Shown: positions 1 through 64,000 of the stretch, piece after piece | Layout: every line of letters starts with the position of its first letter | Position numbering within the stretch: position 1 is the first letter of the stretch | Source of the DNA: an uncultured Planctomycetales bacterium | Lineage (GTDB): Bacteria; Omnitrophota; Gorgyraeia; Gygaellales; Profunditerraquicolaceae | DNA: 64,000 nucleotides | NCBI GenBank assembly: GCA_964603585.1 | Contig: CAZRVK010000003.1 | Span: 3,693-67,692 of the forward strand | Direction: 5' to 3' | Notes under the pieces: model-generated | Told to the model about the DNA's origin: nothing | What the model saw: the letters and a program-made list of their open reading frames with translations, nothing else | The model's database searches: none | Made by a program: the position numbers and the translations under genes

Positions 1-1
1 A

Positions 2-3000
2 GGGAGTATGTTTACTTCAATAGCTCCTGTACTTATCTTAAGAGGAGTGCCAGAAGCCTTAGCCCGAGCCAAGCAAAGAGGTATAACAGTGATCATGGTG
101 TTAAAGCCGGCATATGATCTTGAGACCTCAACCCTTGAAGGAGGGTTCAGAGCCTTAACGCCGGTACTATTAGCCAAGGCATTTGAAAGAAGCATACAGG
201 AGATCACCGGAACAGCATTGAAACTACAGGACTTCTTTACTCATGTATACTTACCCAGATCGCCTAAACAGTATCATCCGCAGGTAGTTAAAGTAAAGGA
301 AAAGAGCAAGACATATAAAGTCAGCGGTAAACAGGGAGAAGTAGACCTGTTTAATGAACAGGGCAAAGCTGCAATAGATGCGATATCAGATACAGTTGCT
401 TATACCGAAGCCGCAGCAGTTATTGCAAAACTGGTCAATGACAATACCAATCTCACGCAAGAAGGCATAGATGCAAAACTCGGGAAGACTTTGAAACTTT
501 CGAAGTTCCTGCCGATGCCGGTGGTCGAGACAACGGAAGAAGAAGCGGCATATTTCGCATCGTTAGGCATTACTCCCAGGATTCTTGACCAGGATAATGA
601 TTTTATGATGTGGACAGGCAAGGTACATTTTAACCCGGACACCTTAACACAACACATCAGAGATGATGCTGCAACTCAGCTGCAGACCAGTGGGGTGAGG
701 AAATCAGAAATTGGTAAAACTAACTGGGGATATATTACTGAGAATATCGGCCAAGGCCAAGCGATAAAAATGGTATTGCTTAATGTTGTTTCTCCTGAAC
801 ATACTGCTAGAGACCAAGGGCCATTCCCTGTAGAGACTTTAATCGCTCATCTTCGTAGAAATATGCGAGATTCTTCTTGTGCTGTGCAAATTTATCTTAT
901 TGATATGCAGAAGATATTGAAGCGTCTGGAATATGAAGATAAAATCCCTGGGCAGGCAAGAAGATTCGAATTATGTTATCAAGAAATGGCAAATCTTATA
1001 GCAGATATAGAGCCTTCCGTTGTTGGTTTATCTATGAAATGGGGGTCGGTGGAACCTGCGACTACAATACTTAATAATGTGAGAGAAAGATTGCAGGCAG
1101 GTAAATATATTATACTCTTAGGAAATACTATACCAACCTTTTGCTATTATGAGCTTCTTGCAAAACCGGAATTCAAGGATGCATTTATGGTGGTAGGGGA
1201 AGGAGAAGTCCCTTCGCAAAATATTATTGAAATAGTCTGTGCAAATCGTGATACATTCGCTTTGGAAGGTCGAAGAGATATTTATAAGAGCATATCCGGT
1301 TTGGCATTTATGGCAAACGGCCAGATGATTGGGCCGCGTAGGGAATGTATGGATTTAGCCAAATTTACAATGCCACAAGGGAATGATATTAAGGATCTGT
1401 TTGAGGGTGGTGCTAGTATCCCTATAGAAGGCAGTAGGGGTTGTGCTTGGGGACATTGTACTTATTGTGCAATCCAAGGATTATTTGGCGACCCTGTCTG
1501 GAGGCCTTATAGTGTGGAAGAACTTTTAGCTAGAATAAGGTATTTTGTCAGCCGGGGGCAAAATAGATTTTATTTTATTGATGCGGAGTTTGTAGGCCCG
1601 GTTAAAACCGAAGAAGAATTTGAATCTTCAATGGAGCGGTTGGAAGAAATAGCAGATGGCCTAGAGGCGATCAATGCGGAGTTGCGGCAGCAGAAAAGAG
1701 AAGAGGTGGTTATTACCAGCATTAATGCCCGCGCAAAGGTGTTTTATAATGAGCGTGCTCCCGAAAGAAGGTCGCGCAGCAAAGCAGTATTTGAGAAACT
1801 TAAGAGAGCTCATTTTATGAAGGTGTTTATAGGCATCGAATCGGGATCTTCGGAGCAATTAAGGCGTTATGGCAAAGGTGCTACTGTCAAAGAAAACGAA
1901 GAAGCAATTAGAATGTTAAGGGATGAGATCGGTTTGGATATGGAGCCTGGTTTTATATTCTTTGACCCCGCTGCAACATTAGAAGAATTATTAGAGAATC
2001 TGGCATTTATAAAAAGAATGAGACTGTATGAACTTGATTCACGACTATTAGGGGCTTTGCGTATTCAAGAGGGTGGATCAGCGGTGCGGCTTTATAAGGA
2101 TTTGATTACAGGGAATAAAGATTTGGAAACTGTAAGTTATCCATATCGATTTAAACATCCTGAGGTAGCATATATTGAAACGGTTTTCTCGATTTGGGAA
2201 AGACAAGCGCGATATTTAGTTAAAAAACTGCATAATTTGGAGCGGGAGCATTTTGATCCTAATGCTAAGGCATTTCTTAAAGGATTTATTACTGAATTAA
2301 GAAGTATCGACTTCGAATTTATTGAAGTTTTGATTAATGCGAAGCTGTCGGGTAATAACACGGAAGACGTAGCTAGGATTTATTTGGCTAAAATGAAAGA
2401 TATCTTCGATAGATTAGGAACTGCTCTTACTGTCAATGTGGCAGGCTTTTCACTAGCTGTGATTAATACGCTAATAGAAGAAGATTTGCCGAAAGCATAT
2501 GCTGAGAACACTGTTTTTATGCAAAATATAAAAGATGTACCCCCGGAAAATGATAAGGCAGCTGAGTTGCAGACCTCCTCCTTACGTAAATCTCGCACCA
2601 CAGAAACCGACGCAGCGTTAACCGAGCTATTAAGCCTGCAGACTAAGATGCAAGAGTATGATGAACTCGCCAGAGCCGAGCAGGAATCTTTATCAGCCGC
2701 GCACGCCGCAATCGAATCGCGTGCATCGCCTGTAACTATTTCCGAAGCCACTTTTGAATATTTCACTGGCTCCGCATCGAATTATCCACAAGCTTTAAAA
2801 GATGAGCTAACTAGTCTTCAGTTCCAGTCAAGAAATCATTGGCATTACCAGTTTTTATTACAGCTTTTTGCTGGCAATCAAGATTTGTTAGATGCAGCTA
2901 TTTGGCAAGAAGCTACTAATACGAACAGGACTTTTGTCCAGGTAGTTTTAGGATGTGTGGGCGTTGGTTCTCTGCCCACTCCCCAGGAATTAGGCGTTAT

Positions 3001-6000
3001 CCGTAGGCAACCGACTGCCGGATCAGCCGCAGAGGAGTTCATCAATGAATATCTTGTAATGGGCGGCGGTGGTTTTAATACTTCCGGACCAGCCAGGTCA
3101 ATGATTGATTATTATAGAAGGTTACCTGCCGATCAGCAAGAGGAGTTCAAAGGGAGATTATTGGTTGCCGCAGCAACAGCAAGTTTTGATGATGGAGGGA
3201 ATTCATTATTTATCCAAAAGACTATTTTTGAGATGTTCGGTATTTACATGCCTGCAGTGGGAGATATGGCTAGCTTAGCATCGTTCCTTTGTTTGGATAA
3301 ATGGTTTAAGGATTATGGGCAGTATACGGATCATCCGGATTATGCCCCGACCTTAAGGCAGGCTAAGACGCAACTGATCCTTGTTAATGCAAATAGGATG
3401 GAACTAAATGGTACTTCTAGTTGTGAATCATTAATGAGAGTAAGACTTGCAGATATACATACTAAGCAGAATTTTGACAAGCCATCTAACTGGCTGACAT
3501 TTTGTTCTAACATGCTTTCAGCGGCGCGGTTAATAGATGAAACATTCTTAAGTAAAGGTAAGCTTATATCCGGTAGCGCTGCATCGGTAGGAAATATTGT
3601 TGTTTTAGCTTCGCAGTTAGCCGCAGGCACAATTCAGCATAAGGCAAGAGGGCCGTTAAATTGTAATAAACTCATGGATGCTATCGGCGGATTTGATGAT
3701 ATGTATGCTTGTTTAGCTTCATTTGATGAAGGGACAATTGTTTCAGTATTTGAAGACGGTACATTAGTTTATACACAAACCCATACCACTGACGATGAGC
3801 ATCCGGCTTTAATAGATCATCTCATGCTTTATAAGCAGCGCAGAGACGCGGTAACCGGAATCCCTGTGCTTGATGAAAAAGGAAAAGAGATTTACGATCC
3901 GATGCCGCTTGAAGAGAGGCCTCAGGCCAGTCAAGAGTTGATCAATTTAATCGATCATACCCAAAAAGCTATCTATGTAGGCGCAGGCAGCATGTTTACT
4001 TCCATTGCTCCTGTTTTAATTTTAAGAGGGGTTGCAGAAGCATTAGCTAGAGCCAAGGCAAGGGGAGTATCAGTGATATTCGTATTCAAACCATCTTATG
4101 ACCTTGAGACATCTACATTGAGTGAAAATGGGGAATTCAGGTATTTATCTCCTAAGCCTCTTGCTCAGGCAGTAGAGAAGAGCATTAAAATAATCACCGG
4201 CACCACGCTTTCATTATCGGACATGTTTAGTCACGTGTATTTACCAAGAGTCCCTAAGAAGTTTCATCCACAAACTAAGAATGTCAAGGCCAAGAGTATC
4301 GGTTTTAAGGTAGCGGCAGGAAAGGATCCGGTAACTGGAGAAAAGAGAGAAGCATATCTGTTTAGTGAACAAGGCAAAGCAGAGATTGCGAAGATTGAAG
4401 ATTCTTTGCCTTGTACAGTCACGGCTGCTAAGTTGATGGCTATTGTCAAAGTTAAAGAAAATCTCACGCCAGAAGGACTTGCCGCAAAAGAAGGCAAGAA
4501 CTTAAAGGCCAGCAAGTTCATCGCCCTTCCCGCGGTAGAGACTACCGATGCAGAAGTTGAATATTTCAGGACTCTTGGGATTATCCCCAGGATTCTTGAT
4601 AAAGATGGAGATTACTTTATCTGGACCGGTAAGGCGCACTTCATACCGGATACTATCACTGGATATGTTAGGGAAGATGCGAATAGCTTAGGCTTGCAGA
4701 CTAGTGGGGTAAGGAAGGATGCGGATAGTGCATTGATATCTTCGAAACAAGGGATCATGGATCTGGAGAAGAAGAATAATTTATGGAGAGGACATGGTCT
4801 TTTGTTAAGGAATAAACATACCAATACAGGGTTGGTTATTTTGGCCGAGTCTAAGACCGGGAAATCTAATATTGCAAACCAGGTTCTTAATCTTGATCCT
4901 AACGGGTGGGAAATAATCGCGAATGACTTTATAGAATGGACCTTCGATGGCGATACTAATTCTCTTTATGCCGGGCTGAGATTTTCAAACAAGCCATCCA
5001 TTTTTTGGTTTAGAAACGAAAGCAAAAGAAAGTATGTAAGACCCAACCATATTGATAAGAGAGAATGGGTTTTAGTTACAAAAGTATATTGTTTGGTTAA
5101 AGAAGGGCAGAGTATCGAGGATGTGTTGCGCTATAACCAGGCAGGAGGAGAAACGAGAAAACCGTTAGCAGAATTCCCAGGCATAATGGATATTGCGATT
5201 AAGATTGATGTTCCACCCCAGTTAAGCAGCGCATATTTTATTTCTGCTGCAAAAGAAATAATCACTACTTTCCCCAAAGTATTTAGCGCGAATGGTTTTG
5301 CTGAAGAGAAGATTAAAGGACTAAACCAGCTTTATAAACGCGTAGATTTTCATAAGGTTGCGGCTTTCTTATTTAAGAGGGATGGTAAGGCAGCGGTTGT
5401 AATGTTAGGTTCTGATGTTGAAAAAGATGCATTATGGGATGATAAGAATGGGATTCTTAAGGGTAATGTTGATGAGTTAACCCTTTGGATAAATCACGTT
5501 TTTGGGTTAGATCTTCGCGGATGGGAATTGATAAGGGATATAAGGAATCCACCGATTATTTTCCGTAATAGCGCAGTTTTTACAAGCTTTAACGATGATG
5601 AGCTCGGAGATGAGCTGGAAGTCGAACATTATGTATTCGCCGGCATATTTTACATTGGTGATGAAAAAATGATAGCCAAACGGGTAAAAGCGGTACAGCG
5701 GCCAGCTTTTAAAACATACGAGTACCCGGTTGACAGAGTTGATGAATTTTCCAGAGAATTGAGGTCGCGAATTTTCCCTTGCCCCAGAATAAGTACTCCT
5801 TCTGGGGAGGTTTTAGGGGTTAAGGAAGTAATATTGCGAGAGCTAGATAGTGTAAAAAAAGAGCAATTTAGCAGCCCGCAGAAGCTCAAAGAATTAATAT
5901 CCCGCTACGTAAAAGATACTCCTGGTATAAGCGATAATAATTTGCATAGTAGCGTGGAACAAATATATGCACAGTACTCCTTTGTCACAAAAGCCTTTAA

Positions 6001-9000
6001 AGAAAGACCAGATTTTGACCAGGAGATGTTGTTTAATATGGCTTTTGTATTTATGCTGTATCTGCATAGCGGTCAGCCGCGTTACCATATTGTTAAGCCT
6101 TATGCCGTGCATCCCATGGCCGTTGTTTCTAATTTAGTAATAAATTACCTATTGCCAGTGCATCCCAGCTCTGATGAAGTCGATTATTACAGTGATTTAA
6201 ACATTAGGTCAAAGGTATTTGCCGTTATTGCGGGATTTTTACATGATACTGTGGAAGATATTGCGAAGACATCGTTAGGCAGGCAGTTTGCACCAGATAA
6301 AGAAGAATCACAGGTTGAAGAGCTTCAAGAAGAGGTTTTGGAAGCGATTGAATCCGTGTTTGGGCCTGAAATTTGCTGGCTAGTACGGATTCTTTCCAAA
6401 GAATATCGTAAGGGAATAACGCCAGGAGAAAAGTTACAACGGCAGGAGCGATATGTAGAAGGTTTAATGGAAGGCCCGGTAGAGGCTCAGTTAACAAAGC
6501 TAGCGGATTGGTATAGTAATTTTGCAGAGATTGTTTCTAATCCCGCTGATAGCTATGTGTTCTCATTTGTAGAAAAAGAGTTGCCTTCAGTTTGCAACCT
6601 TATGGATGGAAATCTTGTGCTTCCCAATAGAATACAAACACGCTTTTTAAATGATTTGCTTGGTTTAAGCAGCGCTAGAAGATTAGATTTACCCGGGAAA
6701 GGCTTATTTACTGAAGAAGAATGTGGTAGAATCTTAGATATAATTTATAGTAAGCTGGGTTCAAGAAATCCTCTTCAGACTAGCGGAGTGAGGAAGGGTT
6801 TGTTGTTAGAAAAAGTATATATATCCAAGAAACTTGCGGATATTGATTTAAATACGCTTAAGAAAGAAATCCAGGCTGGTTTTACTGCAATCTGTGATAT
6901 CAAGCGCATATTTGCTGGGGTACAGACGGTTTTAGTAAAACCAAGTTTAGCAACATTAAAGAATGCACAGGATAAAACTACGACCAATCCACTTTTAGTC
7001 GAAGCGATGATTGCGGTTTTACAGGAGTATGGCATACCGAGGATTATTTTAGGTGAAGGATGTGTGGTTGGCAATGATATGCATGCTATCTTTTCACAGA
7101 CCCAAATGTACGAGATAGCGCAACGTTATGGAGTCGAACTGGTTAATTTAAATGAAGCTTCGCAAACAACATTGACGGTTCCTGGTGGGCTTATTAGCAA
7201 AGAAATAAAGGTGGCAGAAATAGCTGCTCAATGTGATTTGATTATTAATATGCCAATAATGAAAACGCACGCGGAATCGGTTATTTCGATTGCGATGAAG
7301 AATCTCAAAGGCGTATTATCCTGGGCAGTAAAGAGAAGATTTCACATGAAAGGTGTTTTTAAGAGCGTAGTTGATTTAAATAAAACATTGCCTAACCAAT
7401 TAGTAGTTGTGGATGCTATAAGGGCTATGGAAGGGTTTGGTCCTGCCCATGGAGAAGTGGTAGAAGTCGGCAGGATCGTAATTGCGGGGGATGCTTTGGC
7501 CGCAGATATTGTATGCGCGCATATCATGGGAATTCCTTGTATTGAAATACCGACTATCCAATTAGCTACTGCAGATGGATGGGGGATACAAAATCCACAG
7601 GTAGTAGGCGATGATATTGAAAACGTAAGGCATTCAATCGGCAGGCCATTTAATAGGCCGTCATATAAAGACGCTATACGTATGCCGTATGCGCATGTTG
7701 TATATGGCCAGAAAACATGTAGTGGTTGTTATGGTACTTCTTCAAATGTCTTCCAGTATCTCGATATGACAAATGGCCCTGTAGATTGGGCGAAGAGGCT
7801 AGGGGAAGATTGGAAGATCGAATTGGATTTTTATGTAGGTGATGTTATCCCTGCACATATTGAGGAGGGGCATTTAGCGGTATTGGTCGGAAATTGCGCT
7901 ATCCAAAAAGCAAAACGGCTTGGTTTGATAGAAGAGAAAGGTATTGTATTTGTGGAAGGATGTCCTCCCGATGGGCGTTCCATATTCGAAGCGATAAAAA
8001 GAGGAAAAGATATGATGCAGGATTTCCCACTTCAGACCAGTGGAATTAGGAAGAAGCTGTTCTTCGATATTCATGCCGTTCGCCGATCTTGCCTTGAATT
8101 AAGCCACCCTGATCTTACCGGTACCGGCCAGAGGATTCGCAGTAATGCTGCAAAGCTTCTACGATTTGAAAGTAGTGAAACAGGCGGGATAATCATCTTA
8201 GAAAATATCATTTCTGAGGAAGATGCAAAGATAAAATCTGATCAGCAGCCGGATTGGGATGTATTGTTTGGCGCAGTAGTCTCCAGAAATATTCTGGGTG
8301 AGAGCGAGAATTCCACAGTCCAAGAATATCAGAGAGATTTAAAATGGCTGCCGGATGATAAAGGCAGAAGAGATTTTCATGTGCATAGCAGTCTTTCGGA
8401 TGGAGCAAGGACCATCGAGGGGGTAATTAGGGAAGCCGTAAGAACAGGCACTAAGTGGATAGCAATCTCTGACCATAATACTGTTATCGGTATGGATAAG
8501 AAACTTGAATTAGGCAGTAAATACGGTGTAAATGTTATCCCTGCATGTGAGTTTGAAAGTTCCGTAACAGTCAATTCTCTCACACGGGGGACTTTATTCG
8601 GGACAAATCATATTTTAGGATATTACTTAGATTGGAATAATCCGCAAATAATTGAATTATGCAAGAATCAGCATTCTATACAGCAATTCCGTGATTTATG
8701 GCAGGCGTATATATTGCAAAGATTTATTCGTCAAATAGGCCTTCCTCTTAAGCATTTTGATACAAAGATGCCTAATGGTGAAACAGTAACGATAAATCCC
8801 TTTGACGTTGCGACATTGATACCGGTGGCGATTCAAAGAAGGATTATCGCATTTGAAGAAAATGGTTTTACAGAAGAAGCAGATAAGGCAAGGATAGTGC
8901 TTGACGGATTAACAGAGGTAGGAGCCACAAGACGTTTAAAAGGAGAATACGTTCAAGGATTGATAAGTTTAATTGAAAAAGCGCTCCAGAATGAAGGGCA

Positions 9001-12000
9001 GTATCAATTATCAGCCGAAGAGAGAGCTCTTATATATAAGCTTTTTGAGTATGCTGATCTTAGCGTTTTATGGCAGGCAAAAAGTGTTTTAGCTTCGTAT
9101 CTTAGAGAGACTAATAAATTAGACACGACAGATATTTATGTTCAAGATATCGCAGGTATTTTTGGGGCTGAAGAAAGATGTAATGTTACTTATGCTACAG
9201 CAGAAGAAGTGGTAGGGAATATAAGAAAATCTGGAGGCGTTGCGGTTTATGCGCATCCAGGTTGGTACTTTGCCAATATTTTCCGTGAGCTCGGAATTCA
9301 AGAGACCTTGGATGGTGTCGCAGGCTTGATTGAAGGAATCAATCATAATACCCAGGGAGGTATTTCGGGAATAGAGGTTTATTATCCTTTTCAAGACCGG
9401 CTTAAGGGCGTTGATGATATTGCTGGAGAAAAGCAAGAATCGACAAAAGTAAAGTATTTTAGAGAAGTCGCCGAGAAATTAGGAATGTTTAGTACTTCCG
9501 GAGTAGATTGGCATAAAGGTAATAATGAGTTTGAGCATATGTCTACAGGGAGGAATTATAATCTTCATGCTTCTTACAGAATGGTCCTGGATATTCAGTG
9601 GGCTGCTAAGAATAGCCAGGTTATTCTTCAAACTTCATCGCTTCGCAAATCGCCCATTTTACAAAACAGTGTTCATATAGGCGGGCATGGTGAAGGATTA
9701 GGTTCTGTTTTTATTTTGCCCGAGAAGAAAACGCTTTCAGGATTTAGTCTTGATAACGGTGGATTTTTTAAGACATTTTTCCGAAATAGTCGAGGGGATG
9801 AATTTCGTAAGCAGCGTGCTAAAGCGCAGGAAGTCTTTGGATTTGTTCCTTACGGCAGTGTCCCGGTATCTTTGCTTGGCCGTGCTCCTCCCAGATTACG
9901 CATTATTCCTGTTTCTTCAAGACCAGCGAATATCAGAGTTGTCGCAGGACTTGTGGCAAAGATCGCGGCTGGCTTAAAACAAAGTTTGCCTACCGGAATA
10001 AAAATAGAGATAGCTGAACCCGCGTTATGCGACGATCTGTTCACAGCAATATCTGTCCCTTATTTAGTTTATCGGCATCAATATGCTTTACCGTATAGCA
10101 TAGAATCAGTATCTGCCGAAATCCCCACTTTAATTATTACTGATTCCGATCTGACTGGTTTCGGTCCTCAGGGGGAGATAAAAAATTATCTTTTTGGCAG
10201 GACATATCCCGCCAATAATATTACTATTACATCGCTTTTTAGATTTCAGCATCATGATAAAAAAGTTCTTCTTGGCAGGAATATTAAGAACGCGCTTCAT
10301 GAAATTGGACATTTGTTTGGATTAGGAACCAGCCGTGCGCGCCTAAGCGCTATGCAACATTGCGCTGATTTGAGGTGCGCGATGCACTTTACTGTTAATG
10401 TAGAAGAGCTCGATAAGGTTAACACTCGTTTTTGTAAAGCATGCAGCGCAGCTCTTGAACAACTGGGTGTAGTCCGTTCAGGCCGTTCTCTTGACAATGG
10501 CGGCACCGAGGAGAATGCGCTTACTTTCCCCAGGGTTAACCCGACAACAGCTAAGTCTTGGAATAAGCTAAAGGCACTTTTTGAGCGGATGAAGAAGGTA
10601 CATATGCTTGATATGTTTAACGCTGACCCAGAGCGCTTTAAGAAGTTTTCCATTCGTTTCGAAGATATGCTGGTAGATTTCTCAAAGAACATAATTGATG
10701 AAGAAGTTTTAACTGAACTTCTTAATTTAGCCCAAGAGGTTGGGCTTGGCGATGCCATTGAGGCAATGTTTACCGGCGCCAAGATCAATGGGACGGAAGG
10801 CAGAGCGGTTCTTCATACAGCTTTAAGGAATCTTTCGAATACTCCGGTTTATGTGGATGGCGAAGATGTAATGCCTAAGGTCAACCGTGTTTTAGCTCAG
10901 ATGGAAGAGTTCTCTGGAAAAGTTATATCCGGGGAGTGGGTGGGCTATACCGGGAAAGCAATTACAGATATTGTCAATATCGGTATCGGCGGCTCAGACT
11001 TAGGGCCGGTGATGGTAAAAGAAGCTTTAAAACAATATTCTGCGCGTAAAGGTTTAAGAGTGCATTTTGTGTCTAATGTGGACGGAACGCATATCGCAGA
11101 AATCCTCGCAGGCCTTGATCCCCAGACAACCCTGGTTATTATTGCTTCAAAGACCTTTACCACCCAAGAGACTATGAAAAATGCCAATACGGCTAAGGCA
11201 TGGTTCTTAGAAGAAGCAAAAGATAAAGAGCATATTAAGAAGCATTTTGTGGCAGTTTCTACAGCCAAAGAAGAAGTCCAGAAGTTTGGTATTGATACCG
11301 CGAATATGTTTGAGTTCTGGGATTGGGTGGGAGGAAGGTATTCTGTCTGGTCGGCAATCGGGCTTTCCGTGGCATGTTATATCGGTTTCGATAATTTTAA
11401 GCAGTTGCTTGCTGGCGCGCATGCTATGGATAAGCATTTCAGGAATACACCGTTTAACCGGAATATTCCTGTGATCTTGGCTTTATTAGGTGTCTGGTAC
11501 AATAATTTCTTTGAAGCCCAGACCCAGGCGATTCTTCCTTACGATCAACACTTACACCGTTTTGCCGCTTATTTCCAGCAGGGAGATATGGAGTCAAACG
11601 GCAAATATGTCGACCGTAACGGGAATCCGGTCGATTATCAAACTGGTCAGATTATTTGGGGTGAACCAGGAACAAATGGCCAGCATGCTTTTTATCAATT
11701 AATCCATCAGGGGACAAAAATAATACCCGCTGATTTTATTGCTTTTGCTCAAAGAAGCAATCAAGATTTTGATAAAGACCCAGAACTGAAGGCGTGTTTA
11801 GACGAACATCATAGAATATTCCTTTCCAATTTCTTTGCCCAGACCGAAGCTTTGATGAAAGGCAAATCTGCCGAAGAAGTCAGAGAAGATTTTAAGAAGG
11901 AAAATGCCAAAAGAAAAGCTAAAGGCCAAAAAGAGTTAACCGAAGAGGAGATCGTTCGGCTTACTCCTTTCAAAGTTTTTAAAGGCAACCGGCCAACTAA

Positions 12001-15000
12001 CTCGATCATGGCTAAGAAGCTTACACCTTATACACTTGGCGCATTGGTAGCGATGTATGAACACAAGATCTTTGTGCAAGGCCTGATCTGGAATATCTAT
12101 AGCTTTGACCAATGGGGGGTAGAGCTTGGTAAGAAACTTGCGGAAGGGATCTTGCCTCAGCTTGATCCTGAAGCTGAAGTAACCGGGCATGATTCATCGA
12201 CAACAGGTCTAATTGGTACTTATAAAGAAATGGCGGAAAAAGATAACGGGTCTATCGATAATGGCGGTTCTTATGCAAACAATATCCCCTTAGCATCTCA
12301 ATCTTCGATTAAAGCTGTGATCTTTGACTGGGGTAATGTGATAACGAGATTTGACTACGCGCGCGCAGCACAAATGCTGGCAGATCGATATGCCGTGCCT
12401 TTTGATACGGCGGTGCGGTTTCTGGAAGGACGTAATAATGATCCGGCAAATCCGCTTTATCAGCACGAGAGATGGATGATAAATGATATACAGCTTACGC
12501 GCGCGGTGCGGGATTGGATCAAGGCACACGGCGTCTTAAGGGATTCGGAGCATTTTGATTTGCGGCAAGTTAGTGATATCTTTAACAGTATTTGGGATTC
12601 TGATATCCCAGGAGTTGTTCCTTTTATGGCTCAATTAAAAGCAAAAGGGTATCTGGTCCGTATTTTATCCAATACAACCTCAATACATCATCGCTGGTTT
12701 GGAGAACATTCCCAGGCCGCTCAAATCCTTGATTCAAAAGAGCATTTCTATGCCTCATATCGGTTAAGGCTCGCTAAGCCGGATGCAGATATTTATCGTG
12801 CGGCTATTGGGCATTTAAGGTTAAAACCGGAACAATGTTTGTTTATTGATGACACGAAGGTGAATGTCGATGGTGCAAAACGGGTTGGGATAGAAGCGGT
12901 ACAGTTTAATCCGGATGAACCCGTAGCTTCTCTTGATACAATAGTCAATACTTTGATGCGTTTGTCCTCAAAAGAAGATTCTTTAGATAACGGTGGTACA
13001 GCTATCCCGCTCGATCAAGCCCGCTCTGCCTATCGATATATTGGTATCTCGATGGGGGGTAATAAACTTGCGGTATCCATTAATGACGGCAATAACAAGA
13101 TGCTTGCTGGGCCTGCAGAATTGCGTTGGGATAGCGATCATAGGTTTGATAATGAGCAGGTAAAAGATGTATCCCGGGCTGATGAGCTGATGAATACTTT
13201 GGTGGATATGATTGCCCGTCTTGCCGATGCTAATAAGATTGCCAGAAGTAGTTTAAAAGCCATAGGCGCTGGTTTGGCAGGCCCGCTGGATAAAGCTACA
13301 GGTATTTTCGGCTCAGATTTTAAAACACCCAACCTTCCTTTTAATAAGTATCCTTTCCGCGCAGAATTACAGAAACGGCTTCTTGTCCAAGGCATAGACA
13401 TTAAACTGGAAAATATTGATATGTATAACGACGGTGAAGCAGCCTTAAGAGGAGAAAGTTTTTCTCCGGAAGGCGCTTTAGCGGATAAAGACGGCGGGAT
13501 TGTTATTATCGGTGGAGGTATTAATATCGCAGTAAATAAAAAAGGGCATGGGTTTATCTATTTTGGCCCGGTTCAGGATAAAGGAGAGATTAAGGAGTGC
13601 GGGCATAACCTTTATCAGGTAAAAGCCGCTCAAGGTAGAATTCATTATTTTTGGTCTGGAGATAGAACTTTTGGCGGGCATCCTATTGAATTGGGCAACT
13701 CTTCCGAGGCAATTAAAGCAAAATGCGGCAATATGGGTGAAGAATACGTTAGGTTGGGAGAGGAAGCGTTTAGAAAAGTATATCCTGATTATCCGTTTAT
13801 CGCTAAAGGCCTGAAAGATTTTGAGGATAGATCTTCCGGCCCGAATATCCGCAAAAGGATCGCGCAAACGATTGCCAGGGCGAAACAAAGGCATTCGCCA
13901 AGGTTAGATGAATATCTGGCGATCGAAGCAACTGCCGGCCGGCAGAAACGCGCGAATGAACTTGAGCGGGCGATTACTCCCGAGGCGGAAAGCGGTAATA
14001 GAACAGCGCTTCGGCTGATCAGGATTTTTGCCGCAGAGATCGGACAGGCATTGGCTGCTTTTATTGCACACTACCAGGAAGAAGAATTTGTGCGGCACCT
14101 GGTATTGGTTTCGGGTGTAAATGAGAATATGGGTAAGGATGTCTATGAGACTGATGCCGACAGGATTAGCGGAATAGATGCATTTATCAAACATATCCGT
14201 ATGAGCGCGCGCCGTGAGCTGATCGAGCACTTTGGTGTTGAAGCAGACCGTGCAGAGGATATGGCTTCAGGCATTGTTCGCTCCAAGATGGATTACACCC
14301 GTGAACTGTTATCGTATCAGCCGACAGATACGGAAGTAATGGACGCGTATAAACAAACTAAAACTTCAGAAGCATCTTTAGATAATGGAGGATCGAGGCA
14401 AAACTTTACGGTTCTTGTGGCAGAGGATTCTCCGGTAGAACAAGACGAGTATATTGCTAAGCTGACCGCTAAAGGATATAAAGTGGTTCTTGCCAAAGAT
14501 GGTATAGCGGCTTTGAGTTTGCTTGAAAATGGTTTGGATCCGGATCTTGTGCTGACTGATTACAAAATGCCCGGGATGCGGGGAGTTATGCTGGCAAAAC
14601 GTATCCGCCAAATGCAAGCTACCATGCCGATCGTACTGCACACCAAGGAAGATGAGGTTATCGGAACAACTTATGAGATCGCGCCAGGTGAGAAGATCAC
14701 TGGTTTAAGTAAATATGCGCAGGAGGGTTTAGATGAAGTAGACAGAATATGGGCCAAGCTTAATAGCAACCAGAATAATACGACAGAAGGATCTTTGGAT
14801 AATGCAGGAGAATATGACAATGCTTATCCTGCCTCAATGGAGTTGACATCTGAAGAAATGACATTGCCCAATATGATGTTAGAAGAAGTTCAAACAGCCT
14901 TTGGGAAAATTGCTCCTTATAGCATGGGCGCGCGGATGTTCGCTTCTGCTTTAGCGGACAGTGTGGTGATCTCTATTCTGCCTTTTGATGCCCAGCAGGC

Positions 15001-18000
15001 AAGAAACCGGATCGGTTTTAGGGCGCAAGAAGCAATCGCGGTTTATGATGGCCAGATACTTTGGTTCTCCTGGGCGCTTCTAAGGCGTTTTCATAGGATA
15101 CATGAAGTTGATATTCATGTGGATAGCGCGGTATTAAAATATTTCCTTGAAGGGATTTTCTATCTCTATTTTGTTGCTGATCAGTCTTATCCTAAGCTGA
15201 TGCAGGAATGTTTATCGCTAAAAAAACATATTCTGGTTTCTACTTTATATGTCGCACAACACCCGGAATTATTCCATGTAAACGTTGCGCCAGCCTTTGT
15301 TTCTGAAATTAAAGCGAATACTCCCGAGGCATTGCAAGAATACCCCTCTTCCCAGATCAAATGGATTGCATTCGATCTTTATGGTGTTTTGCTTAATGAC
15401 ATAAATGAACAGCCGATCGAAGCGGTGGCCGGGCTGTTGTCTGGATTGAAGGAATTAGGGTATGGGATCGATATCCTTTCTAATGCCACAGCAAAAGAAT
15501 ATAAAGAAGCAAGTAAAATGCCCTTTATACGCTATGTCGATCGATTTTTCCCCGCATTTCATACTGAAACGAAAAAACCCGGGATCAGCGCCTTTGGTTT
15601 ATTGCTTAGGGGGCTGGCGATGCCTGATCCCCGCCAGGCTGTGCTTGTTATCGATGATTCCCAGAAGAACATCTCTGGGGCATCTGAACTCTTTGATCAT
15701 GTTATTTTTTACCAGGAGGGAGCCGATATTAAAGCAGCGTTACTTAAAAAAGGCGTATTTTTGCATGATGAAACTTCTTTTGATAACGGTGGAGAAGTAA
15801 ATCCCGGTATAGACATGCCATTTACCGAGTTATTATTTTTATTGTTGAAAGAAAACGTTTACGGAATAAGCCCGTCGACCTTTAAACTGGTTGCCTCACT
15901 TTTGGGCGTAGGCCAAGAGATCACTCCGGAAGTTATCGAAGTAATGAGAAAAGAATTGCCTCCGGAGTCATTATGGATGCTCCAAAGGGCGTATCGGGAT
16001 ATCGCTCAAAGATTCAATGCCCAGGGTATTGACGTAGCACAGTTTCGCAACAATCCATTTTTCTGGGGGAAGAATGCCGATGGGCAGGCATATCTTTTAA
16101 CCGGGCAGAATCTTTCTGCCGATGCCGTAGTAACAAAATGCGCGGGGTCAGAAGGATTCACCTCTAAGGTCAGCGAGATCGTAATTAAAGGGATACACGA
16201 TATTTTTGCCGCCGAAGGGATTAAGACCGAAGATTTTATTAAATTCGCTGATGCAGGGTCATGGCATGTAAGTATTGCTGCGCTTAAACCCAAACTCGAT
16301 ACCGATGTTACGGATGCGCAGGTCAGACAAGCAAGCGCCGATATTAAGCAGTTAACGCGTAATATGCGGTCCTTCTCTATCATTTTCGATAGGGTGATCA
16401 TTGCACCAAACGGCACGGTAATGGTGGTTGGCTATGATAACAACGGCCAGGCAACGCAGTTGCGGGACGGATTGGCAAAAAGTTACCGGGATTACGAATA
16501 TAGCCGGATGAATATCTTCCATATTACTATTGGACGATTCATTGAGAATCCGCCTCAACAGGTTGTAGAAACTTTAAAGAAGTGGGTTATGGCCTTTGCC
16601 TGGGAACGATTGGGGACGATTAAGGTGGATAGTATTGTTTTGGCAAGCCAGAAGGGCCCGATTATTCAGCCGACGTTTAAGGAGTGGGAAAGATTCGAAT
16701 TAGCAGGAAAACCGGTAATAAGTTTGAGCCTGGTTAACGAATATTCTCGGCCATCGGATATAAGTTTTATTAAACGCCAATTATTTATGTCCGGCGTCTA
16801 TGGTGCGCTTTTCTTTGCACCGATCGGGTTACTCGCGACACTTTATATCGCTCCATTTTCGCTTTTATGGATAGCGGTAGTCCCTGTTATTTCCGGATTA
16901 CTTGGCGGGGTTTTTCTTGCCGGGCTACATTTAATCGAATTACATCTATCAAACCCAACTCCCAGGGCTATTCTTGATGCCGAATGGCTTGCGGATATGG
17001 CGGTAAGGCATGAAAAGAAGGTTCTTCAAGGGCAGGTTGCAGAAGAGTCATTCGATAACGGGGGAGTATTTTCGGAAGGCACAACTCGAGACGATCCAGC
17101 CAAGAAACGTTTCCTGCACGTGGCTGTTGGCGTTATCGGTTTTGTTATTGTTGTAATAATCCTGAATAAGTTAGTTGTTACCCTCGGCCTATTCTCCGGG
17201 CAGAGCCTGTTTGCGCTTTATATCAGTGCCTACGCGCGGTATCCGTTTTGGGTCGCGGGCTTAACTGCTTCATTAGAAGGCGCCGGAGCGGAATTGATCG
17301 GGTATTACCTGGCGCGCAATAATAAAGAAAAAATAAGAACGTGGATTTCTATATCCAGGTTTACCGGGATATTTTTATTCAGGTTATTGATATTAGGCCC
17401 TACAGCCGGATTAGTCGATAGGTTCATTGAATATCTCCTTCCAAAATCCGCCGCCGTAGGGACATCCGATCTTATTTTGCGCGTAACATTATCTTTGATC
17501 CACGGGGTCATTTTAAGCAGTTTAGTTAATTTCCTGGCGCCTTATTTCTGTTTTAGGCTGGAAGCAAGAGCCAGGCTAAAAGAAGGAAAGTTAGCGGAGG
17601 CAGATGATCTAAGAGAAAAGTATACTGCGGCCAAACAACTCAAAAGGACATGGCATTCAATCATCTTACGCATCGGCCCGGTTATTATACAGCATGATAT
17701 TATCCAGAACATTTTCGGTTATGAATTAGCGTATAAGATATTATCACGGTTTGGCATTGGTTTTATAAATTCAATATACCGGAGCTGGATAACTAACCTT
17801 AGCCATAAGGTAAATATAACTTCCACGAATATCCTTGCGGTTACTTCTACGGTCGCATTGATCAGTTTTATCTGGGGGTCAAAGCTAACGGCTATTTCTG
17901 CAATCGCATTAGAGTTATTAATCGTGCTTTGCGAAAAGATAAAGGCCTTCAAAATAAAGCAAGCGCTTAATGATAGGGAGAAATCTTTGGATAACGGAGG

Positions 18001-21000
18001 GGGAAAACAGGCGTGGGATTACAGTGTTATTCAACGCGCGAAAGTCGGCAAGGAAATACCCCGCGTTTGGCAGGATTATTTGCCTGTCTTAGAGCATGTA
18101 ATTAGTGAAGACGATCAATTTATTAGTGACGCATTTCAGAATATATTCGGTTTAGAAATAACCCGTGCAGATATATCAGGCATAAATATCGAGTATCTGG
18201 TCTCTGGTGGCATAAAACACGTTTTTGTTACAACCGTTACGCTTGTGACCGGTAAAAGATATGTGTTTGCACTAAAGCCCACAATTGTCGGTTTAAGCTC
18301 GGAGGACAGGGAAGATATCATGTCTACTATGTGGACTTGGAACGGATTTTGCAAGCGGGGCATCAAAGGGATCGCTAAATTCGGAGCAGACGCGACAGTT
18401 TATTTCAGAGATTTTCATCATTCCAGCATGATCATTGCCCAGGAGTTTGTCCCCGGCAAAACACTGAAAGAAATTATTGATGATACGGATCTTCCTTACT
18501 GGGCGAAGACCCAGGCGGTACGTAATGCCTACCGGGCATACATTACTTTACGCAAAGATAATCTCATTGCCATTACCGATCCGAAACCGGCCAATATCGT
18601 CGCCCTTAATGGTTCTATTTTCGACTGGATAATCATTGATATGGATAAACTGCGCACCGGCAGTGACCCCTTGCAGAGGGGGATGTCTGTCGAAGAATAT
18701 GAGCAAATACTCGATAACTATTATATCGATGAAATTCAAAAGCCTGTTTCAGCTGAAGCCTTGCCTGGAGTTAAGATCTTAGGCCATGGCAATTTCTTCC
18801 CGGCTGATAAAATAATCCATTTTCCTGCTGGCCAACCGTTTCCGGTATTCTTTACGCTTGACACTACCTCACATATCCGAACAGCAAAAGTTCAGATACA
18901 GGCCAAGGTATGGTATGAGGATAAACTTACTGGGGGATGGGAAGAAGCATTTATGACGATGGTAAATGATTATGAAAATGGCTCATATAGGTTCGGGGCG
19001 TATCTTCCAAGTGATTTTGAAGGCAAGTTTACCTTTAAGGCTTCAGTGGATGGCGGGATAAACTGGCATTGGGCAAATAACGGGCCTTTCGATAACAGAG
19101 TGCTTGTGCGTATCGGTAAAGAGGCTCCTTTAGATAACGGGGGAGAAATCAAGACCGGCAAAGAATTTTTAAATTACGAACCCGTAGAGTTAGGATCCGG
19201 GACAAGCGGGATAAGAGGCTTGGTTGTAAACATGTCTGATCTGGAATGTTATATCAATACAGTGGGCTTTTTGGATTATTTGAAAGGAATAGGCCTGCAC
19301 GAAGGAGGTTTGCAGGGAGGGGAATATATTTGTGTTGCCGGAGATTTGCGCTCCAGTACTCCCAGGATAATGCGGGCAGTAGCTCAAGCTGTAGTTGATT
19401 CTGGATACCGTGTCGATAATTGCGGATTCATTCCTACTCCGGCATTGGCGTATTATGCCATGCAAAACCGGCGTGTTAGTATTATGGTCACCGGAAGCCA
19501 TATCCCGGATAACCGTAATGGGATAAAATTTTACAAATCAAACGGCGAGGTACTAAAATCCGATGAGGCAAAGATCAAAGAGCAGGTAACGTATGCAAGG
19601 GGAAATATTTATGCCAAGTTAGGCATGCCGGACTCATTGTTCAATGAGGAGGGGATGTTGATAACTGTGCCGCAATTGCCCCCGGTAAATCCTGCGGCAA
19701 GAGAAATGTATATTTTTAGATATTTGTCCTTGTTCCCGAAAGAATGCCTTGCCGGTAAGAGGATCGTTCTTTATGAGCACTCTTCGGTAGGCAGGGATAT
19801 TTTAGCTGAAATTTTCTCTGGATTAGGCGCAGAGGTTATAAGGGAAGGGAGGAGCGACGGTGTATTTATACCCGTTGATACGGAAGCCATACGTCAACAG
19901 GATTTGGATTGTATAAAAGAGTGGGCAGGTATTTATAAACCATTCGCGCTTATTTCTGCTGATGGAGATGCTGACCGTCCATGGTTATCAGATGAAAATG
20001 GTGTATTACTGCGGGGTGATTTGTTAGGTGTTTTCGCGGCAAAATACCTCAAGGCGGATTTTGCGGCTGTTCCGATAAGCACTAATGACGCGGTTGATAT
20101 CGCGCTTTCCGGAGAGGTAGCAATAGAAAAGACGAAAATAGGTTCTCCTTATGTTATCGCTGGCATGTTGGATGCGGTTAAAAAAGGTTTTCGCAGGGTT
20201 GTAGCCTGGGAAGCAAACGGAGGTTTTCTTTCGCAGACGGACATCGAAATAAATAATAAGCTGCTCAAGGCTTTGCCTACCAGAGATGCGGTTTTGCCTG
20301 TTATCTGCGCGTTGCTTCTGGCTGTTGATTCTGGCAGGCCGTTATCTGATCTTATAAGTGAACTGCCTAAGCGGTTTACTCATTCCGGACTGGTCAAGGA
20401 TTTTCCCGTTCCCGCATCACAATCGGTCATTAAGAGGATCTCTCCCGGGATCACTGATGTTGATGAGGTGTGTTTTAATGATTCTGTTCCGGTATTATTC
20501 CGGGATGGCGCAGTCTTGAGGCTTTTAAATGACAGCGATATATCGAGAAAGCTGTTGGCTTATAAGGCAATGGTTGAAAAGAGATATTTCCGTACTCATG
20601 GCCTTCCGGCGATTGCGAATATTAATTTAGTTGATGGAGTAAGGATCCGGTTTAAAAATAATGACATCATTCACTTCCGGCCTTCGGGCAATGCGCCTGA
20701 ATTGAGATGTTATTCTAATGCGGGGTCTACCGATCGCGCTATGGGGTTAGTTGATATAGGATTAATGAATATAATCCCGCTGTTGGCCTCACCATCTCTG
20801 GATAATGGAGGGGAAATAGATAATGGCGGAGATATTGTTAATACTGATGGTGATTTGCATATAGTTTGGTATGGCGATGATTATCCGCAAGAACAGGCCG
20901 CTGTTTATGAAGGCCGAAAGTTTGTACGGGTATACAGATCAATCAGGATGAATAAAAAGGTTAATTCTCCAGATCAGCAATTACTTCTGCGCCTGTGGTG

Positions 21001-24000
21001 CAGCCGCGCGGATAATCCGGATAAATGGTTTGAAATCCCGGCACAGATAATAAATGATTATGGCGATGGGAGTTACCGTTTTAAAGCGGACTTACCGCTA
21101 TTTTTCTCCGGAACATATACATATGTATTTTCAGCTGACCGAGGCAAGCATTGGTCCTGGTTAAACAATGGCCTGAAAGATAACAGGCGGATTTACAATT
21201 ATGTTTCTCTATTGCCTGATTTGCGTGAACGGGAAATATCTGTTTCTTTCGATAAGAAGGCGTTGTCAATGAAGAAGATCATTGATGGATCCCCTGATAT
21301 AGAAACGTTTTTCCGTTCACGTCAAGGGCAAAGAGGGGTGGCAAAACTCGAGTATTACCGGGATGAAAAACCAGTCGGGTTTGTTTACTATTTCGCCAGG
21401 ACTGAAGTAACCAAATTAACGGCAGAAGATTATAAGGTGATCTTTGCTGATTATATAGATAGTGCGGATGAAAAGCTGGGCGGGGCAGTTGCGATATATT
21501 TCAGCAGAAAAGATATGGCGGTTGTGGTTGATCTATATGGGAACATGCAGGAGGAAGTGATCTTCGGTAACATTGAAGAAAGATCCCGGGGTGAATTAAG
21601 CTGGGATAAGGCCAGGATCGTTATTGAACTTGATAATGACCTTAATGTCCGCAAGGTCAGGCATGAAAGAAGCTTTATGGGGTTATCGCGAATGGGGATA
21701 TCCATACTAATTTCTTCTGCCGGTATCCCCGAATCTTTTCCTGAATTGTATGAAACACTTAAATATAATCTGGGTTTGTGCGATGCCAATGAGATGGTCA
21801 GGCATGTGGAGAGGACAGATAATACTGTGGTTCCCTTAAGTTTGATCTCCAGGATTAATAAAGACCCGCAAACCGCCAAGATCGAGGATATTGAGAGGAT
21901 CAAAGACTTGATTTATTGTAAAAGCTGGGCTATCCGCAGGCTTGTTTTGGGTTGTTTAAAGCAGCTTGTCCAAGTGAACAAGTTCTCTATGGAAGAGCTT
22001 GATGAATTCAGGGGATTTGCAGAACGCTGCGAGATAACCGAGGATCTGCATCTTTTGCGCAGGCAGGCGCTTGAAAGGCCGGAGGATATTACGAGCGCTT
22101 TAGCGGTGCTTTTTGGCATACAGGTGGGAGTAGATGACCTTTCCGGGATGTACGCATATTGGTTTGGCGCTGGCCAAAATAAGAATATTTACCGCCTGAT
22201 AATTTCTTTGCGCGATTCCAGAGAATTTACTATGGCCGCTTCTACTATACGGCATGACGCGATAGGGCAAGGGTTCAGCAAAACAAGAATTGATGAATCT
22301 ACGCGGTTATGGCAGGAATTGTCCGAGGCCGGCTGCCCCTATGTGTGCAAGCTCGGCAAATCCGTATGGGTTGAAGATTACCGTCCGCGTGCTGCAGATA
22401 GAAGTGTCACGCCTTCTTTAAAACCCTGGGTATATTATGATCCGGCATGCCTTATACATAATGATATTAATCTTGTATACAGGGAGTTTGTAGAAGGCGA
22501 TGATTTAGAGGATATACTGGGTGCGGAAGGATTTGCTGACAAGGAGAAAGAAGAAGCGCTCGCCGCCTGCATCAATGTTTATGATAAGCTATGGAGATTT
22601 AACGACGGGGGATATTATATCGGTGATTATAAGCCATCCAATATAATCTTGAGTAAAGACGTAAACGGCCGGTTTATCGGTAAGATAACCGATTTGGATG
22701 CTTTACGCGCAAATGGTCGTCTTGAGGTGGTTTTTAATGCGGTTAAGGTTCATGCCTGTTATTTACCGCATTTAGCGGGGCTCCTGGCTAAGGAGAGAGT
22801 TTCTCAAATAACCGGTTCATATGTTGAGGATTTAGCCGATTCTTTAGGAGAGAACATAGTGTTTAGCCAGGAATTATATCCTTTGCCTTCTTGCGCGGGG
22901 ATAAGTATGGCCATTGAGCAATTCTTGAGTGGATTACATGCAAAATTACAATTGTTTGGGCTTGCAGGTGTCATAAACTTCAGCGTGCCGCTGGTGGAAT
23001 TAGTGGCGAATACGATCCAGCATGGATTAGGGGGAAAGATAGCCGTTGTCGTAAAGACCGATACTGACTGTAATCCTACAGATATCAAGGTATATTGCCA
23101 GGATTACGGATTAGGCATGGTTAGCCCGGATAAGTTGCTCAAACAAAGCTATGAGGCGCATAAATTAAAGAAACAAAGCGAAACAGAAGCTTTGGAGCGC
23201 GATGGGCTGCAAGGTGCGCCGGTACAAAAATGGCACGGCCTCGGGATGCTTAATATGTGCGTTTACCCTGATGAAGTAGAGATCAGGACTCCCGGAGGTG
23301 TATGGATAAAAGAAAATACCGGAGACGTTGGACAGCCAATATTAGTAAAGAAAGGAGAATCAAAATTTTCTTTCGGCACTATGACAGTATTGACCTGGCA
23401 TGTCAAAGATTGGGATCTTAAGAAGGAGGCGGTTTCAGAGGTTCAATCCGGTTCTGCCGCGTTTGGAATAATTCCTGTAAGCGTATTATTCATTTTAGTC
23501 TGGGCCGTAATTTATGGTTTATTTATTAAAGGCGGATGGGTCTCTAAAAAAGAGGAGGTGACGAGATGTCAAGATTTGAACAGCTCGAGTTCACCCGCGT
23601 CATGTCGCGAGAAGCAGGGATATTTATCTTTGCAAAATATCCTGGCTGGTATTATGAGTACAATTTTCTCATTCAGCCCAATGGTAAAGTCCAGGGGAAG
23701 ACAAGTTTTAACAATTGGGTTGAACTTAGCCGTGAATTGTCTGATATGGTTACTGCCAGGGTTAAAACCGTGTTTATTAGCCAAAAAGAACGGATTTCTT
23801 CGTAAGGAAAATGGAGGTATATTTTTATCGCCGGAAAAGAAAACGATTACAAGCCATAGCTTATCTTTGGATAATGGAGGAGAGGTCCAGAAGAAAGCAA
23901 AGATCTCTATGTTTGCCAATGTAGTGCGCCAGATCAATACCGCGGCGCGCGCTATGGGGCTTCATCCGGAGATCCTGGATCGCCTGGTCAATCCTAAGCA

Positions 24001-27000
24001 TTTCAAAGAAGTGCGCATGGATATACCGGTTGCGGTCGAAGGCAAGACTGTAAATCTGATTGGATTCCGGATCGTGCATAATGATGCCCGCGGCGCAGGT
24101 AAAGGCGGGATCCGTTTTGATAATGTGAAGTCGCTGGATGATCTAAGCGCAGAAGAACTCTTAGAGGTGATTGCCCATATTCTCGATGAGGATCGGGCGC
24201 TGGCCAGTTGGATGAGCTTAAAGAATGCCGTGGCGCTTATCCCTTACGGCGGAGGCAAGGGGTGTGTGGCGGTGCCTCTGGATATTGTTCCGAAAAACGC
24301 CAAAGGGGAGGAAGTCGTCGGTTATGTGCATTCTGCGGTGATCCGCCAGTATGTTTTAAAGGCTTATGAACAGGGTAAATACCTTTTTGGGCCATATATA
24401 GATGTGCCGGCCCCGGATATGCGTACTAAAGGCCAGATCATGGGGTGGTTCCTGGATGAACATTTAAAATTAAAGACCAGGCTTAACCTTTTAGAACAGC
24501 ATTTTATAGACAGGTTACTTCCATTATTAGACACTGAATATGATATCCTTAAAACTCCTTTTTATGATTTGTACTTGTCCCTGGGAGGCACAGTTGAACT
24601 CGGTACTATTACAGGAAAACAGGTTTCAAGGGATGATCCTGAAACCGGCTCAAAAATAATGATCGGCGGGTCCTTGGGCCGTGAAGCGGCAACCGGCCGC
24701 GGTGTGGTTTATGCGACGATCGAGGCGCTCAAGGAGTTTGGTGAAAGGTTAGGTATTGGCACAGAGTTGAGAGGAAAGACCGTTGCGGTGCAGGCGATCG
24801 GTAATGTCGGCGGGCATGCCGCGAGGATTTTCTTTGAAGAAGGGGCAATTGTTACCGAAGTTAGCGATTTTCCGGGAAAAATCACTGATCCCCGGGGGAT
24901 CGATATGGCGGATCTTTTCGCACGGATAAAACGCGATGGGATGCTTAAGGCTTTCCAAGAAACCCATGGTTTTGAGCCGTCGGATAAGGCAGTATCAATT
25001 TTAGAAGCCGATGTGGATATTTTAGTGTTGGCATATCGGGAAAATCAGCTTACCAAAGATAATGCCGGCAGGGTGAGAGCCAAGATCGTTGTTGAAGGCG
25101 CTAACGGCCCGACTACTCCGGAAGCAGACGCGATCTTAGAGGCTAAAGGGATTATTGTGGTGACCGATATTTTAGCTAATATCGGCGGTGTGGTAGTTTC
25201 ATATTTTGAATGGCTGCAGAACTTAAAAGGCGAGCATTGGACGGAGATCGCAGTAAATAAGATGTTGGAACAAAGAATGGCGGTTTCCTTCCGCGATGTT
25301 GTCGCCTCTTCCCGGCAATACAATGTCAGTTTGAGGATCGGGGCGACTATTTTAGCGATAAAACGGATTGCTTCGGCAATGGTGGCAAATGATAAGGATT
25401 TAAGGCAGAAGATTTCCGCAGAAAACGTACTTCCCTATAAAGGTTACGATATCCTTGAGTGTTACGAAACTCAAGAAGAGCTCAACCTCATTTATGAATC
25501 CGGACGTTATCAGGAATTTGTAGATTTGCGTGAAGGGCAAATTGACCGTGAGATCGAGCTGATTGCCGAACGTCTCTTAAAAGAACTGCCGCAAAACAGC
25601 AAGAATTTCGTCTTGGTTTCTGGGCCTAGCGCAGTCGGTAAACCTTATTTTGTCATACGTCTTGCGGAAGCGGTCAGGCGTATTGATAGAAAGATACGTA
25701 CTTGTTGTTTTGCCTTAGATACTAACGGTGCAGCTTTATTCGATGTTATAAAGAGTTTGGATAAGAACAGCATAATATTTATTCACGGCGATAATGCCCT
25801 GGATAAATATTTTGTCAGGGCATTTAACCCCAGAAATACGATCACTATCTTTGAAAATACCGCACCCAGCCTGAAATTATCCGGCAATAAGCCTTTTACC
25901 TCGTCAGATCTTAGGCTGTTGAGACTTATCCTGGAAAAGGCCGCTGAAGGGTATTCGGCAATCGATGTGATAAGGGATTGGCATGATTTACGCGCCCAGC
26001 AGATCGAAAATATCTATCCGAACTGGGGGAATGCCCGCATTACATTTAATGGCCAGGTCGGTTATGAATTACCGTTTTTAAGGAATGCCTTAGAGGGGAT
26101 ATTAAAACAGGCTTTAGTGCAAGCCCAAGCCGCGGATGCCCCGCATTCTTTGCAGATCATCTCTGGCCTCTTGGATTTATTCCAGGGTTTTGTGGCCATG
26201 CCTTTATTAAGGGTGGAAGATTTGCCTTTGCGCTCTACCCCGCGCCAGTTTATCCGCAAGACAGAGGATGTTTTATCTGCGCTTAATTCTACGGCAAAAA
26301 TTAATGGGCAAACTCCTTCAGGCAAAGTTAATAATTATCCTCTACCCGTATCGGCCCAGATCCATGAGGGTATGCTTGAAAGCGGGGCTTCCTGTTCGGG
26401 AAAGGCCGAGGCAGTATTGCGCGACGGAAAATATATTTTTGAATGGAAAGAAAACGCTTCCGAGAACCTGTGGCGGGAGATATTGGAAAGCCTGGCAAAC
26501 GAGCAGGCGGTATTTGCCCGCGGGCCGCCGAGTTTCATTGTCGAGATCACTCTTGATAAGGAAAAACTCGGGGTACATCCGGCAAGCGGATTGGTTTATA
26601 TCGCTGCCTGCGATATCGATACGAAAGTCATTTATCTGCACCCGTACTTCTTCGAACAAAATCCATTAAAGCAAAAAGTAATTTTATACCATGAATTGAT
26701 CAGCCATATCTCTATGGCAATTAAAAACGAAGAGCAGGCTATGACAGATACCTTGGTTTTTTCCGATAAACATCTGGGTAAAGACCTGGAGAAAGATTCT
26801 GTCGACGGTATTTTTATTATCCCTGCCAGTGCCCGAAACCAGGCGTTTGCTAAGCGTCTGGTTGCTCTAAATGAACAATCCCGGAAACAGGGAACGGACA
26901 GTGTCATTCAGGCAGTGCTGGAAGATGATGAGTTAAGAACCAGGGTTTGTTCACTGATCCGCACCCAGGATAGATTGGGCAATACCCGGGGTTATTATGT

Positions 27001-30000
27001 TGATCAAAGCTGGGCGGAAGAATTAAAGAAAGAGTCTTTACGCCGTGCGGCAGGCGAGATCAAGAACCGTGATATCTTTATCCTTCAGATGGAATATGAG
27101 TTGTCTTTTAAGTTCCTGCAGGAGTTTTGTGAATACCTGGTCAAGGTAAAAGGGTGTTCTTTATCTGATGCAGTCTATAACACTGGAGAGGTAGCAAAGA
27201 TCCTGATGGCCGGTGGTTTAGGCAGTTTTAAACCGGATCTTGTCCGGGGCTGGTATAAATCTTTAGCTCTGCATTGGGGAGGGATCGAGGCCAGAAAGCG
27301 GTTGAATGTGTTCGGGATATTATACTCCGAAGCGATTAAGGGCCAGGGGGTGATCCATCCGCGCGGGGCAATATCAAAAGATGATATCAACGATATATTA
27401 AGAGGGGCATTATTTAAGGTAAAGACTTACGCTGATATTGAGCTTAATATGAACGGTATCGGTAAGGTCAGTGTGGATATTTATATGAACCCTTATTCGG
27501 AATTAAATGAGTATTGGCTGTATTGCCCCCAGGTGTTCCATGAGGCGTATTGTGGCGGCTCGGATGATGATTTCAGGGCATTACAGACATTGCTTTATCG
27601 CAAAGTGCTGTTACGGTTCATTAAGGATGGGATCCATGACGGGGTTTTCAGCCGGGATCTAATATTTTCTACCAGTGAGGTAAACACGACGCTGGCGGTT
27701 CCCAGGGCCGTTAATGACGAATACAGGGATGATCCTTGTTTTAGCCGGCTTTTAGTCCATCATTATAACCATACTATCGTTCCCGCCGGGATGCCTTGTT
27801 ATAATTCTTACATGTTTGACGCCTTGAGTATCGCGGATGAGTTTAGAGATGCTATATATGAAGGAAAAGTTGACCTGGTAAAAATAACCGGCCGGGTAAG
27901 CGATGTGATCACCGGATGCTCTACCTCTCATACCGAGATCTTGCGCGATCAGATATTTAAGGAATTCGCGGATAAAGTTACCGAGAATGATCTGTTCGGT
28001 AACAGCGAAGGTTCGGATATTGAAAGATGGCAGGGTAAAGCGGTTCAGGGCCTGATTGCACAGCTTATGAGGGTAGTTAAGGCAAAAGATTATGTTGAGT
28101 TATTCGAAAAACTGGACAGTAACTCCAGGATGAAGGCAATGTTCGTGAGAAAGCTATTGGCGATTAAAAAACAGCAGAAAAAGGTTTTAGTTTCTGATCT
28201 TTTCGCTGGGTTATTCGGCCAGATAGACGTGACAGAAAGCGACCTTGCTTCTGTCGGCACTAATTTTATCGACCGGCCCATATTTACTTTTGTCAGGCGC
28301 TTTGTGGATTATAAGTGCGGTGATCTTATCGTGGATATCCTTTATGACCCGGGTTATCGTCAGAGGATTGTTGATTCCGGGGCAGTGCTTTTTATTGGAG
28401 GAAGAAAATTCGGGTTGTTTGCCGATGTCCAGCATAACCGGATAAAAGAATTGATCAAGATCGATCCGCGCATGAAATACCATATTGTTTTTGTCTCAAA
28501 CCACAATGTATTTACCTCCTGGGAAATCCAGCAGGGTACGGATTTTGGCGGTATGTTGTCATGGAAAGGCAAAGAGGCCGGTCCGACAAGTTTTGGGAAC
28601 GCCCAACAAAACGGCGCGCCCAGTTTCGCTTCTCCGGACGGGGTGATTTCAGAAAGGGTAAGGCCAGCTAAACGCGATGCAAAAGGTAAAGTTATCGGCG
28701 GCACAGGTTATATCGTTAAATATGGCCAGGAACGTTCTTTTTCCGGTGATATAAAACCGGACCGCGAGTCTTTTGTTAAGAACCTGGAGCAGGCCTGCGC
28801 AGATTATTTCGATGTAGAAAATTATGGGACTCTGGCGTATAACGCTTTGCGCATGAGTTTGACCCAAGGGGATATTTGCAATCAGGCTAAAGGTTTGATC
28901 ATGGTTTGGGCAGATATGGTCAAGGCAAGAAAAAAAGAAACAGCGCCTGTTGCAGATCAAGCTTCTTCCATGGGCTTATTATTTGATCCGGTATTGCTTT
29001 CTTATTTAGCCGCAAATTATCTGGTTATATTTACGGCATTCTTCTTGATCTTGTGGTTGTTAGAAAAAGGCATTCTTCCTTCCGTATTTGCCCGCTGCAG
29101 TGCCGAAACAGATTGTTCTACCTTCCGTGGCTGGTGGGGAACAATAACCCTTTTATCAAGGGCGTTTCGGCACGCAGCCGGGCTTAATAAAGGGGACGTT
29201 TCTATTTTCGCAGCGCTTAAGACTATGGCGAAAATAGAAACGTCCCCTTTATTCAAGTATTGGCTATTATTAAAGACTTTAAAAAAGAGTTTATTAACCT
29301 TGCCAGGACAAACTGGGTTTAACCGTATTCGCTGGGCTCATTTAATAGCCGCTGGGTTATTTGTGATTGCTCCTATGGTTGGTTGTGCATCCCATGGGGA
29401 AAAGCGCGTGGATATGCATTATATCGGCCAGTCAGCAAATCAGGTAGTGATAAATGTCCAAGGGAGTATGCCGGTTATGCCAAGAATAAAAGCCGAAGGC
29501 TTGGCTATCGGGTTTGAAGGGTTTGCCGCCGGGAATATGCGGGCATTCTTAAAGAGTTTGGGTATGGCTAAAATTACCTCTAAAATGCGTTTTTATATGG
29601 CCGCAGATAATCCGGATTTAGCTAAAGAACTGGCAGTCGAAGCCAGCCAAAACGAAAAGATCCTGGTAGTTTTAGGATATAGTTCAAGTAACAGTATTGC
29701 CGGAAATGGCGGAAGATATGCTTTTGTAGAGGAGTTATCCCGTTTAGGCGTTGGTGTAGATCTCTTAGTTGTATTTGATGATACCTGGAGAAAAGATATT
29801 CCCGCAAACGTCCGGGCAGTGATAAATATCCATACAAGCAGTATTTTTAACGGCACATTATTGACGCGTAAGAAAATAAAAGGCAGTGATACCTGGGCGG
29901 TAGATATGCGTTTCTTTGATCTGCATCATGTCCGGATGCCTTTAGCTAAAGGCAAGGCCCGTACCGATTATGAAGAATGGACCAGGCAATTATATACGGC

Positions 30001-33000
30001 GATAATTATCGAAGCGATGAATTATATCTGGCAAGAGAAACATCCTGATATAAAAACAGTTCATACGACACAGCCTGTTGCTAAAGAACCCGCACCGGCG
30101 TTACCAACCCCGAAACGTCCAATAAACAGACTGCCTGCTGATCATAAAAACAGTTTGTGCCTGCCTTTAGCTTCAGGGAATATTTCTCTAATAATGATGA
30201 TCTTATTCGTTGGTGTATTTGTAGTTGTGCAGAATGTGTCGAGGCCTGGTAATTATAAAGGAAGGCCTAAGAAATGGAATTTAGATACTCTAACTGCAGA
30301 ATTAAGTAGGATGTATCGCACGGGCAGGGATTCTCGCGGGAAAAAATATTATCCTGAAGACCTGGTATATTCAAAGAAACGCGGCTGGCCTTCAGGGATC
30401 CAAAGGTCTTATCAGGGGATGTTCAAGTCCGCGCATTACCTGATCAATAAGAAATGCAAGGAGATCGATCCTTCGTTTAAAGGGTTTCTTGCGCGTGATG
30501 CCTGGATCACGCTTTGCACCTTAGCCGATATTGATTATTTTAATCTTGAACGAACCGCCAAAGCGAGAGTAGCGCGCAGGCAAGAAGCAGAAGGTGTAAA
30601 GTTTTATCCGCATTCTGCCACAAGTTTGAATGCCGATCTGGATGATATTGTCTCGCCGGAAAAAGGATCGATCATGTCCTTCGCTGAAATACTTGGTTTG
30701 GCTGATCTGCGCGATAGAGAAAGGCAGGTATTATATTTATATTATGAAAAAGGCTTTATCGATGAACAGATCGGCGAGATGCTTGGCCCGAAACAATTAA
30801 CAAAGGCTGGTGTACAAATAATAAGAAAGCACGCTATAGATAAGATAAGAGTTGCTTTGTTAGGAGAAGACTTAAAGGCGGATAGGGAATCTGGTTTGAG
30901 GATCATCATCGAAGATGATTTGGCTGCGGCAAGAAAAGCTCTGGGAGTCGTTCGGTCAGTAAAGAGAGGCAATTGTTTTAGTGCTGTGAGTTATTCGCAG
31001 CCCGTTCGGTACCGTTCTGGTTGTTTGGGGATAAATTACGCAAGGCTTAATGATATGGGAAGGCTGATTGTTGATCTGCCGGGGAAAGACCAATACCGTG
31101 CTTTATTTAGTACTTATGGCGGGCAAAGTGTAAGGTATACAGTTGTCCGTGATGCAGAAGGCCAATTGCTGGTTGATGAATCCTCGATCATGCTTTTGGA
31201 TGTAAGTGATAATCCTCTTGTTGGAGATGGATTGACATATATAGTAGACCCCGTAACGAATATGATCCGCGGGCATTTGCCGAGGCAAAATTTGAGCGTT
31301 TCTTCGCGCAAAATGCTGAATGGATTAGTGATAAAGAATTATCCTTTAACTTCTCAAGGATACCTTTGTTTCGGCAGGACAGATTTAGGTGATATTTGTA
31401 CGATCACCAGGTTTAAAGATGCTTCTTCAGGGGATACTGTTGATTTTACGATAAAAGAAGGCGCGATAGAACGCGTTTATTTTAAAGGCAGAGAGTGTGC
31501 TGCTTGTATGGCAATAGGCGAAGACGGGCTGCCGGTAGATTCATTTATCTTTAATGAGAAATTCCCGGAAAGGATCTCTAAGCTTATACGATCAGGCAGG
31601 ATAAGTGCCATTGATCTTGTAGTAAATAAGAAGAACTGTTTTGTTTTAAGTAAATCACTGGCATGCTCTTTTCTTGGCTGGGGGGATTTTAGAGGCAGGA
31701 AGATAAGGGTATTTTTTGCTCCAGGTAGTGACAAGATCGAACGTGTTGTTGTAACCGGAAAGAATGATGAAGAACTTGTTATCACAGCAGAGCAACTAAG
31801 GCGAAGACATTTGGAATATTTCAGTTTGTTTTTAGAAAATATACGGTCTTTAAGATCAGTAAGAAAGAGAGGATTAGGCAGGCTTGCAGGATTAACCGGC
31901 AGAGAGATCATTTCTCGGATAAAGAGAGATCTTTATCGCTACTGCCCGTTAGTATATGTACTCGCAGAGCGGCAGACGAAAGAAGGCACTGCTCAAATAA
32001 GTGCATCTCTTCCGGATAGCCATAGTTTTTGGCGCCAGGTTTATGAAAGAAGATCTCAAATCGTTAAGTGTGTGCTTGATGGTATTGTCGATGGAGAGCC
32101 TCTGGTAGAGATCTCCCGGAAAATAGAAACTACTCTTGAAGAAGTCTCTGCGATCTTTGAATCCTTGGCATTTGTGGAAGAGATAACCAGTTTCTACGGA
32201 AAAACCATTGAGAAAAAAGAATCGGCAAGAAGAGAGAGGATCCATAAGGTTACCCCAAAATACCGGATGAAGTTTATGCATGCCCCGAGGAATAAATATT
32301 TAATAGATAACGAGATACTATTGGTTGGATGTATGACTTGGAAGGATGATGTGGTTTTGGCGGAGATCGATAATTACGTCCAGAATATGGCCGGGGTGAT
32401 CTTGGCTGCGGCTAGGATTTATAAATGGAGAACAGGGAATCCAGCGGTGATCGCCCTGCTTTCGGATCATACGGCAAATGATAAAGCCGGGATTGATCCA
32501 CTTGTAGGTGAGCGGTTTGAGAATGTTTATGGCGGAATCATCGAGCGTGCTCAAAGGTTAGCTGAACAATTAGCGGTAGATGAAGGGGTGACTTTAGTTT
32601 TTGCCGGAAGAGGTAATATTCAGGTAGATGCCGCTATAACCCCGGACCGCTATGAGAAGAAAACCGGGCTTAAGCCGGAAGCCGGCAGTTTTCCGGCGAA
32701 TGTTTTTATATTCCCTAATTTGCACGCTTTTCAGTTTTGCCGTGATGCTGCGAAATTAGGGTGGTATTTAGAAACAAGCAATAACGGCGGCGGGATCTTT
32801 GATGTGATTTACCGCCGCCTGTCTAATGCCCCGGCAAATGCTTTGCCGCAGGTGATCTTTACGGAAACGCTTAATTCTCAAGACGGCGGTTTAAGTTTCA
32901 GGGTTATTAATGCCGCTTTAGCAGTAGCCGAAGCAGGGTTGGCAAAGGCGGTTTTAGTTTCCCATGAGCCGGAAATAATCAAGGAAACATTCCCGCAAGC

Positions 33001-36000
33001 CATTGATCTGGTCAATGCCGGCAGGATAGAGATCGTTGACCCGCGCAGCATTACGCAAGAAAATGAGACTGGACTAAAAGCTAATTTATATGCCGCACGC
33101 AGGTTATTGCAGGATAAATTAAGTGCAGGTATCCCGGCGGCAATTCTTGCCGGAGAAGAATTTAGTGCCGCAGATGTAGAGATGTTCTCAATGCACTTTA
33201 AAGAGAATGATGTTGCGCGTATTTCTGATTATTTCTTAATGATTTTTGCCGACCATAATGTCGGAGAGAATGGTTTGGTCATGTATGTCAATACTTCAAT
33301 GCAGAAATGCCCCGATGCTAAAGGTATTGCGGAAATGGCGGATAGTGCCGCTAGAACCTTCCGTGACCTTACCGGCGAAAAACCAAAAATCGCCTTAGCT
33401 ACTTCCAGCCAGAAGCAAGCATATAAAATGCGCCAGGCAGAGCAATTACTCAAAGACAAATATCCTTCAGCTGAAGCGGTAAACTTCAAAAAGGCCTTAA
33501 GAAAAGGTTTTAATATAATAATTTTCCCGGATGTTGTTTCCGGTAATACTTGTTACCAGTGGACAGAGAGGATCTTAGGCGCCCGGGCATTAGGTCCATT
33601 TATCCTGGGGACAACTGTTCCGGTCAGTGGTTTATCCCGAAGCGCAGATGAGCAGGATATTAAAGACACGGCGGTCGCCTTATCAAGCACTGTTTTAAGG
33701 ATGCCGGTGTTAGTTTTAAATAATAAGGGGACTTCTATTAAATACCAGTTGATCGAGATGAAAGATGAACAGTTGATCCAAGAAGGGGAATTTGGTTTAG
33801 CAGGGCAAAATGATAATGAGACTTTTGCACAGACGGCAGTAATATCAGCAGTCATTGAATCACTTCAGGTCCAGCCCATTGCGATTGGGTACCGTCTGCC
33901 TCAAGGCTTAGGTAATGATATGCGTGATTTGGAACGGGCGGTTGGGATCAATTTAGCCCAAGACAATAGAGGGGGAGTTCCGGATACCATAGAGGGAGCT
34001 ATTGTTAAAATCGATAACGCCGCCAGCCAAAACAAGGATGAATTATCTAAGTCGTGTGCCTTGGCCTTAAAGGCCTTTGTTTCTCAAATGGCAAAATGTG
34101 TTCAGGCTTACGGGGGTATTGTAAGCAACTCCCTTGGCAGGACGCGTTCGGTTATTTTTGCCGGGGGGAGTGGTGAGCATAATGCGATCTTACGAGAAAT
34201 GGCAGTAAACATGTTGCCGGAGAATATAAGAAGGGATATTAAGCTTTTACCGATGCAGGCTGATGAAATGCTTGTGATTGCCCGGGATACTTTAGTAGCC
34301 ATTACCAAGGATGATCAGTCTTCGCAGCAATCAGCATGTTTTATGCCGCTGGCTATAATGGGCAACATATCTTTTGTGCCATTACTTTTGCTCTTGGTTA
34401 TTTCGGTCATGGTTTTGCCGGCGTTTGATTTTGGTAAAATGTTTGGTTTTGGCAAAAAAGAAGATCCTCTAAGTCAGCCTAAACCTGCTGCTCCAAAGAT
34501 CGATGCGGACAAAAGCGAGATAGCCAAACCCAAGGATAATTTACCTGCCCCTACCCCGAAGGCGCAAGAGGCGAAAAAAGATATTTTACCTGCTAAAGAT
34601 GTGGAGTTTGCTCCGGCGGTAAATAATTTCATTGCCGCTTTGGATAAGATGCCGCTTAAGCTTGCCAAGCGGATCGAGGTCATTCTTTTGTTCATTCACG
34701 AAGGCAATGCGCATTGTTTTAATGAAGATTTTGATGATCCTAAGATGCTTGAGGCTTTGGCTTGCCTGGACCTTGATCCTTTTCAGATCGAAGAGTTCCT
34801 GGAGATGCCTGAAGAGGAGTGGTTGCCGTTAGTTGAGGAAAAGCTTAAAGAGTTAGGCAAAGAGGGAAGATACCGCCCGGCCCTGAAAGAGCTAAGAAAA
34901 TTATTCCAACAGTTTAAAGCGGGTGATATAGAAGAACCTGTAAGCGAGGCGGGACCTGCCGTAAAACCGGATAATTCAGTGCCTAACGGGCCTGTAGATC
35001 ATGAGGTGAAAGATGTTGCGGCAAGAACCATCGCGGCAACTAATCCGCAATTCACTAAATCAGCAGAAGTAGCAGCCTATATCAATGCGCACGTAGAAAA
35101 AATGCCGATGATCAGGTTGGTCAAGACTGCTTTAGCGAGGGATCCCATGCTTTTAATAGATCCGGCCGCAGATGAGGCTGAACTAACCCAGGATGATATC
35201 AGAAGATTGATCTCCGATCACGGCGGAGTTAAACATCAGGTGGCTTTTCTTAAAGAAACGCTTGAAAAGATGCCGAAACTGCAAAACAAGCCGATTTATC
35301 TGCATGCCTTTTCCACATTAGTAGCGGTTTTAAAGAATTATTTGGAACATCTTAAGGCCAAGCAATCTCCGCAGCATATTCTTGTTCCCTTGCCTATGAT
35401 TATAGGTAATCTGGCGGTCACTGATTTTGAGCTGGAATTCAGTGCCTGGTGGAATGCATTTATTACACACGGGTATCTTTATATTTTCATTCCGGCGTTG
35501 GTTATTATTATTCTTTCTGCCTTTATCTCTTATAAGAAGAAAATAAGCAACAATATCACAAATATGCTTAATCTGGATGCTCAATCAGAACAGTTCGCTG
35601 GAGTCGGTAAGAGAGAGCGTGAAACAAACAGCAAATTATCGACTTTAAGAAATAAAATCGATGCATTATTCCATTATGCTGGGCGCTTTCCGCGTTACTT
35701 CTGCTTATGGCAGGCCGGTTTTATCCGTGAGGAAGTGATAAAGCAATTAGTCCTGGTTTTATCCAAAGCCGCAAAACGCATGGTTGAAGTAGCTGAAGAA
35801 CAGCTCTATTGGTTTGAAGTGTTTGCCGGGATAGTTGAGAAAAACAGCAAGGCAGGTTTTCAGAACAATTGGATGCGCCGTTTAGTATTAGCACAAACCT
35901 TAGGGAATGGGATAATTTTGAAACAAAGCCAGTCTTTAGTGGAGGGTCTCCTTTTTGAGTTTACCCGGGCTTTTGCCCAGAAATATCCCCAGCGCGCTTT

Positions 36001-39000
36001 TCCCTGCCAGGATAAACAGCAGCTTTTTTATCTTTTAGGAGTAAGAAATTTTAGACAGCTTCAACAAAGGATCCGTGCCCGCCGGCTGGTAACCCGCGAG
36101 ATCATTCTTTTATTAAGAGGGTTCATGTTTACCCGGTTTAAGATGCTGGGGAGGATGGTCAGGATGCCGGAAAATGCCGCCAGCAAAGCAATGAAAGCGG
36201 TATGCCTTCAGGCGTTATGCCAGATAAATAAGTTTGATCCGGCATCTTTTTCTAAGGCGTTGTTCGAACTTGACCAGAGTGATGGGGAGCAATTACGAAA
36301 AGCAAAGGTTTCAATAAACCTGTTGCCGATGATACGGGAAGCGGTTGAGGCAACCGAAGCCGTAACCACTGGCTCGCATGGGATCAGTGCTTTTAGCCAG
36401 TCGCAAGGCGCCGCGCTTTATCCGGGCCTGGCTAAAGAGTTCAGGTTTATGCGCCGGGCGATATTTACTATCGCTGCCGAATATATTAAAGTTTCGGGAA
36501 AGATCCTGGGCCCGCCGAGCAGGATGGCGATCGCCAGGAATATAAAAGGCAATATTTGGAATATTAAGGGAAAAGAAAAATATGCCAGAATAGTTTTAAG
36601 GAATGCCGGTTACAGCAATCGCGAAATCGCATTTATTATTACGCAGATCAAAATCCACGAATCTTATCCTACCGAAGAAAAAGCCCTTCGCGCCCAGGCA
36701 GTTTACTTTATCCTTCTACGCTTGAATTATCCTAAACCAGCCATCCAGCGCATTAGTACAGAATTCATGAAGACCATGAGTATCCTGGATTTTGAGTATT
36801 GCCGCAGAAAAATAAATTCAAGGAACATGCCAAAGTCAAAGAACGCTTTATTGGCGCTTATGGGATTATTGCGCGATTTAGGGTTTCATAATAGCCGGCA
36901 CCCCCGGCCATTGATCAAGATGCTTGTTACTGCCCTTAATCACCGGGATATATTTAAACTGCTGGATAAATCCAGTATCCCCTCCAGGGATATTATAAGA
37001 ACAAAGAGGATGCTTGTATCTTGTGCTGCGTTATCGCAGTTGGCATATATACTTTTGGTGCTTTTCGGAATGAATGTGCGCGGAGCGCATGTGTATAATC
37101 CTTTGCGTCTGACTTCGGATCACGCTTTAACTGTTATACCGTTAAAGGGTAAAAGAATGTTGTTTGCCGATTTCTCCCTGGGGGTGGCCAGAGAGATCGA
37201 TATGGAGAAGTATTACCGTAAGGAAGGTAAATACTGGGTGATAAAGAAGGAATTACGATATAAGAAACCGCAGTTAAAAGAGATAAAAAAAGCGTACCGT
37301 AAAAAAGCCGCCAATTCAATGCCCGATCAAGATCTGCTCAATCTTTATTATTTTGCCGTGCAGGTCACAAATGGTCGTGCTTTGACCCCGGTGATGCATG
37401 TTAATCTCGGAGTTGCTTATTTAGAAGCCTCTGCAGGTGATAAGTCTAAAGCCAGGTCCCAGAGGATGATATTAAGCGCTATTCGGCATTTTAACCTATC
37501 GCGCGCTATGGAGCCGTCAAATGCGATCCCATCCAATCTTTTAGGGCTGTCTTATAATTATCTGCGCTGGTATAAAGAAGCCGCCGCTGCATATAAGACC
37601 GCCATTCGGCAATACCCCAGTTTTTCCTCGGCTTTATTTGGCCTGGCTTTTGTTTGCAGTAAAATGAACCTCCCGGCTAACAGGGTCATGGGCTTTCTGA
37701 TCAAGGCGGTGCGCAATAATCCGGTTTATTTGAATGGGTTGACTAAAAACTTAAGGAAATTCATCAGGGGGCGGATTGCTTCTACCGGAGGATTTTCCGC
37801 TATAAGGCCGTTTCCCGGGTATATGTTCGATCCTCGCGGCCAAAGGACCAGGATCAAGCAGGCGGCAGTTTTACCTGCGAAATATGTCTCTTCCAGAGGT
37901 GAATTGTCCTATGAGGGGGAAATAGCGCTAAGAGGTGATTTGAAGAAATCAGGATATACCAAGGATAAAAGGGATGCGTTCATCGCAAATTTCCGCAGAT
38001 TTAATAAATTTTATGCTTTAGCTTGCAGTAAATCCCAGGGGCAGATCCCCAACATCAGCAGTCATCTGGTATTTTATACCGGGCTTACCTTTGGCCTTTA
38101 TTTTGGGATGCAAAAGGTTGGGCTGCATGCCTGGTTCTTTGACGGGACATTGGAGAATAAAGGCGTAACGCCGGCAGGGGTAAATTTAACCGCTTTAATG
38201 ACCCGGGCACACGAAGAATGGGAGGCGCAGGATTTTGACCATGCCGAGATCATTATAAAACAGGCGGCATTATTCCTGGCCTGGCCGGCTAAGTGGCAGC
38301 AGGAATTTTTAGGCGCTTTGGAGATCATTGAGCCCAGAAGACAATGCCAGTATAATCTCTTCTTTTTCTCAAGGCTAAAACAATCTTTTGACCTCCAGCG
38401 TAACGAACTCAAAAAACATTCTTTAGGGTATCGCCTGGAGGTTATTTTAAAAAATGGAGAAGTCAGGTATGGATATAATCTTTTGCTTGATTTTGCTGAC
38501 CAGATCCCGCGTTACTTGAGCTCGCAGGTTTATAGCGGTACTCCCAGGAAAATAGATTATTGTGATTTAGAAAGATTTTATGGCGCGGGATTGATCCATG
38601 ATGTGCTGGCGATAAGAGAAACTTTACCCGATGAGAATTTACGCTATGTTTTAGGATATATCCTGGATACGGCAAGGCTTGCCTGGACCAAAGAACAGAT
38701 CATGCACATCGCATCACTGCTTGTAAGATATCGCTCTCTTGCGGGATTCAGGCAGGCGATGGGAGTTTTAACGAATGAAGTAGAGCCAGGGGTAATGGGA
38801 GTGCTAAGGGAGTTGGTTTATTATTCCCAGGCGGTCCAAAAGATAAAAAGGATGACCGGCGGCGACGTCCAGGATATTGCTATGCGGGCAACGGTTAATG
38901 ATGATCTTGGGATCTGCACGGATATTGATTTTGTCTTTCGCCTGCGTAACAGCGCTTTGCGCCAGTTCCGGGATGGCATTTATTGGTTCCAGGCGTCTTT

Positions 39001-42000
39001 GCATCCGCAAAACGGAAAAGGGGTCATGGGAATCCGGACAATGGACCGGGCAATGCAGGCTTTACGCAGTAATGGTACTATAACGCCTCAAGAGATCGAT
39101 ATGAATTCGATTGTTTCAGGAAAGAGTAAATTTATCCGGGGTATTATTTTTGCCTATGACCAAGTCCGGGTAAGAGGCCGTAATGTCGAGTTAGAAGAAG
39201 TTTATGCCAAGGAGATCGCCCAAACTAATGCACTTGTGAAAGTTAAGCCGCATTGTTTTGGCATAGATGAATCCAAATATCTGCCTAAGCCGGTATTAAA
39301 CGAGGAAATTGCCGCGCAGGAAGATGGTGGCGAGATTATTAGTGGTAATGTATCCGGTTTTTCCCCGCAAGGTTCAGGGGTATTGATCTTGGCAGCAGTT
39401 ATTATTGCCGTAGTGTTTATAACACTGCCCAGGATATTAAAACGTAGAAATAATGACCATGTCGTTACTAAGCCTTCTGCATTAGATGGTATTCTGGATG
39501 ATTTGTTTGTTGCTCCAGTAAGAAGGCAATTTGAGCAGATCAAAAGGGAAGTTGAACAGAAAGATACAGGTAAGGATAAGAATGATCATACCCCGCATGC
39601 GTTAGGGTTAGGCATTTATGCGCCAGGCGGAGAAATGGATCCTGCTGCGGAGTCCCGCACCGTAAGTGTTTTAAAACAGATCCAGGAGCAAAAAAGAGTT
39701 GTTTCGTATTCGGCTTTACCCGCAGAACTCATCAGTTGGATAGAGGAAAAACCGGAGATTGCGCGCTTGTTGCAGAATGAGAGGGTCGGTATCATTTTAC
39801 CGGATAAAAATATGCAGCAGAGAGCCCCGCCTTTTATCTGGTATGAATCACGTACGCGCTTTTTAGCCGCGGTTACTCTCGAGGGCAATATTTATATACC
39901 TTTTCAGCTTTTAATCCTACTTCTTCTTAATTCCCAATACCGCCTGTTAGTAAATGTTATTGAGCATGAGTTCAGGCATTTGTCCGCATGCCCGGAAGAT
40001 ATCGATGCGGCTGTAGAATTATCCCGTGCTTTGCGTAAATTCACGTTTCAGCATAGGGTGTACGGAAGAAGATTATACCTGGGGAATGTTTTTTCGGCAA
40101 AAGAAAAGGTGTGGATCGAACATGCCTCTGGGGATTCTTTCACTATTTTTACTCAATCGCAGTTGGATGCATATATTAAAGAAGTCGAACAGGATATTTA
40201 TAACAGTAATGATGAAGATACTAAACTCGAATCCGAGATCTTATTTTATGCTTCTCTTTTTGAAGCTGAGGTTAATCAAAAAGGGGAAGTTCTACTGCCG
40301 GAAGCATGGAGTAATTATTTCGGCAACAGGAGGCGGTTTTTATTTTGTACGTACTCGTATGGGATAGAGGCCACGGCCTTAAGGGATTTTAACTATGACC
40401 TGGAGGCCAAGGCGTTTTACCTGCAGGTTTATCGGGCAAATGGTTTGTCCGGGGATATTACCGGTCTGCTTGAACATATTCGCCGAGGAGGGATCACGGC
40501 ATCCAGGATCTCCGACAAGTTAGGATTAAGTTATGCGGAAAAAGAAAAATTGGCATTGGCTTTTGCCCTGCATGATCTGGGAAAGATGCATAATAATGAG
40601 TTGTGGCAGATCATTAATTCCGACAGGGTGATCCCCCGTGATCCGGAAAACCCGGAAAGGAAATTGCTTAGCCGGCATGCGGATTTTTCCGTTGAGATCG
40701 TGCAGGAATTAGGGTTGGGGGTTTGTGAAGATGTTTTAACTCTGGTTAAATATCACCATCATCCGGAAGCTATAGGGGATGAAAGGCTGCGGTATCTCGC
40801 CGAGATCATTTATTGGGCGGATGTTACCGATGCCCTGGTTGCAGTAAGGCCATATCAGAATCCGGAGTGGGAGGTTGAGTCCAGACAGGATTTTCATGAA
40901 ACTATTTTACGCATGCATAAAAATGCTTTTAGCATGGGGATATGCCATACTCAAGATGTTTTTGACGCTTTATGCGGTTTTGCATTTAGCTCTGAATATC
41001 CCGGACTTTATCCGGAAATACCTCATTTATCCGCGATAGGCGGTTTTGCCTTTGCTCCGGAGGCAATAGCCATAATGCTGGTTTTGTCGGCTGTCTTCGT
41101 AGCGGTGCGGATCATTTCTGGGAAAAGCCGTATGCGCGCAAGTGCCGTTAATAGTGCGGGTAGCCCTGTTCTGGCCTCAAGTGCCGCTTTAGATGATCTT
41201 ATACAGATGGGGTTGTATCCAGAAAAGGTTAATAGCCCGGGGAATATTCATGTAGATGTAGAAACGGCTGGGGTATCCGGGGATGAAACTTTACGTAGTT
41301 ATCTTGGTGAAGTTGTAAAGCCCGGGATGCTTGTAGCTGATGTCGGTGCAGCGCGCGGCGCAAGGGCGCTTGTTTCGGCGCGCCTTGGAGCTGAAGTTGA
41401 TGCGATTGAGATACATTATTCGACCCTGGAAGAAGCCAGGTTACGCATCTCGAAAGAACCTCCCGAGACAGCAAAACGGATCAATCTGGTTTTGAGTGAT
41501 TTATTTGCTAACCCTGTTCTTTCCGAAAAGCGTTATGACATAATTGTATTTTCTCCCCAGGTTGTCAACGAAAGAGAGCCGGCGACTGATCCGGATCTGC
41601 TGCGGATCATCGAAGACCCAGGGTTCAGGCTTATTTCCAGGTTCTTAGAGGCAAGCCGGGATCATTTAAGGCCCGGAGGGAAATTGATCGTCGGTTATGG
41701 CTGGCAGGATTATTCTTACGATGACGGTTTTGTTTTTGGCGGAGGCCTTCAGACATTAGAAAGAGTGGGAGGCGCCTGGTGGAATATACAGCGCGTAGTT
41801 TCAAGGGAAAGTTTGCTTTTTGCGGTCTATGAATTAACGCTGAAAGAAACACAGCCTGCGGACAACTCGGTTGTAAGCTTTAAGAATGTTTTTCCATTTA
41901 CATACGATCGGGATGGGAAGCATCGTCAGCGTATTTTAGATTCGGATAGGATTGTGAGTTTAGACGTTGAATTTAGCCTGCCCGTAGAAAAAGAGTTGGT

Positions 42001-45000
42001 ACGGGTAAACCTGCATTACGGCAGGCCGGATGCAAGCGGCGCATGGCAGGATTTAGGGGATTTAGAAGGGAGATGTTTTGCCATAAATGCAAAAGAATAC
42101 TGGGTTTGCTTTGATCTGCCATGCGGGTTTGAAGGCAATGCCTATACGATTTGTGCATCCTGGGATGCCGGACGGTCTTGGCAATGGATGGGATGGCAGC
42201 AGGATATATTTACCGACGTTAAAGCGGATCTGGATGGAAGAAATTGTGATTTAGTGCTTTTGCCCCATAAAGAAATAGATATCACTAAGATTGAAGCAGT
42301 AGTAAGAAGTTTCGGTTTTTCGACATGCCTGGCGAATGCCAGTATGCTTATTTATTTATTGCGTCAAAAAGGTGAAAAGGCCTGCTTAGGAGGGATGTTC
42401 CGTAAGGGTGAGGATCAGCCGTTTCAATATATTGCCTTAACAGAAAAATGGGGGGAAAGGGATATCAGCCCTTATGATGAGGATTGCGATGATTATGAAC
42501 GCACAGAGGAAGTATTAAATGATGATTATCAAAGAGGGGTATCGTATTTAGCAGATAATGGTTTTCTCCGCCAGGCAGAAGAAAGACTGGCTATGCAGGA
42601 AGAGCCGGGACAGCTGTTTGTTTCGGGGATACAGATGGATTTAGCTACTACCAGCCTGATGTTGGGGTTATTTATAGCCTTACTTTTGGCCCTCCGCTTT
42701 GAATATTTCCGTCAGTACGTTTTAATAATTATCGCACGGGAGCATTTCAAGAGGGCCGTAGCTTTGATCCGTAAAGCCCAAGGCGATGAGAAAGTCGCTT
42801 ATGACCTGATCGATAAGCTTCTAGAGGTGATAAGAATAAACAGAGCTGCCGATGCATACGTTTATCAAGAAGGCAGAAGGCTGGTTAATTTGGCCAGAAG
42901 GTATATCAGGGAACGTGATATAGCGGTAAGTAAGGCGCTGGGACTTATGAGGGAAGATTATTATATGAGCCTGGAAGATGTTGTTTTTGGGCGTAATGTC
43001 CCTGATGAGGTGTGCCTGCAATTTGAGCGTTTATCGAAGATAAGCAAGGATCGCTGCCTTTGTTTATCACAGGTCGAAGAAGAGATGTGCCAAATCAAAG
43101 ATGGTATCCTTTTTCTTGCCTACTCCTTATCTCAACCAAAAGGCGGCCCGGAAGATAATCCCAGCTGCCTGGCTTTTTCCCTGCCGGTATTTATTCCAGG
43201 TATATTGCTATTTTCGGTAATGGCATTTTTACTAATGGCTGGGTTTGTGTTCTGTTTAGGTTCTACAACTTCGGCTGTGGCAAATCGGCTACGCCTTTCT
43301 AAGAATGAGATATCCGTCAGTGATTGGCGCATGATCATTCAAAGCATTGAGCAGACTACCCCTATCATGCAGGAGAAGATCCGGACAGGGTATTGGGCAG
43401 ATTTTTCCGGCACTTATAATATTGCAGAGTTCAATCACCTGGAAAATGTTTTAGTAAGGATCCTGCGCCCATGGTTAAGGATAAATCCTGCCGCAAGGAT
43501 AATCGACGTTGCTTCCGGTAAAGGCGAATGGAGTGCTTTGCTTAAATCAGTGTTTTTCCCCGATATCCAGGTGCAGAATGTAGATAGCGTTGTGCTTGAT
43601 AAGACAGCGGAGGGTTTTATCCAGGCTGATGCGGAGAGGTTAACGGATATTTTCCCGCCAGGCGCATTTGATATAGTTATGATTATCTGCGGATTGGAAT
43701 ATATGGATCGTGATCGCCTGATGCAGCAGTTTTTGAGGATTGTGCGCCCCGGAGGGCACATAATCTTGGTTCTACACCACCCTGCGTCATTTATCATCAG
43801 CGAAATGAAGGATTTCTATGCGGAAAATGAAACCGGGATCAGGCTTATTGGGAATGCACTTAGGTTGCTGAATAAAAAGCCTGGGGAATTACCCTTTGGG
43901 CCTGCATGGTTAGAGGAATACGAGCAATATGTGCGCCGGTTGCACTCTATGACCGAAAACGGGCCGCATAATATCTACCTGGGAATGCTCTCTAAGGCAT
44001 TAGGCCAAATATATGACGGCCGCGTTCCTTATCAAGATCTTGGGATGAGTGAATCCGAGCTCCTTAAAGTTATTTCTAATTGGTTTCGGCTCGGTAAAAA
44101 GCTTTATGAGGAAGCACAAAAAGAGGTTTACAAGCTTTTGAGGGATGGCGCGGTCTTTCAATCAGAAGAAGAGATCCGTGATTTTATTGCCAAACATGAC
44201 AAAAGGGTCATAACCCGCACTTCTATTCTGCAATGTGCAGGTAGTCCACTTGTTTATGTGGTTGAAATGGATATCCCTTCTTCAGTGCAGGTTTCTATGA
44301 ATTCAGCGCTTACTATTCCTATATTCAGTATTTTACCAGAGCCATTTTTTGTGCTTACGGTCATAATTATTTATTTATTGCTTAAAATACCAGGCAGGCA
44401 TGCATTCTCTGAAGATAAAATACTTGCACCATCAAAACCAGTGGATATTGATCGAGCACCTCTTGGGAGGCTGGAGGAAAGATTAAAACGCGGTAAGAAA
44501 ACCATTACCTTTGAACTGCTTGCGCCTCGTAAAGATAATATCCCGGACCGGCAGCGCTTCCAGGAACAAAAAGAGCTTTATAACAGGTTGTACGCAGAAG
44601 GCCTGATCGATGGGGTAACTATACCTGATGCGCCTAATCCAGGAGTTTTTGGGGTGTGGTTTATTAATCTGATTTGTAAGTTATTCCCCAATAGGTTCAA
44701 GACCATGAAAGTAATAAATAAACATATCGGCCGTTTCCAGGATCCTCTGGAAACAGGGTTTTCTGATATTTCCGGGTATTTTGCTACTATCGCGGCACAG
44801 TTGCGGAGCCGCGGCCAAATAGAGAAACGCATAAAAAGTTTCTCCGATCAGGGGGTAAAGGTAATCTTATTTGTTTCAGGCAGCCATCCATTACGCCTTT
44901 TACCCGGGGCTTCATGGAGTATTGCGCGAATGAATGCCTTTAAGATGCTTGAATTGGCTACCAGGATGCAAAGACAGGGCAAGATCCCCAGCGATATCCA

Positions 45001-48000
45001 ATTATGCGTAGCGGCCAATCCTCATGGCGAACCATTAAGGCATGATACGATCCTTAATTGCCTGGATAAAGAATCGCGGGGAGCAACGAATGTTTTCTTA
45101 CAGCCGAGGCTGCTTGAGAAACGCACGGATCTGATTGTAAAGCAAATTGCGGAAACAGGATTACAGGTGATCGTGGGCATGCCGCTTATTACTTCGTTAC
45201 TGAACTTAGAATTCTGGTTTTGGCTTGTAGGCAGGCCTAAGGAGGCCTTAGCAGAGAACAGCGCTTTAAAAGACTGGTCAGAAAAAGAGGCTGGCCATGG
45301 TATCAATGATTTTATAGTGCAATGGAATTTAACGCAGATGGCGAATGCCTGGAGAAAGCACAGTGTTCATTGTATGCCTTTATCCGGATGGAAATATGTG
45401 GAGCCTGTTTTAAGGGGTTCAGGTATTTCGATGCCGGCACGTATTTCAGAGGATAAAGCCGCTGCCGATAAGGATTTACCGGCTTTGGCTAAGGTGGAAG
45501 ATGTTTCAGGAGTTTCTGATACGGTCCGGTTAAGTGGTTTTGCCCAGGAGTATGTGCGGGAAGCGATCTGCCAGGCAGCTAAATTAATACCGCAAAATGA
45601 TCCTATGCTTCGGCGTGTTCTCGAAGAGATGACGGCAATTGAAATCAGGGCAGGGCCTTTATCCGAGCCGGGAAATATGATTTGCGGCCAAACCCTTTAT
45701 TTGCATGACTCCCTCCTTGATGCGGCAAATCGCAGTGAATTATTCCGTTTTTTAATCATCCAGGCTCATCGGCTGGCGGATCCTCTTCTTAGCGAAGAAG
45801 GGCACCGGTCATTTGCGCAGGCCTGTATTACTCCTTTAGAAGATCAATTAAAAGCAAATTTCATTGGTGCATCCAGCGGCAGTGCGTTTATTGTCAGGAA
45901 ATCCGGTATGGTCATAGACCATCTTTATGCCATGCTTTATGCCAGAAGGGGGTTAATTGAACGTGTCAGAACGCAAAAAGGCAACGCCGGCCGCGTATAT
46001 TCTGGCGCGGTAGTTGTCCGGTATGGTGCATTTCAGGTCACGCCGGCTAAGGTAATAAGAGACCTTATTGGATTTGCAGGAATTGGTGTAAACACGCGGT
46101 TATTTGATTTCGGCTGCGGGGATGGCTGGACATCTTTGCGCCTGGCGGCGTATGGCGCGATAGTTAATGCCGCAGAAGTCGAATTAGACTGGAGCGCAAT
46201 GGCTATAGACGCTGTAGAAACCTTGAGAGTATGGAGCAGGTTAATACAGGATCCCGCTTTACGCACTGCGTTAGAAAATGTTTGTAATACTGTTTCGATA
46301 CAGCGCCAGGATCTACTGCTGCAACAAGTGGATTATTCCGGGTATGATATTGTCTATATTTATTATCCGGAACCGTCTGTTCAGCAAGAAGATTTTCTCC
46401 GCGGGGTGAGCCGGGTGCTTACCCATCCTGATTTTGGAATGAACCCAAATGCTCGGTTAGTGGTTGTCCGGCAGCGCGCAACCAATCCTCCGTTATTCCC
46501 TGGATTCAAGCTTTTGCCGGAAGAAAAAACAATAATTACTACTGATGTGGATTCAGCTCCGGTGTATGTTGACCGTATGGAAGAATGCACCATGTATAAA
46601 TATAAAAGAGATGCAGTTAATGCACCTGCATCTCATCCTGCAGAGAAAAACCAGTGTTTATTGCCGATCGTGGCTACTCTTTCCATCTTCATCGTAGCTA
46701 TGGCAGTAATCGCTTTTATTATTCATCGTATTGCCCATATGAAAAGCGCCTCAAGCGGCCTGCGTGAGAAAATCGATCATGTAATGACACTACTGTTTTT
46801 ACTGGTGCCGATGGCGGGGCTTCCCATTGTCATGATCATCGGATTGTTTGAAGGGCCGGTGGGCCAGGTGGTTTTTGGCACGGTTTTTATCCTTTGTCTT
46901 GCAGCCTCGGCAGTATATACGTTATACAATCTTTTTGAGGGTATTTATGAATCACATGCAGAGCGCAGTAATGATATTGCAGCTGCTAAAAAAGAAGCGG
47001 CAAAGACAATGGAGCAAGAATTTGCATTGTTTTATCCTCTAACCTGGATATTCTTTGCACTTGCTATATTTGGGATCGGCACTTTAATCATAACGCGGGC
47101 GCCTGAATTATTATCTTGGGCGAAAAGCAGGAACTCCGCACGCCTGATTTATAGGTCCGCATATCTGCCTACCGATGATTTAGACGATATTATGCGCGCC
47201 GCCCGCAGGATAATTGCGATGAGGAATAAAAAACAGGTGAGTGCGCGTCTTGCTGAAAAGTATGTCAGTGATTTATATGTGCGGTTCCTTTATTTCGACT
47301 CCGGATTGGATCATTCCCGGCAGCGTTATCCGGTAGCGGCCATGATCGTTGATGAGGATGGTTTTGTGGTGGCAAAAGGTATGCGTTTCAGTATCCGGGG
47401 AGAAAGGGATTTTGTGCATTCTGAAAGGGCGGCAATCATGAATGCCTCAAGGAGTGTCCGTCAAACATTTGCAAATTGCACGCTTGTAACGACCATGGAA
47501 CCGTGTTTTCGTTGTTCGCAATTGATCAATCGGTGTAATTTCCGCGCTGTCGTTATCGGAAGCCTGGAAAATAATATCGCTATGTTTGGCAATAGTTTTC
47601 AGGTGGTAAATAACGCTAATACAAGGATAATCCCTGTTACTTCACGGAAAACGCAGTTGCTTTGCCGTTCGGGGTATCGGGACAGGGATATCCTTTGGCA
47701 GGAACGCGGACTTCTTATCCCAATGAATATTTGGCGGGAACATATATATTTCCTTGCCGCATATTTTTCTTATCGTTACTTCGGGTTTCTTCCGGGAGGT
47801 TTTGCGGTTAAAGCGAAGAAACGTCATGCTCTGAATTGTTTGATCATGGCATTACGGGAAGCATACAGGGTTGGGAATCCCAGCCAGGTTGGGTTCCTTT
47901 CCTCATTCCTGATGCATTTATTCCTTCCTGGTTACAATGTTAAGGGGCTTGCGCTTATGTTCAGTCCGTATTTGGGATGGATACGCAAGCACCTGACAGA

Positions 48001-51000
48001 TAAATATGTCGATCAGTTTAACCACATCCCATTTGCTATTGTTTTGATCGGATTAGAACAATATCGCAATTCCGCCCGCGGCCTGCTTTTAGAGCAGCAT
48101 TTAGTTAAAAAAGAAAATCTTTGGGAGTTAACCGGTATTGACAGGGATGAAGACGTTTATTTAAAAACCCCGCACGGGAATAAATTATTGGCAAGGCAAA
48201 GTGCATTAGAAGAGCTCTCTTGTCCTGATATCTTAATTGTCACCCGTATGATCGCCAGAGTCATGAAATACTTAAGGGAAAGAAAGAAACATAATGGAGA
48301 TAAGCGCTTGCCGCAGGCTGGTAACAACGGGTGTGATCCGTCTTCTTTTGCTCTTATGCCTCTATTCCCGGCGGTTTCTGCGATCGTGGCATTGATCGCT
48401 GTCTCCTGGGTGGTAAGCGCCGGGCTGGGGGTTAGGATGTATGCAGGGGAGGATATTTTTACTCCGGTTGGTGTATTAAAAGAGCAGATCATTGATTTAG
48501 TCAAGGATGGCTGGAATGATTCATTGAAGTTACGCTGGGAACTACGTTTTGCCCATTATCAGGAATTCATTAAACATGCCGCGGCGATAAATGAAGCGAC
48601 CATTGATTTACTAAAAGACCCTGATTTTTGCCTGTCGCATCCCGGGTTCCTCAAACAGGCGTTATCTACCAGGATCGCCATGATAGACCAGGATATTATC
48701 CCGGTCTATAAAGGCGGATATGTCGCCGGGCTTTCCGGAAAAGGCAAGGCGGTAGTAAAGAATGCGAAAATAGAGATAAACCGCAGGCAGTCCGGGATAC
48801 GTGCTATGCGGATACTTTTGCAGTTAATGAGCCCCCGCCAGGATTGGTTTATTCCTTTACCGAAGCGTACCCTTTCTCCTTATACGGTGAGCATGTATAA
48901 GAAAATGTTTTTTTCTCCCACCCTTGGATGTTCGGCGCAATGCGACCATTGTTATCTTGCAGCGCCTTTCTGCGTGCATTCTATGCCTTGGCCGTGGATC
49001 AGCCAGATAAAAAATGCCCGGGCTTGCTGCGGGCTTATCTGGCAATTGGGTGATTATTGGCGGGATTATTATGATTGGGTATTTATGAAATCGGCCCCGC
49101 ATTTGGTGCGGGAGTTCTTTTGCGGACAAAATTCTCATTCCGTATTGCGCCAGACGATGAGTACCTGCGGTATCCGCCCTGGATCTGTTACTGCATATTA
49201 TTTGGATCAAGGATGCCTTACTTTCGGCCAGCGCAGCCCCTGGCATCAACTACAGGTGAGTATTACTCCCAGCGTAGAAACCAGGATCCTTGGGCACAGG
49301 TATGAAGAATTTTTGAGGTACAACGCCGCCTTATTAAAAGGCTTGGAGCCTGTCGGCTGTGTGGTTTCATATACCCATTACCGGATACAAAGGGATGGGG
49401 AAACAAACCGGCTTAGCGCTGAACAGATCCGTCAGATAACCGGGATCTTATGTAAAGAACATAAGATCGAAATGTGTGGGCGCCTGGCGCAATTACAAGA
49501 TCGGGGGGTTGAATTCTTTTGCAGCGGGGAAAGTTTTATCGATCCGCTGGCGGTGTTTAAATATACTCTTGCCGGTGATACGCTTCTTGCCGATGGGAGT
49601 ATTATTGATCCGCATTTCCATGCCAATAAGAACGGGAATACAGAATATGTTTTACTTTCGCATTCGCCTGGGAAGGAGTTATGCCTAAGTTGTTCGGCTG
49701 CCTGCCCGAAAAGAGAGTCTTGTTTATTGAACCACGGTTTAACTGCAACTGGAGGTGTTAGCCCAAATTACGCTTTCCTGCCCTTGGCAATGTTTTCGGC
49801 AGGCGTTACAGTATTGTTTTTATCCGGGGTATTAATATTTTTGATGAGGCCTCTATTTGCATGGAGCCTGTTCGGGTGGTTTAAAAGCAGTAAAAATAAA
49901 CCTGAACCGGCAGAAAAAAACCCGGCAGTTAATGAGCCGGTTGAGCAAGAACAAGTCAATATGGTAGTTGCACAATTCAAGGAGTTGATCCGGTTAATTA
50001 AAGGTATAACTAACTCCGCAGAAAGACACAAAATAATAAAACTGATCGTACGGATCGTTGATGTCCATTATCAATGCAGAGAAGCAACTAACTTAATGGA
50101 TAAAGAGGCGGTTAGGGCCAGGTTAGATGAATTTCTTACGCTTACTCCGGGCGATATTTTTATGGCGATTAAATCAATGCCTTCACTAAAAGCAGCAGCT
50201 TTTAGCGATACTGTCCAAAAACAACTGCTTGGTTTGCACCAACAGGCTTTAGCGGTTACCGGAGAATCAAAAGCTAATAAGCCGGCTGAAACATTAAGGC
50301 TTGATAATGTTGATTTATCCGCATTTGGCGATGATGAGTCATCAGGCCTGGCAGGGAGTGAGGATAGTGATACGTATCCAGTTACAAAAACCGCGCCTTT
50401 TGACAGGGATTTAACTGCCGAAGAAAAGGGTTTTATTCAGGAGAAAATAGCACAGTTCATAAAAGAAGGCAAATCCAGGGCATTTGACCAGGATAATTAT
50501 GATTCTCTATCGGATGCACTTCTTAAAATAATAAGTAATTCATTGAGTGCGCAATATCCGCAGGCCGCAAACACCGTCTTTACCTTAACCAAGGAACTGT
50601 TAAGCCGATCTCAAGCGGTTTTAGAAAAAAGGGTCAGGGCTTTATGGAAACGCCTGCCGTCTATTTCCAAGAAAAGCATTATCGAGGGAGTAACTGATCT
50701 TATTGAATTGTTTATTTTATTAAAGACAGGAATAGCTGATCTAAGTGATGTCGAGGCGGCGAATAAGGATATAAGCCAGGCAATGGCCCTGGTTTTAGCG
50801 GGTAAGAAGACCCTTAAAGAGGTTATTGATGAAACTTGCAAACAAAAGTCTTTGATCTCGGAGGGGATGCGGTTTGAGGTGTTCGTATCTCTTTTCTTGG
50901 CACTGCATAAGATCCCCATATACTGTAATGACGGCAAACTACGCAGGATACGCGGTGTTTTTATCGAAAACGGGGATAGCCTTGGTTTTGCCAGGACAAA

Positions 51001-54000
51001 AACAGCTGTATGCGATGCTGAACCGGTTTATGAATGGAGCTTTTATCACGATAGTAAAGACAGCGGCGACTCATTGTGTGTTTGTATAACAAAGAAGATC
51101 AAATCTTCTCTGCATACTACCCTTAACCAGATGTTACAGGCATTTATGCACGGGTTTGCGGAGAAAACATGCGGTGTGTCTCACCAGGATGCCTGGAGGT
51201 TAGAACGCTTCTTAAATGACAGGATAGAAAACAGGTTTATTAGCGAGTTAGATGAACTTATTATTTTAGAAGCGGCTGGGCATAAGAATATAGAGTATTT
51301 ATCTAAAGTCGCACAACAAAAGGATTATTGGGAGTATATGAGACCCAAGCTCCCTGCGGATATACGCCAGGCTGTAGTAAAAGCAATAGAATCCCGGAAG
51401 GTAAAAGAAGTAGTTCCCATTCCGGTTAAAGCGCCCATCGAGACAATTCCCTTAAAAGAAGATCCTAAACCGGATATGAAGACCAGCGAAACTGGTTTTT
51501 CGGGGACGGCTGTTATGGCGCAAGAGATCTCGACCGGCGGTATTAAAGTTTTAAAGGTTACGGCGGGTGATGAAAAGCAGCCCGCAGGCGTAGTAAGAAA
51601 AATCGATATTGCCTATAAGCTTGCTTCGAAAGGCGATGCTGAATTGCACGCATCTTTACGCAGTAACGGCTATTTGACCAGGATAAATGATAATAGTTGT
51701 TCTGATAAAGAGTTCCTTATATCCGTAGTAGATAATCCGGATTTATTAAATGAGTTCCGTAATAATCCCGGTCGATGGGCAACTGTTAAGGATAGTAAAA
51801 TTTTCCCTCAAGCCTGGCAGGAAATTATTTGTCATCCTCTGTCAAATAATCCGCCCGCCCAAGATGCAGATAAACAAGATGTTGAGGAAGCATTACCAAA
51901 GAATAGATCTACATCCGCAGAGCTTTTTCAAAAAGAGTTTGCGCGGATAGGAAAGCGCGCGTTAATTGTCACTGTCTGTCAGCTTGGTTTGAACCGCAGT
52001 GTTCGTATGGAGTTGGTTTTAGAATGGCTTTTACACCACGGCAAGGTCAAGGATTCCAAGGAGAGGATAAGAAGATTATCGGATTTTTACGCAGTTGTGT
52101 CTTCCGGGATAGAAGCAGAAATTGATACTGCTAAATTGGAAGAACGCGCCTCGGCTGTAATATTAGCCGAAGCAAAAGAACTGGGTATAGAAAAACCGGT
52201 TTGTGATACGGTTAGCGCGCGTTATTGGACTAAGCCTTTAACCAGGGAAGTTGTTGAACGGGCGGATTTAATTATTTTTGCGGAAGCATCTCATGCAGAA
52301 AAGGCTTTAGAGCAGTTCAAGGATATTCCGCGATTCGCCGAGAAATCGGTTACTTATTCCCAATTACGCGCGAAAGCTGGCCAGTCCGGTAATGATCTGG
52401 CTGATTCCCGCGGCAAAGAGTACCTTAAAGAAATAATTAAGGTGTTGCAGGCGCGCCTTAACTTCTTGACTTCTAAAGCACTGGCAAACGCCAGGGCCAG
52501 AAGATCAGAAGAGCATTCCTTGTGCATTATTCCCTTTACGTCTATCTTATTAATTTCGGTGATGATCATTATGGCTTTTGCTTTGGTTACACTTTTTGCC
52601 GCCCCAGGCAAAAGGATGGTTCAATCAACGCAAGATATACAATCGGCAGTTCAAAAAGCCTTGGGCGTAAGATTTATATCATTAGAAGAATCTCTTCGAG
52701 GATTAAAAAATACCGCTCAAGGTTCTATTCCTCTTGCAATGCCAAGCGATGAGGGGGTACGCCTGCAGCTAAATGCATTACAAGTTATTTTTAGCCGGGA
52801 ATTCATCGCGACTTTGGAATCCTTGTTGCTTCCAAGAATTTGTAATGAAGCGGTAAGGCTGGAAGTGCTGGAAATCCTTCGGCTGGCATTTGGTATGTGC
52901 AATGATGAAAGTGGCCAGGTCAAACGGACATCGATATACGCTGATCAGGCGGAGCAGATAATTGGCGTCATAATCGCCAATCTTGCAGCTATCAGAAAAA
53001 TGGTTTATTACGGGAATTCCCGCAAACTAAGAACGGCAGCAATGCAGCTGGTTGTTGATGCGGCACTCTATCGTTTTGAAACTCATGCAATCGATATCTT
53101 AGGCGACAGCGTGCGAGATCTAAAATCTCCCAGAAGCCGCGCAATCCGGGCTTTGGCTATTTGGGGGTTACGCAGCACATTAGAGAGAGGGAGTTTAAGG
53201 GCAAGAGAGGTTATCGATGAACGTATGCCCGAGCTGCAGGAAATCTTACTTGCCTGGCAAGATAAAGAGTTGGTTGCCGAGGCAATGGAGATCGTGAGGT
53301 TTGCTTCTTCGGTATATATGGTTTCCAGTGTAGAAGTTTTAAACAAGGTTAGGTTAATAAGTAGAAGCAAACAATTGCGTGATGAAGCAATTACGGCTTT
53401 AGAATATGCTTCAGATGTGCGGCATTTCGAGGAAGCGCAAGTAGCGCTCGGCCGCCGGGAAAGCGCTTCGTCATTACCGGAACATGCAAACCATGCGTTT
53501 GCGGTTTACCCAGCGATTGTTTTATTGTTGGTAGTATCAGTTGTTCTTTTACAAAAGATGTCATCTCCAAGAGCGCGCCGGACAATAGGCGAGGATGCTT
53601 TAGATGAGAGGGAAGAATATATTAGGCGTGTTAAGGAGGTTTTGTGTTTACTGGGGGAAGTAGCTTCAGATAGAAAAGAGTTTGCCTTGCGCAAACTAAT
53701 GAATTGGCGTTGGGGAAAGAGGCATCTTTACGGAAGGCGTAATTATCCCGCGCACATTATTATTGGACATCTGGATAATGGTACTTTTTATCCGCAGCAT
53801 AGAGACGCGATCCTGGAATATTTCCTGATGGATTCTACGATTGTGGTTTTGGCAACGCGGTTGCTTGTTTTTGCATATACGGATTTATGTGGCGGTAAAA
53901 GAAAAGCTATTGAGGAATTATTTGCATATATGGCTGAATTGTCCAGGCGGGTAGCCACTTACAGGCACGATGATATTCTTAGGGCGCTAATTATTGCAGC

Positions 54001-57000
54001 GGAAAATATTGATAATGACGCGGAGTATAGGCAAGCGGCGCTATCGTTAATCAAGAAATTTATTGCAGGTAATCAAGATGCAAATAGAAGGGTTTCACCA
54101 GGTGATAGTCAGTGTAAGGGTTCGTTTGCTGTGGCGCCAATTACTGTGCCTTTGGGAATGAGTCTGGCAAGTCTTACGGTATTATTTATGATCGCTTTAA
54201 GCGCATTCTTAATGGCTCAATCCCAGCGCGGTCCGCCGTCTTTGAGTGAGGATCAAGCATCCCAACATCAAGATATTAATCCCTCTGATGTTATAAGAAA
54301 AATCTCCCCATATTTATTAAGAGCAGTGATCCGGCTGCATGATTTTAAGGCAGATGGTGTGATCACCCGCATTTATCTGACCGGAAGTTTTGCCTGCGGT
54401 AAACTCAAAACACCTCCCGATGATATTGATTTTGCTGTAAGTATATCCAACAGCTGTTTCAGGCAGCTTCCTGATTCAAGCGAAATAAACCGGATGGCGG
54501 ATGAAATAGAAGGTATTGGCCGCCAGGCCGGTGTTGTTTTTCATCTTACCCTTGATGCCTTTGGCGAGGTATTTTCTCCTCACGAGGCCCTTATCGCAAC
54601 AGGTGAAGTAAGAAACCGCGCTTTGGTGGAATTGATGCAGAAAAACGGTGATCATAAGACAATATTGATCGACTTGACGGATGCCAATATCACCGGCGAA
54701 GGGTTTTTTAATAAACTATATGCGATGGCTTTAGATAAAAATGCTCATAGCCAATGTTCTTCTCTATTGTTTGCTCCGTATTTGGACTTCATTATCCAGG
54801 GAGGATTGATTTTTATTTTCTCGGCCTTTATTTTCGCGATTATTTATCGCTTAAGCCTGCCAGCCGAAGATTATAATATACACCTTTATCGAGAACTTAG
54901 AATGCCGCTGGATGATTACCTGGATTCGCAGGTAGCCTATTTCCTGGATGGCGCTTTTCTTAATGAGGATATAAATGCTGATCAGTTCGTATCGGATATC
55001 CTGCGGCCATTTAAGGCCCCGCGCTGGGATATCGCTAAAGCCTTCCTGATTTATTCTGCGGCAAGTTTTATTGCCGGGGCATTTGCTTTTGTTTTTATCC
55101 TTTGGATGATAATCCCTGGTTTTACTCCAGGATATATCATTAATTTTCTTGGGGTGTTCCTGTTTATTTATGTTGCCGCGTTATCGGCGGGGTTGATCTT
55201 TACTTATTTCAGAATGTTTTTGGGAAAAAATCTTTATTCTGGGGCAAAGACAGATCCTCGCGATGAGTTCTACAAACACTTGCTTAGCCATCTGGAAGAT
55301 ATTACTCTGGCGCATGCCAGGCCAAACTGGCAGCGCCAGTGTGCTTATTTCCTGTATTTGTCATTAGTGGAGATGGTGCATGCCGCGCCTGAATATCAAA
55401 GGATCCGTGATTTTGCCAGAAGAACCGATGTCCGGAAGTTTGAAAGAATATTCCCCAGGCCAGTTTTTAAAGCTGGTGCGTCATATAATCTTATCGCGCC
55501 GTTTGCCGCTTCCCCGGTATTGACTTTAACGATACTTTTAGTTATTTTTATCCTTCCTGTGCTGCATTCGATAAATCAACATGAAAAAAAGCGCCATTTG
55601 ATCTGGGAGAACAGCAGCCGTCCGAGCGGGTATGTTTTGCCTAAGATCACCCAGGCCAACAGCATATTGCGCCAGGCGCGTCAACTTGTGCGCACTCCGC
55701 TTGTCCCGATGCCGAGGTTAAGCCGTATTACCGCCAAACAGGTATTTTTAAAAGATGAATCGGTTCAAGCCGCGCATTCTTTTAAGATTAGAGGTGTGCT
55801 GGTAGAAGTCGATGAGGCGATCAGGCGGCATATTGAAGTGATAAAAAGATCTCCGGCGCTGCGGTTGATGCCGTTTTATTTAGTGACCCAAACTGTCGGT
55901 AATCATGGGATCGCGATGATAGAGGCGGTGCGGTTTTGTGTGGAGAAATACCGTGCGCTTTATCCTCAATACGCCCGGTCTATCTTGCGGATCGAGCCGG
56001 TTGTATTTACTAATGCATCTTTGCCGCAGGTAAAGCGCGAAGGATTGAATACCGCTTTGAAAGCTTACCGGGCCTTTGTAGGTAAAAGTGATCAGGGGAA
56101 TATTGATTGCCACTTTGGTAATTATTTACAGGCGCGCATGGCGCGGGAAGTATTTATTGCGCTTCATCCGGCAAACTCAATATATATGGCGCATGGCGGG
56201 TTGGATATTATGGCTGGGCATGCAAGCGCCGGCATAGAAATTGCCGAGCAGCTTAAAGGTTTGGGGATAGATAGCTCAAAAAAGGTTGTGCTGCTTATTC
56301 CGGTAGGCGCCGGCGGGCCCTTAGGTATTGCTGCGGGTTTAAAAATGGAGATGCCTGAAGCTTCAGCGGTTATGGTACAGAGCGATCAATATTCGGCATT
56401 TGTCGCCAGCCTCATTTCCGGCTCGCTTATGAAGAATGACCTTGCGCAGGCCGCACCGCTTGTCATTGATGGCAAGGATTTCATTTTTGAGGATGGTATT
56501 GCCGTAGATGCTCCGGAAAGAGCGGCGATAGATATCGCTAAATGCATCCTTAATGCTGCCGTTACAGTAGGTTCCTTGAGTGCTTTGAATCGCGCCGCCG
56601 CAATTGTCTATGCCGATCTTAGTGGGTTTTATGCCGGACAGGGTGCAGTGGTGGGAGGAACTACTGCCGTAACCGCAGAGGCCCTCTTAGAACATTCCGC
56701 CAATATCGAATCGCTCCGGCAGGCGGATGTAGCCGTAATTCTCGGTACCGAAGGGAATGTCGATGGGCATATTACCAGATATATCCGTCAACGCGCGCAA
56801 GTTCAGGAAGATGGAACAGCCTGCGCGCTCTTTCTTTCAGGGTTTATTTCTGTAGTATTATTGGTAATCGCATTTATGCTGATCTGCCCGGCGTTAGATA
56901 TCCGCTCCAGCAGACAGGGATCCGTTTTACTTACTCCGGATTATCTGCGCAGGCTCCGGCTCAAGATCACCAGCAATGGTGCGGATACCGCAAGACTGTT

Positions 57001-60000
57001 GCTTGATTTCTATAGATTCATGCTTATGGATCAACAATCCTTGGAAGGATTATGTTTATTGAGTGATTGCGCAATAGACAGGAGCGTTACGGTCGGATTC
57101 GGAAGGTTGAATCTGACATTCTTCGAGTTAGAAAAGTCAGAAAATATGCGTATCTGCGCGATTTGCCAAGGGAGCAACCTGGTTGGGCACGGGATTTTAA
57201 TATATTTGCCTCTTACGGGGACGGTAGGCTTCAGGTTCCAGATACACGCCGGCTCCACACTTATCTCCGGAAGGAATTTCAGGAATAAAGGATATGGCAC
57301 AGAGGCCTTGGTTGCTCTCATGGCAGCCTGCGTCAATTCGGGGATCTTTGGCAACAAAAGAATAAACAGATTCGAGCGTACCTTGAGTGTCGGAGATGTC
57401 GAGGACGATTTTCACTCTATCGACGGGTTTACGAGTTTCTTGGAATCCAGAGGGTTCACTCCGCAGGGAAAATTTATAATGCAAGGCGGTTATTCCGGGA
57501 GCAAGCCGTGGGTGTTATATAGCACTCAACGCAACACCGAAAACTTCGCATTTTTCTTCCCGGGCTTATTTGTGCTCGTAGTCTGCGCTTGTGTCCTTAG
57601 CTATCGTGAACTTACTGAACGTGATAGGACAGCATACGCCGCTATTAAATCAAAGTTTGCAAACGGCAATACTAACGCAAGTTCAGGGTTTGTTTTTATG
57701 GTGCCGATAATTCCTGTTTCTGGAGGGCTCTTGATCGGGGCATTATTTGTTTTGATGGCAATCAAATTATTCCGCAGCAGCAAGGTGTTCACCAGAGGCG
57801 AATATTCTTATCCGCAGCAGTTTGTACGCAAGGCCCAGTTATTAGATGGCGCCAAACAAGAGATAGAAAATATAACCTTTGCTCCTAACAGCGCCAAAAA
57901 AGTGAGCGGCGGGAATTTTGTCATTGGCGATGATTTCTTGCAGGAAGGAGGACTGCTTGTTTTTCGTATGCCCAATGGACAGAAATTCCTTTTAAGGCGG
58001 TCTCTGCATAAGGCTAATGCGCTTTCTATCGAGACGCTATCTGGTATCTCAAGAATCACACGCTGGCATAAATTACGCGGCAAATTTAAGCATGATACGG
58101 TTTTTAAGACCGGATTCCCCAGATATGAATTATTGTCCGATAGCCAGCAAATTTTTTCCCTTGAACTAAGCGGTAATTTTAAGCTGTATTCGATACCCCT
58201 GCATTTAAAAGACGGGCGGACCATTAAGGTATTCAAGTTCTATAATAATTCAATTCAAGAACAGACAATTTCTTTTTACTCTGCCCAGATAATTAAAACA
58301 ACCGAAACGGCCAAGGCAGGCGCCCAACTTAAGGCACAAGGAGCACCGGCTAAGAAGGTCCGTCCCCAGCAGGTTCCCCGGTATTTCCGCCGAGTCCTAA
58401 TCTCTATAAACCCGATAAGGTGGTTGTATGGGGTTTTCGGCCTGGCACGCACGGTACTTTTCTTCCGCAAGGCAATAGTCCTATTTATTCTGGGGGGATT
58501 AATTTCTGGCTCGGCATACGGAGTTTATCGCTATTGCATTGGTGTGCATGAAAGCGTTCTTGGGGTTGCTCATCCTGTGGACTTAAAACAAGAACATCCG
58601 CAGATCATCTGGAATGATTTTACCGATGAAAAGGTTTTGTCATCGAAAGAAATTTCTTTTGCTGTTGATCAGGCAGTAAAAGCAAGAAGCAAATTGCATG
58701 GCAATATAGTCAGCGTTGTGGTTACTGAAGATGAATCGAATAGAGATCCAAAAAACCACATACACAGGTTTAATGTCATAAAAGATCGGCTTAGTGAGGG
58801 GGTTAAGCGTGATTTAGTGGAAGTGCGCACTTTGTCGCAGGCAGATGTAGAGAGGCTCCAAGATACTATTTTTGAGGGGGACCTTAAATACCGGCAATCA
58901 ATTTTACTATTGATCGCGTATTCATTGCGGGCGATTGCCTGGGCACCCATTGCCGCAAGTTTGATCTTTCTTGTGTGGGCATGGCGGAATTTGCGCGATA
59001 AATACAGAAGCATATCAAGCATGTCGCAGGTTAGAGACTATGCCCGCGAGGGAAAGATATTCGGTGCGGTTATGGAAGATGCTTCTGCTGCGGACAATCT
59101 TATTATGTACGGTGCGCGTAATAGCCCGCTCTCCCGAGAAGTGAGTGGATGGCTGGCGGATAATTTCGATGAAGAAGAAAATAAGACTCGCGCGCAGCAA
59201 AAAAGAGAACGTGAAGCCGAGCGCCGCCAGGGACAAAGGAAGAGAAATAGAGGTAAGGGGGAACTTAACGGCGATGATAATAGCATTAATTTCTCATTAG
59301 GTTCGCCGCTGGCGATAGCAACAACCAGTATCTCCGGTTTGGTTTTAATTACTTTAATCGCATATTTATTAATCGATAGTAGTTCATGTCGCCCGCTGGT
59401 AAGGGAAGAAAAGGCTTCGAAAGACACAAGATGGGGGCTTGATATTGGAAACGGGAAAGATCCTTGTTGCTCAGAGTATGTCCTCGAAAAGGGATTAGCA
59501 GATAAGATGGTTATGGTGAATATGGATACGAAGGAGTACGATTTATCGGATTTAAACAGCCATCCGTGTATACGACACTTAATTGGCAGTCCCTTAAGAC
59601 TCCCTTTTGCCAACGAATCCATGCATCTGGCGATATTCGGTGTCTCGCTTTATTATGCCATTTTGGGAAAATACTCCGGAAAAGACGGCAATAGCGGTGT
59701 TGACTTAACTACTTTGGCAGAGGCGACAGTCGCAGATGTTTTTAAGGAACTCAACAGGGTCCTTTGTTTCGGAGGCGATGTAATTATCAGCATCGGCATA
59801 TTTAAACTGCTGGGTGAATCCAGGTTTATCAATCAAGCGATGATCAAGGAAAATCTCGGAGCATTCGGATTTGATGTAATAGACCAGGGCGTTATTACTG
59901 ACGATGAGCCTTGGACGATTAGGGCAAAAAAGTCAAGGAATGAAGGAGGCGTTTCTATCTCTTCCAGTTCTTCTGTGTTTATGCCGCTGGCAATGACGGG

Positions 60001-63000
60001 CATGAATAATAGTGTTTTCCTTGCGCTCTTGTGCTCTTGTGCGCTTGTACTTTCGGTATTGTGGGCAACCGGAAATCCGCGCAGCTTGTCTGATAAGCTC
60101 TATCAGTATTATTGGGATAAAGGTCTTGATTTGGCCAAACGCTTTGGCCAATTACAGCAGGGAGGGTTACCTAAGCCCCGGGCTTTTATGGCACTGTTGG
60201 AGGAAGCAAGAGAAGAAGATGCCGATTTTAAACTGCTTAACGAGAGTAATTTTCAAGACGTCTTAAGCGGATTAAGAAGTGACGATGTAACTGCCACCGG
60301 TGATTCTTCTGCCTGCTTTTCGGTTGCGCCGCCTGGTTTATCCGGAGCCTCGAGTAATTTTCTTGCCTCAATTGATACAACCGGGCAGCCGGTGATTATT
60401 ATAATCGGCCTATTTTTTCTCGTTCTAATAAGAAGATGGGGTTTTTGTTATATGATTTGGTTAGCCATTTCCAATGTTTTTGCAGTTCTTAAATATTTCG
60501 GAAATACGCCTTCCCGAGTAAGGCTTATAAAGAATGAAATTAGTTCAGCAAAGACTCCAGGAAAAACAGTTTTACCGTATATGACAGGGATTAAGTGCGG
60601 GAATGAGGGGATCTGTAGATATGCATTTTATCATGGGTTAGCGGCGTCTTATCACGGTGGAGTATTTGCAGATATTGGTTCTTCATCCGGATACCAGTTG
60701 GCAGTGGCATTGTTAAGCAGTGGGGCAAGAAAGGTATATAACGTAGATCTTTCTTTCCCGAGAGCCGGGCAGCATACAATTATCGCGGGCCTTGAGAATA
60801 TAAAGGATGATGCTTTCAAGATGTCTTCGTTTGCATCTGGTAGTTGCGATGCTGCAATTATGCATGATTCCTTGATCAGCATTATTGGATTACATCCGGA
60901 TATTTTGGTTGCCGAAGGATTGTTTATTGATCCGGGTTTTTCTGAATTGCAGGTTGCGGCCAATCGCTATAACGATAAATTCGCCAGGTTGATCGAAGAA
61001 ACTATGCGTATAGTAAGAGCAGGAGGCGTGCTTGTGATCTGTCTTTTAAGGGATAATTTTAAAGGTTTAGGAGAAGACTGCGCCGATACCTGGTACGATT
61101 TCTACGTTCATTGGATCACAGCGCAGCTTTTAGAGATGGGATTGGCTTACGAATATATAGAAAAAGAACATTCTTTGTATATAAAAGTAATGAAGTCCAC
61201 GGATGTTTTGTGCACATCTTCTAACGCACCCTTTGCAAATAAACACGGTTCTTTTAATTATTTCGGCTTGGCTTTTGCCGTACCATTCTTAGCTATCAGC
61301 CTTATTCTTATTATTGGGGGGATCGCATTAATCTTTATTCTTGTGATTGAGCTCCGGCAGCTGCGCAGGCTTAAAGTATTATACAAAAACTCATATGATC
61401 AGGCGTTTATTCTGGAAAAAAGATTAGAAGGGTTGCTTTGTATTATAAAAGAGCCCGATGGTGAAAGTTCACAACTCTTGCTTAATTACCGGGAATTTGA
61501 CCTATTACAGGATTGCAGGAATTTCTTGAAGCTTTGGGAAGGGGCAATAGAAGAACTGGAAACGGCTAAGTTCCGGAAAATGTTTTTGTTACGTCCTTTA
61601 CAGAGAGAAGCAATTGCTAATGCCGGTTTGCTGCTTATTGGGCAAATGCGTTATGTTTTTAGCCTGGTCAGGCCGATGAACGAAGAGTTAATGTGTTTGA
61701 TTATCGGTTCAGATTTAAGGCGTCAGATAGATGAGGATAGTTTAGGAGAATTGAGGCGCGTGCAACACGAATTTAACGTTTTATTTTTCTCCGCCAAAAG
61801 GTTAAGAAGAAGGATCAATCGTGTTTTGCATGCATGGAAGATAAAAATAGATCCGCGGGTATCTATAGGAGGATCCCGGCGCCAAGGGCATTCTATTACC
61901 GCGCAATCGATGTTTGAGGCGGCTTGTAATTATCCGATGGTAAAAGTCGAGTTCCAGCGATTAGGGGAGGCGCTTTTGGAATTGGTTCAAAGAGCCCAGA
62001 GGCAAGGGGCGATTACTTTGCGCGGCCCGCCCGCAGAGTTTGTGATCGCCAAGAACGACGGGTTGAATTGGGCTATTTTGCCGGAAGAAATTTATCGTCT
62101 GCTTAACGGGTCTGGGTTGAACGCCCAGGAAATTATTGCGCAGATCGTTTTACATGAGTCATACCCTGATGAAGCCTCGGCCCAAGAGGCACAAGCACGT
62201 CATTTCATGTTAGCCCGCCGCGCAAAAGAAGCAATCCCTCAATTTATTTCAGCATGTTCGGTCACGCGCATCGGTATTGCATTTCGCAGTATGCTGCACG
62301 GCAGAGAGGTTTTAGATGCCTCTCAAGAGATATTGGGAGCAAAGCTTATCCTTATTAATTTACGCCGCCAAAAAACACTTAAAGAGTGCATTCTATTTCA
62401 GGGGATAATAGGTGATTTAGAAGAAATGTATTCCTGGTTCCAGGTATTTGTTGGGAAGGTAAGCAGTGAATCAAAACAGGATAAATTATCCGCAGTTAAT
62501 GCTCTGAATTCCCTCAAACAGCTGGAAGGTTTTGCTGTGAGGTTAAGGGATATACGGGATTCCCTGTGTCAGCTGCAAACTGAAGTTTCTTTTGCCGGAT
62601 CTGCGATCATTGATTGTTTAGGAGATGCCTCTTGTGCGTGCCATCAGGCGGTCATACGGTTAGAGAACCGTATAAGATTTGCCCATGCTGCCCCTATGTT
62701 ATCTTTGGAACCTATAGAAGGGATTGTAAAAGCAGCTTGCCAAAATCAGCCGCAGGTTAAGATAGAAGTTATTCTGGAATCCGGTTGTCTTGTGCTCGCG
62801 GATAGATTGTCTTTGACCAGTGCTATCTTGAATATCGTGAATAATGCGGTTTACTTCAATGATCAGCGTAATGTTCAACCCATGGCGAAAGTCAGAGTAA
62901 AAGTTACCCGTCAAAATGATAGCCTGCGTCTTGAAGTTCTAGATAATGGCCCTGGGATAATGTCTCAAATCATGCCGCATATTGGTTGTTTGAATTTTTC

Positions 63001-64000
63001 TCTTAGGCGGCATGGTTCCGGTTTAGGCCTGGCTGAATTAGTTTGTGTGGCGCATGACCATGGGGGTGAAGTAGAAATAGATTCTTTTACCGCTGAAGAT
63101 GCTAATTCCGATTCAAGAGACTTTTTCATTCCTTTAAGAATGGCGTTGGAGGAAAATCCTCTTTACCACAGCCAGGTAAAGGATGTTTATCTTATTTTGA
63201 AACGCGCATCTTCTGAAATGGAAACAGAACTGGGAGAAATATTGATCAATCCGGTTAACGCTGAAAGCGTAAGAAAATTAATCAAGATGTTTGAACAGTG
63301 TCTATTACCGGCCCGGGATTTAGCGCTTAGCCAGTTACAGGGGGCTGGAGGGTTTACATTACTGGAAAATATTCTCAAACAGGTCATTGACAGTTTGTTT
63401 TCAGCTTTTGAAGAAGCTTTAGGCCAGGATTACAGTGAACCTATCCTGCAGGAGGCGATTACCAGGTATCGTAAGCTTATGGATCATTTCCATAGGCTGG
63501 TTAATTCCAAACGCATGGATATCGGTACAACTGTTACTGTAACCTTGCCGGTTAAGGTAAATTCTCCGGAGCTTCTGGCCGGGGATTTAAGTGCGTTTTG
63601 TGTTCTTCCGGGGGTATTCTCTGGGAATACGGGGTTAGTTTTAATAATACTCTTTGTATTGGGTTTAAGCGGAACGATTTATGCCGTAAGCAGCCGCAAA
63701 GTATGCAATGAAAGCGATTTAGGGATTAGGTTATCGGAGTTACCATCCGCCGCTAAAGAATACCATCAGGGATTTCAATATTTACTTGGGATCTTAGAGG
63801 AAGCAACCGGCCGTTACCAAACCGTCGATGAAGAGTTATCCCAGGCGGATATTACTTACGCAGAAGATCTTTTACGTAAAATGTTCGAGGTTACTAATTT
63901 AACCGGATCCCAGCGCAATGTTTTAGTTCTTTATCTGGCTGGTTTGGATATTGCACAGATAGCCGCAGTATTGAATAGAAGCATTTATGGTGTCCGTCAA
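2..64000 (+). CDS. Fragment of one giant multidomain ORF (at least 21,333 codons, partial at both ends)
   Basis: Phase-2 codons read manually over nt 2-4140 and 23522-64000 with no TAA/TAG/TGA; about 40 further spot checks elsewhere. All recognised domain motifs are in this phase. ORF track shows no + strand ORF above 133 aa and only short antisense ORFs. Confidence 0.85.
8..703 (+). other. N-domain repeat copy A ([25 protein letters not shown]...), ends at LQTSGVRK
   Basis: About 55-60 percent aa identity to copy B at 3991; both preceded by G-S. Confidence 0.6.
680..703 (+). repeat. Junction motif LQTSGVRK (1 of 4)
   Basis: ctg cag acc agt ggg gtg agg aaa in phase 2. Confidence 0.8.
1090..2100 (+). 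other. B12-binding-like N-domain plus radical SAM core (variant Cx4Cx2C)
   Basis: [13 protein letters not shown] at 1442-1468; [19 protein letters not shown] and GFIFFDP downstream; KYIILLGNT...MVVGEGE upstream. Confidence 0.55.
2567..2590 (+). repeat. Junction motif variant LQTSSLRK
   Basis: ttg cag acc tcc tcc tta cgt aaa. Confidence 0.6.
3991..4717 (+). other. N-domain repeat copy B ([25 protein letters not shown]...), ends at LQTSGVRK
   Basis: Homologous to 8-703 along its whole length, including the ETT(D/E)xExxYF...GIxPRILD...WTGKxHF block. Confidence 0.6.
4694..4717 (+). repeat. Junction motif LQTSGVRK (2 of 4)
   Basis: ttg cag act agt ggg gta agg aag. Confidence 0.8.
6060..6560 (+). 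other. HD-superfamily hydrolase domain, RelA/SpoT-like
   Basis: [14 protein letters not shown] ... [18 protein letters not shown] (HDTVED at 6242-6259). Confidence 0.5.
6773..6796 (+). repeat. Junction motif LQTSGVRK (3 of 4)
   Basis: ctt cag act agc gga gtg agg aag. Confidence 0.8.
6830..7990 (+). other. DUF362-like domain
   Basis: [10 protein letters not shown] ... [10 protein letters not shown] ... [21 protein letters not shown] ... [16 protein letters not shown]. Confidence 0.45.
8030..8053 (+). repeat. Junction motif LQTSGIRK (4 of 4)
   Basis: ctt cag acc agt gga att agg aag. Confidence 0.8.
8360..9400 (+). other. PHP-family metal-dependent phosphoesterase domain
   Basis: [37 protein letters not shown] ... 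VAVYAHPGW. Confidence 0.6.
9626..9649 (+). repeat. Junction motif variant LQTSSLRK
   Basis: ctt caa act tca tcg ctt cgc aaa; followed by ...[19 protein letters not shown]. Confidence 0.6.
9746..9763 (+). repeat. Junction motif SLDNGG (1 of 12)
   Basis: agt ctt gat aac ggt gga. Confidence 0.8.
9770..10480 (+). other. Archaemetzincin-like zinc metallopeptidase module
   Basis: [33 protein letters not shown] (HEIGH at 10298-10312; HExxHxxGx..HCx4CxM pattern of peptidase family M54). Confidence 0.5.
10487..10504 (+). repeat. Junction motif SLDNGG (2 of 12)
   Basis: tct ctt gac aat ggc ggc. Confidence 0.8.
10510..12230 (+). other. pgi: Glucose-6-phosphate isomerase (PGI) domain, apparently complete
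   Basis: GIGGSDLGP (10982-11008), DMESNGK (11585-11605), [24 protein letters not shown]. Confidence 0.85.
12251..12268 (+). repeat. Junction motif SIDNGG (3 of 12)
   Basis: tct atc gat aat ggc ggt; preceded by KDNGS. Confidence 0.75.
12290..12960 (+). other. HAD-superfamily hydrolase-like module 1 (motif I lacks second Asp)
   Basis: VIFDWGNVI (12317-12343), [24 protein letters not shown]. Confidence 0.55.
12980..12997 (+). repeat. Junction motif SLDNGG (4 of 12)
   Basis: tct tta gat aac ggt ggt. Confidence 0.8.
13010..14370 (+). other. ROK/glucokinase-type sugar kinase module with C-terminal helical extension
   Basis: YIGISMGG (13043-13063), [27 protein letters not shown]. Confidence 0.6.
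14375..14392 (+). repeat. Junction motif SLDNGG (5 of 12)
   Basis: tct tta gat aat gga gga. Confidence 0.8.
14400..14760 (+). other. Response-regulator receiver (REC) domain
   Basis: [12 protein letters not shown] ... [14 protein letters not shown] (phospho-acceptor Asp near 14558) ... IVLHTK. Confidence 0.7.
14792..14809 (+). repeat. Junction motif SLDNAG (6 of 12)
   Basis: tct ttg gat aat gca gga. Confidence 0.7.
14815..15770 (+). other. Helical N-part plus HAD-like hydrolase module 2 (motif I lacks second Asp)
   Basis: [11 protein letters not shown] (about 15361-15393), [17 protein letters not shown]. Confidence 0.5.
15776..15793 (+). repeat. Junction motif SFDNGG (7 of 12)
   Basis: tct ttt gat aac ggt gga. 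Confidence 0.75.
15800..17040 (+). other. Unassigned module ending in a hydrophobic helix cluster
   Basis: [53 protein letters not shown] at about 16780-16950. Confidence 0.4.
17048..17065 (+). repeat. Junction motif SFDNGG (8 of 12)
   Basis: tca ttc gat aac ggg gga. Confidence 0.75.
17070..17980 (+). other. Polytopic membrane-like module (at least 5 hydrophobic helices)
   Basis: [27 protein letters not shown]; [22 protein letters not shown]; [19 protein letters not shown]; [16 protein letters not shown]. Confidence 0.45.
17984..18001 (+). repeat. Junction motif SLDNGG (9 of 12)
   Basis: tct ttg gat aac gga ggg. Confidence 0.8.
18860..19100 (+). other. CBM48/E-set-like carbohydrate-binding beta-sandwich, copy 1
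   Basis: [65 protein letters not shown] (GxYxYKFxVDGxW pattern). Confidence 0.45.
19127..19144 (+). repeat. Junction motif PLDNGG (10 of 12)
   Basis: cct tta gat aac ggg gga. Confidence 0.75.
19150..20790 (+). other. Phosphoglucomutase/phosphomannomutase domain
   Basis: GTSGIRG (19199-19219), [12 protein letters not shown] (active-site Ser loop), SADGDADRP (metal loop), [15 protein letters not shown] (C-terminal). Confidence 0.8.
20795..20830 (+). repeat. Junction motif [12 protein letters not shown] (11 of 12, doubled)
   Basis: tct ctg gat aat gga ggg gaa ata gat aat ggc gga. Confidence 0.8.
20850..21220 (+). other. CBM48/E-set-like carbohydrate-binding beta-sandwich, copy 2
   Basis: [67 protein letters not shown]. 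Confidence 0.45.
22380..22760 (+). other. Protein-kinase-like module
   Basis: [30 protein letters not shown] (catalytic-loop-like, 22619-22651). Confidence 0.35.
22980..23120 (+). other. Histidine-kinase-like ATPase (HATPase_c-like) segment
   Basis: [21 protein letters not shown] ... [10 protein letters not shown]. Confidence 0.35.
23566..23805 (+). CDS. Candidate 79-aa ORF overlapping the giant ORF in the +1 phase
   Basis: AGGAGG 7 nt upstream of the ATG; upstream stop at 23545; product [45 protein letters not shown]... has ordinary composition, whereas the giant-ORF phase here is Ser/Cys/Leu-rich and low-complexity. Confidence 0.2.
23864..23881 (+). repeat. Junction motif SLDNGG (12 of 12)
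   Basis: tct ttg gat aat gga gga; preceded by [16 protein letters not shown], cf. [15 protein letters not shown] at 9700. Confidence 0.8.
23890..25400 (+). other. Glu/Leu/Phe/Val dehydrogenase-family domain
   Basis: [12 protein letters not shown] (Lys at 24257-24259), [15 protein letters not shown] (dinucleotide-binding), [14 protein letters not shown]. Confidence 0.75.
26500..26720 (+). other. Recurrent RGPP module, copy 1
   Basis: [67 protein letters not shown]. Confidence 0.3.
29186..29253. repeat. Perfect 26-bp inverted repeat with 16-nt loop
   Basis: aataaaggggacgtttctattttcgc (29186-29211) / gcgaaaatagaaacgtcccctttatt (29228-29253); loop agcgcttaagactatg holds an in-frame ATG at 29225-29227. 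Confidence 0.9.
29321..29392 (+). other. Lipoprotein-type signal-peptide-like segment with lipobox, internal to the ORF
   Basis: [24 protein letters not shown] (Cys codon 29384-29386). Confidence 0.4.
30668..30860 (+). other. Sigma-70 region-4 / LuxR-type helix-turn-helix module
   Basis: [62 protein letters not shown]. Confidence 0.5.
32560..33710 (+). other. Phosphate acetyl/butyryltransferase (PTA_PTB)-like module
   Basis: [16 protein letters not shown] ... [58 protein letters not shown]. Confidence 0.6.
33700..34310 (+). other. Acetate/butyrate-kinase-like module, truncated (about 200 aa)
   Basis: [19 protein letters not shown] (cf. the acetate kinase N-terminal loop) and [17 protein letters not shown] ... 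EMLVIARDT (C-terminal part); central region absent. Confidence 0.4.
37380..37660 (+). other. TPR-like repeats
   Basis: [35 protein letters not shown] ... [29 protein letters not shown]. Confidence 0.3.
39960..39985 (+). other. HExxH motif (possible second metallopeptidase-like site)
   Basis: [22 protein letters not shown]. Confidence 0.2.
40440..40900 (+). other. HD-GYP-like HD domain
   Basis: [13 protein letters not shown] (HD at 40571-40576), [28 protein letters not shown]. Confidence 0.55.
41290..41760 (+). other. Degenerate class I methyltransferase-like module
   Basis: [29 protein letters not shown]; [10 protein letters not shown] in place of NPPY. Confidence 0.3.
41990..42290 (+). 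other. CBM48/E-set-like carbohydrate-binding beta-sandwich, copy 3
   Basis: [69 protein letters not shown]. Confidence 0.35.
43480..43800 (+). other. Class I SAM-dependent methyltransferase module
   Basis: [16 protein letters not shown] ... [37 protein letters not shown]. Confidence 0.6.
44460..45250 (+). other. Methylenetetrahydrofolate reductase (MetF)-like module
   Basis: [11 protein letters not shown] (cf. VSFEFFPPRT), [10 protein letters not shown] (cf. AAYPEVHPEA), [12 protein letters not shown] (cf. AGANRAITQFFFD), [11 protein letters not shown]. Confidence 0.4.
46060..46500 (+). other. Class I SAM-dependent methyltransferase module
   Basis: [21 protein letters not shown] ... [12 protein letters not shown]. 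Confidence 0.5.
46660..47100 (+). other. Cluster of 4 hydrophobic helices
   Basis: [23 protein letters not shown]; [20 protein letters not shown]; [22 protein letters not shown]; [19 protein letters not shown]. Confidence 0.5.
47390..47530 (+). other. Cytidine/deoxycytidylate-deaminase-like zinc-binding module
   Basis: [11 protein letters not shown] (HSE 47417-47425) and [10 protein letters not shown] (PCxxC 47501-47515). Confidence 0.5.
48900..48960 (+). other. Second radical SAM-type cysteine triad (Cx3Cx2C)
   Basis: [21 protein letters not shown]. Confidence 0.3.
51950..52430 (+). other. Low-molecular-weight phosphotyrosine phosphatase / ArsC-family module
   Basis: [18 protein letters not shown] (CX5R(S) P-loop at 51977-52000) ... 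[15 protein letters not shown] ... [10 protein letters not shown]. Confidence 0.5.
54330..54560 (+). other. Pol-beta-type nucleotidyltransferase module
   Basis: [24 protein letters not shown] (GS...D.D pattern). Confidence 0.55.
55640..56800 (+). other. PLP-dependent Trp-synthase-beta-fold (PALP) module, threonine dehydratase/cysteine synthase-like
   Basis: [10 protein letters not shown] ... [19 protein letters not shown] (Lys 55784-55786), [29 protein letters not shown]. Confidence 0.65.
57060..57400 (+). other. GNAT-family N-acetyltransferase module
   Basis: [30 protein letters not shown] (motif A R/QxxGxG/A). Confidence 0.45.
59430..59900 (+). other. Weak methyltransferase-like module
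   Basis: [33 protein letters not shown] ... [13 protein letters not shown] ... [16 protein letters not shown]. Confidence 0.3.
60640..61070 (+). other. Class I SAM-dependent methyltransferase module
   Basis: [33 protein letters not shown] ... [13 protein letters not shown]. Confidence 0.5.
62000..62200 (+). other. Recurrent RGPP module, copy 2
   Basis: [56 protein letters not shown]. Confidence 0.3.
62800..63080 (+). other. Histidine-kinase-type ATPase (HATPase_c) module
   Basis: [15 protein letters not shown] (N box), [10 protein letters not shown] (G1, 62942-62959), [11 protein letters not shown] (G2). Confidence 0.6.
63840..64000 (+). other. Sigma-70 region-4 / LuxR-type helix-turn-helix module (cut by window end)
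   Basis: [47 protein letters not shown]. Confidence 0.45.

Follow-up and report, generated by a model that had tools for sequence, protein, structure and literature searches.

The window analysed here, a 64,000-nucleotide stretch of DNA, is occupied on its forward strand by one open reading frame. Frame +2 (positions 2-64000) runs stop-free through 21,333 codons and is open at both ends of the window, and every other frame contains between 640 and 1714 stops. Pfam detects more than 25 different families across the at least 21,333 encoded residues, none of them dominating: radical SAM, CofD, DUF362, PHP, peptidase M54, PGI, HAD, ROK and receiver domains, together with PGM/PMM, GluDH, phosphorylase, PTA, AckA, HD, methyltransferase, deaminase, PALP and HATPase. 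This ORF, which exceeds 10,000 residues and whose family list agrees with the one published for Omnitrophota giant ORFs, is a multi-enzyme giant gene of the type described for Candidatus Omnitrophota. By a rough tally about four-fifths of it is without Pfam annotation, and some 19 hydrophobic, transmembrane-like segments punctuate its last 13,000 codons. M54 is the sole Pfam-detectable peptidase family in the 21,333 codons (two tilings, thresholds down to E 0.05); neither C39 (PF03412) nor S8 gave a Pfam match within the window, beyond which the ORF runs on. An Rfam scan of the whole window returned no RNA family. An antisense ORF of 163 residues (10297-10788) was set aside as a real gene because it lies entirely inside strongly supported sense coding sequence.

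Short recurring peptides divide the first part of the ORF into cassettes. In the ORF translation we counted 12 copies of DNGG (0.23 expected), nine of S[LF]DNGG (0.002 expected) and six of LQTS..RK (0.001 expected). Two unrelated junction types, S[LF]DNGG and LQTS[GS]xRK, are used in the window. All 17 junctions lie between residues 227 and 7960, in the first 37% of the window, and the cassettes that they delimit measure 237-1017 residues; a search of residues 7961-21333 found no further junction motif. The two types meet, on the forward strand like every other part of the ORF, just ahead of the cassette of interest. LQTSSLRK (residues 3209-3216; 9626-9649), the last LQTS[GS]xRK junction, closes the PHP cassette. 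It is followed by a 32-residue spacer (9650-9745), in which a 15-residue segment recurs in similar form at 23813-23863, and then by the first SLDNGG of the window (residues 3249-3254; 9746-9763). The second SLDNGG (residues 3496-3501; 10487-10504) precedes a complete PGI cassette.

What are these junctions? They are written with varied synonymous codons, and therefore selection acts on the peptide; for the same reason we set aside the idea that they are recombination repeats at the DNA level. N-glycosylation sequons were likewise set aside, since N-G-S fits some lineages only and DNGG does not fit. No conserved amphipathic leader was seen upstream of the junctions. Cassette ends were compared with native enzyme termini in the case of PGI, where the cassette spans residues 3-546 of the 549-residue solved chain 3nbu and leaves at most nine extra residues on either side. 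Peptide-level selection and junctions so near the native PGI termini together make it reasonable to read the giant ORF as a polyprotein.

Between the first and second SLDNGG lies a cassette of 241 residues (9764-10486), which begins directly after the first SLDNGG, as the preliminary description had stated. It opens with an N-terminal linker or extension (residues 3255-3293; 9764-9880) that is modelled at low confidence and is 17-40 residues long in relatives. A RAPP tetrapeptide (residues 3294-3297; 9881-9892) marks the N-terminal edge of the fold, and the archaemetzincin catalytic domain (residues 3298-3495; 9893-10486) fills the remainder. Pfam PF07998 (Peptidase_M54) matches the cassette with an E-value of 5.9e-14 and 52.9 bits over a cut-off of 24.4. 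The top NCBIfam match is archmetzin (NF033823), at 72.3 bits below its cut-off of 145, and the NCBIfam family of non-proteolytic archaemetzincin-like proteins matches weakly, at 33.8 bits. In a phmmer search of the PDB, the solved archaemetzincins 2x7m, 3lmc and 3zvs were recovered at E 3e-9 to 2e-8, with the H, E, H, G, HC, CxM and CxxC positions in register. A single-sequence AlphaFold run was useless (pLDDT 34); the model used, an AF2 prediction from 11 sequences, reached pLDDT 83.7 and pTM 0.81. The top five Foldseek matches of this model in the PDB are all members of the archaemetzincin family, four of them named AmzA and the fifth being 3lmc ('zinc-dependent peptidase'), with a best E-value of 4.5e-11 and TM-scores, normalised by target, of 0.64-0.83. 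The M54 identity suggested by the preliminary description is confirmed by the Pfam profile, PDB sequence matches, model and ligands alike: the cassette encodes an archaemetzincin (MEROPS M54) that is complete, though divergent.

The active site shows both the conservation and the divergence. A 31-residue peptide (residues 3433-3463; 10298-10390) starts with HEIGH (10298-10312), which supplies the predicted zinc ligands H3433 and H3437 and the catalytic base E3434. A 10-residue insertion specific to the subfamily (10328-10357) then separates the Gly-turn from HCADLRCAM (10358-10384), which contributes the third His (H3453), Cys3454 and Cys3459 of the Cys4 site and the Met-turn residue M3461. 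CKAC (10433-10444; C3478, C3481), 15 residues before the second SLDNGG, forms the distal CXXC of the Cys4 zinc site. Hence only part of the HExxHxxGx3CX4CxM arrangement proposed earlier stands: HExxHxxG and CX4CxM are present, and the gap from Gly to Cys is 13 residues rather than three. Similarly, the canonical metzincin spacing HExxHxxGxxH is broken, with Thr at the position of the third ligand and His only after the 10-residue insertion. H3453-C3454 nevertheless aligns with the HC of 2x7m and 3lmc, and the CX4CXM and distal CXXC spacing is identical to that of the solved enzymes, including MkAmzA.

One could suppose that this insertion disrupts the zinc site and that the module is dead or regulatory. 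The Thr at the third-ligand position would support such a reading, as would the parallel with AMZ1, which has N, S or T there and whose activity has been questioned (PMC3427221), the weak match to the non-proteolytic family and the archmetzin score below cut-off. Against it, the columns H179, E180 and H183 (the HEIGH ligands and base), G186, C200, C205, M207, C224 and C227 are invariant, and H199 nearly so, in an alignment (A1) of 11 sequences 32-51% identical to the window cassette, so that HExxH with its Glu, the Cys-adjacent His, the Met-turn and the four cysteines persist across the clade that bears the insertion. Moreover, the inserted loop is modelled at pLDDT ~90, and the non-proteolytic family scores far below archmetzin. 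We consider a dead or regulatory module highly improbable. Judged from the alignment, the ligand residues are under selection, and the cassette is probably competent for catalysis.

A word-indexed protein search with the cassette alone gave no match, and single-sequence scans of genome and metagenome collections gave no relative. The closest relatives that we identified are 40-48% identical. Those in Candidatus Omnitrophota contigs lie within stop-free ORFs and are flanked by [LF]DNG-type peptides; Candidatus Omnitrophota is the title of three of the six closest loci in that identity range and of seven of the 12 loci of giant-ORF type, three short contigs being binned elsewhere. At least 12 giant-ORF fragments contain an M54 module, flanked in each case by the local junction variant. 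Eight relatives have a [LFIVY]DNG- or TNG-type peptide on either side of the homologous module, and the same ORFs also hold HAD, ROK, PRK, PGM and GluDH-like modules. The only core invariant across the junctions of these lineages is [DT]-N-G; the residue after DNG may be G, S, N, A or D. The LQTS..RK motif was searched for in the relatives and found in none. The 10-residue loop is common to the cassette and about 10 relatives. One of these (P0008) is a stand-alone gene of 232 residues amid ordinary genes in a Planctomycetota MAG, with no giant ORFs around it. About 116 of the best 150 homologues are short proteins with canonical spacing, and the Desulfobacterota loci that we inspected are stand-alone ORFs of 185-400 residues without junction motifs. 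More distant M54 modules occur in two giant ORFs (L008 and L010), where a lineage-specific recurring junction motif was sought and none was found. Two further cases bear on function: the L007/P0009 lineage pairs a PRTNGS junction with an M54 loop that lacks the insertion and has Asp as third ligand, and in the ORF P0063, which has DNGN junctions, an M54 module occurs together with a C39 domain at the N-terminus (E 1.3e-7).

We also observed that tetrapeptides of the ribosome-arrest type, RAPP and RGPP, are enriched about 20-fold and lie upstream of zincin-like modules. The window contains two RAPP and three RGPP against 0.29 expected, and the pooled giant ORFs contain 19 against 0.88. The site at the edge of the M54 domain is kept as RAPP, RSPP or RDPP in the embedded relatives and is absent from stand-alone archaemetzincins. 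A second zincin-like element (39821-39979) places RAPP (39821-39832) 44 residues ahead of HEFRH (39965-39979), and a third (26519-26707) places RGPP (26519-26530) 53 residues ahead of HELISH (26690-26707) and has a homologue in L008/P0010. The second HExxH, IEHEFRHL, reported by the preliminary description is thus present (residues 13320-13327), although a bare HExxH carries little weight by itself: two were observed in the window against 0.48 expected (shuffle p ~0.09). These RxPP...HExxH mini-modules measure about 80-110 residues; one carries HExxxH (HELISH) instead, and in two the motif is limited to HES. Pfam assigned no family to the three RxPP...HE mini-modules submitted to it. A profile of five mini-modules, two from the window and three from relatives, gave only non-significant PDB matches to minimal zincins (E 0.1-0.4), driven in part by HExxH itself. 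The embedded M54 modules and the remaining mini-modules of HExxH type have the upstream R[AGSD]PP signature in common. In the sequences that we examined, RxPP was absent from all other cassettes, and this pattern suggests that protease-like modules are treated specially.

What does the embedded archaemetzincin do? We favour, with about even confidence, the view that it is a complete enzyme carried as cargo, in the role of free-standing archaemetzincins. The region 9764-10486 is a self-contained cassette of 241 residues within a giant ORF that encodes 21,333 residues or more, and it is set off by the SLDNGG peptides that also delimit PGI, HAD, ROK and others. On this account it would be one of many cargo enzymes, acting as a small cytoplasmic zinc peptidase of narrow specificity. 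The cassette is bracketed exactly as its neighbours are, and the eight relatives place theirs likewise amid ordinary enzyme modules. The loop-bearing P0008 stands alone among ordinary genes, the best homologues are mostly short, those inspected in Desulfobacterota being stand-alone, and M54 also occurs in L008 and L010, where no recurring junction motif was found. Other observations weigh on the opposite side. Being the only Pfam-detected peptidase family, M54 is the obvious candidate within the window if the protein is processed; R[AGSD]PP sets the embedded M54 and the mini-modules apart from the other cassettes; the altered active-site loop of the PRTNGS lineage would fit co-evolution of protease and site, albeit in one lineage; and archaemetzincins, whose natural substrates are unknown, have been proposed to be very stringent in their specificity (PMC3427221). 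In addition, with about four-fifths of the ORF unannotated, calling the module cargo is partly a base-rate argument.

The preliminary description had proposed instead that the product is a polyprotein processed, in cis or in trans, by the embedded M54. In the form weighed here, the protease would cut SLDNGG and/or LQTS[GS]xRK, or else the RAPP linker of its own cassette, and thereby free the enzymes. Several observations would suit this proposal: the junction peptides are real, lie between cassettes and are selected as peptides; the PGI cassette is nearly of native length; the only peptidase family detected in the window has conserved catalytic residues and recurs beside local junction variants in at least 12 giant-ORF fragments; the hydrophobic L or F before DNG may suit the P1' preference of a metalloprotease; and AMZ-tk undergoes Zn-dependent self-cleavage (PMC4681839). 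A dedicated cutter would nonetheless need two specificities for two unrelated motifs, and it would have no motif to cut beyond residue 7960, nor any recurrent one in L008 and L010. A stand-alone gene of the same subfamily occurs where there are no giant ORFs, P0063 carries C39 as well as M54, and M54 is itself bracketed like any cargo cassette. A special junction directly after M54, marked by loss of the hydrophobic residue, was rejected (Fisher p 0.21), and the archaemetzincins that have been characterised show aminopeptidase-like, non-specific or no activity in vitro and are not site-specific endoproteases (PMC3427221, PMC4681839). We regard processing by M54 as rather unlikely, and infer that the cassette is cargo and not a dedicated junction-cutting enzyme. 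Of the earlier polyprotein claim, then, a real M54 among junction-separated enzyme cassettes is supported, and a link between M54 and the junctions is not.

Two other readings leave M54 as a bystander or a tethered neighbour. The junctions might be cut by another agent, either a C39-type peptidase elsewhere in the ORF or autocatalysis at Asn-Gly. DNGG resembles a double-glycine site, the invariant Asn-Gly matches the chemistry of asparagine peptide lyases, and [DT]-N-G is the sole invariant core across lineages. C39 and S8 are reported to occur in nearly all giant proteins of Omnitrophota, and a role in cleaving these proteins has been proposed for them (Omnitrophota giant-gene preprints), PF03412 forms the largest architecture cluster of the 2026 survey (bioRxiv 10.64898/2026.06.07.730766), and P0063 combines C39, M54 and DNGN junctions. 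Set against this, the window holds neither C39 nor S8, though the ORF extends past it; the variable residue after DNG fits a GG/GA/GS site poorly; and the junctions have no conserved amphipathic leader. Non-enzymatic Asn-Gly chemistry, for its part, usually leads to deamidation rather than chain cleavage. A cutter other than M54 therefore strikes us as quite unlikely. Alternatively, the giant protein might remain uncleaved, its junctions serving as hinges or docking motifs between tethered enzymes and its M54 acting on other substrates. D-N-G is a strong beta-turn former, the literature has never shown cleavage of an Omnitrophota giant protein, and proteomics has detected peptides from one ORF of 39,678 residues (Omnitrophota giant-gene preprints). 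The last 13,000 codons, moreover, carry transmembrane-like segments in place of junction motifs, which suggests a membrane-anchored scaffold. On the other side, PGI is a dimer and GluDH a hexamer, and complete oligomeric enzymes that stay joined, uncleaved, by linkers of about 20-30 residues from one native end to the next would assemble only with difficulty; likewise, a motif of 6-8 residues kept across lineages whose M54 modules are 40-48% identical exceeds the needs of a hinge. We find an uncleaved chain doubtful. The most far-reaching possibility is that these are true cellular polyproteins whose junctions are cut by the embedded M54 and the RxPP...HExxH zincins, with RAPP and RGPP as pauses or self-maturation sites. 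The cut sites would then be lineage-specific ([SP][LF]DNG[GSNAD], LQTS[GS]xRK, PRTNGS), and RAPP/RGPP before every zincin-like module would coordinate co-translational folding and processing. We consider this combination very unlikely, and retain the cargo reading.

It is an explicitly open question whether the giant proteins of Omnitrophota, which measure 20,000 to 147,000 residues, act as single chains or are cut into many enzymes, and earlier authors noted that missing cleavage points blocked further analysis (Omnitrophota giant-gene preprints). The present locus supplies exact candidate cut sites, which for PGI fall within nine residues of the native termini, and a defined candidate protease cassette whose catalytic Glu can be identified. 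The enrichment of RAPP/RGPP is unexpected, bacteria otherwise purging such motifs from their proteomes. If M54 is only cargo, the locus modestly extends a known family into a known giant-gene class. If M54 is the processing enzyme, the junctions would be the first natural substrate in a family for which none has been known since 2005, and if polyprotein and embedded zincins both hold, the locus would be a bacterial counterpart of viral polyprotein expression for a housekeeping proteome.

Finally, we compare the locus with known systems. The cassette shares its fold with the archaemetzincins (AmzA of Archaeoglobus fulgidus, 3zvs/4axq; 2x7m of Methanopyrus kandleri; AMZ-tk; human AMZ1/AMZ2), with which it also has in common a core of about 190 residues, the signature HExxHxxG..HCX4CXM(16)CXXC with identical spacing after HC, the Met-turn and the Cys4 zinc finger. 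It differs in the 10-residue loop between GLG and the third His, in the N-terminal extension with the conserved RAPP and in its NCBIfam score under the cut-off; and those enzymes stand alone at about 170-190 residues, whereas the cassette lies inside a giant ORF with a junction peptide at either end. The best PDB matches of the mini-module profile, all non-significant, are the minimal zincins projannalysin MJ1213 (4qhf), proabylysin (4jiu) and snapalysin (1c7k). The tetrapeptides of the arrest peptides ApdA, ApdP and ApcA are identical to the RAPP/RGPP found here, and RAPP, RSPP, RDPP and RGPP are all among the variants reported to be arrest-competent or partly permissive (Fujiwara et al. 2025, PMC12992588). 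Known arrest peptides belong to small proteins, secreted or membrane-bound, in which they lie close to the C-terminus and ahead of a regulated gene (PMC12992588); those described here are instead internal to a giant ORF, at the N-terminal edge of zincin-like modules.

The 'Archaeovorins' (West-Roberts et al. 2023 bioRxiv) and the 'multi-enzyme metabolic clusters' (10.64898/2026.06.07.730766) are likewise stop-free multi-enzyme ORFs of more than 20,000 codons, and Omnitrophota giant ORFs share with the present one PGI, PGM/PMM, ROK, receiver, radical SAM, HAD, methyltransferase, HD and HATPase modules and many transmembrane-like segments. Giant multi-enzyme ORFs have thus already been described for Omnitrophota, but their cleavage points have not: both papers mention C39 and S8 peptidases as enzymes that might process the proteins, and both describe the cleavage points as unknown (West-Roberts 2023; 10.64898/2026.06.07.730766), and M54/PF07998, the junction peptides and RAPP go unmentioned in the text of both and in one 2026 supplement. 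The viral analogy drawn by the preliminary description is legitimate as a hypothesis. Viral proteases are chymotrypsin- or papain-like and the candidate here is a metzincin; the host here is cellular, its cargo consists of enzymes for housekeeping metabolism and signalling, and the junctions occupy only the first 37% of the window. As in the polyproteins of picornaviruses (3C), coronaviruses (nsp5) and alphaviruses (nsP2), however, one ORF encodes many complete proteins separated by short conserved boundary peptides, and the protease cassette is itself bracketed by such peptides, as M54 is here.

What is the zinc-peptidase-like peptide that lies beside the junction motifs? The 31-residue peptide singled out in the preliminary description (aa 3433-3463, nt 10298-10390, forward strand; residue i begins at nt 3i-1) belongs to a cassette of 241 aa (aa 3255-3495, nt 9764-10486, forward strand) between the window's first SLDNGG and the next. 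The cassette matches Pfam PF07998 (E 5.9e-14; 52.9 bits, cut-off 24.4), and its top NCBIfam match is "archaemetzincin family Zn-dependent metalloprotease" (72 bits, under the 145 cut-off). A PDB sequence search retrieved, with E values between 3e-9 and 2e-8, four archaemetzincins of solved structure (2x7m, 3lmc, 3zvs and 4axq); in the alignments the HExxHxxGLG, HC, CxM and CxxC elements are in register, with a 10-residue insertion between GLG and HC of the cassette. The published archaemetzincin signature is HEXXHXXGXXHCX4CXMX17CXXC (PMC3427221). The HExxHxxGx3CX4CxM arrangement originally proposed holds for HExxHxxG and CX4CxM, but its "Gx3C" is not literally matched because the insertion interrupts it. 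Thr occupies the canonical third-ligand position, the His-Cys pair, Met-turn and both Cys pairs are kept, and the spacing after HC is identical to that of MkAmzA.

AlphaFold gave pLDDT 34 for the cassette alone and, with our 11-sequence cassette alignment, pLDDT 83.7 and pTM 0.81, the insertion being modelled at pLDDT about 90. The model's five best PDB matches all belong to the archaemetzincin family (E 4.5e-11, TM 0.83 normalised by target), one of them 3lmc, which is deposited only as a "zinc-dependent peptidase"; other metzincins (fragilysin, MMP-7 and ulilysin) rank far lower. The absence of an M54 match or of a zincin fold had been named as grounds for abandoning the assignment, and both are present. 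Assignment of the peptide to an M54 zinc peptidase is thus borne out by profile, solved structures and fold, and we regard the identity of the domain as an archaemetzincin as virtually certain. The catalytic residues are invariant in the alignment, across a clade 32-51% identical, and predicted catalytic competence is likely. A 163-aa antisense ORF with a TTG start (nt 10297-10788, minus strand) over the catalytic region is most likely spurious, because it lies wholly within strongly supported sense coding sequence.

Word-indexed and single-sequence scans with the cassette found no relatives. HMMER, run exhaustively over 1.84 billion representatives, returned 367 matches, the top 11 clearly set apart from the rest; the best relatives (33-56% identical) are mostly pieces of long proteins in which the M54 module is internal, the long ones measuring 1057, 1138, 1424, 1603, 2074, 2947, 6200 and 7074 aa. 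An alignment scan of genome and metagenome contigs yielded 88 homologous loci, the closest being 40-48% identical across the whole cassette. The contig titles name Candidatus Omnitrophota for loci L001-L003 and L007 and for the more distant L008, L010 and L018 (31-34%); L049 comes from a metagenome contig of 335 kb (Ga0315279_10000025), and in the closest group three loci are on short contigs that were binned to other phyla. At L001-L008, L010 and L049 the module sits in a stop-free ORF that continues past one or, in most, both ends of the locus; the L018 ORF, truncated at one end, is just 416 aa long. The Desulfobacterota loci inspected, together with one from Acidobacteria and one from Planctomycetota, are stand-alone ORFs of 185-400 aa. 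Among the 150 best-matching proteins, 116 have canonical GxxH spacing and only 11 carry an insertion of 7-12 residues; nine of these are long giant-ORF-type sequences or fragments (proteins P0001-P0006, P0010, P0011 and P0063) and two are short (P0007 and P0008). The genes around P0008, a free-standing 232-aa gene annotated "archaemetzincin [Planctomycetota bacterium]", are ordinary ones: one ferredoxin-like, one for a cupredoxin, and small ORFs. Because this free-standing protein also carries the insertion, we infer that the insertion is a marker of a subfamily and not by itself an adaptation to polyprotein life.

What do the junction peptides delimit? Six copies of LQTS[GS][VIL]RK (shuffle expectation 0.001) all lie within aa 227-3216, and 11 [SP][LFI]DNGG junctions all lie within aa 3249-7960; DNGG occurs 12 times in total (shuffle expectation 0.23), one junction being directly followed by a second DNGG. 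Past aa 7960 the window has no LQTS- or DNGG-type junction and no other recurring junction motif, so that nt 680-23881 carry junction peptides and nt 23882-64000 do not. M54 is the first cassette past the switch from LQTS to DNGG motifs. Synonymous codon differences among junction copies point to selection on the peptide and not to a DNA repeat. The junctions split the first 7,960 residues into cassettes 237-1017 aa long and a single spacer of 32 aa, and most Pfam-matched cassettes hold a single enzyme. The PGI cassette, which measures 584 aa from junction to junction (nt 10505-12256, forward strand), is a complete glucose-6-phosphate isomerase (3nbu match, E 3e-238), its residues 10-575 aligning with residues 3-546 of the 549-aa 3nbu and leaving at most nine extra residues per side; the junction peptides therefore stand in for the stop/start boundary of complete proteins. 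The spacer (nt 9650-9745), between LQTSSLRK and the first SLDNGG, has an extended peptide, G[SG][VI]F[IL]xPEKKT[LI][ST]...SLDNGG, in common with the junction at aa 7938-7960 (second copy at nt 23813-23863); we saw no counterpart in relatives. Doubled junction motifs occur as DNGSIDNGG (nt 12242-12268) and as a 12-residue motif (nt 20795-20830). In relatives the junction reads KP[LF]DNG[GS] (L001), GSLDNG[SAGD] (L049, 13 copies in 6,861 aa), DNGN (P0063) or PRTNGS (L007). Common to these lineage-specific variants is only the core [DT]-N-G, an indication that function centres on the Asn-Gly pair. This supports reading the junctions as functional boundaries and, plausibly, as candidate processing sites.

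Is the M54 cassette the enzyme that cuts them, in cis or trans, in the manner of a polyprotein protease, as was originally suggested? In favour of this, Peptidase_M54 is the sole peptidase family detected by Pfam in the window at thresholds down to E 0.05, although about four-fifths of the ORF, by a rough tally, is without a Pfam match, so that undetected proteases are possible. Its catalytic residues are invariant across the clade noted above, at least 12 giant-ORF fragments contain an M54 module, and in the lineage with PRTNGS junctions the active-site loop also differs, lacking the insertion and having Asp as third ligand. Archaemetzincins have no established substrate and have been proposed to be stringently specific (PMC3427221), and AMZ-tk cleaves itself (PMC4681839); yet the characterised members are aminopeptidase-like, unspecific or inactive (PMC3427221, PMC4681839). 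In the window and in eight relatives, junctions flank the M54 cassette just as they do the others, which gives it the look of cargo, although viral proteases are bracketed as well.

Several further observations weigh against a dedicated processing enzyme. A gene of the same subfamily, P0008, is free-standing; no motif recurs in the 6,000-aa ORF stretches around the more distant embedded M54 modules of L008 and L010; and the window itself has two unrelated junction motifs and none across its last 13,000 codons. A test of whether the junction directly after M54 is peculiar gave a negative result (p 0.21). P0063 (7,074 aa), which starts with Met, carries an N-terminal Peptidase_C39 domain (E 1.3e-7, residues 1-250) besides M54 (about aa 4466-4589) and DNGN junctions, so that a single giant ORF can hold both candidate processing proteases. 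We consider it an even bet, and the most probable reading, that the cassette is cargo with the family's usual function; a dedicated polyprotein-processing role is a minority hypothesis that we think rather unlikely. The observation that opened this analysis is therefore confirmed, and its interpretation is supported in part.

A second recurrent signature accompanies the zincin-like elements. RAPP at aa 3294-3297 (nt 9881-9892, forward strand) lies exactly where the AlphaFold model passes from the disordered linker to the first beta-strand of M54. At this position the embedded relatives have RAPP in eight cases, RSPP in two and RDPP in one, and none of 139 short homologues has such an RxPP. The window has four other copies, all on the forward strand: RGPP at aa 8840 (nt 26519-26530), aa 18076 (nt 54227-54238) and aa 20674 (nt 62021-62032), and RAPP at aa 13274 (nt 39821-39832). 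Three of these lie 40-53 residues upstream of HE-containing helices (HEFRH, HELISH and HESYP), in mini-modules of about 80-110 aa with the order RxPP, strand, "hP" and HExxH, HExxxH or HES. The mini-modules, on the forward strand, include those with HELISH (nt 26519-26707) and HEFRH (nt 39821-39979), the latter being the second HExxH of the preliminary description, one at aa 20673-20740 (nt 62021-62173, RxPP...HES) and its internal paralogue LGPP...HESYP at aa 12168-12241 (nt 36506-36679; E 4e-8). Pfam recognises no family in them, and a profile of five RxPP...HExxH mini-modules ranked the minimal zincins projannalysin, proabylysin and snapalysin top in the PDB at non-significant E 0.1-0.4. 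The RxPP/HE pairing also occurs in L007, L008, L010 and P0011.

RAPP and RGPP occur five times in the window against 0.29 expected. In 70,261 pooled giant-ORF residues, RAPP occurs 11 times (0.49 expected) and RGPP eight times (0.39), 19 in sum against 0.88; the pool was selected for M54 modules, and enrichment is about 12-fold without those sites. Each tetrapeptide has eleven further permutations, ten of which do not occur in the pool; the exceptions are APPR (1), PGRP (1) and PRAP (3, overlapping RAPP). Most copies lie upstream of HExxH-type motifs, by 30-55 aa in mini-modules and about 135 aa in M54, and the relatives bearing them are L001, L002, L003, L004, L006, L007, L008, L010, L049, P0001, P0004, P0011 and P0063. 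RGPP and RAPP are reported to be the most under-represented tetrapeptides in bacterial proteomes, owing to ribosome arrest, and RSPP and RDPP are partially permissive arrest variants (Fujiwara et al. 2025, PMC12992588); the M54-position variants RAPP, RSPP and RDPP fall within this same arrest-permissive set. The motifs may mark programmed pauses, serve the zincin modules as self-maturation sites, or form a structural cap. Together, the junction peptides and this signature make the question of whether giant proteins are cut directly testable.

Finally, frame +2 (nt 2-64000) has no stop in 21,333 codons, compared with 640-1714 stops in each other frame, and Rfam finds no RNA family in the window. 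A Pfam scan in two offset tilings found in this single frame a series of unrelated enzyme and signalling domains: B12-binding/radical SAM, CofD, DUF362, PHP, Peptidase_M54, PGI (E 1.7e-240, full profile), HAD, ROK, response-regulator receiver, 2'-5' RNA-ligase-like, PGM/PMM I-IV, Glu/Leu/Phe/Val dehydrogenase, glycogen phosphorylase-like, sigma-70 region 4, PTA, acetate kinase, HD, several methyltransferases, cytidine deaminase, PALP and HATPase_c. A crude hydrophobicity scan marks 21 TM-like segments, 19 of them beyond aa 7960, where the junction motifs end; the ORF seems to switch from junction-delimited cassettes to a region punctuated by TM helices. Our literature search found no paper pairing "archaemetzincin" with "Omnitrophota", and neither 10.1101/2023.11.21.568195 nor 10.64898/2026.06.07.730766 mentions M54/archaemetzincin, junction motifs or processing sites. 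What is new is an insertion-bearing, ORF-embedded archaemetzincin; the peptidase family and the giant-gene class are already known. Omnitrophota have been characterised by their giant ORFs, described as a hallmark of the phylum (PMC10066038), and among the glycolytic domains of the "Archaeovorins" are glucose-phosphate isomerase and PGM/PMM (West-Roberts et al., bioRxiv 10.1101/2023.11.21.568195). Likewise, the "multi-enzyme metabolic clusters" of a 2026 preprint (10.64898/2026.06.07.730766), which reach 147,155 aa, are rich in PGM/PMM, receiver, radical SAM, ROK, HAD, methyltransferase, HATPase and HD domains, exactly the families found in the window.

What the first reader, a model, noticed from the sequence alone, without database searches (positions are those of the whole stretch)
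15800..63670. About 35 hydrophobic helices scattered between soluble enzyme domains: a topological puzzle
Strongly hydrophobic 18-25 residue segments recur along the ORF: 16780-16950, 17070-17900, 23470-23540, 30180-30240, 34380-34440, 35470-35540, 39360-39430, 41040-41110, 42650-42730, 43200-43260, 44330-44390, a 4-helix cluster at 46660-47100, 48350-48440, 49780-49860, 52520-52600, 53510-53560, 54130-54220, 54780-55200, 55490-55570, 56830-56890, 57550-57770, 58430-58500, 58900-58980, 59310-59380, 60010-60060, 60380-60440, 61260-61360 and 63600-63670. If all are transmembrane, cytosolic-type enzymes (PALP, methyltransferases, phosphatase) would alternate sides of the membrane, which is implausible. 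Either many are re-entrant or anchor segments, or the protein is cut into pieces that are targeted separately.
Basis: partly seen in the sequence, partly recalled or inferred. Interest (0 to 1): 0.55.

Follow-up and report, generated by a model that had tools for sequence, protein, structure and literature searches.

The report
Membrane-anchor junctions in a giant polyprotein-like gene
The whole 64-kb window is one stop-free gene of the Omnitrophota "giant protein" kind that strings about 43 enzyme-sized modules together, and the hydrophobic helices are not inside the enzymes but are one of three repeated junction elements between them, which points to a polyprotein cut at these junctions (not proven).

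Summary
Every listed segment is strongly hydrophobic: 29 membrane-grade segments after aa 7961, against about 2 in shuffles and none in aa 1-5590.

The window is a single open frame (nt 2-64000, 21,333 codons, no stop) that runs off both ends. Its domain set and closest homologs match the known Omnitrophota multi-enzyme giant proteins. Their many TM helices and doubtful topology are already published.

What seems unreported is a junction grammar. Complete enzyme modules (median 416 aa) are separated by short peptide motifs:
- LQTS[GS].RK, 6 copies
- S[LFI]DNGG, 12 copies
- in the TM-rich part, about 22 copies of [small]-[F/C]-x(0-3)-hydrophobic-Pro + one TM + a Lys/Arg cluster

Motif codons vary synonymously. 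Relatives use different motifs (SSSPV, SASG, GARLA, TNAAV and others) at the same module boundaries.

The junction TMs share one polarity: K/R is richer on the C-side in 20 of 22. That is incompatible with one uncut chain weaving in and out.

Best reading (about 0.5): a polyprotein cut at the junctions, with each product carrying an N-terminal N-out/C-in anchor and its enzyme facing the cytoplasm. Neither cleavage nor a protease is shown.

The parts
2..64000 (+). Single open reading frame, 21,333 codons, no stop, open at both ends: an internal piece of a gene longer than 64 kb.
   Evidence: 0 stops in frame +2 against 640-1714 in the other frames; domains tile the whole length.
677..9652 (+). 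Zone A. Modules are separated by the junction motif LQTS[GS][VIL]RK at nt 677-706, 2564-2593, 4691-4720, 6770-6799, 8027-8056 and 9623-9652. Cargo: B12/radical SAM, CofD-like, DUF362, PHP.
   Evidence: (0 hits in shuffles).
9746..23881 (+). Zone B. Modules are separated by S[LFI]DN[GA]G at nt 9746-9763, 10487-10504, 12251-12268, 12980-12997, 14375-14392, 14792-14809, 15776-15793, 17048-17065, 17984-18001, 19127-19144, 20795-20830 (doubled) and 23864-23881.
   Evidence: DNGG occurs 12 times against 0.23 expected; codons vary synonymously..
10121..10459 (+). Peptidase_M54 (archaemetzincin) module with the [10 protein letters not shown]...HCADLRCAM...CKAC motif intact. It is the only protease domain detected in the window and a speculative candidate for the processing enzyme.
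   Evidence: (E = 6e-13).
10676..12214 (+). Complete phosphoglucose isomerase module, bracketed by SLDNGG on one side and SIDNGG on the other.
   Evidence: E = 1.6e-201; 65-70% identical to stand-alone PGIs; the same module is bracketed by SSSPV in the relative L001.
12308..16642 (+). One-enzyme-per-module run: HAD (12308-12889), ROK kinase (13037-14083), response-regulator receiver (14411-14656), 2'-5' RNA-ligase-like (16307-16642).
16781..17950 (+). First hydrophobic cluster, about 7-8 helices: nt 16781-16936, 17099-17227, 17360-17551 and 17816-17950. All but the first helices (nt 16781-16936, just upstream) lie in a conserved membrane module (aa 5689-5994) bounded by SFDNGG and SLDNGG.
   Evidence: 54-57% identical to P0100; the sequence also resembles the N-terminal region of P0026 as printed (by eye, not aligned). 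AF2 model unusable.
19199..20377 (+). Phosphoglucomutase/phosphomannomutase domains I-III.
23447..23527 (+). First motif+TM junction ([27 protein letters not shown], followed by KGGWVSKK).
24008..25387 (+). Glutamate/Leu/Phe/Val dehydrogenase (NAD(P)-dependent).
   Evidence: E = 3.6e-66.
26810..28957 (+). Alpha-glucan phosphorylase-fold module. Stand-alone homologs end at aa 9640-9646.
   Evidence: AF2 pLDDT 80-95 up to aa 9648. Foldseek E = 4.5e-19 to glycogen phosphorylases.
28988..29065 (+). Hydrophobic junction helix directly after the phosphorylase C-terminus. It is predicted as an isolated, low-confidence helix outside the fold and lacks the F..P motif.
   Evidence: model helix 665-690 = aa 9663-9688, pLDDT about 44-53.
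30152..30229 (+). Motif+TM junction [26 protein letters not shown], followed by a basic cluster.
34337..34426 (+). Motif+TM junction [27 protein letters not shown].
35471..35533 (+). Motif+TM junction [20 protein letters not shown], followed by KKK.
39356..39430 (+). Motif+TM junction [25 protein letters not shown], followed by RILKRR.
41039..41107 (+). Motif+TM junction [23 protein letters not shown], followed by [10 protein letters not shown].
43160..43282 (+). Motif+TM junction [14 protein letters not shown] plus a long hydrophobic stretch of 41 aa.
44315..44371 (+). Motif+TM junction [19 protein letters not shown].
46655..47104 (+). Four-helix cluster: junction TM (46655-46723), two further helices (46772-46939), and a fourth helix that again carries the motif (FALFYPLT, 47018-47104).
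48338..48433 (+). Motif+TM junction [22 protein letters not shown].
49769..49846 (+). Motif+TM junction [26 protein letters not shown].
52517..52609 (+). Motif+TM junction [27 protein letters not shown].
53495..53551 (+). Motif+TM junction [19 protein letters not shown], followed by [10 protein letters not shown].
54119..54217 (+). Motif+TM junction [33 protein letters not shown].
54767..55222 (+). Junction TM (LFAPYLD..., 54767-54847) plus two further helices (55037-55222): three spans in all.
55490..55564 (+). Motif+TM junction [25 protein letters not shown], followed by [11 protein letters not shown]. It abuts the conserved N-terminus ('W.N') of the PALP module.
   Evidence: homology starts at about aa 18529..
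55688..56713 (+). PLP-dependent enzyme (PALP) module.
   Evidence: (E = 1.9e-20).
56813..56896 (+). Junction [30 protein letters not shown] (no Pro in the motif).
57545..57763 (+). Two motif+TM junctions whose hydrophobic stretches start 44 aa apart (24 aa between them): FAFFFPG... at 57545-57604 and [12 protein letters not shown]... at 57677-57763.
59291..59374 (+). Motif+TM junction [28 protein letters not shown].
59978..60073 (+). Motif+TM junction [29 protein letters not shown].
61259..61348 (+). Strongest TM (KD 3.17), with the motif LAFAVPF and followed by ELRQLRRLK. It is the sole span between Methyltransf_11 (nt 60671-60874) and HATPase_c (nt 62801-63085).
63596..63694 (+). Last motif+TM junction in the window, [27 protein letters not shown] sigma-70 region-4-like HTH follows at nt 63899-63994.
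29333..60469 (+). Hydrophobic segments without the motif and of uncertain status: nt 29333-29398, 37007-37078, 42629-42712, 58433-58528, 58898-58981 and 60368-60469.
   Evidence: They do not fit the model cleanly.

Best explanation
The window is an internal piece of an Omnitrophota-type giant multi-enzyme gene built as beads on a string. About 43 complete, ordinary-sized protein modules are joined in frame by short, gene-specific junction elements.

In the first third the junction is a soluble peptide motif (LQTS[GS].RK, then S[LFI]DNGG). In the TM-rich two-thirds the junction is a tripartite unit:
- a motif, [small]-[F/C]-x(0-3)-hydrophobic-Pro
- one 19-33-residue transmembrane helix
- a Lys/Arg cluster

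So the hydrophobic helices are inter-module junctions, not parts of the enzymes (shown).

The most likely mechanism is inferred. The chain is a polyprotein cut by one or more sequence-specific proteases at or near each junction motif. In the TM-rich zone the cut falls just N-terminal of the helix. [quoted passage not shown] That gives an equimolar, membrane-tethered enzyme set, lets dimeric or hexameric enzymes assemble, and removes the topology paradox.
For: Shown:
- One 21,333-codon stop-free frame.
- A domain set and Omnitrophota-affiliated homologs that match the published multi-enzyme giants (literature).
- 42 junctions and 43 modules, median 416 aa, with no junction inside a Pfam envelope and mostly one enzyme per module where a Pfam domain is detected.
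- DNGG occurs 12 times against 0.23 expected. PSSM hits are 14 (zone B) and 6 (zone A), against 0.6 and 0 in shuffles.
- Motif codons vary at synonymous sites, so selection acts on the peptide.
- The PGI module (76% identical) is bracketed by SLDNGG here and by SSSP[VI] in the independent giant ORF L001.
- Other relatives each have their own motif that tightly flanks Pfam domains and never interrupts them: SASG 12 times, GARLA 20 and 13 times, KPGSSDME 7 times, RSELR 6 times, [ST]NAAV 7 times.
- At the orthologous N-boundary of the PALP module, relatives carry SASG or GARLS where this gene carries motif+TM+basic.
- Stand-alone phosphorylase homologs end about 20 aa before the helix at aa 9663-9688. 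AF2 places that helix outside a confident fold.
- The F..P motif is found at 21 of 36 hydrophobic segments here against 36 of 478 background TMs (odds ratio 17).
- K/R is richer on the C-side at 20 TMs against 2 (p = 1e-4).
- Most junction TMs have no partner helix within 100 aa.

Inference from established knowledge:
- The positive-inside rule.
- SAM-, ATP-, NAD(P)- and CoA-dependent enzymes need the cytoplasm.
- PGI, GDH and phosphorylase are obligate oligomers.
Against: - No cleavage product, protease-substrate link or topology has been observed.
- The only protease domain in the window is an M54 archaemetzincin. NCBIfam, Pfam and PDB searches of the unannotated modules found no protease or sortase.
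- The junction peptides match no known sorting-signal model.
- The F..P motif was defined post hoc, is degenerate and is itself partly hydrophobic. Pro and aromatic residues are common at helix N-caps.
- Several hydrophobic segments lack the motif (aa 9663, 12336, 14210, 20123). Some of them would put a methyltransferase on the wrong side under the model.
- Three long 'modules' (1274-1702 aa) hold two or more proteins with no recognised junction between them.
- No close ortholog of the TM-rich zone was found, so conservation of individual TMs could not be tested.
- Published DeepTMHMM surveys treat such proteins as uncut membrane proteins.
Confidence: 0.5

Rival explanations
1. An uncut giant integral membrane protein. 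The chain threads in and out at every helix, so about half of the enzyme modules are periplasmic or extracellular and act on prey-derived substrates. The junction motifs are only conserved linkers or docking sites.
For: - This is the default reading of TMHMM/DeepTMHMM surveys of Omnitrophota giants, and of the proposal that glycolytic domains pre-process sugars outside the cell.
- The helices are membrane-grade.
- No processing protease has been identified.
Against: - The uniform C-side K/R polarity (20 against 2) contradicts alternation under the positive-inside rule.
- One TM separates a SAM-dependent methyltransferase from an ATP-binding domain.
- The chain carries NAD(P)-, CoA-, ATP- and SAM-dependent enzymes, receiver domains and sigma-70 region-4-like HTH domains.
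- Exact 6-8-residue motifs with free synonymous sites are more than a passive linker needs.
- Exporting soluble domains of several hundred residues after each N-in helix, dozens of times in one chain, has no precedent that I know of (from my own knowledge; notes only that Sec/SRP/YidC insertion at multi-kAA length is untested).
Confidence: 0.2
2. An uncut chain that lies wholly on one side of the membrane. The hydrophobic segments are monotopic or interfacial anchors, self-association elements of a cell 'coat', or segments that insert into a prey membrane. They do not span the producer's membrane.
For: - This avoids the topology paradox without needing a protease.
- A surface 'coat' role has been proposed for the Velamenicoccus giant protein.
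- The Pro-containing N-edge could kink a helix.
Against: - The segments are 19-33 uniformly apolar residues with additive dG at or below 0. They are not amphipathic and are too short for helical hairpins.
- The consistent flanking basic cluster is typical of true spans.
- This reading does not explain why soluble zones of the same gene, and relatives, use short peptide motifs at equivalent boundaries.
Confidence: 0.12
3. The gene is not expressed as one protein. Internal translation starts or mRNA processing yield separate proteins, and the junction motifs are translated shadows of nucleotide signals.
For: Module sizes and contents look like an operon whose stop codons have been removed.
Against: - Motif codons vary freely at synonymous positions while the amino acids are fixed.
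- No start codon or fixed Shine-Dalgarno sequence follows the motifs.
- There is no stop codon anywhere to end such products.
- No Rfam family, including ribozymes and introns, is found.
Confidence: 0.05
4. Most of the segments are buried helices of globular domains that are mis-scored as membrane spans.
For: - Three weaker hydrophobic stretches (KD 1.7-1.95) do lie inside the DUF362, GDH and PALP folds.
- Many modules have no annotation, so their folds are unknown.
Against: - None of the listed segments lies in a Pfam envelope.
- Homologs end or begin right next to the TMs at aa 9663 and 18497.
- Five more TMs lie outside the only two conserved blocks of aa 17480-18679.
- AF2 places the aa 9663-9688 helix outside the fold.
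- The 5,590 soluble residues of the same protein contain no comparable segment.
Confidence: 0.03

Closest known systems
Omnitrophota giant proteins: the 'Archaeovorin'-type and 'multi-enzyme metabolic cluster' class (Kizina 2022, not read here, cited via Seymour 2023; Seymour 2023, PMC10066038; West-Roberts 2023, bioRxiv 10.1101/2023.11.21.568195; Nielsen & Lui 2026, bioRxiv 10.64898/2026.06.07.730766)
   Same: - A stop-free ORF of tens of kilobases.
- Best homologs come from Omnitrophota MAGs.
- The same Pfam repertoire: PGM/PMM, PGI, ROK, radical SAM, receiver, HAD, HD, Methyltransf_11, HATPase_c.
- TM density here is roughly one membrane-grade segment per 460 aa in the TM-rich part, within the spread reported for these giants (densest published case about one per 370 aa).
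- The topology is already acknowledged as doubtful, and cleavage has already been speculated.
   Different: - Neither of the two giant-protein preprints checked by text search (West-Roberts 2023; Nielsen & Lui 2026) describes junction motifs, and West-Roberts states that information on cleavage points is lacking.
- Here, explicit gene-specific junction motifs and a TM-containing junction type with uniform polarity are defined.
- No SecA_DEAD or C39 domain lies inside this window, but both ORF ends are outside it.
Viral polyproteins (for example flavivirus, picornavirus and nidovirus pp1ab)
   Same: - One ORF encodes many complete proteins.
- Short conserved motifs sit at each boundary, and each lineage has its own site specificity.
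- TM segments between soluble domains set the membrane topology of the products.
- The products are made in equimolar amounts.
   Different: - This is a cellular (bacterial) gene.
- It has at least 43 modules, mostly metabolic or regulatory enzymes.
- The protease is not identified and cleavage is not shown.
- It uses three different junction types within one ORF.
Tripartite C-terminal sorting signals (LPXTG/sortase, PEP-CTERM/exosortase, GlyGly-CTERM/rhombosortase and others)
   Same: The layout is the same: a short signature motif, then one TM helix, then a basic cluster, in that order.
   Different: - The unit is internal and repeated about 22 times rather than at the C-terminus.
- It matches no NCBIfam sorting-signal model.
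- No sortase-like enzyme was found.
- The upstream cargo is cytoplasmic-type enzymes, not exported proteins.
Double-glycine leader processing by C39 peptidases
   Same: - Zone B junctions end in Gly-Gly.
- Several relatives' motifs contain small-Gly pairs.
- C39 domains are reported near the N-termini of Omnitrophota giants.
   Different: - No C39 domain lies in the window.
- The upstream hydrophobic register of double-glycine leaders is not evident.
- Other motifs (SSSPV, RSELR, TNAAV) have no Gly-Gly.
Reverse signal-anchor (type III, N-out/C-in) membrane proteins
   Same: A single N-proximal TM is followed by a basic cluster and a cytoplasmic catalytic domain. This is what each zone-C product would be after cleavage.
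   Different: Here this is only a predicted outcome. The insertion route (YidC or Sec) and a free N-terminus are assumed.

Membership tests
Omnitrophota giant multi-enzyme ('Archaeovorin'-type / metabolic-cluster) proteins | ORF of at least 10,000-30,000 aa | tested here: met
   At least 21,333 aa, open at both window ends.
Omnitrophota giant multi-enzyme ('Archaeovorin'-type / metabolic-cluster) proteins | Encoded in an Omnitrophota genome | tested here: inconclusive
   The closest homologs of three modules are Candidatus Omnitrophota MAG proteins. The nearest giant-ORF relative, L001, is labelled 'Planctomycetales bacterium' in NCBI. The source contig was not found.
Omnitrophota giant multi-enzyme ('Archaeovorin'-type / metabolic-cluster) proteins | Many distinct enzyme Pfams tiling the chain (PGM/PMM, ROK, rSAM, receiver, HAD, HD, PF08241, PF02518) | tested here: met
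   compared with the catalogue quoted.
Omnitrophota giant multi-enzyme ('Archaeovorin'-type / metabolic-cluster) proteins | Numerous scattered TM helices | tested here: met
   34 peaks with KD >= 2.0; 33 segments with additive Hessa dG <= 0.5.
Omnitrophota giant multi-enzyme ('Archaeovorin'-type / metabolic-cluster) proteins | Divergent SecA_DEAD domain and/or an N-terminal C39 or S8 peptidase | tested here: inconclusive
   None was found in the window, but both ends of the ORF lie outside it.
Tripartite sorting signals (LPXTG, PEP-CTERM, GlyGly-CTERM and others) | Signature motif + TM + basic cluster | tested here: met
   About 22 units with this layout.
Tripartite sorting signals (LPXTG, PEP-CTERM, GlyGly-CTERM and others) | Located at the extreme C-terminus of the substrate | tested here: not met
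   All units are internal and the frame continues through them.
Tripartite sorting signals (LPXTG, PEP-CTERM, GlyGly-CTERM and others) | Match to a curated sorting-domain model | tested here: not met
   Ten junction peptides gave no sorting-signal hit in NCBIfam at E <= 10.
Tripartite sorting signals (LPXTG, PEP-CTERM, GlyGly-CTERM and others) | Cognate sortase, exosortase or rhombosortase | tested here: not met
   None was detected in any module. The rest of the genome is not available.
Proteolytically processed polyprotein | Several complete proteins in one ORF | tested here: met
   PGI and phosphorylase modules match full-length stand-alone homologs end to end. Module map.
Proteolytically processed polyprotein | Conserved short site at each boundary | tested here: met
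   Also true of relatives, each with its own site.
Proteolytically processed polyprotein | Cognate protease | tested here: inconclusive
   One intact M54 metalloprotease module is present. There is no evidence linking it to the sites.
Proteolytically processed polyprotein | Demonstrated cleavage products | not testable with these tools
   This needs proteomics or N-terminomics.
C39 / double-glycine processing | Gly-Gly (or G-A/G-S) at positions -2/-1 of the site | tested here: inconclusive
   Zone B has ...DNGG. Zone A has ...TSG or ...TSS, and zone C has none.
C39 / double-glycine processing | C39 peptidase domain | tested here: not met
   Not found in the window. It may lie in the unseen N-terminus.

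The most novel reading that the evidence does not exclude
Omnitrophota giant genes are true bacterial polyproteins. Dozens of complete housekeeping and regulatory enzymes are translated as one chain and released at short cleavage sites that differ from gene to gene (SLDNGG, LQTSG.RK, SSSPV, SASG, GARLA, TNAAV and others).

This gene also has a previously undescribed junction type in which the cleavage motif is fused to a reverse signal-anchor. [quoted passage not shown] That would be operon-like co-expression achieved by proteolysis at a scale unknown in cellular life.
Probability: 0.45. Interest if true: 0.88.

Novelty: new member of a known kind. Interest (0 to 1): 0.62.

Why it matters
Whether giant Omnitrophota proteins (up to 147,000 aa) act as single chains or are cut up is an open question, and the published work says it lacks any information on cleavage points.

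The junction grammar found here supplies explicit, gene-specific candidate cut sites. It also gives a concrete topology prediction: every enzyme cytoplasmic, tethered by an N-out/C-in anchor. This makes the question directly testable with existing or new metaproteomes, by looking for neo-N-termini at the motifs.

The motifs also give a rational way to split these proteins for structure prediction and annotation. They would explain how cytoplasmic, oligomeric, cofactor-dependent enzymes can be encoded between membrane helices.

If cleavage is confirmed, this would be a cellular polyprotein strategy comparable to that of RNA viruses, with lineage-specific site specificities. If it is refuted, the conserved motifs still need an explanation.

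Tried and rejected
- Word-index homolog search of aa 15400-16700 found nothing. It was probably swamped by TM words.
- Exhaustive HMMER of aa 17480-18679 found homologs only for two sub-domains and none for the junctions. Conservation of individual TMs could therefore not be tested.
- The first metagenome scan, with the last 893 aa, found no relative, and the source contig was not recovered. The ORF ends and neighbouring genes remain unknown.
- Junction peptides against NCBIfam sorting-signal models gave no hit.
- NCBIfam on all unannotated modules and PDB sequence searches of four dark stretches found no protease, sortase or insertase.
- The AF2 model of the conserved TM-cluster module (aa 5685-5994, submitted from the DNGG of the preceding junction) reached only pLDDT 52.8, so no fold search was run.
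- BLAST self-comparison shows almost no internal repeats, so this is not a repeat-scaffold protein.
- Nucleotide-signal ideas for SLDNGG (Shine-Dalgarno plus start, stop in another frame, recombination core) were rejected because the codons vary synonymously.
- A 2A-like ribosome-skipping reading is considered unlikely, because the motifs differ completely between genes that would share one ribosome type (inference).
- Prepilin-peptidase and lipobox readings of the F..P motif were rejected. The charge polarity is opposite to pilins and signal peptides, there is no Glu at +5, and the Cys lies N-terminal of the helix. Cys enrichment at the motif is only 1.8-fold.
- The F..P PSSM finds only chance-level extra hits without a TM (6 against about 4 expected), so no TM-less version of the zone-C junction can be claimed.
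- Rfam found no RNA family in the window.
- The Kizina 2022 proteomics paper is not held in the library.


Full report
**What is in the window.** Frame +2 is open from nt 2 to nt 64000: 21,333 codons with no stop. The other five frames carry 640-1714 stops. The ORF tool lists nothing only because the frame runs off both ends. The finding therefore concerns an internal piece of a gene longer than 64 kb. GC is 41-48% and the coding strand has a steady G>C skew. No Rfam family is present.

**Checking the observation.**
- A Kyte-Doolittle scan gives 34 distinct 19-residue peaks of at least 2.0.
- On an additive Hessa scale there are 0 insertion-grade segments in aa 1-5590, 4 in aa 5591-7960 and 29 in aa 7961-21333. 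Shuffles of the last stretch give 1.9 on average.

**What the protein is.** Pfam tiles the chain with ordinary enzymes:
- B12/radical SAM, CofD-like, DUF362, PHP, Peptidase_M54
- phosphoglucose isomerase (E = 1.6e-201), HAD, ROK, receiver domain, 2'-5' ligase-like
- PGM/PMM, glutamate dehydrogenase, a phosphorylase
- sigma-70 region-4 HTH, PTA, AckA-like, HD
- methyltransferases, cytidine deaminase, PALP, HATPase_c

NCBIfam adds a HemK-like methyltransferase.

The PGI is 65-70% identical to stand-alone PGIs of many bacteria. The best hit (79%) lies in another stop-free giant frame, L001. The phosphorylase-like block has stand-alone homologs of 650-1100 aa, mostly from Candidatus Omnitrophota MAGs. 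Named long relatives are Omnitrophota proteins.

This domain set is the one catalogued for the 'multi-enzyme metabolic cluster' giants of Omnitrophota. The literature already reports:
- numerous TM helices, about 2% of residues and as dense as one per 370 aa in the most extreme published protein
- glycolytic domains with 'highly unlikely' predicted localisations

**The new element: a junction grammar.** K-mer statistics show DNGG 12 times (0.23 expected) and LQTSG 4 times. PSSM scans define two motifs, against 0-0.6 hits in shuffles:
- LQTS[GS][VIL]RK at aa 226, 855, 1564, 2257, 2676 and 3208
- S[LFI]DN[GA]G at 12 junctions between aa 3249 and 7960

These motifs fall exactly between Pfam domains: M54 | PGI | HAD | ROK | receiver | ... 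| PGM | ... | GDH.

The codons of the motif vary freely at synonymous positions. Selection therefore acts on the peptide, not on a nucleotide signal.

From about aa 7800 onward the junction changes character. About 22 copies of [small]-[F/C]-x(0-3)-hydrophobic-Pro run straight into one hydrophobic helix, followed by Lys/Arg. Examples are [23 protein letters not shown] and SVFMPLA. A regex for this edge motif is met at 21 of 36 hydrophobic segments here, against 36 of 478 TM-like segments in about 1,200 background ORFs (odds ratio 17). The motif was defined post hoc.

With all three junction types the window divides into 43 modules with a median of 416 aa. No junction lies inside a Pfam envelope.

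**Comparative support.**
- In L001 the orthologous PGI module (76% identity) is bracketed by a different motif, SSSP[VI], which occurs 7 times.
- Other long relatives each have their own repeated motif: SASG (12 times), GARLA (20, 13 and 6 times), KPGSSDME (7), RSELR (6), [ST]NAAV (7). These tightly flank Pfam domains and never interrupt them.
- At the conserved N-terminus of the PALP module ('W.N'), P0026 has SASG, P0052 has GARLS, and this gene has motif+TM+basic. The TM unit is therefore positionally equivalent to the soluble junction motifs.
- The F..P-TM type is not seen at isolated TMs of the relatives (3 of 42). It is specific to this gene.
- Neither of the two giant-protein preprints, searched by text, mentions junction or linker motifs, and a library-wide search for 'polyprotein' with Omnitrophota found nothing relevant.

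**Are the helices parts of enzymes?** No, wherever this could be tested.
- Stand-alone phosphorylase homologs end at aa 9640-9646, about 20 residues before the helix at aa 9663-9688.
- An AF2 model built on 14 sequences is confident up to aa 9648 and has a glycogen-phosphorylase fold (Foldseek E = 4.5e-19). It leaves the helix as an isolated, low-confidence element.
- In aa 17480-18679, an exhaustive HMMER search finds homologs only for two blocks that exclude all TMs in that stretch.

**Topology.**
- The single junction TMs have a uniform polarity. K/R is richer on the C-side in 20 against 2 with 10-aa flanks (p = 1e-4), and in 18 against 4 with 15-aa flanks.
- Most have no second hydrophobic segment within 100 aa.
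- One uncut chain cannot give every single span the same orientation. Strict alternation would violate the positive-inside rule at about half the spans. It would also put SAM-, ATP-, NAD(P)- or CoA-dependent enzymes outside. For example, Methyltransf_11 and HATPase_c are separated by the single strongest TM.

**Most likely mechanism (inferred).** The chain is a polyprotein processed at the junction motifs. In the TM-rich zone the cut falls just before the helix. Each product is then a short tail, an N-out/C-in anchor, a basic cluster and a cytoplasmic enzyme.

This fits four things: the charge bias, the position of the conserved motif on the N-side, the three-span clusters that end inside, and the needs of oligomeric enzymes.

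The protease is unknown. The window encodes one intact archaemetzincin (M54) module. C39 and S8 domains are reported at the N-termini of such giants but are not in this window.

**Weak points.**
- Nothing has been shown experimentally.
- The F..P motif is degenerate.
- Several hydrophobic segments lack the motif (aa 9663, 12336, 14210, 20123).
- Three long modules must hide junctions that were not recognised.
- No ortholog of the TM-rich zone was found.

**Verdict.** The object is a new member of a known class, and the puzzle itself has been published. The junction grammar and the TM-type junction appear to be unreported and turn the 'is it cleaved?' question into a directly testable one.

Noticed in passing
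window nt 2-64000: The entire window is one stop-free frame. The first 5,590 residues are entirely free of TM-grade segments.
   Followed up: yes
window nt 677-9652 and 9746-23881: Two soluble junction motifs in successive zones: LQTS[GS].RK 6 times, then S[LFI]DNGG 12 times. They are 41 aa apart at the zone switch (aa 3208 and 3249). This suggests the gene was assembled from parts with different junction 'dialects'.
   Followed up: yes
window aa 1-234 vs 1329-1572 (nt 2-703 vs 3986-4717): An internal duplication at 58.6% identity. Each copy ends at an LQTSG junction, so a module was duplicated together with its junction. Weaker pairs: aa 6257-6366 with 6952-7062, and aa 12125-12240 with 20629-20739.
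   Followed up: partly
L001 (SBBM01000005.1) 1-13555: An independent stop-free giant frame (4,518 aa in the locus) labelled 'Planctomycetales bacterium'. It shares only the PGI and phosphorylase modules with the window, 614 aa apart there against 4,850 aa here. Cargo modules are therefore shuffled between giant genes.
   Followed up: partly
P0024, P0026, P0027, P0032, P0048 and others (relatives): Many 3-7-kaa Omnitrophota multi-enzyme proteins share two features. One is an N-terminal signal-anchor-like head ('...FLAQDI.WAYPD...KLAP.SFF'). The other is a conserved C-terminal domain of about 150 aa ending '...Y(L/V)(V/I/A)(M/N/A)A'. These may be a common 'head' and 'tail' for this protein class.
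   Followed up: no
window nt 17066-17983 (aa 5689-5994): A conserved multi-helix membrane module with a near-invariant stretch [29 protein letters not shown]. It is shared with P0100 (aligned) and, judged by eye from the sequence printed, with the N-terminal region of P0026. It has no Pfam, NCBIfam or PDB match, and the AF2 model was of low confidence.
   Followed up: partly
window nt 30698-30844 and 63899-63994: Sigma-70 region-4 / LuxR-like HTH domains sit about 90-170 aa downstream of two junction TMs. P0026 and P0032 carry repeated sigma-70-like modules as well. Why DNA-binding modules are in a membrane-studded giant protein is unexplained.
   Followed up: no
window nt 57545-57763: Two motif+TM junctions of the same polarity whose hydrophobic stretches start only 44 aa apart (24 aa lie between them). 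This is either a tiny product or a hairpin, and it is an awkward case for any model.
   Followed up: no
window nt 20795-20830: A doubled junction, [12 protein letters not shown].
   Followed up: no
window nt 10121-10459: The archaemetzincin (Peptidase_M54) module has an intact HExxHxxG...CX4CXM...CXXC signature. The substrates of this family are essentially unknown.
   Followed up: partly
window, whole length: GC skew is persistently positive (0.07-0.24) on the coding strand over all 64 kb.
   Followed up: no
window nt 25388-26809 and other long modules (aa 7961-9662, 10077-11445, 11845-13118): Modules of 1,274-1,702 aa contain two or more proteins with no recognised junction between them. A single TM-less F..P-like hit at aa 8734 is not above chance. 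Further junction types may remain undetected.
   Followed up: partly

Follow-up and report, generated by a model that had tools for sequence, protein, structure and literature searches.

A dispersed palindromic repeat and an internal lipoprotein signal lie side by side at a module junction of a giant, Omnitrophota-type reading frame

The window analyzed here, a stretch of DNA of 64,000 nt, is occupied by one giant open reading frame on the plus strand (positions 2-64000), which encodes at least 21,333 amino acids and extends beyond the window at both ends. A scan of all 64,000 nt finds no stop codon in the frame that begins at nucleotide 2. The encoded chain contains approximately 50 hydrophobic segments (58 hydrophobic windows were counted across the whole window), and a domain search recovers PGI, PGM, GDH, phosphorylase, PTA, HD, methyltransferase, radical SAM, ROK, response-regulator, PALP and HATPase domains. 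The frame thus combines the properties used to recognize Omnitrophota giant proteins, namely a length above 10,000 amino acids, many transmembrane (TM) helices and metabolic enzyme domains, and is a multi-enzyme ORF of the Omnitrophota type. It resembles the described giants of that phylum (Archaeovorins, multi-enzyme class; 10.1101/2023.11.21.568195; 10.64898/2026.06.07.730766) in sheer size, at more than 21,000 amino acids, and in joining dozens of TM helices to enzyme domains of glycolysis and other metabolism (PGI, PGM, ROK, radical SAM, response regulator); unlike them, it shows no SecA-like domain in the window. Homologue P0002 of the module described below is labelled Candidatus Omnitrophica, and the repeat family described below is present in an Omnitrophota MAG. 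In a further likeness to the giant proteins, homologue P0004 adjoins T2SS/T4P genes. West-Roberts et al. 2023 (10.1101/2023.11.21.568195) state that whether such giants persist as one chain or are cut is unknown, as are any cleavage points. Text searches of that paper and of Nielsen and Lui 2026 (10.64898/2026.06.07.730766) for internal lipoprotein signals, for lipoboxes, and for hairpins and palindromic repeats come up empty. Two motifs recur along the window: one is [S][LFI]DNGG, and in the other Cys-x-x-Pro-Leu precedes a TM helix with a basic cluster behind it.

Read along the plus strand, the features of interest lie near the middle of the window. A hydrophobic stretch of one or two TM helices (28976-29092, amino acids 9659-9697) closes the upstream module. 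It is followed by a basic linker of approximately 76 amino acids (29093-29320), within which lies a perfect hairpin (29186-29253); the equivalent linker of homologue P0002 comprises approximately 9 amino acids. An internal lipoprotein-type signal peptide (29321-29386) then ends in the lipobox MVGC (29375-29386, Cys codon 29384-29386) and leads into a mature module of an uncharacterized family with an alpha/beta-hydrolase fold (29387-30061, amino acids 9796-10020). The sequence CLPLASGN, a TM helix and a basic cluster (30158-30277) close this module and would return the chain to the cytoplasmic side. Upstream of the signal peptide, the motif AAGAG is separated by 10 nt from an in-phase TTG codon (29285-29302), which, as read from the sequence, may tentatively be viewed as a putative internal start, the only plausible one, for a 28-amino-acid signal peptide.

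The original prediction had pointed to a lipoprotein-type signal downstream of the hairpin, and the peptide reads as quoted there, with an NRIR n-region, a hydrophobic core and MVGC. The signal peptide fits a G+LPP-type pattern and violates the stricter PROSITE PS51257 pattern through a proline at position -4; it is the sole lipobox-pattern match within the 21,333 amino acids. The lipobox cysteine falls at residue 9795 counted along the window's frame, and the ORF begins still further upstream; the signal is internal rather than N-terminal. A HMMER search of 1.84 billion representatives identifies P0001 as a homologue of the module (E = 2.6e-40), and the lipobox cysteine is aligned in all seven homologues of the module, three of which are embedded in large proteins. 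P0001, P0005 and P0006 are free-standing lipoproteins of 237-331 amino acids with signal peptides of 19-25 amino acids, and carry N-terminal LVGC, SLGC/FSGC and MSGC, respectively (the signal of P0001 is MSRFISLLGMVIASILLVGC); P0002, P0003 and P0004 contain internal LTGC, VAGC and LSGC. A word-index protein search with amino acids 9601-10100 returns no homologues, Pfam and NCBIfam hold no family for the module (a weak match to NF058595 'lipo-invert', E = 0.18, was disregarded), and no paralogues of the junction occur within the window.

Judged from these sequence comparisons, the lipoprotein signal is real: it is the authentic N-terminal signal, with signal peptide and lipobox, of a lipoprotein module that has an alpha/beta-hydrolase fold. 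By the same comparisons, this module is a free-standing gene in other bacteria and is embedded in further large proteins, of which at least one carries the label Omnitrophica. Since no embedded copy has lost the cysteine, we infer that the internal signal is still functional. The hydrolase would be threaded through the membrane by it, and Lgt would probably lipidate the cysteine and Lsp cut the internal signal; we found no precedent for Lgt/Lsp acting approximately 9,800 residues from an N-terminus. The signal may mark a site at which the giant protein is cut. The logic proposed here is that of the polyproteins of the Flaviviridae, in which a TM helix, a short basic cytoplasmic loop and an internal signal peptide are arranged such that cleavage on the far side of the membrane splits the chain. 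The enzymes differ in that the viral system relies on the type I signal peptidase of a eukaryotic host, whereas the window carries a bacterial lipobox (type II, Lgt/Lsp) at which cleavage is predicted.

The hairpin also conforms to its initial description. Its arms (29186-29211 and 29228-29253, 26 nt each) pair at 26 of 26 positions around a 16-nt loop (29212-29227), whose 3' end is an ATG (29225-29227) in phase with the ORF. Such a stem is well beyond chance: approximately 64,000 positions, 200 spacings and a factor of 4^-26 give an estimated expectation of about 3e-9, and the whole window has no other perfect inverted repeat whose arms measure 16 nt or more and lie within 200 nt of each other. 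The folding calculation proposed at the outset assigns -40.3 kcal/mol to the 68-nt RNA, compared with a mean of -11.5 for shuffled sequences (z = -10); as DNA, the element folds at -28.1 kcal/mol. The ORF phase is the only plus-strand phase free of stops across the hairpin, the other two stopping at or inside the element, and the hairpin contributes about 19-23 residues to the linker. The peptide encoded across it in the ORF phase shares too few exact words for any match in an index of 5.8 billion proteins. Programmed -1 frameshifting was rejected, as there is no slippery heptamer 5' of the stem and the -1 phase stops at once.

A search with the arm sequence, also proposed at the outset, finds one copy in the window, with the 20-nt core arm present at about 45 loci overall. 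The exact 20-mer occurs on three contigs of the Omnitrophota MAG JACQHS01 and on one contig binned as Dehalococcoidia, and a 19-mer pattern search yields 40 metagenome loci. These sequences define a family with 20-nt arms, (C/G)GGGACGTTTCTATTTTCGC and its complement, spaced 14-18 nt apart for a total of approximately 56 nt, in which the arms are near-invariant and the loop is variable. In the window, the 56-nt core common to the family (29192-29247) lies on the minus strand, antisense to the ORF, and reads GGGGACGTTTCTATTTTCGC, 16 nt, GCGAAAATAGAAACGTCCCC; it is the GGGG/CCCC arm variant, identical at 40 of 40 positions, and its minus-strand loop CATAGTCTTAAGCGCT is similar to that of locus L026 (CATAGTTTTTCGCTGA). 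The covariance model of the family, R1, scores the window copy at 75.3 bits on the minus strand (E = 1.7e-20) and 67.5 bits on the plus strand, and all R1 matches elsewhere in the window have E values of at least 0.88, which leaves a single copy. The hairpin is thus one copy of an unnamed, small, dispersed palindromic repeat family.

The family loci are Omnitrophota MAG and metagenome contigs of 57-66% GC, and the 20-nt arm is common to genomes of 44% and about 64% GC. Up to two copies occur per contig of 1.5-3 kb, and four lie on three contigs of one MAG; repeats of the family are also found near many contig ends. In an alignment of 29 distinct complete copies (A1), 98.1% of stem cells are paired, four pairs are changed on both sides, and none of 500 shuffles equals this result. 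Individual copies fold at -31 to -46 kcal/mol. A G.T pair occupies arm position 7 in 25 of the 29 copies, and the window stem is fully perfect over 26 bp, lengthened by its A-tract and T-tract flanks. Several copies open their loop with CAT, a weak consensus is shared among the loops, and the left flank follows a ccCGTG consensus at 50-70%. The family is previously undescribed. A full-text literature search with the arm sequence finds nothing, a blastn comparison of the hairpin and the family consensus with plasmids and phages gives no match, and Rfam searches of the window region and five repeat loci return only sub-threshold matches to miRNA-precursor hairpins. A lone arm in an Oscillospiraceae/viral contig, the sole find among viral contigs, was attributed to chance.

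An assembly palindrome artefact had been named in the original prediction as a way in which it could fail. Such an artefact would be a fold-back, or else two loci joined chimerically through a repeat common to both. Assemblies do break at repeats of the family. Against an artefact, independent assemblies of other organisms contain identical arms, the frame is open for 29 kb before and 35 kb after the hairpin, codon usage 5' and 3' of it is correlated (r = 0.965), and neither GC content nor skew breaks across it. We regard an artefact as very unlikely.

Family copies with readable flanks lie between genes; the window copy, inside a giant ORF, is the exception. At L002, L004, L006, L018, L019 and L039, the flanking long ORFs begin or finish within a few nucleotides of the arms. 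Neighboring genes are found in all four orientations, and the orientation of the element is independent of gene or transcription direction. Comparison of orthologous sites reveals empty counterparts (L014 versus L028, L015 versus L021) and one locus, L023, that has retained just half of the element carried by L036. Copies of the family are thus gained and lost between related genomes. Where orthologues both carry the hairpin, the flanks are 79-95% identical and the stems 95-100%, and the loops are 75% identical or unalignable; the stems at orthologous loci are under purifying selection. Two ideas about these copies were dropped. Strand specificity at the RNA level cannot be read from wobble pairs, of which there are five against five A.C-type mismatches (a count that leaves out the G.T pair used to orient the copies), and the loop is a poor candidate for a hypervariable 'guide': with a weak consensus in common, the loops suggest relaxed drift or replacement rather than designed variability.

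The family resembles REP/REPIN or MITE elements. REP/REPIN sequences are repetitive extragenic palindromes mobilized by RAYTs, which are Y1 HUH transposases. Like them, the family consists of short palindromic units in many repeats, with many extragenic copies per genome, arms more conserved than the spacer, singlet half-copies, presence/absence differences between related genomes and a conserved asymmetric mismatch, here the G.T pair. Unlike them, it is accompanied by no RAYT gene in the fetched loci, where no transposase was found and a tblastn search with a Y1_Tnp protein gave no match; its single arm is not itself a palindrome; its flank consensus ccCGTG contains GTG but no clear 5' tetranucleotide GTAG or GTGG; and its window copy lies within a coding frame. 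With MITEs such as the Correia elements of Neisseria (CREE/NEMIS), the family shares tiny, non-autonomous inverted repeats, presence/absence at sites and long RNA hairpins when transcribed. At 56 nt it is far smaller than known MITEs and, in contrast to these, shows no target-site duplication at the two filled and empty site pairs (L014/L028, L015/L021); none is visible at the window copy either, and no parent IS with such ends was found. A third parallel is offered by the inverted DNA uptake sequences that serve as terminators (DUS in Neisseria, USS in Pasteurellaceae), which likewise combine exact arms, variable loops and gene-end positions, occur as lone copies as well as pairs and are conserved across related species, although a DUS measures 10-12 nt and the family arm 20 nt. 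Integron attC sites carry the outer core sites RYYYAAC and GTTRRRY and extrahelical bases. Inspection of the family consensus finds neither motif at the arm ends, and sigma-54 promoters and Tn3-type terminal repeats are also a poor fit.

The stability of the stem and the selection acting on family stems raise the alternative that the hairpin is a functional RNA element, for example an intragenic terminator or attenuator suppressed by translation, a site of RNase processing or a 3' exonuclease barrier, that partitions the long mRNA at a module boundary. It sits exactly between two modules, and its AATAAA and TTTATT flanks have the look of a bidirectional terminator, as in copies L004 and L019. 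REP elements stabilize upstream mRNA in E. coli operons. An intrinsic terminator consists of a GC-rich stem with a short loop and a U-tract directly behind it, and the hairpin does not have this layout: its loop is 16 nt, a terminator scan gave no call, and UUUAUU lies inside the stem. A T-tract is missing from most family copies, some of the copies are found in divergent promoter regions, in which termination would serve no purpose, and a terminator within an ORF would yield non-stop mRNAs. Moreover, a single copy in 64 kb faces dozens of module boundaries, and homologous junctions have no hairpin. We consider an RNA-level function of this kind unlikely.

The earlier proposal that the hairpin gates an internal translation start fares worse. 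On that reading, the in-phase ATG, exposed in a single-stranded loop with a lipoprotein signal downstream, would open a separate lipoprotein precursor when the stem melts. On the family strand, several copies located between unrelated genes begin their loop with CAT, and the ATG is its complement. No Shine-Dalgarno sequence precedes the ATG in the loop, and the next 26 nt (+4 to +29) are tied up in the 26-bp stem. Initiation there would give a signal peptide of 53 amino acids, as opposed to 19-25 in the free-standing homologues, and the hairpin is missing from the homologues. A gated start is very improbable.

Conservation of the structure in homologues, which had been proposed as a check, gives a divided answer: homologous genes lack the hairpin, and the structure is strongly conserved across the copies of the repeat family. 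In the two homologous embedded modules whose DNA could be read (L047, L052), the place that corresponds to the hairpin, immediately 5' of the lipobox, has neither an R1 match nor a strong inverted repeat. Because the repeat family sits elsewhere between unrelated genes and the hairpin is absent from these two homologues, a link between hairpin and signal is unsupported; they are two independent features that lie side by side. Of the explanations first offered, that of a fossil lipoprotein gene fused in frame is supported as far as the module is concerned, which also occurs as a separate lipoprotein gene (P0001, P0005, P0006); those that tie the hairpin to the signal are unsupported.

A related alternative treats the hairpin itself as a spacer fossil, a repeat that once lay between a membrane-protein gene and a lipoprotein gene that were fused by loss of a stop codon. 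Family copies typically occupy the gap from one gene's stop codon to the start of its neighbor, and in L002 and L011 the TAA stop of a gene directly adjoins the same arm; in the window, a tandem TAA TAA in the -1 phase (29185-29190), recorded here as an observation only, lies 1 nt ahead of the GGGG of the core arm. The free-standing occurrence of the downstream module and the in-phase TTG with its AAGAG motif, 47 nt past the hairpin, would also suit such an origin. If old, however, the stem should have decayed, and it is perfect; upstream, the open stretch of the -1 phase extends over only about 135 nt; and the embedded homologues have short linkers and no hairpin, so that the fusion is probably older than the hairpin. 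A spacer fossil is accordingly improbable.

The reading we prefer, with a probability of roughly 0.7, is that a module linker tolerates the hairpin as an in-frame mobile repeat, and that the internal signal beside it has been retained and is possibly cleaved by Lsp. A repeat copy would have landed antisense in the basic linker that joins two modules, which is long and poorly conserved. It would be neutral there, causing at most a ribosome pause on the -40 kcal/mol stem and exerting no control over expression of the downstream module. We infer a tolerated insertion, and a retained piece of former intergenic spacer is less likely; no close relative of the window was found that would permit an empty-site comparison at the exact position of the hairpin, and the two histories are for this reason indistinguishable by direct comparison. 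Set against a tolerated insertion, the perfect 26-bp stem or the terminator-like flanks could reflect selection for a role at the RNA level. The element also lies exactly at a module junction, as is not required of a random insertion, yet linkers are where insertions survive.

A bolder and rather doubtful proposal extends these observations to the giant proteins at large. Internal lipoprotein signals would be real Lgt/Lsp sites at which the giant polyproteins of Omnitrophota are divided into enzymes with a lipid anchor, with [S][LFI]DNGG and the Cys-x-x-Pro-Leu/TM/basic arrangement as further punctuation. The giant gene would amount to a stop-less operon, and the hairpin would lie where it does in that junctions act as intergenic DNA for mobile repeats.

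The hairpin defines a small palindromic repeat family able to persist inside a reading frame, and cautions that perfect intragenic hairpins should not be taken for regulatory devices. The locus also provides a concrete, testable candidate for a cleavage point in an Omnitrophota giant protein, namely an internal lipobox whose cysteine has its homologue in free-standing lipoproteins and is conserved in all embedded copies found. Cleavage at this point would release a fragment with the N-terminus diacylglyceryl-Cys-ASHGEK. The locus further shows the modules of giant ORFs to be gene-like cassettes that have been shuffled and have retained their own targeting signals.

Read with codons from nt 2, the window contains zero stops over its 64,000 nt and is thus the interior of a longer ORF, whose product has 21,333 aa or more, confirming the continuous reading frame described in the original prediction. 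Metabolic and signalling Pfam domains, full-length or partial, are strung along this one frame. These include sugar and carbon metabolism domains (PGI at 795 bits, PGM I-III, ROK, HAD, glycogen phosphorylase and PTA), further enzyme domains (glutamate dehydrogenase, PALP and cytidine deaminase), DUF362, radical SAM, HD and methyltransferase domains, and the signalling or regulatory response regulator, HATPase and sigma-70 region 4 domains. Together with 58 hydrophobic windows, this content fits the 'multi-enzyme' class of giant proteins known from Omnitrophota (West-Roberts et al. 2023, bioRxiv 10.1101/2023.11.21.568195; Nielsen and Lui 2026, bioRxiv 10.64898/2026.06.07.730766); text searches of the two papers gave no hit for lipoprotein signals, lipoboxes, hairpins or palindromic repeats.

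Re-examination of the sequence bears out the geometry predicted for the hairpin within this frame, namely 26-nt arms at 29186-29211 and 29228-29253 with 100% complementarity, a 16-nt spacing, and a loop ATG (29225-29227) that is in phase with the ORF. The window has no other perfect inverted repeat whose arms reach 16 nt and lie at most 200 nt apart. The 68-nt element folds stably as RNA (-40.3 kcal/mol vs -11.5 for shuffles, z = -10) and, as DNA, reaches -28.1 kcal/mol. Composition and codon usage (r = 0.965) run continuously across the site, which argues against a chimeric join; an assembly artefact is very improbable.

Searched as an exact match across 185,579 species genomes (596 Gb), the 20-nt core arm GGGGACGTTTCTATTTTCGC turned up at five loci. 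Three contigs belong to the Omnitrophota MAG JACQHS01 (~64% GC), one contig is binned as Dehalococcoidia, and an Oscillospiraceae contig carries a single arm without a partner, roughly what chance would give for a word of this length in that much sequence. With the pattern GGGACRTTTCTATTTTCGC, 40 metagenome loci were recovered, all of 57-66% GC and mostly from four samples. Nearly all of these loci are hairpins with a 20-nt arm, a 14-18 nt loop (16 being commonest) and a complementary arm, following the consensus CGGGACGTTTCTATTTTCGC, 16 nt, GCGAAAATAGAAATGTCCCG, with semi-conserved flanks (ccCGTG and cGAGAaTAG) and a loop weakly conserved as c.TcGgtTctCgCgaa. Aligning 29 distinct copies gives 98.1% paired stem cells and four stem pairs changed on both sides, values that 0/500 shuffles reach; 25 of the copies carry a G.T at arm position 7. 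R1, a covariance model made from this alignment, detects a single copy in the window, the remaining hits having E >= 0.88.

R1 scores the window copy at 75.3 bits on the minus strand vs 67.5 bits on the plus strand, and the minus-strand loop, CATAGTCTTAAGCGCT, resembles family loops such as CATAGTTTTTCGCTGA (L026). Judged by this score and this likeness, the window copy is homologous to the family from end to end and runs antisense to the ORF. As for the loop ATG pointed out in the original prediction, it is simply the complement of the CAT with which several family copies begin their loops. Rfam, the literature, and plasmids and phages yielded no match to the family. One locus (L010, 74-173) has an additional left arm 24 nt upstream of a complete hairpin, forming one and a half copies in tandem, and lone arms occur in promoter-like intergenic regions of three others (L007, L035, L043).

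Copies with readable flanks in GC-rich genomes lie between genes, and long ORFs end or begin within a few nt of the arms (e.g., L002, L018, L039, L006 and L004). At L002, an ORF spans 5011-5838, the hairpin 5839-5894, and the following ORF starts at 5900. Flanking genes are co-directional, convergent or divergent, and the copy orientation defined by the G.T is independent of transcription direction, so that the family taken together does not fit a dedicated terminator role. For the window hairpin itself, a function at the RNA level, as a partition or terminator, is unlikely.

In three orthologue pairs that keep the hairpin (L002/L011, L006/L032 and L016/L030), flanks are 79-95% and stems 95-100% identical, while loops are 75% identical or unalignable; by this comparison, the arm sequence is held more tightly than adjacent coding DNA. 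For L016 (1459-1514) and L030 (3320-3377), flanks are 79-85% identical, a hairpin is present in both, 38/40 stem positions match, and the loops (16 vs 18 nt) are unrelated, which suggests either that a loop was replaced or that the site received separate insertions. Two filled sites (L014 2510-2565; L015 609-664) have empty orthologous counterparts (L028 ~2991-3006; L021 ~734-762, reverse strand), and a complete copy (L036 185-239) corresponds to a right arm only (L023 ~1011-1030). Related genomes have thus gained and lost the element. Filled vs empty sites show no target-site duplication, and no transposase was found in the fetched DNA. REP/REPIN elements and very small MITEs are the closest known kinds, and inverted uptake-sequence pairs provide another analogue, in each case as a likeness and not a class assignment. 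A Y1_Tnp gene (IS200/RAYT-type; L048 621-1247) lies 5 kb upstream of P0001, a free-standing lipoprotein homologue discussed below; R1 is absent from L048, and no link to the repeat family is established. These results show that the hairpin belongs to a dispersed, mobile repeat family, as a single copy of an element whose usual place is between genes.

The plus-strand phases other than that of the ORF are closed at the element or within it, by a TAA in the flank (at 29185), a TAG in the right arm or a TAA in the loop; the ORF reads the hairpin in the sole open phase, as expected if only in-phase copies survive. A basic linker of ~76 aa, which joins a hydrophobic stretch (aa 9659-9697) to the signal peptide, holds the element, whereas the equivalent linker in the homologue P0002 is ~9 aa, indicating that the linker is expanded and poorly constrained in the window. 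The peptide read across the hairpin has too little exact-word overlap with any entry of a 5.8-billion-protein index to count as a match, and an intragenic copy read in the ORF's phase thus appears rare. We infer that the repeat inserted into this tolerant linker. It is less likely to have been carried along from an old intergenic spacer; a TAA TAA in the -1 phase, ending 1 nt short of the arm, recalls those family copies that directly abut a stop codon and speaks for such a fossil, which we nevertheless regard as quite unlikely. The repeat is probably neutral or nearly so, causing a ribosome pause at most.

An exhaustive HMMER search with aa 9767-10083, which include the lipobox MVGC (29375-29386; Cys at aa 9795), found ten relatives; the module has an alpha/beta-hydrolase fold. 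P0001 (237 aa, E = 2.6e-40), the product of an ordinary small gene in a normal neighbourhood, is a free-standing protein, as are P0005 and P0006, and all three bear a classic lipoprotein signal at the N-terminus, e.g., MSRFISLLGMVIASILLVGC. The same module is embedded in P0002 (a 1,510-aa fragment of an Omnitrophica ORF occupying its entire contig), P0003 (1,296 aa) and P0004 (3,891 aa, adjoining T2SS/T4P genes), and none of these embedded copies lacks any part of the signal, which reads KRIKSFLRIFAAVVTLFILTGC, ..TALFAIVVFVAGC and RIGRRSFLASLAAVILSGC, respectively. The lipobox Cys aligns in 7/7 sequences, and the window's 21,333 aa contain one lipobox-pattern match, that preceding this module. 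The homology shows a signal evidently inherited from a lipoprotein-type module and conserved wherever the module is embedded, in support of the fused lipoprotein gene offered as one option in the original prediction. In P0004 (residues ~160-185), a twin-arginine-like GRRSFLASL precedes the lipobox LSGC and hints at possible Tat-dependent export of the internal module.

Module order varies among homologues (P0003 residues 65-304 are 41% identical to window aa 20171-20396, and the P0004 PALP region 48% to aa 18565-18932), which indicates that modules are shuffled like cassettes among giant ORFs. A motif, [S]-[L/F/I]-D-N-G-G, occurs 12 times vs 0.23 expected from composition at 9752-23881 (aa 3251-7960), directly N-terminal of the PGI, HAD, ROK, response regulator, PGM and GDH domain starts, and never beyond aa 8000. 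Cleavage of the double-glycine type, or punctuation, is a possible role for this motif; West-Roberts et al. (2023) report C39 peptidase domains, but no cleavage points, for such proteins. In the second half of the window (~30158-52600), C-[LFI]-x-P-[LI], ~10 aa, a TM helix and a basic cluster recur (aa 10053, 11446, 14389, 15552 and 17508, plus Cys-less variants), resembling MYXO-CTERM/PEP-CTERM C-terminal sorting signals, although the window's sites are internal.

The DNA of P0002 and P0003 (L047 and L052) contains neither an R1 match nor a strong inverted repeat just upstream of the lipobox at the position of the window hairpin; the sole inverted repeat of L047 is 81% complementary and lies ~290 nt upstream, before a TM stretch. 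The structure is not conserved in these homologous modules, so the hairpin lies outside the module's conserved design. Hairpin and lipoprotein signal are not linked in the homologues, and the favoured coupling of hairpin and lipoprotein start finds no support. Given this absence and the origin of the loop ATG in the family CAT, a hairpin-gated internal start is very improbable.

Retention of the Cys in 4/4 embedded copies at ~30% identity implies that the internal signal is probably still used. The hydrolase domain would be exported across the membrane via this signal, its Cys lipidated by Lgt, and Lsp cleavage is predicted to split the polyprotein there. In itself the hairpin is only modestly new, being an unusual copy, within a reading frame, from a repeat family that has no name. 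Of greater value is the lipobox, which is internal, homologous and conserved, a specific and testable candidate cleavage point in an Omnitrophota giant protein.
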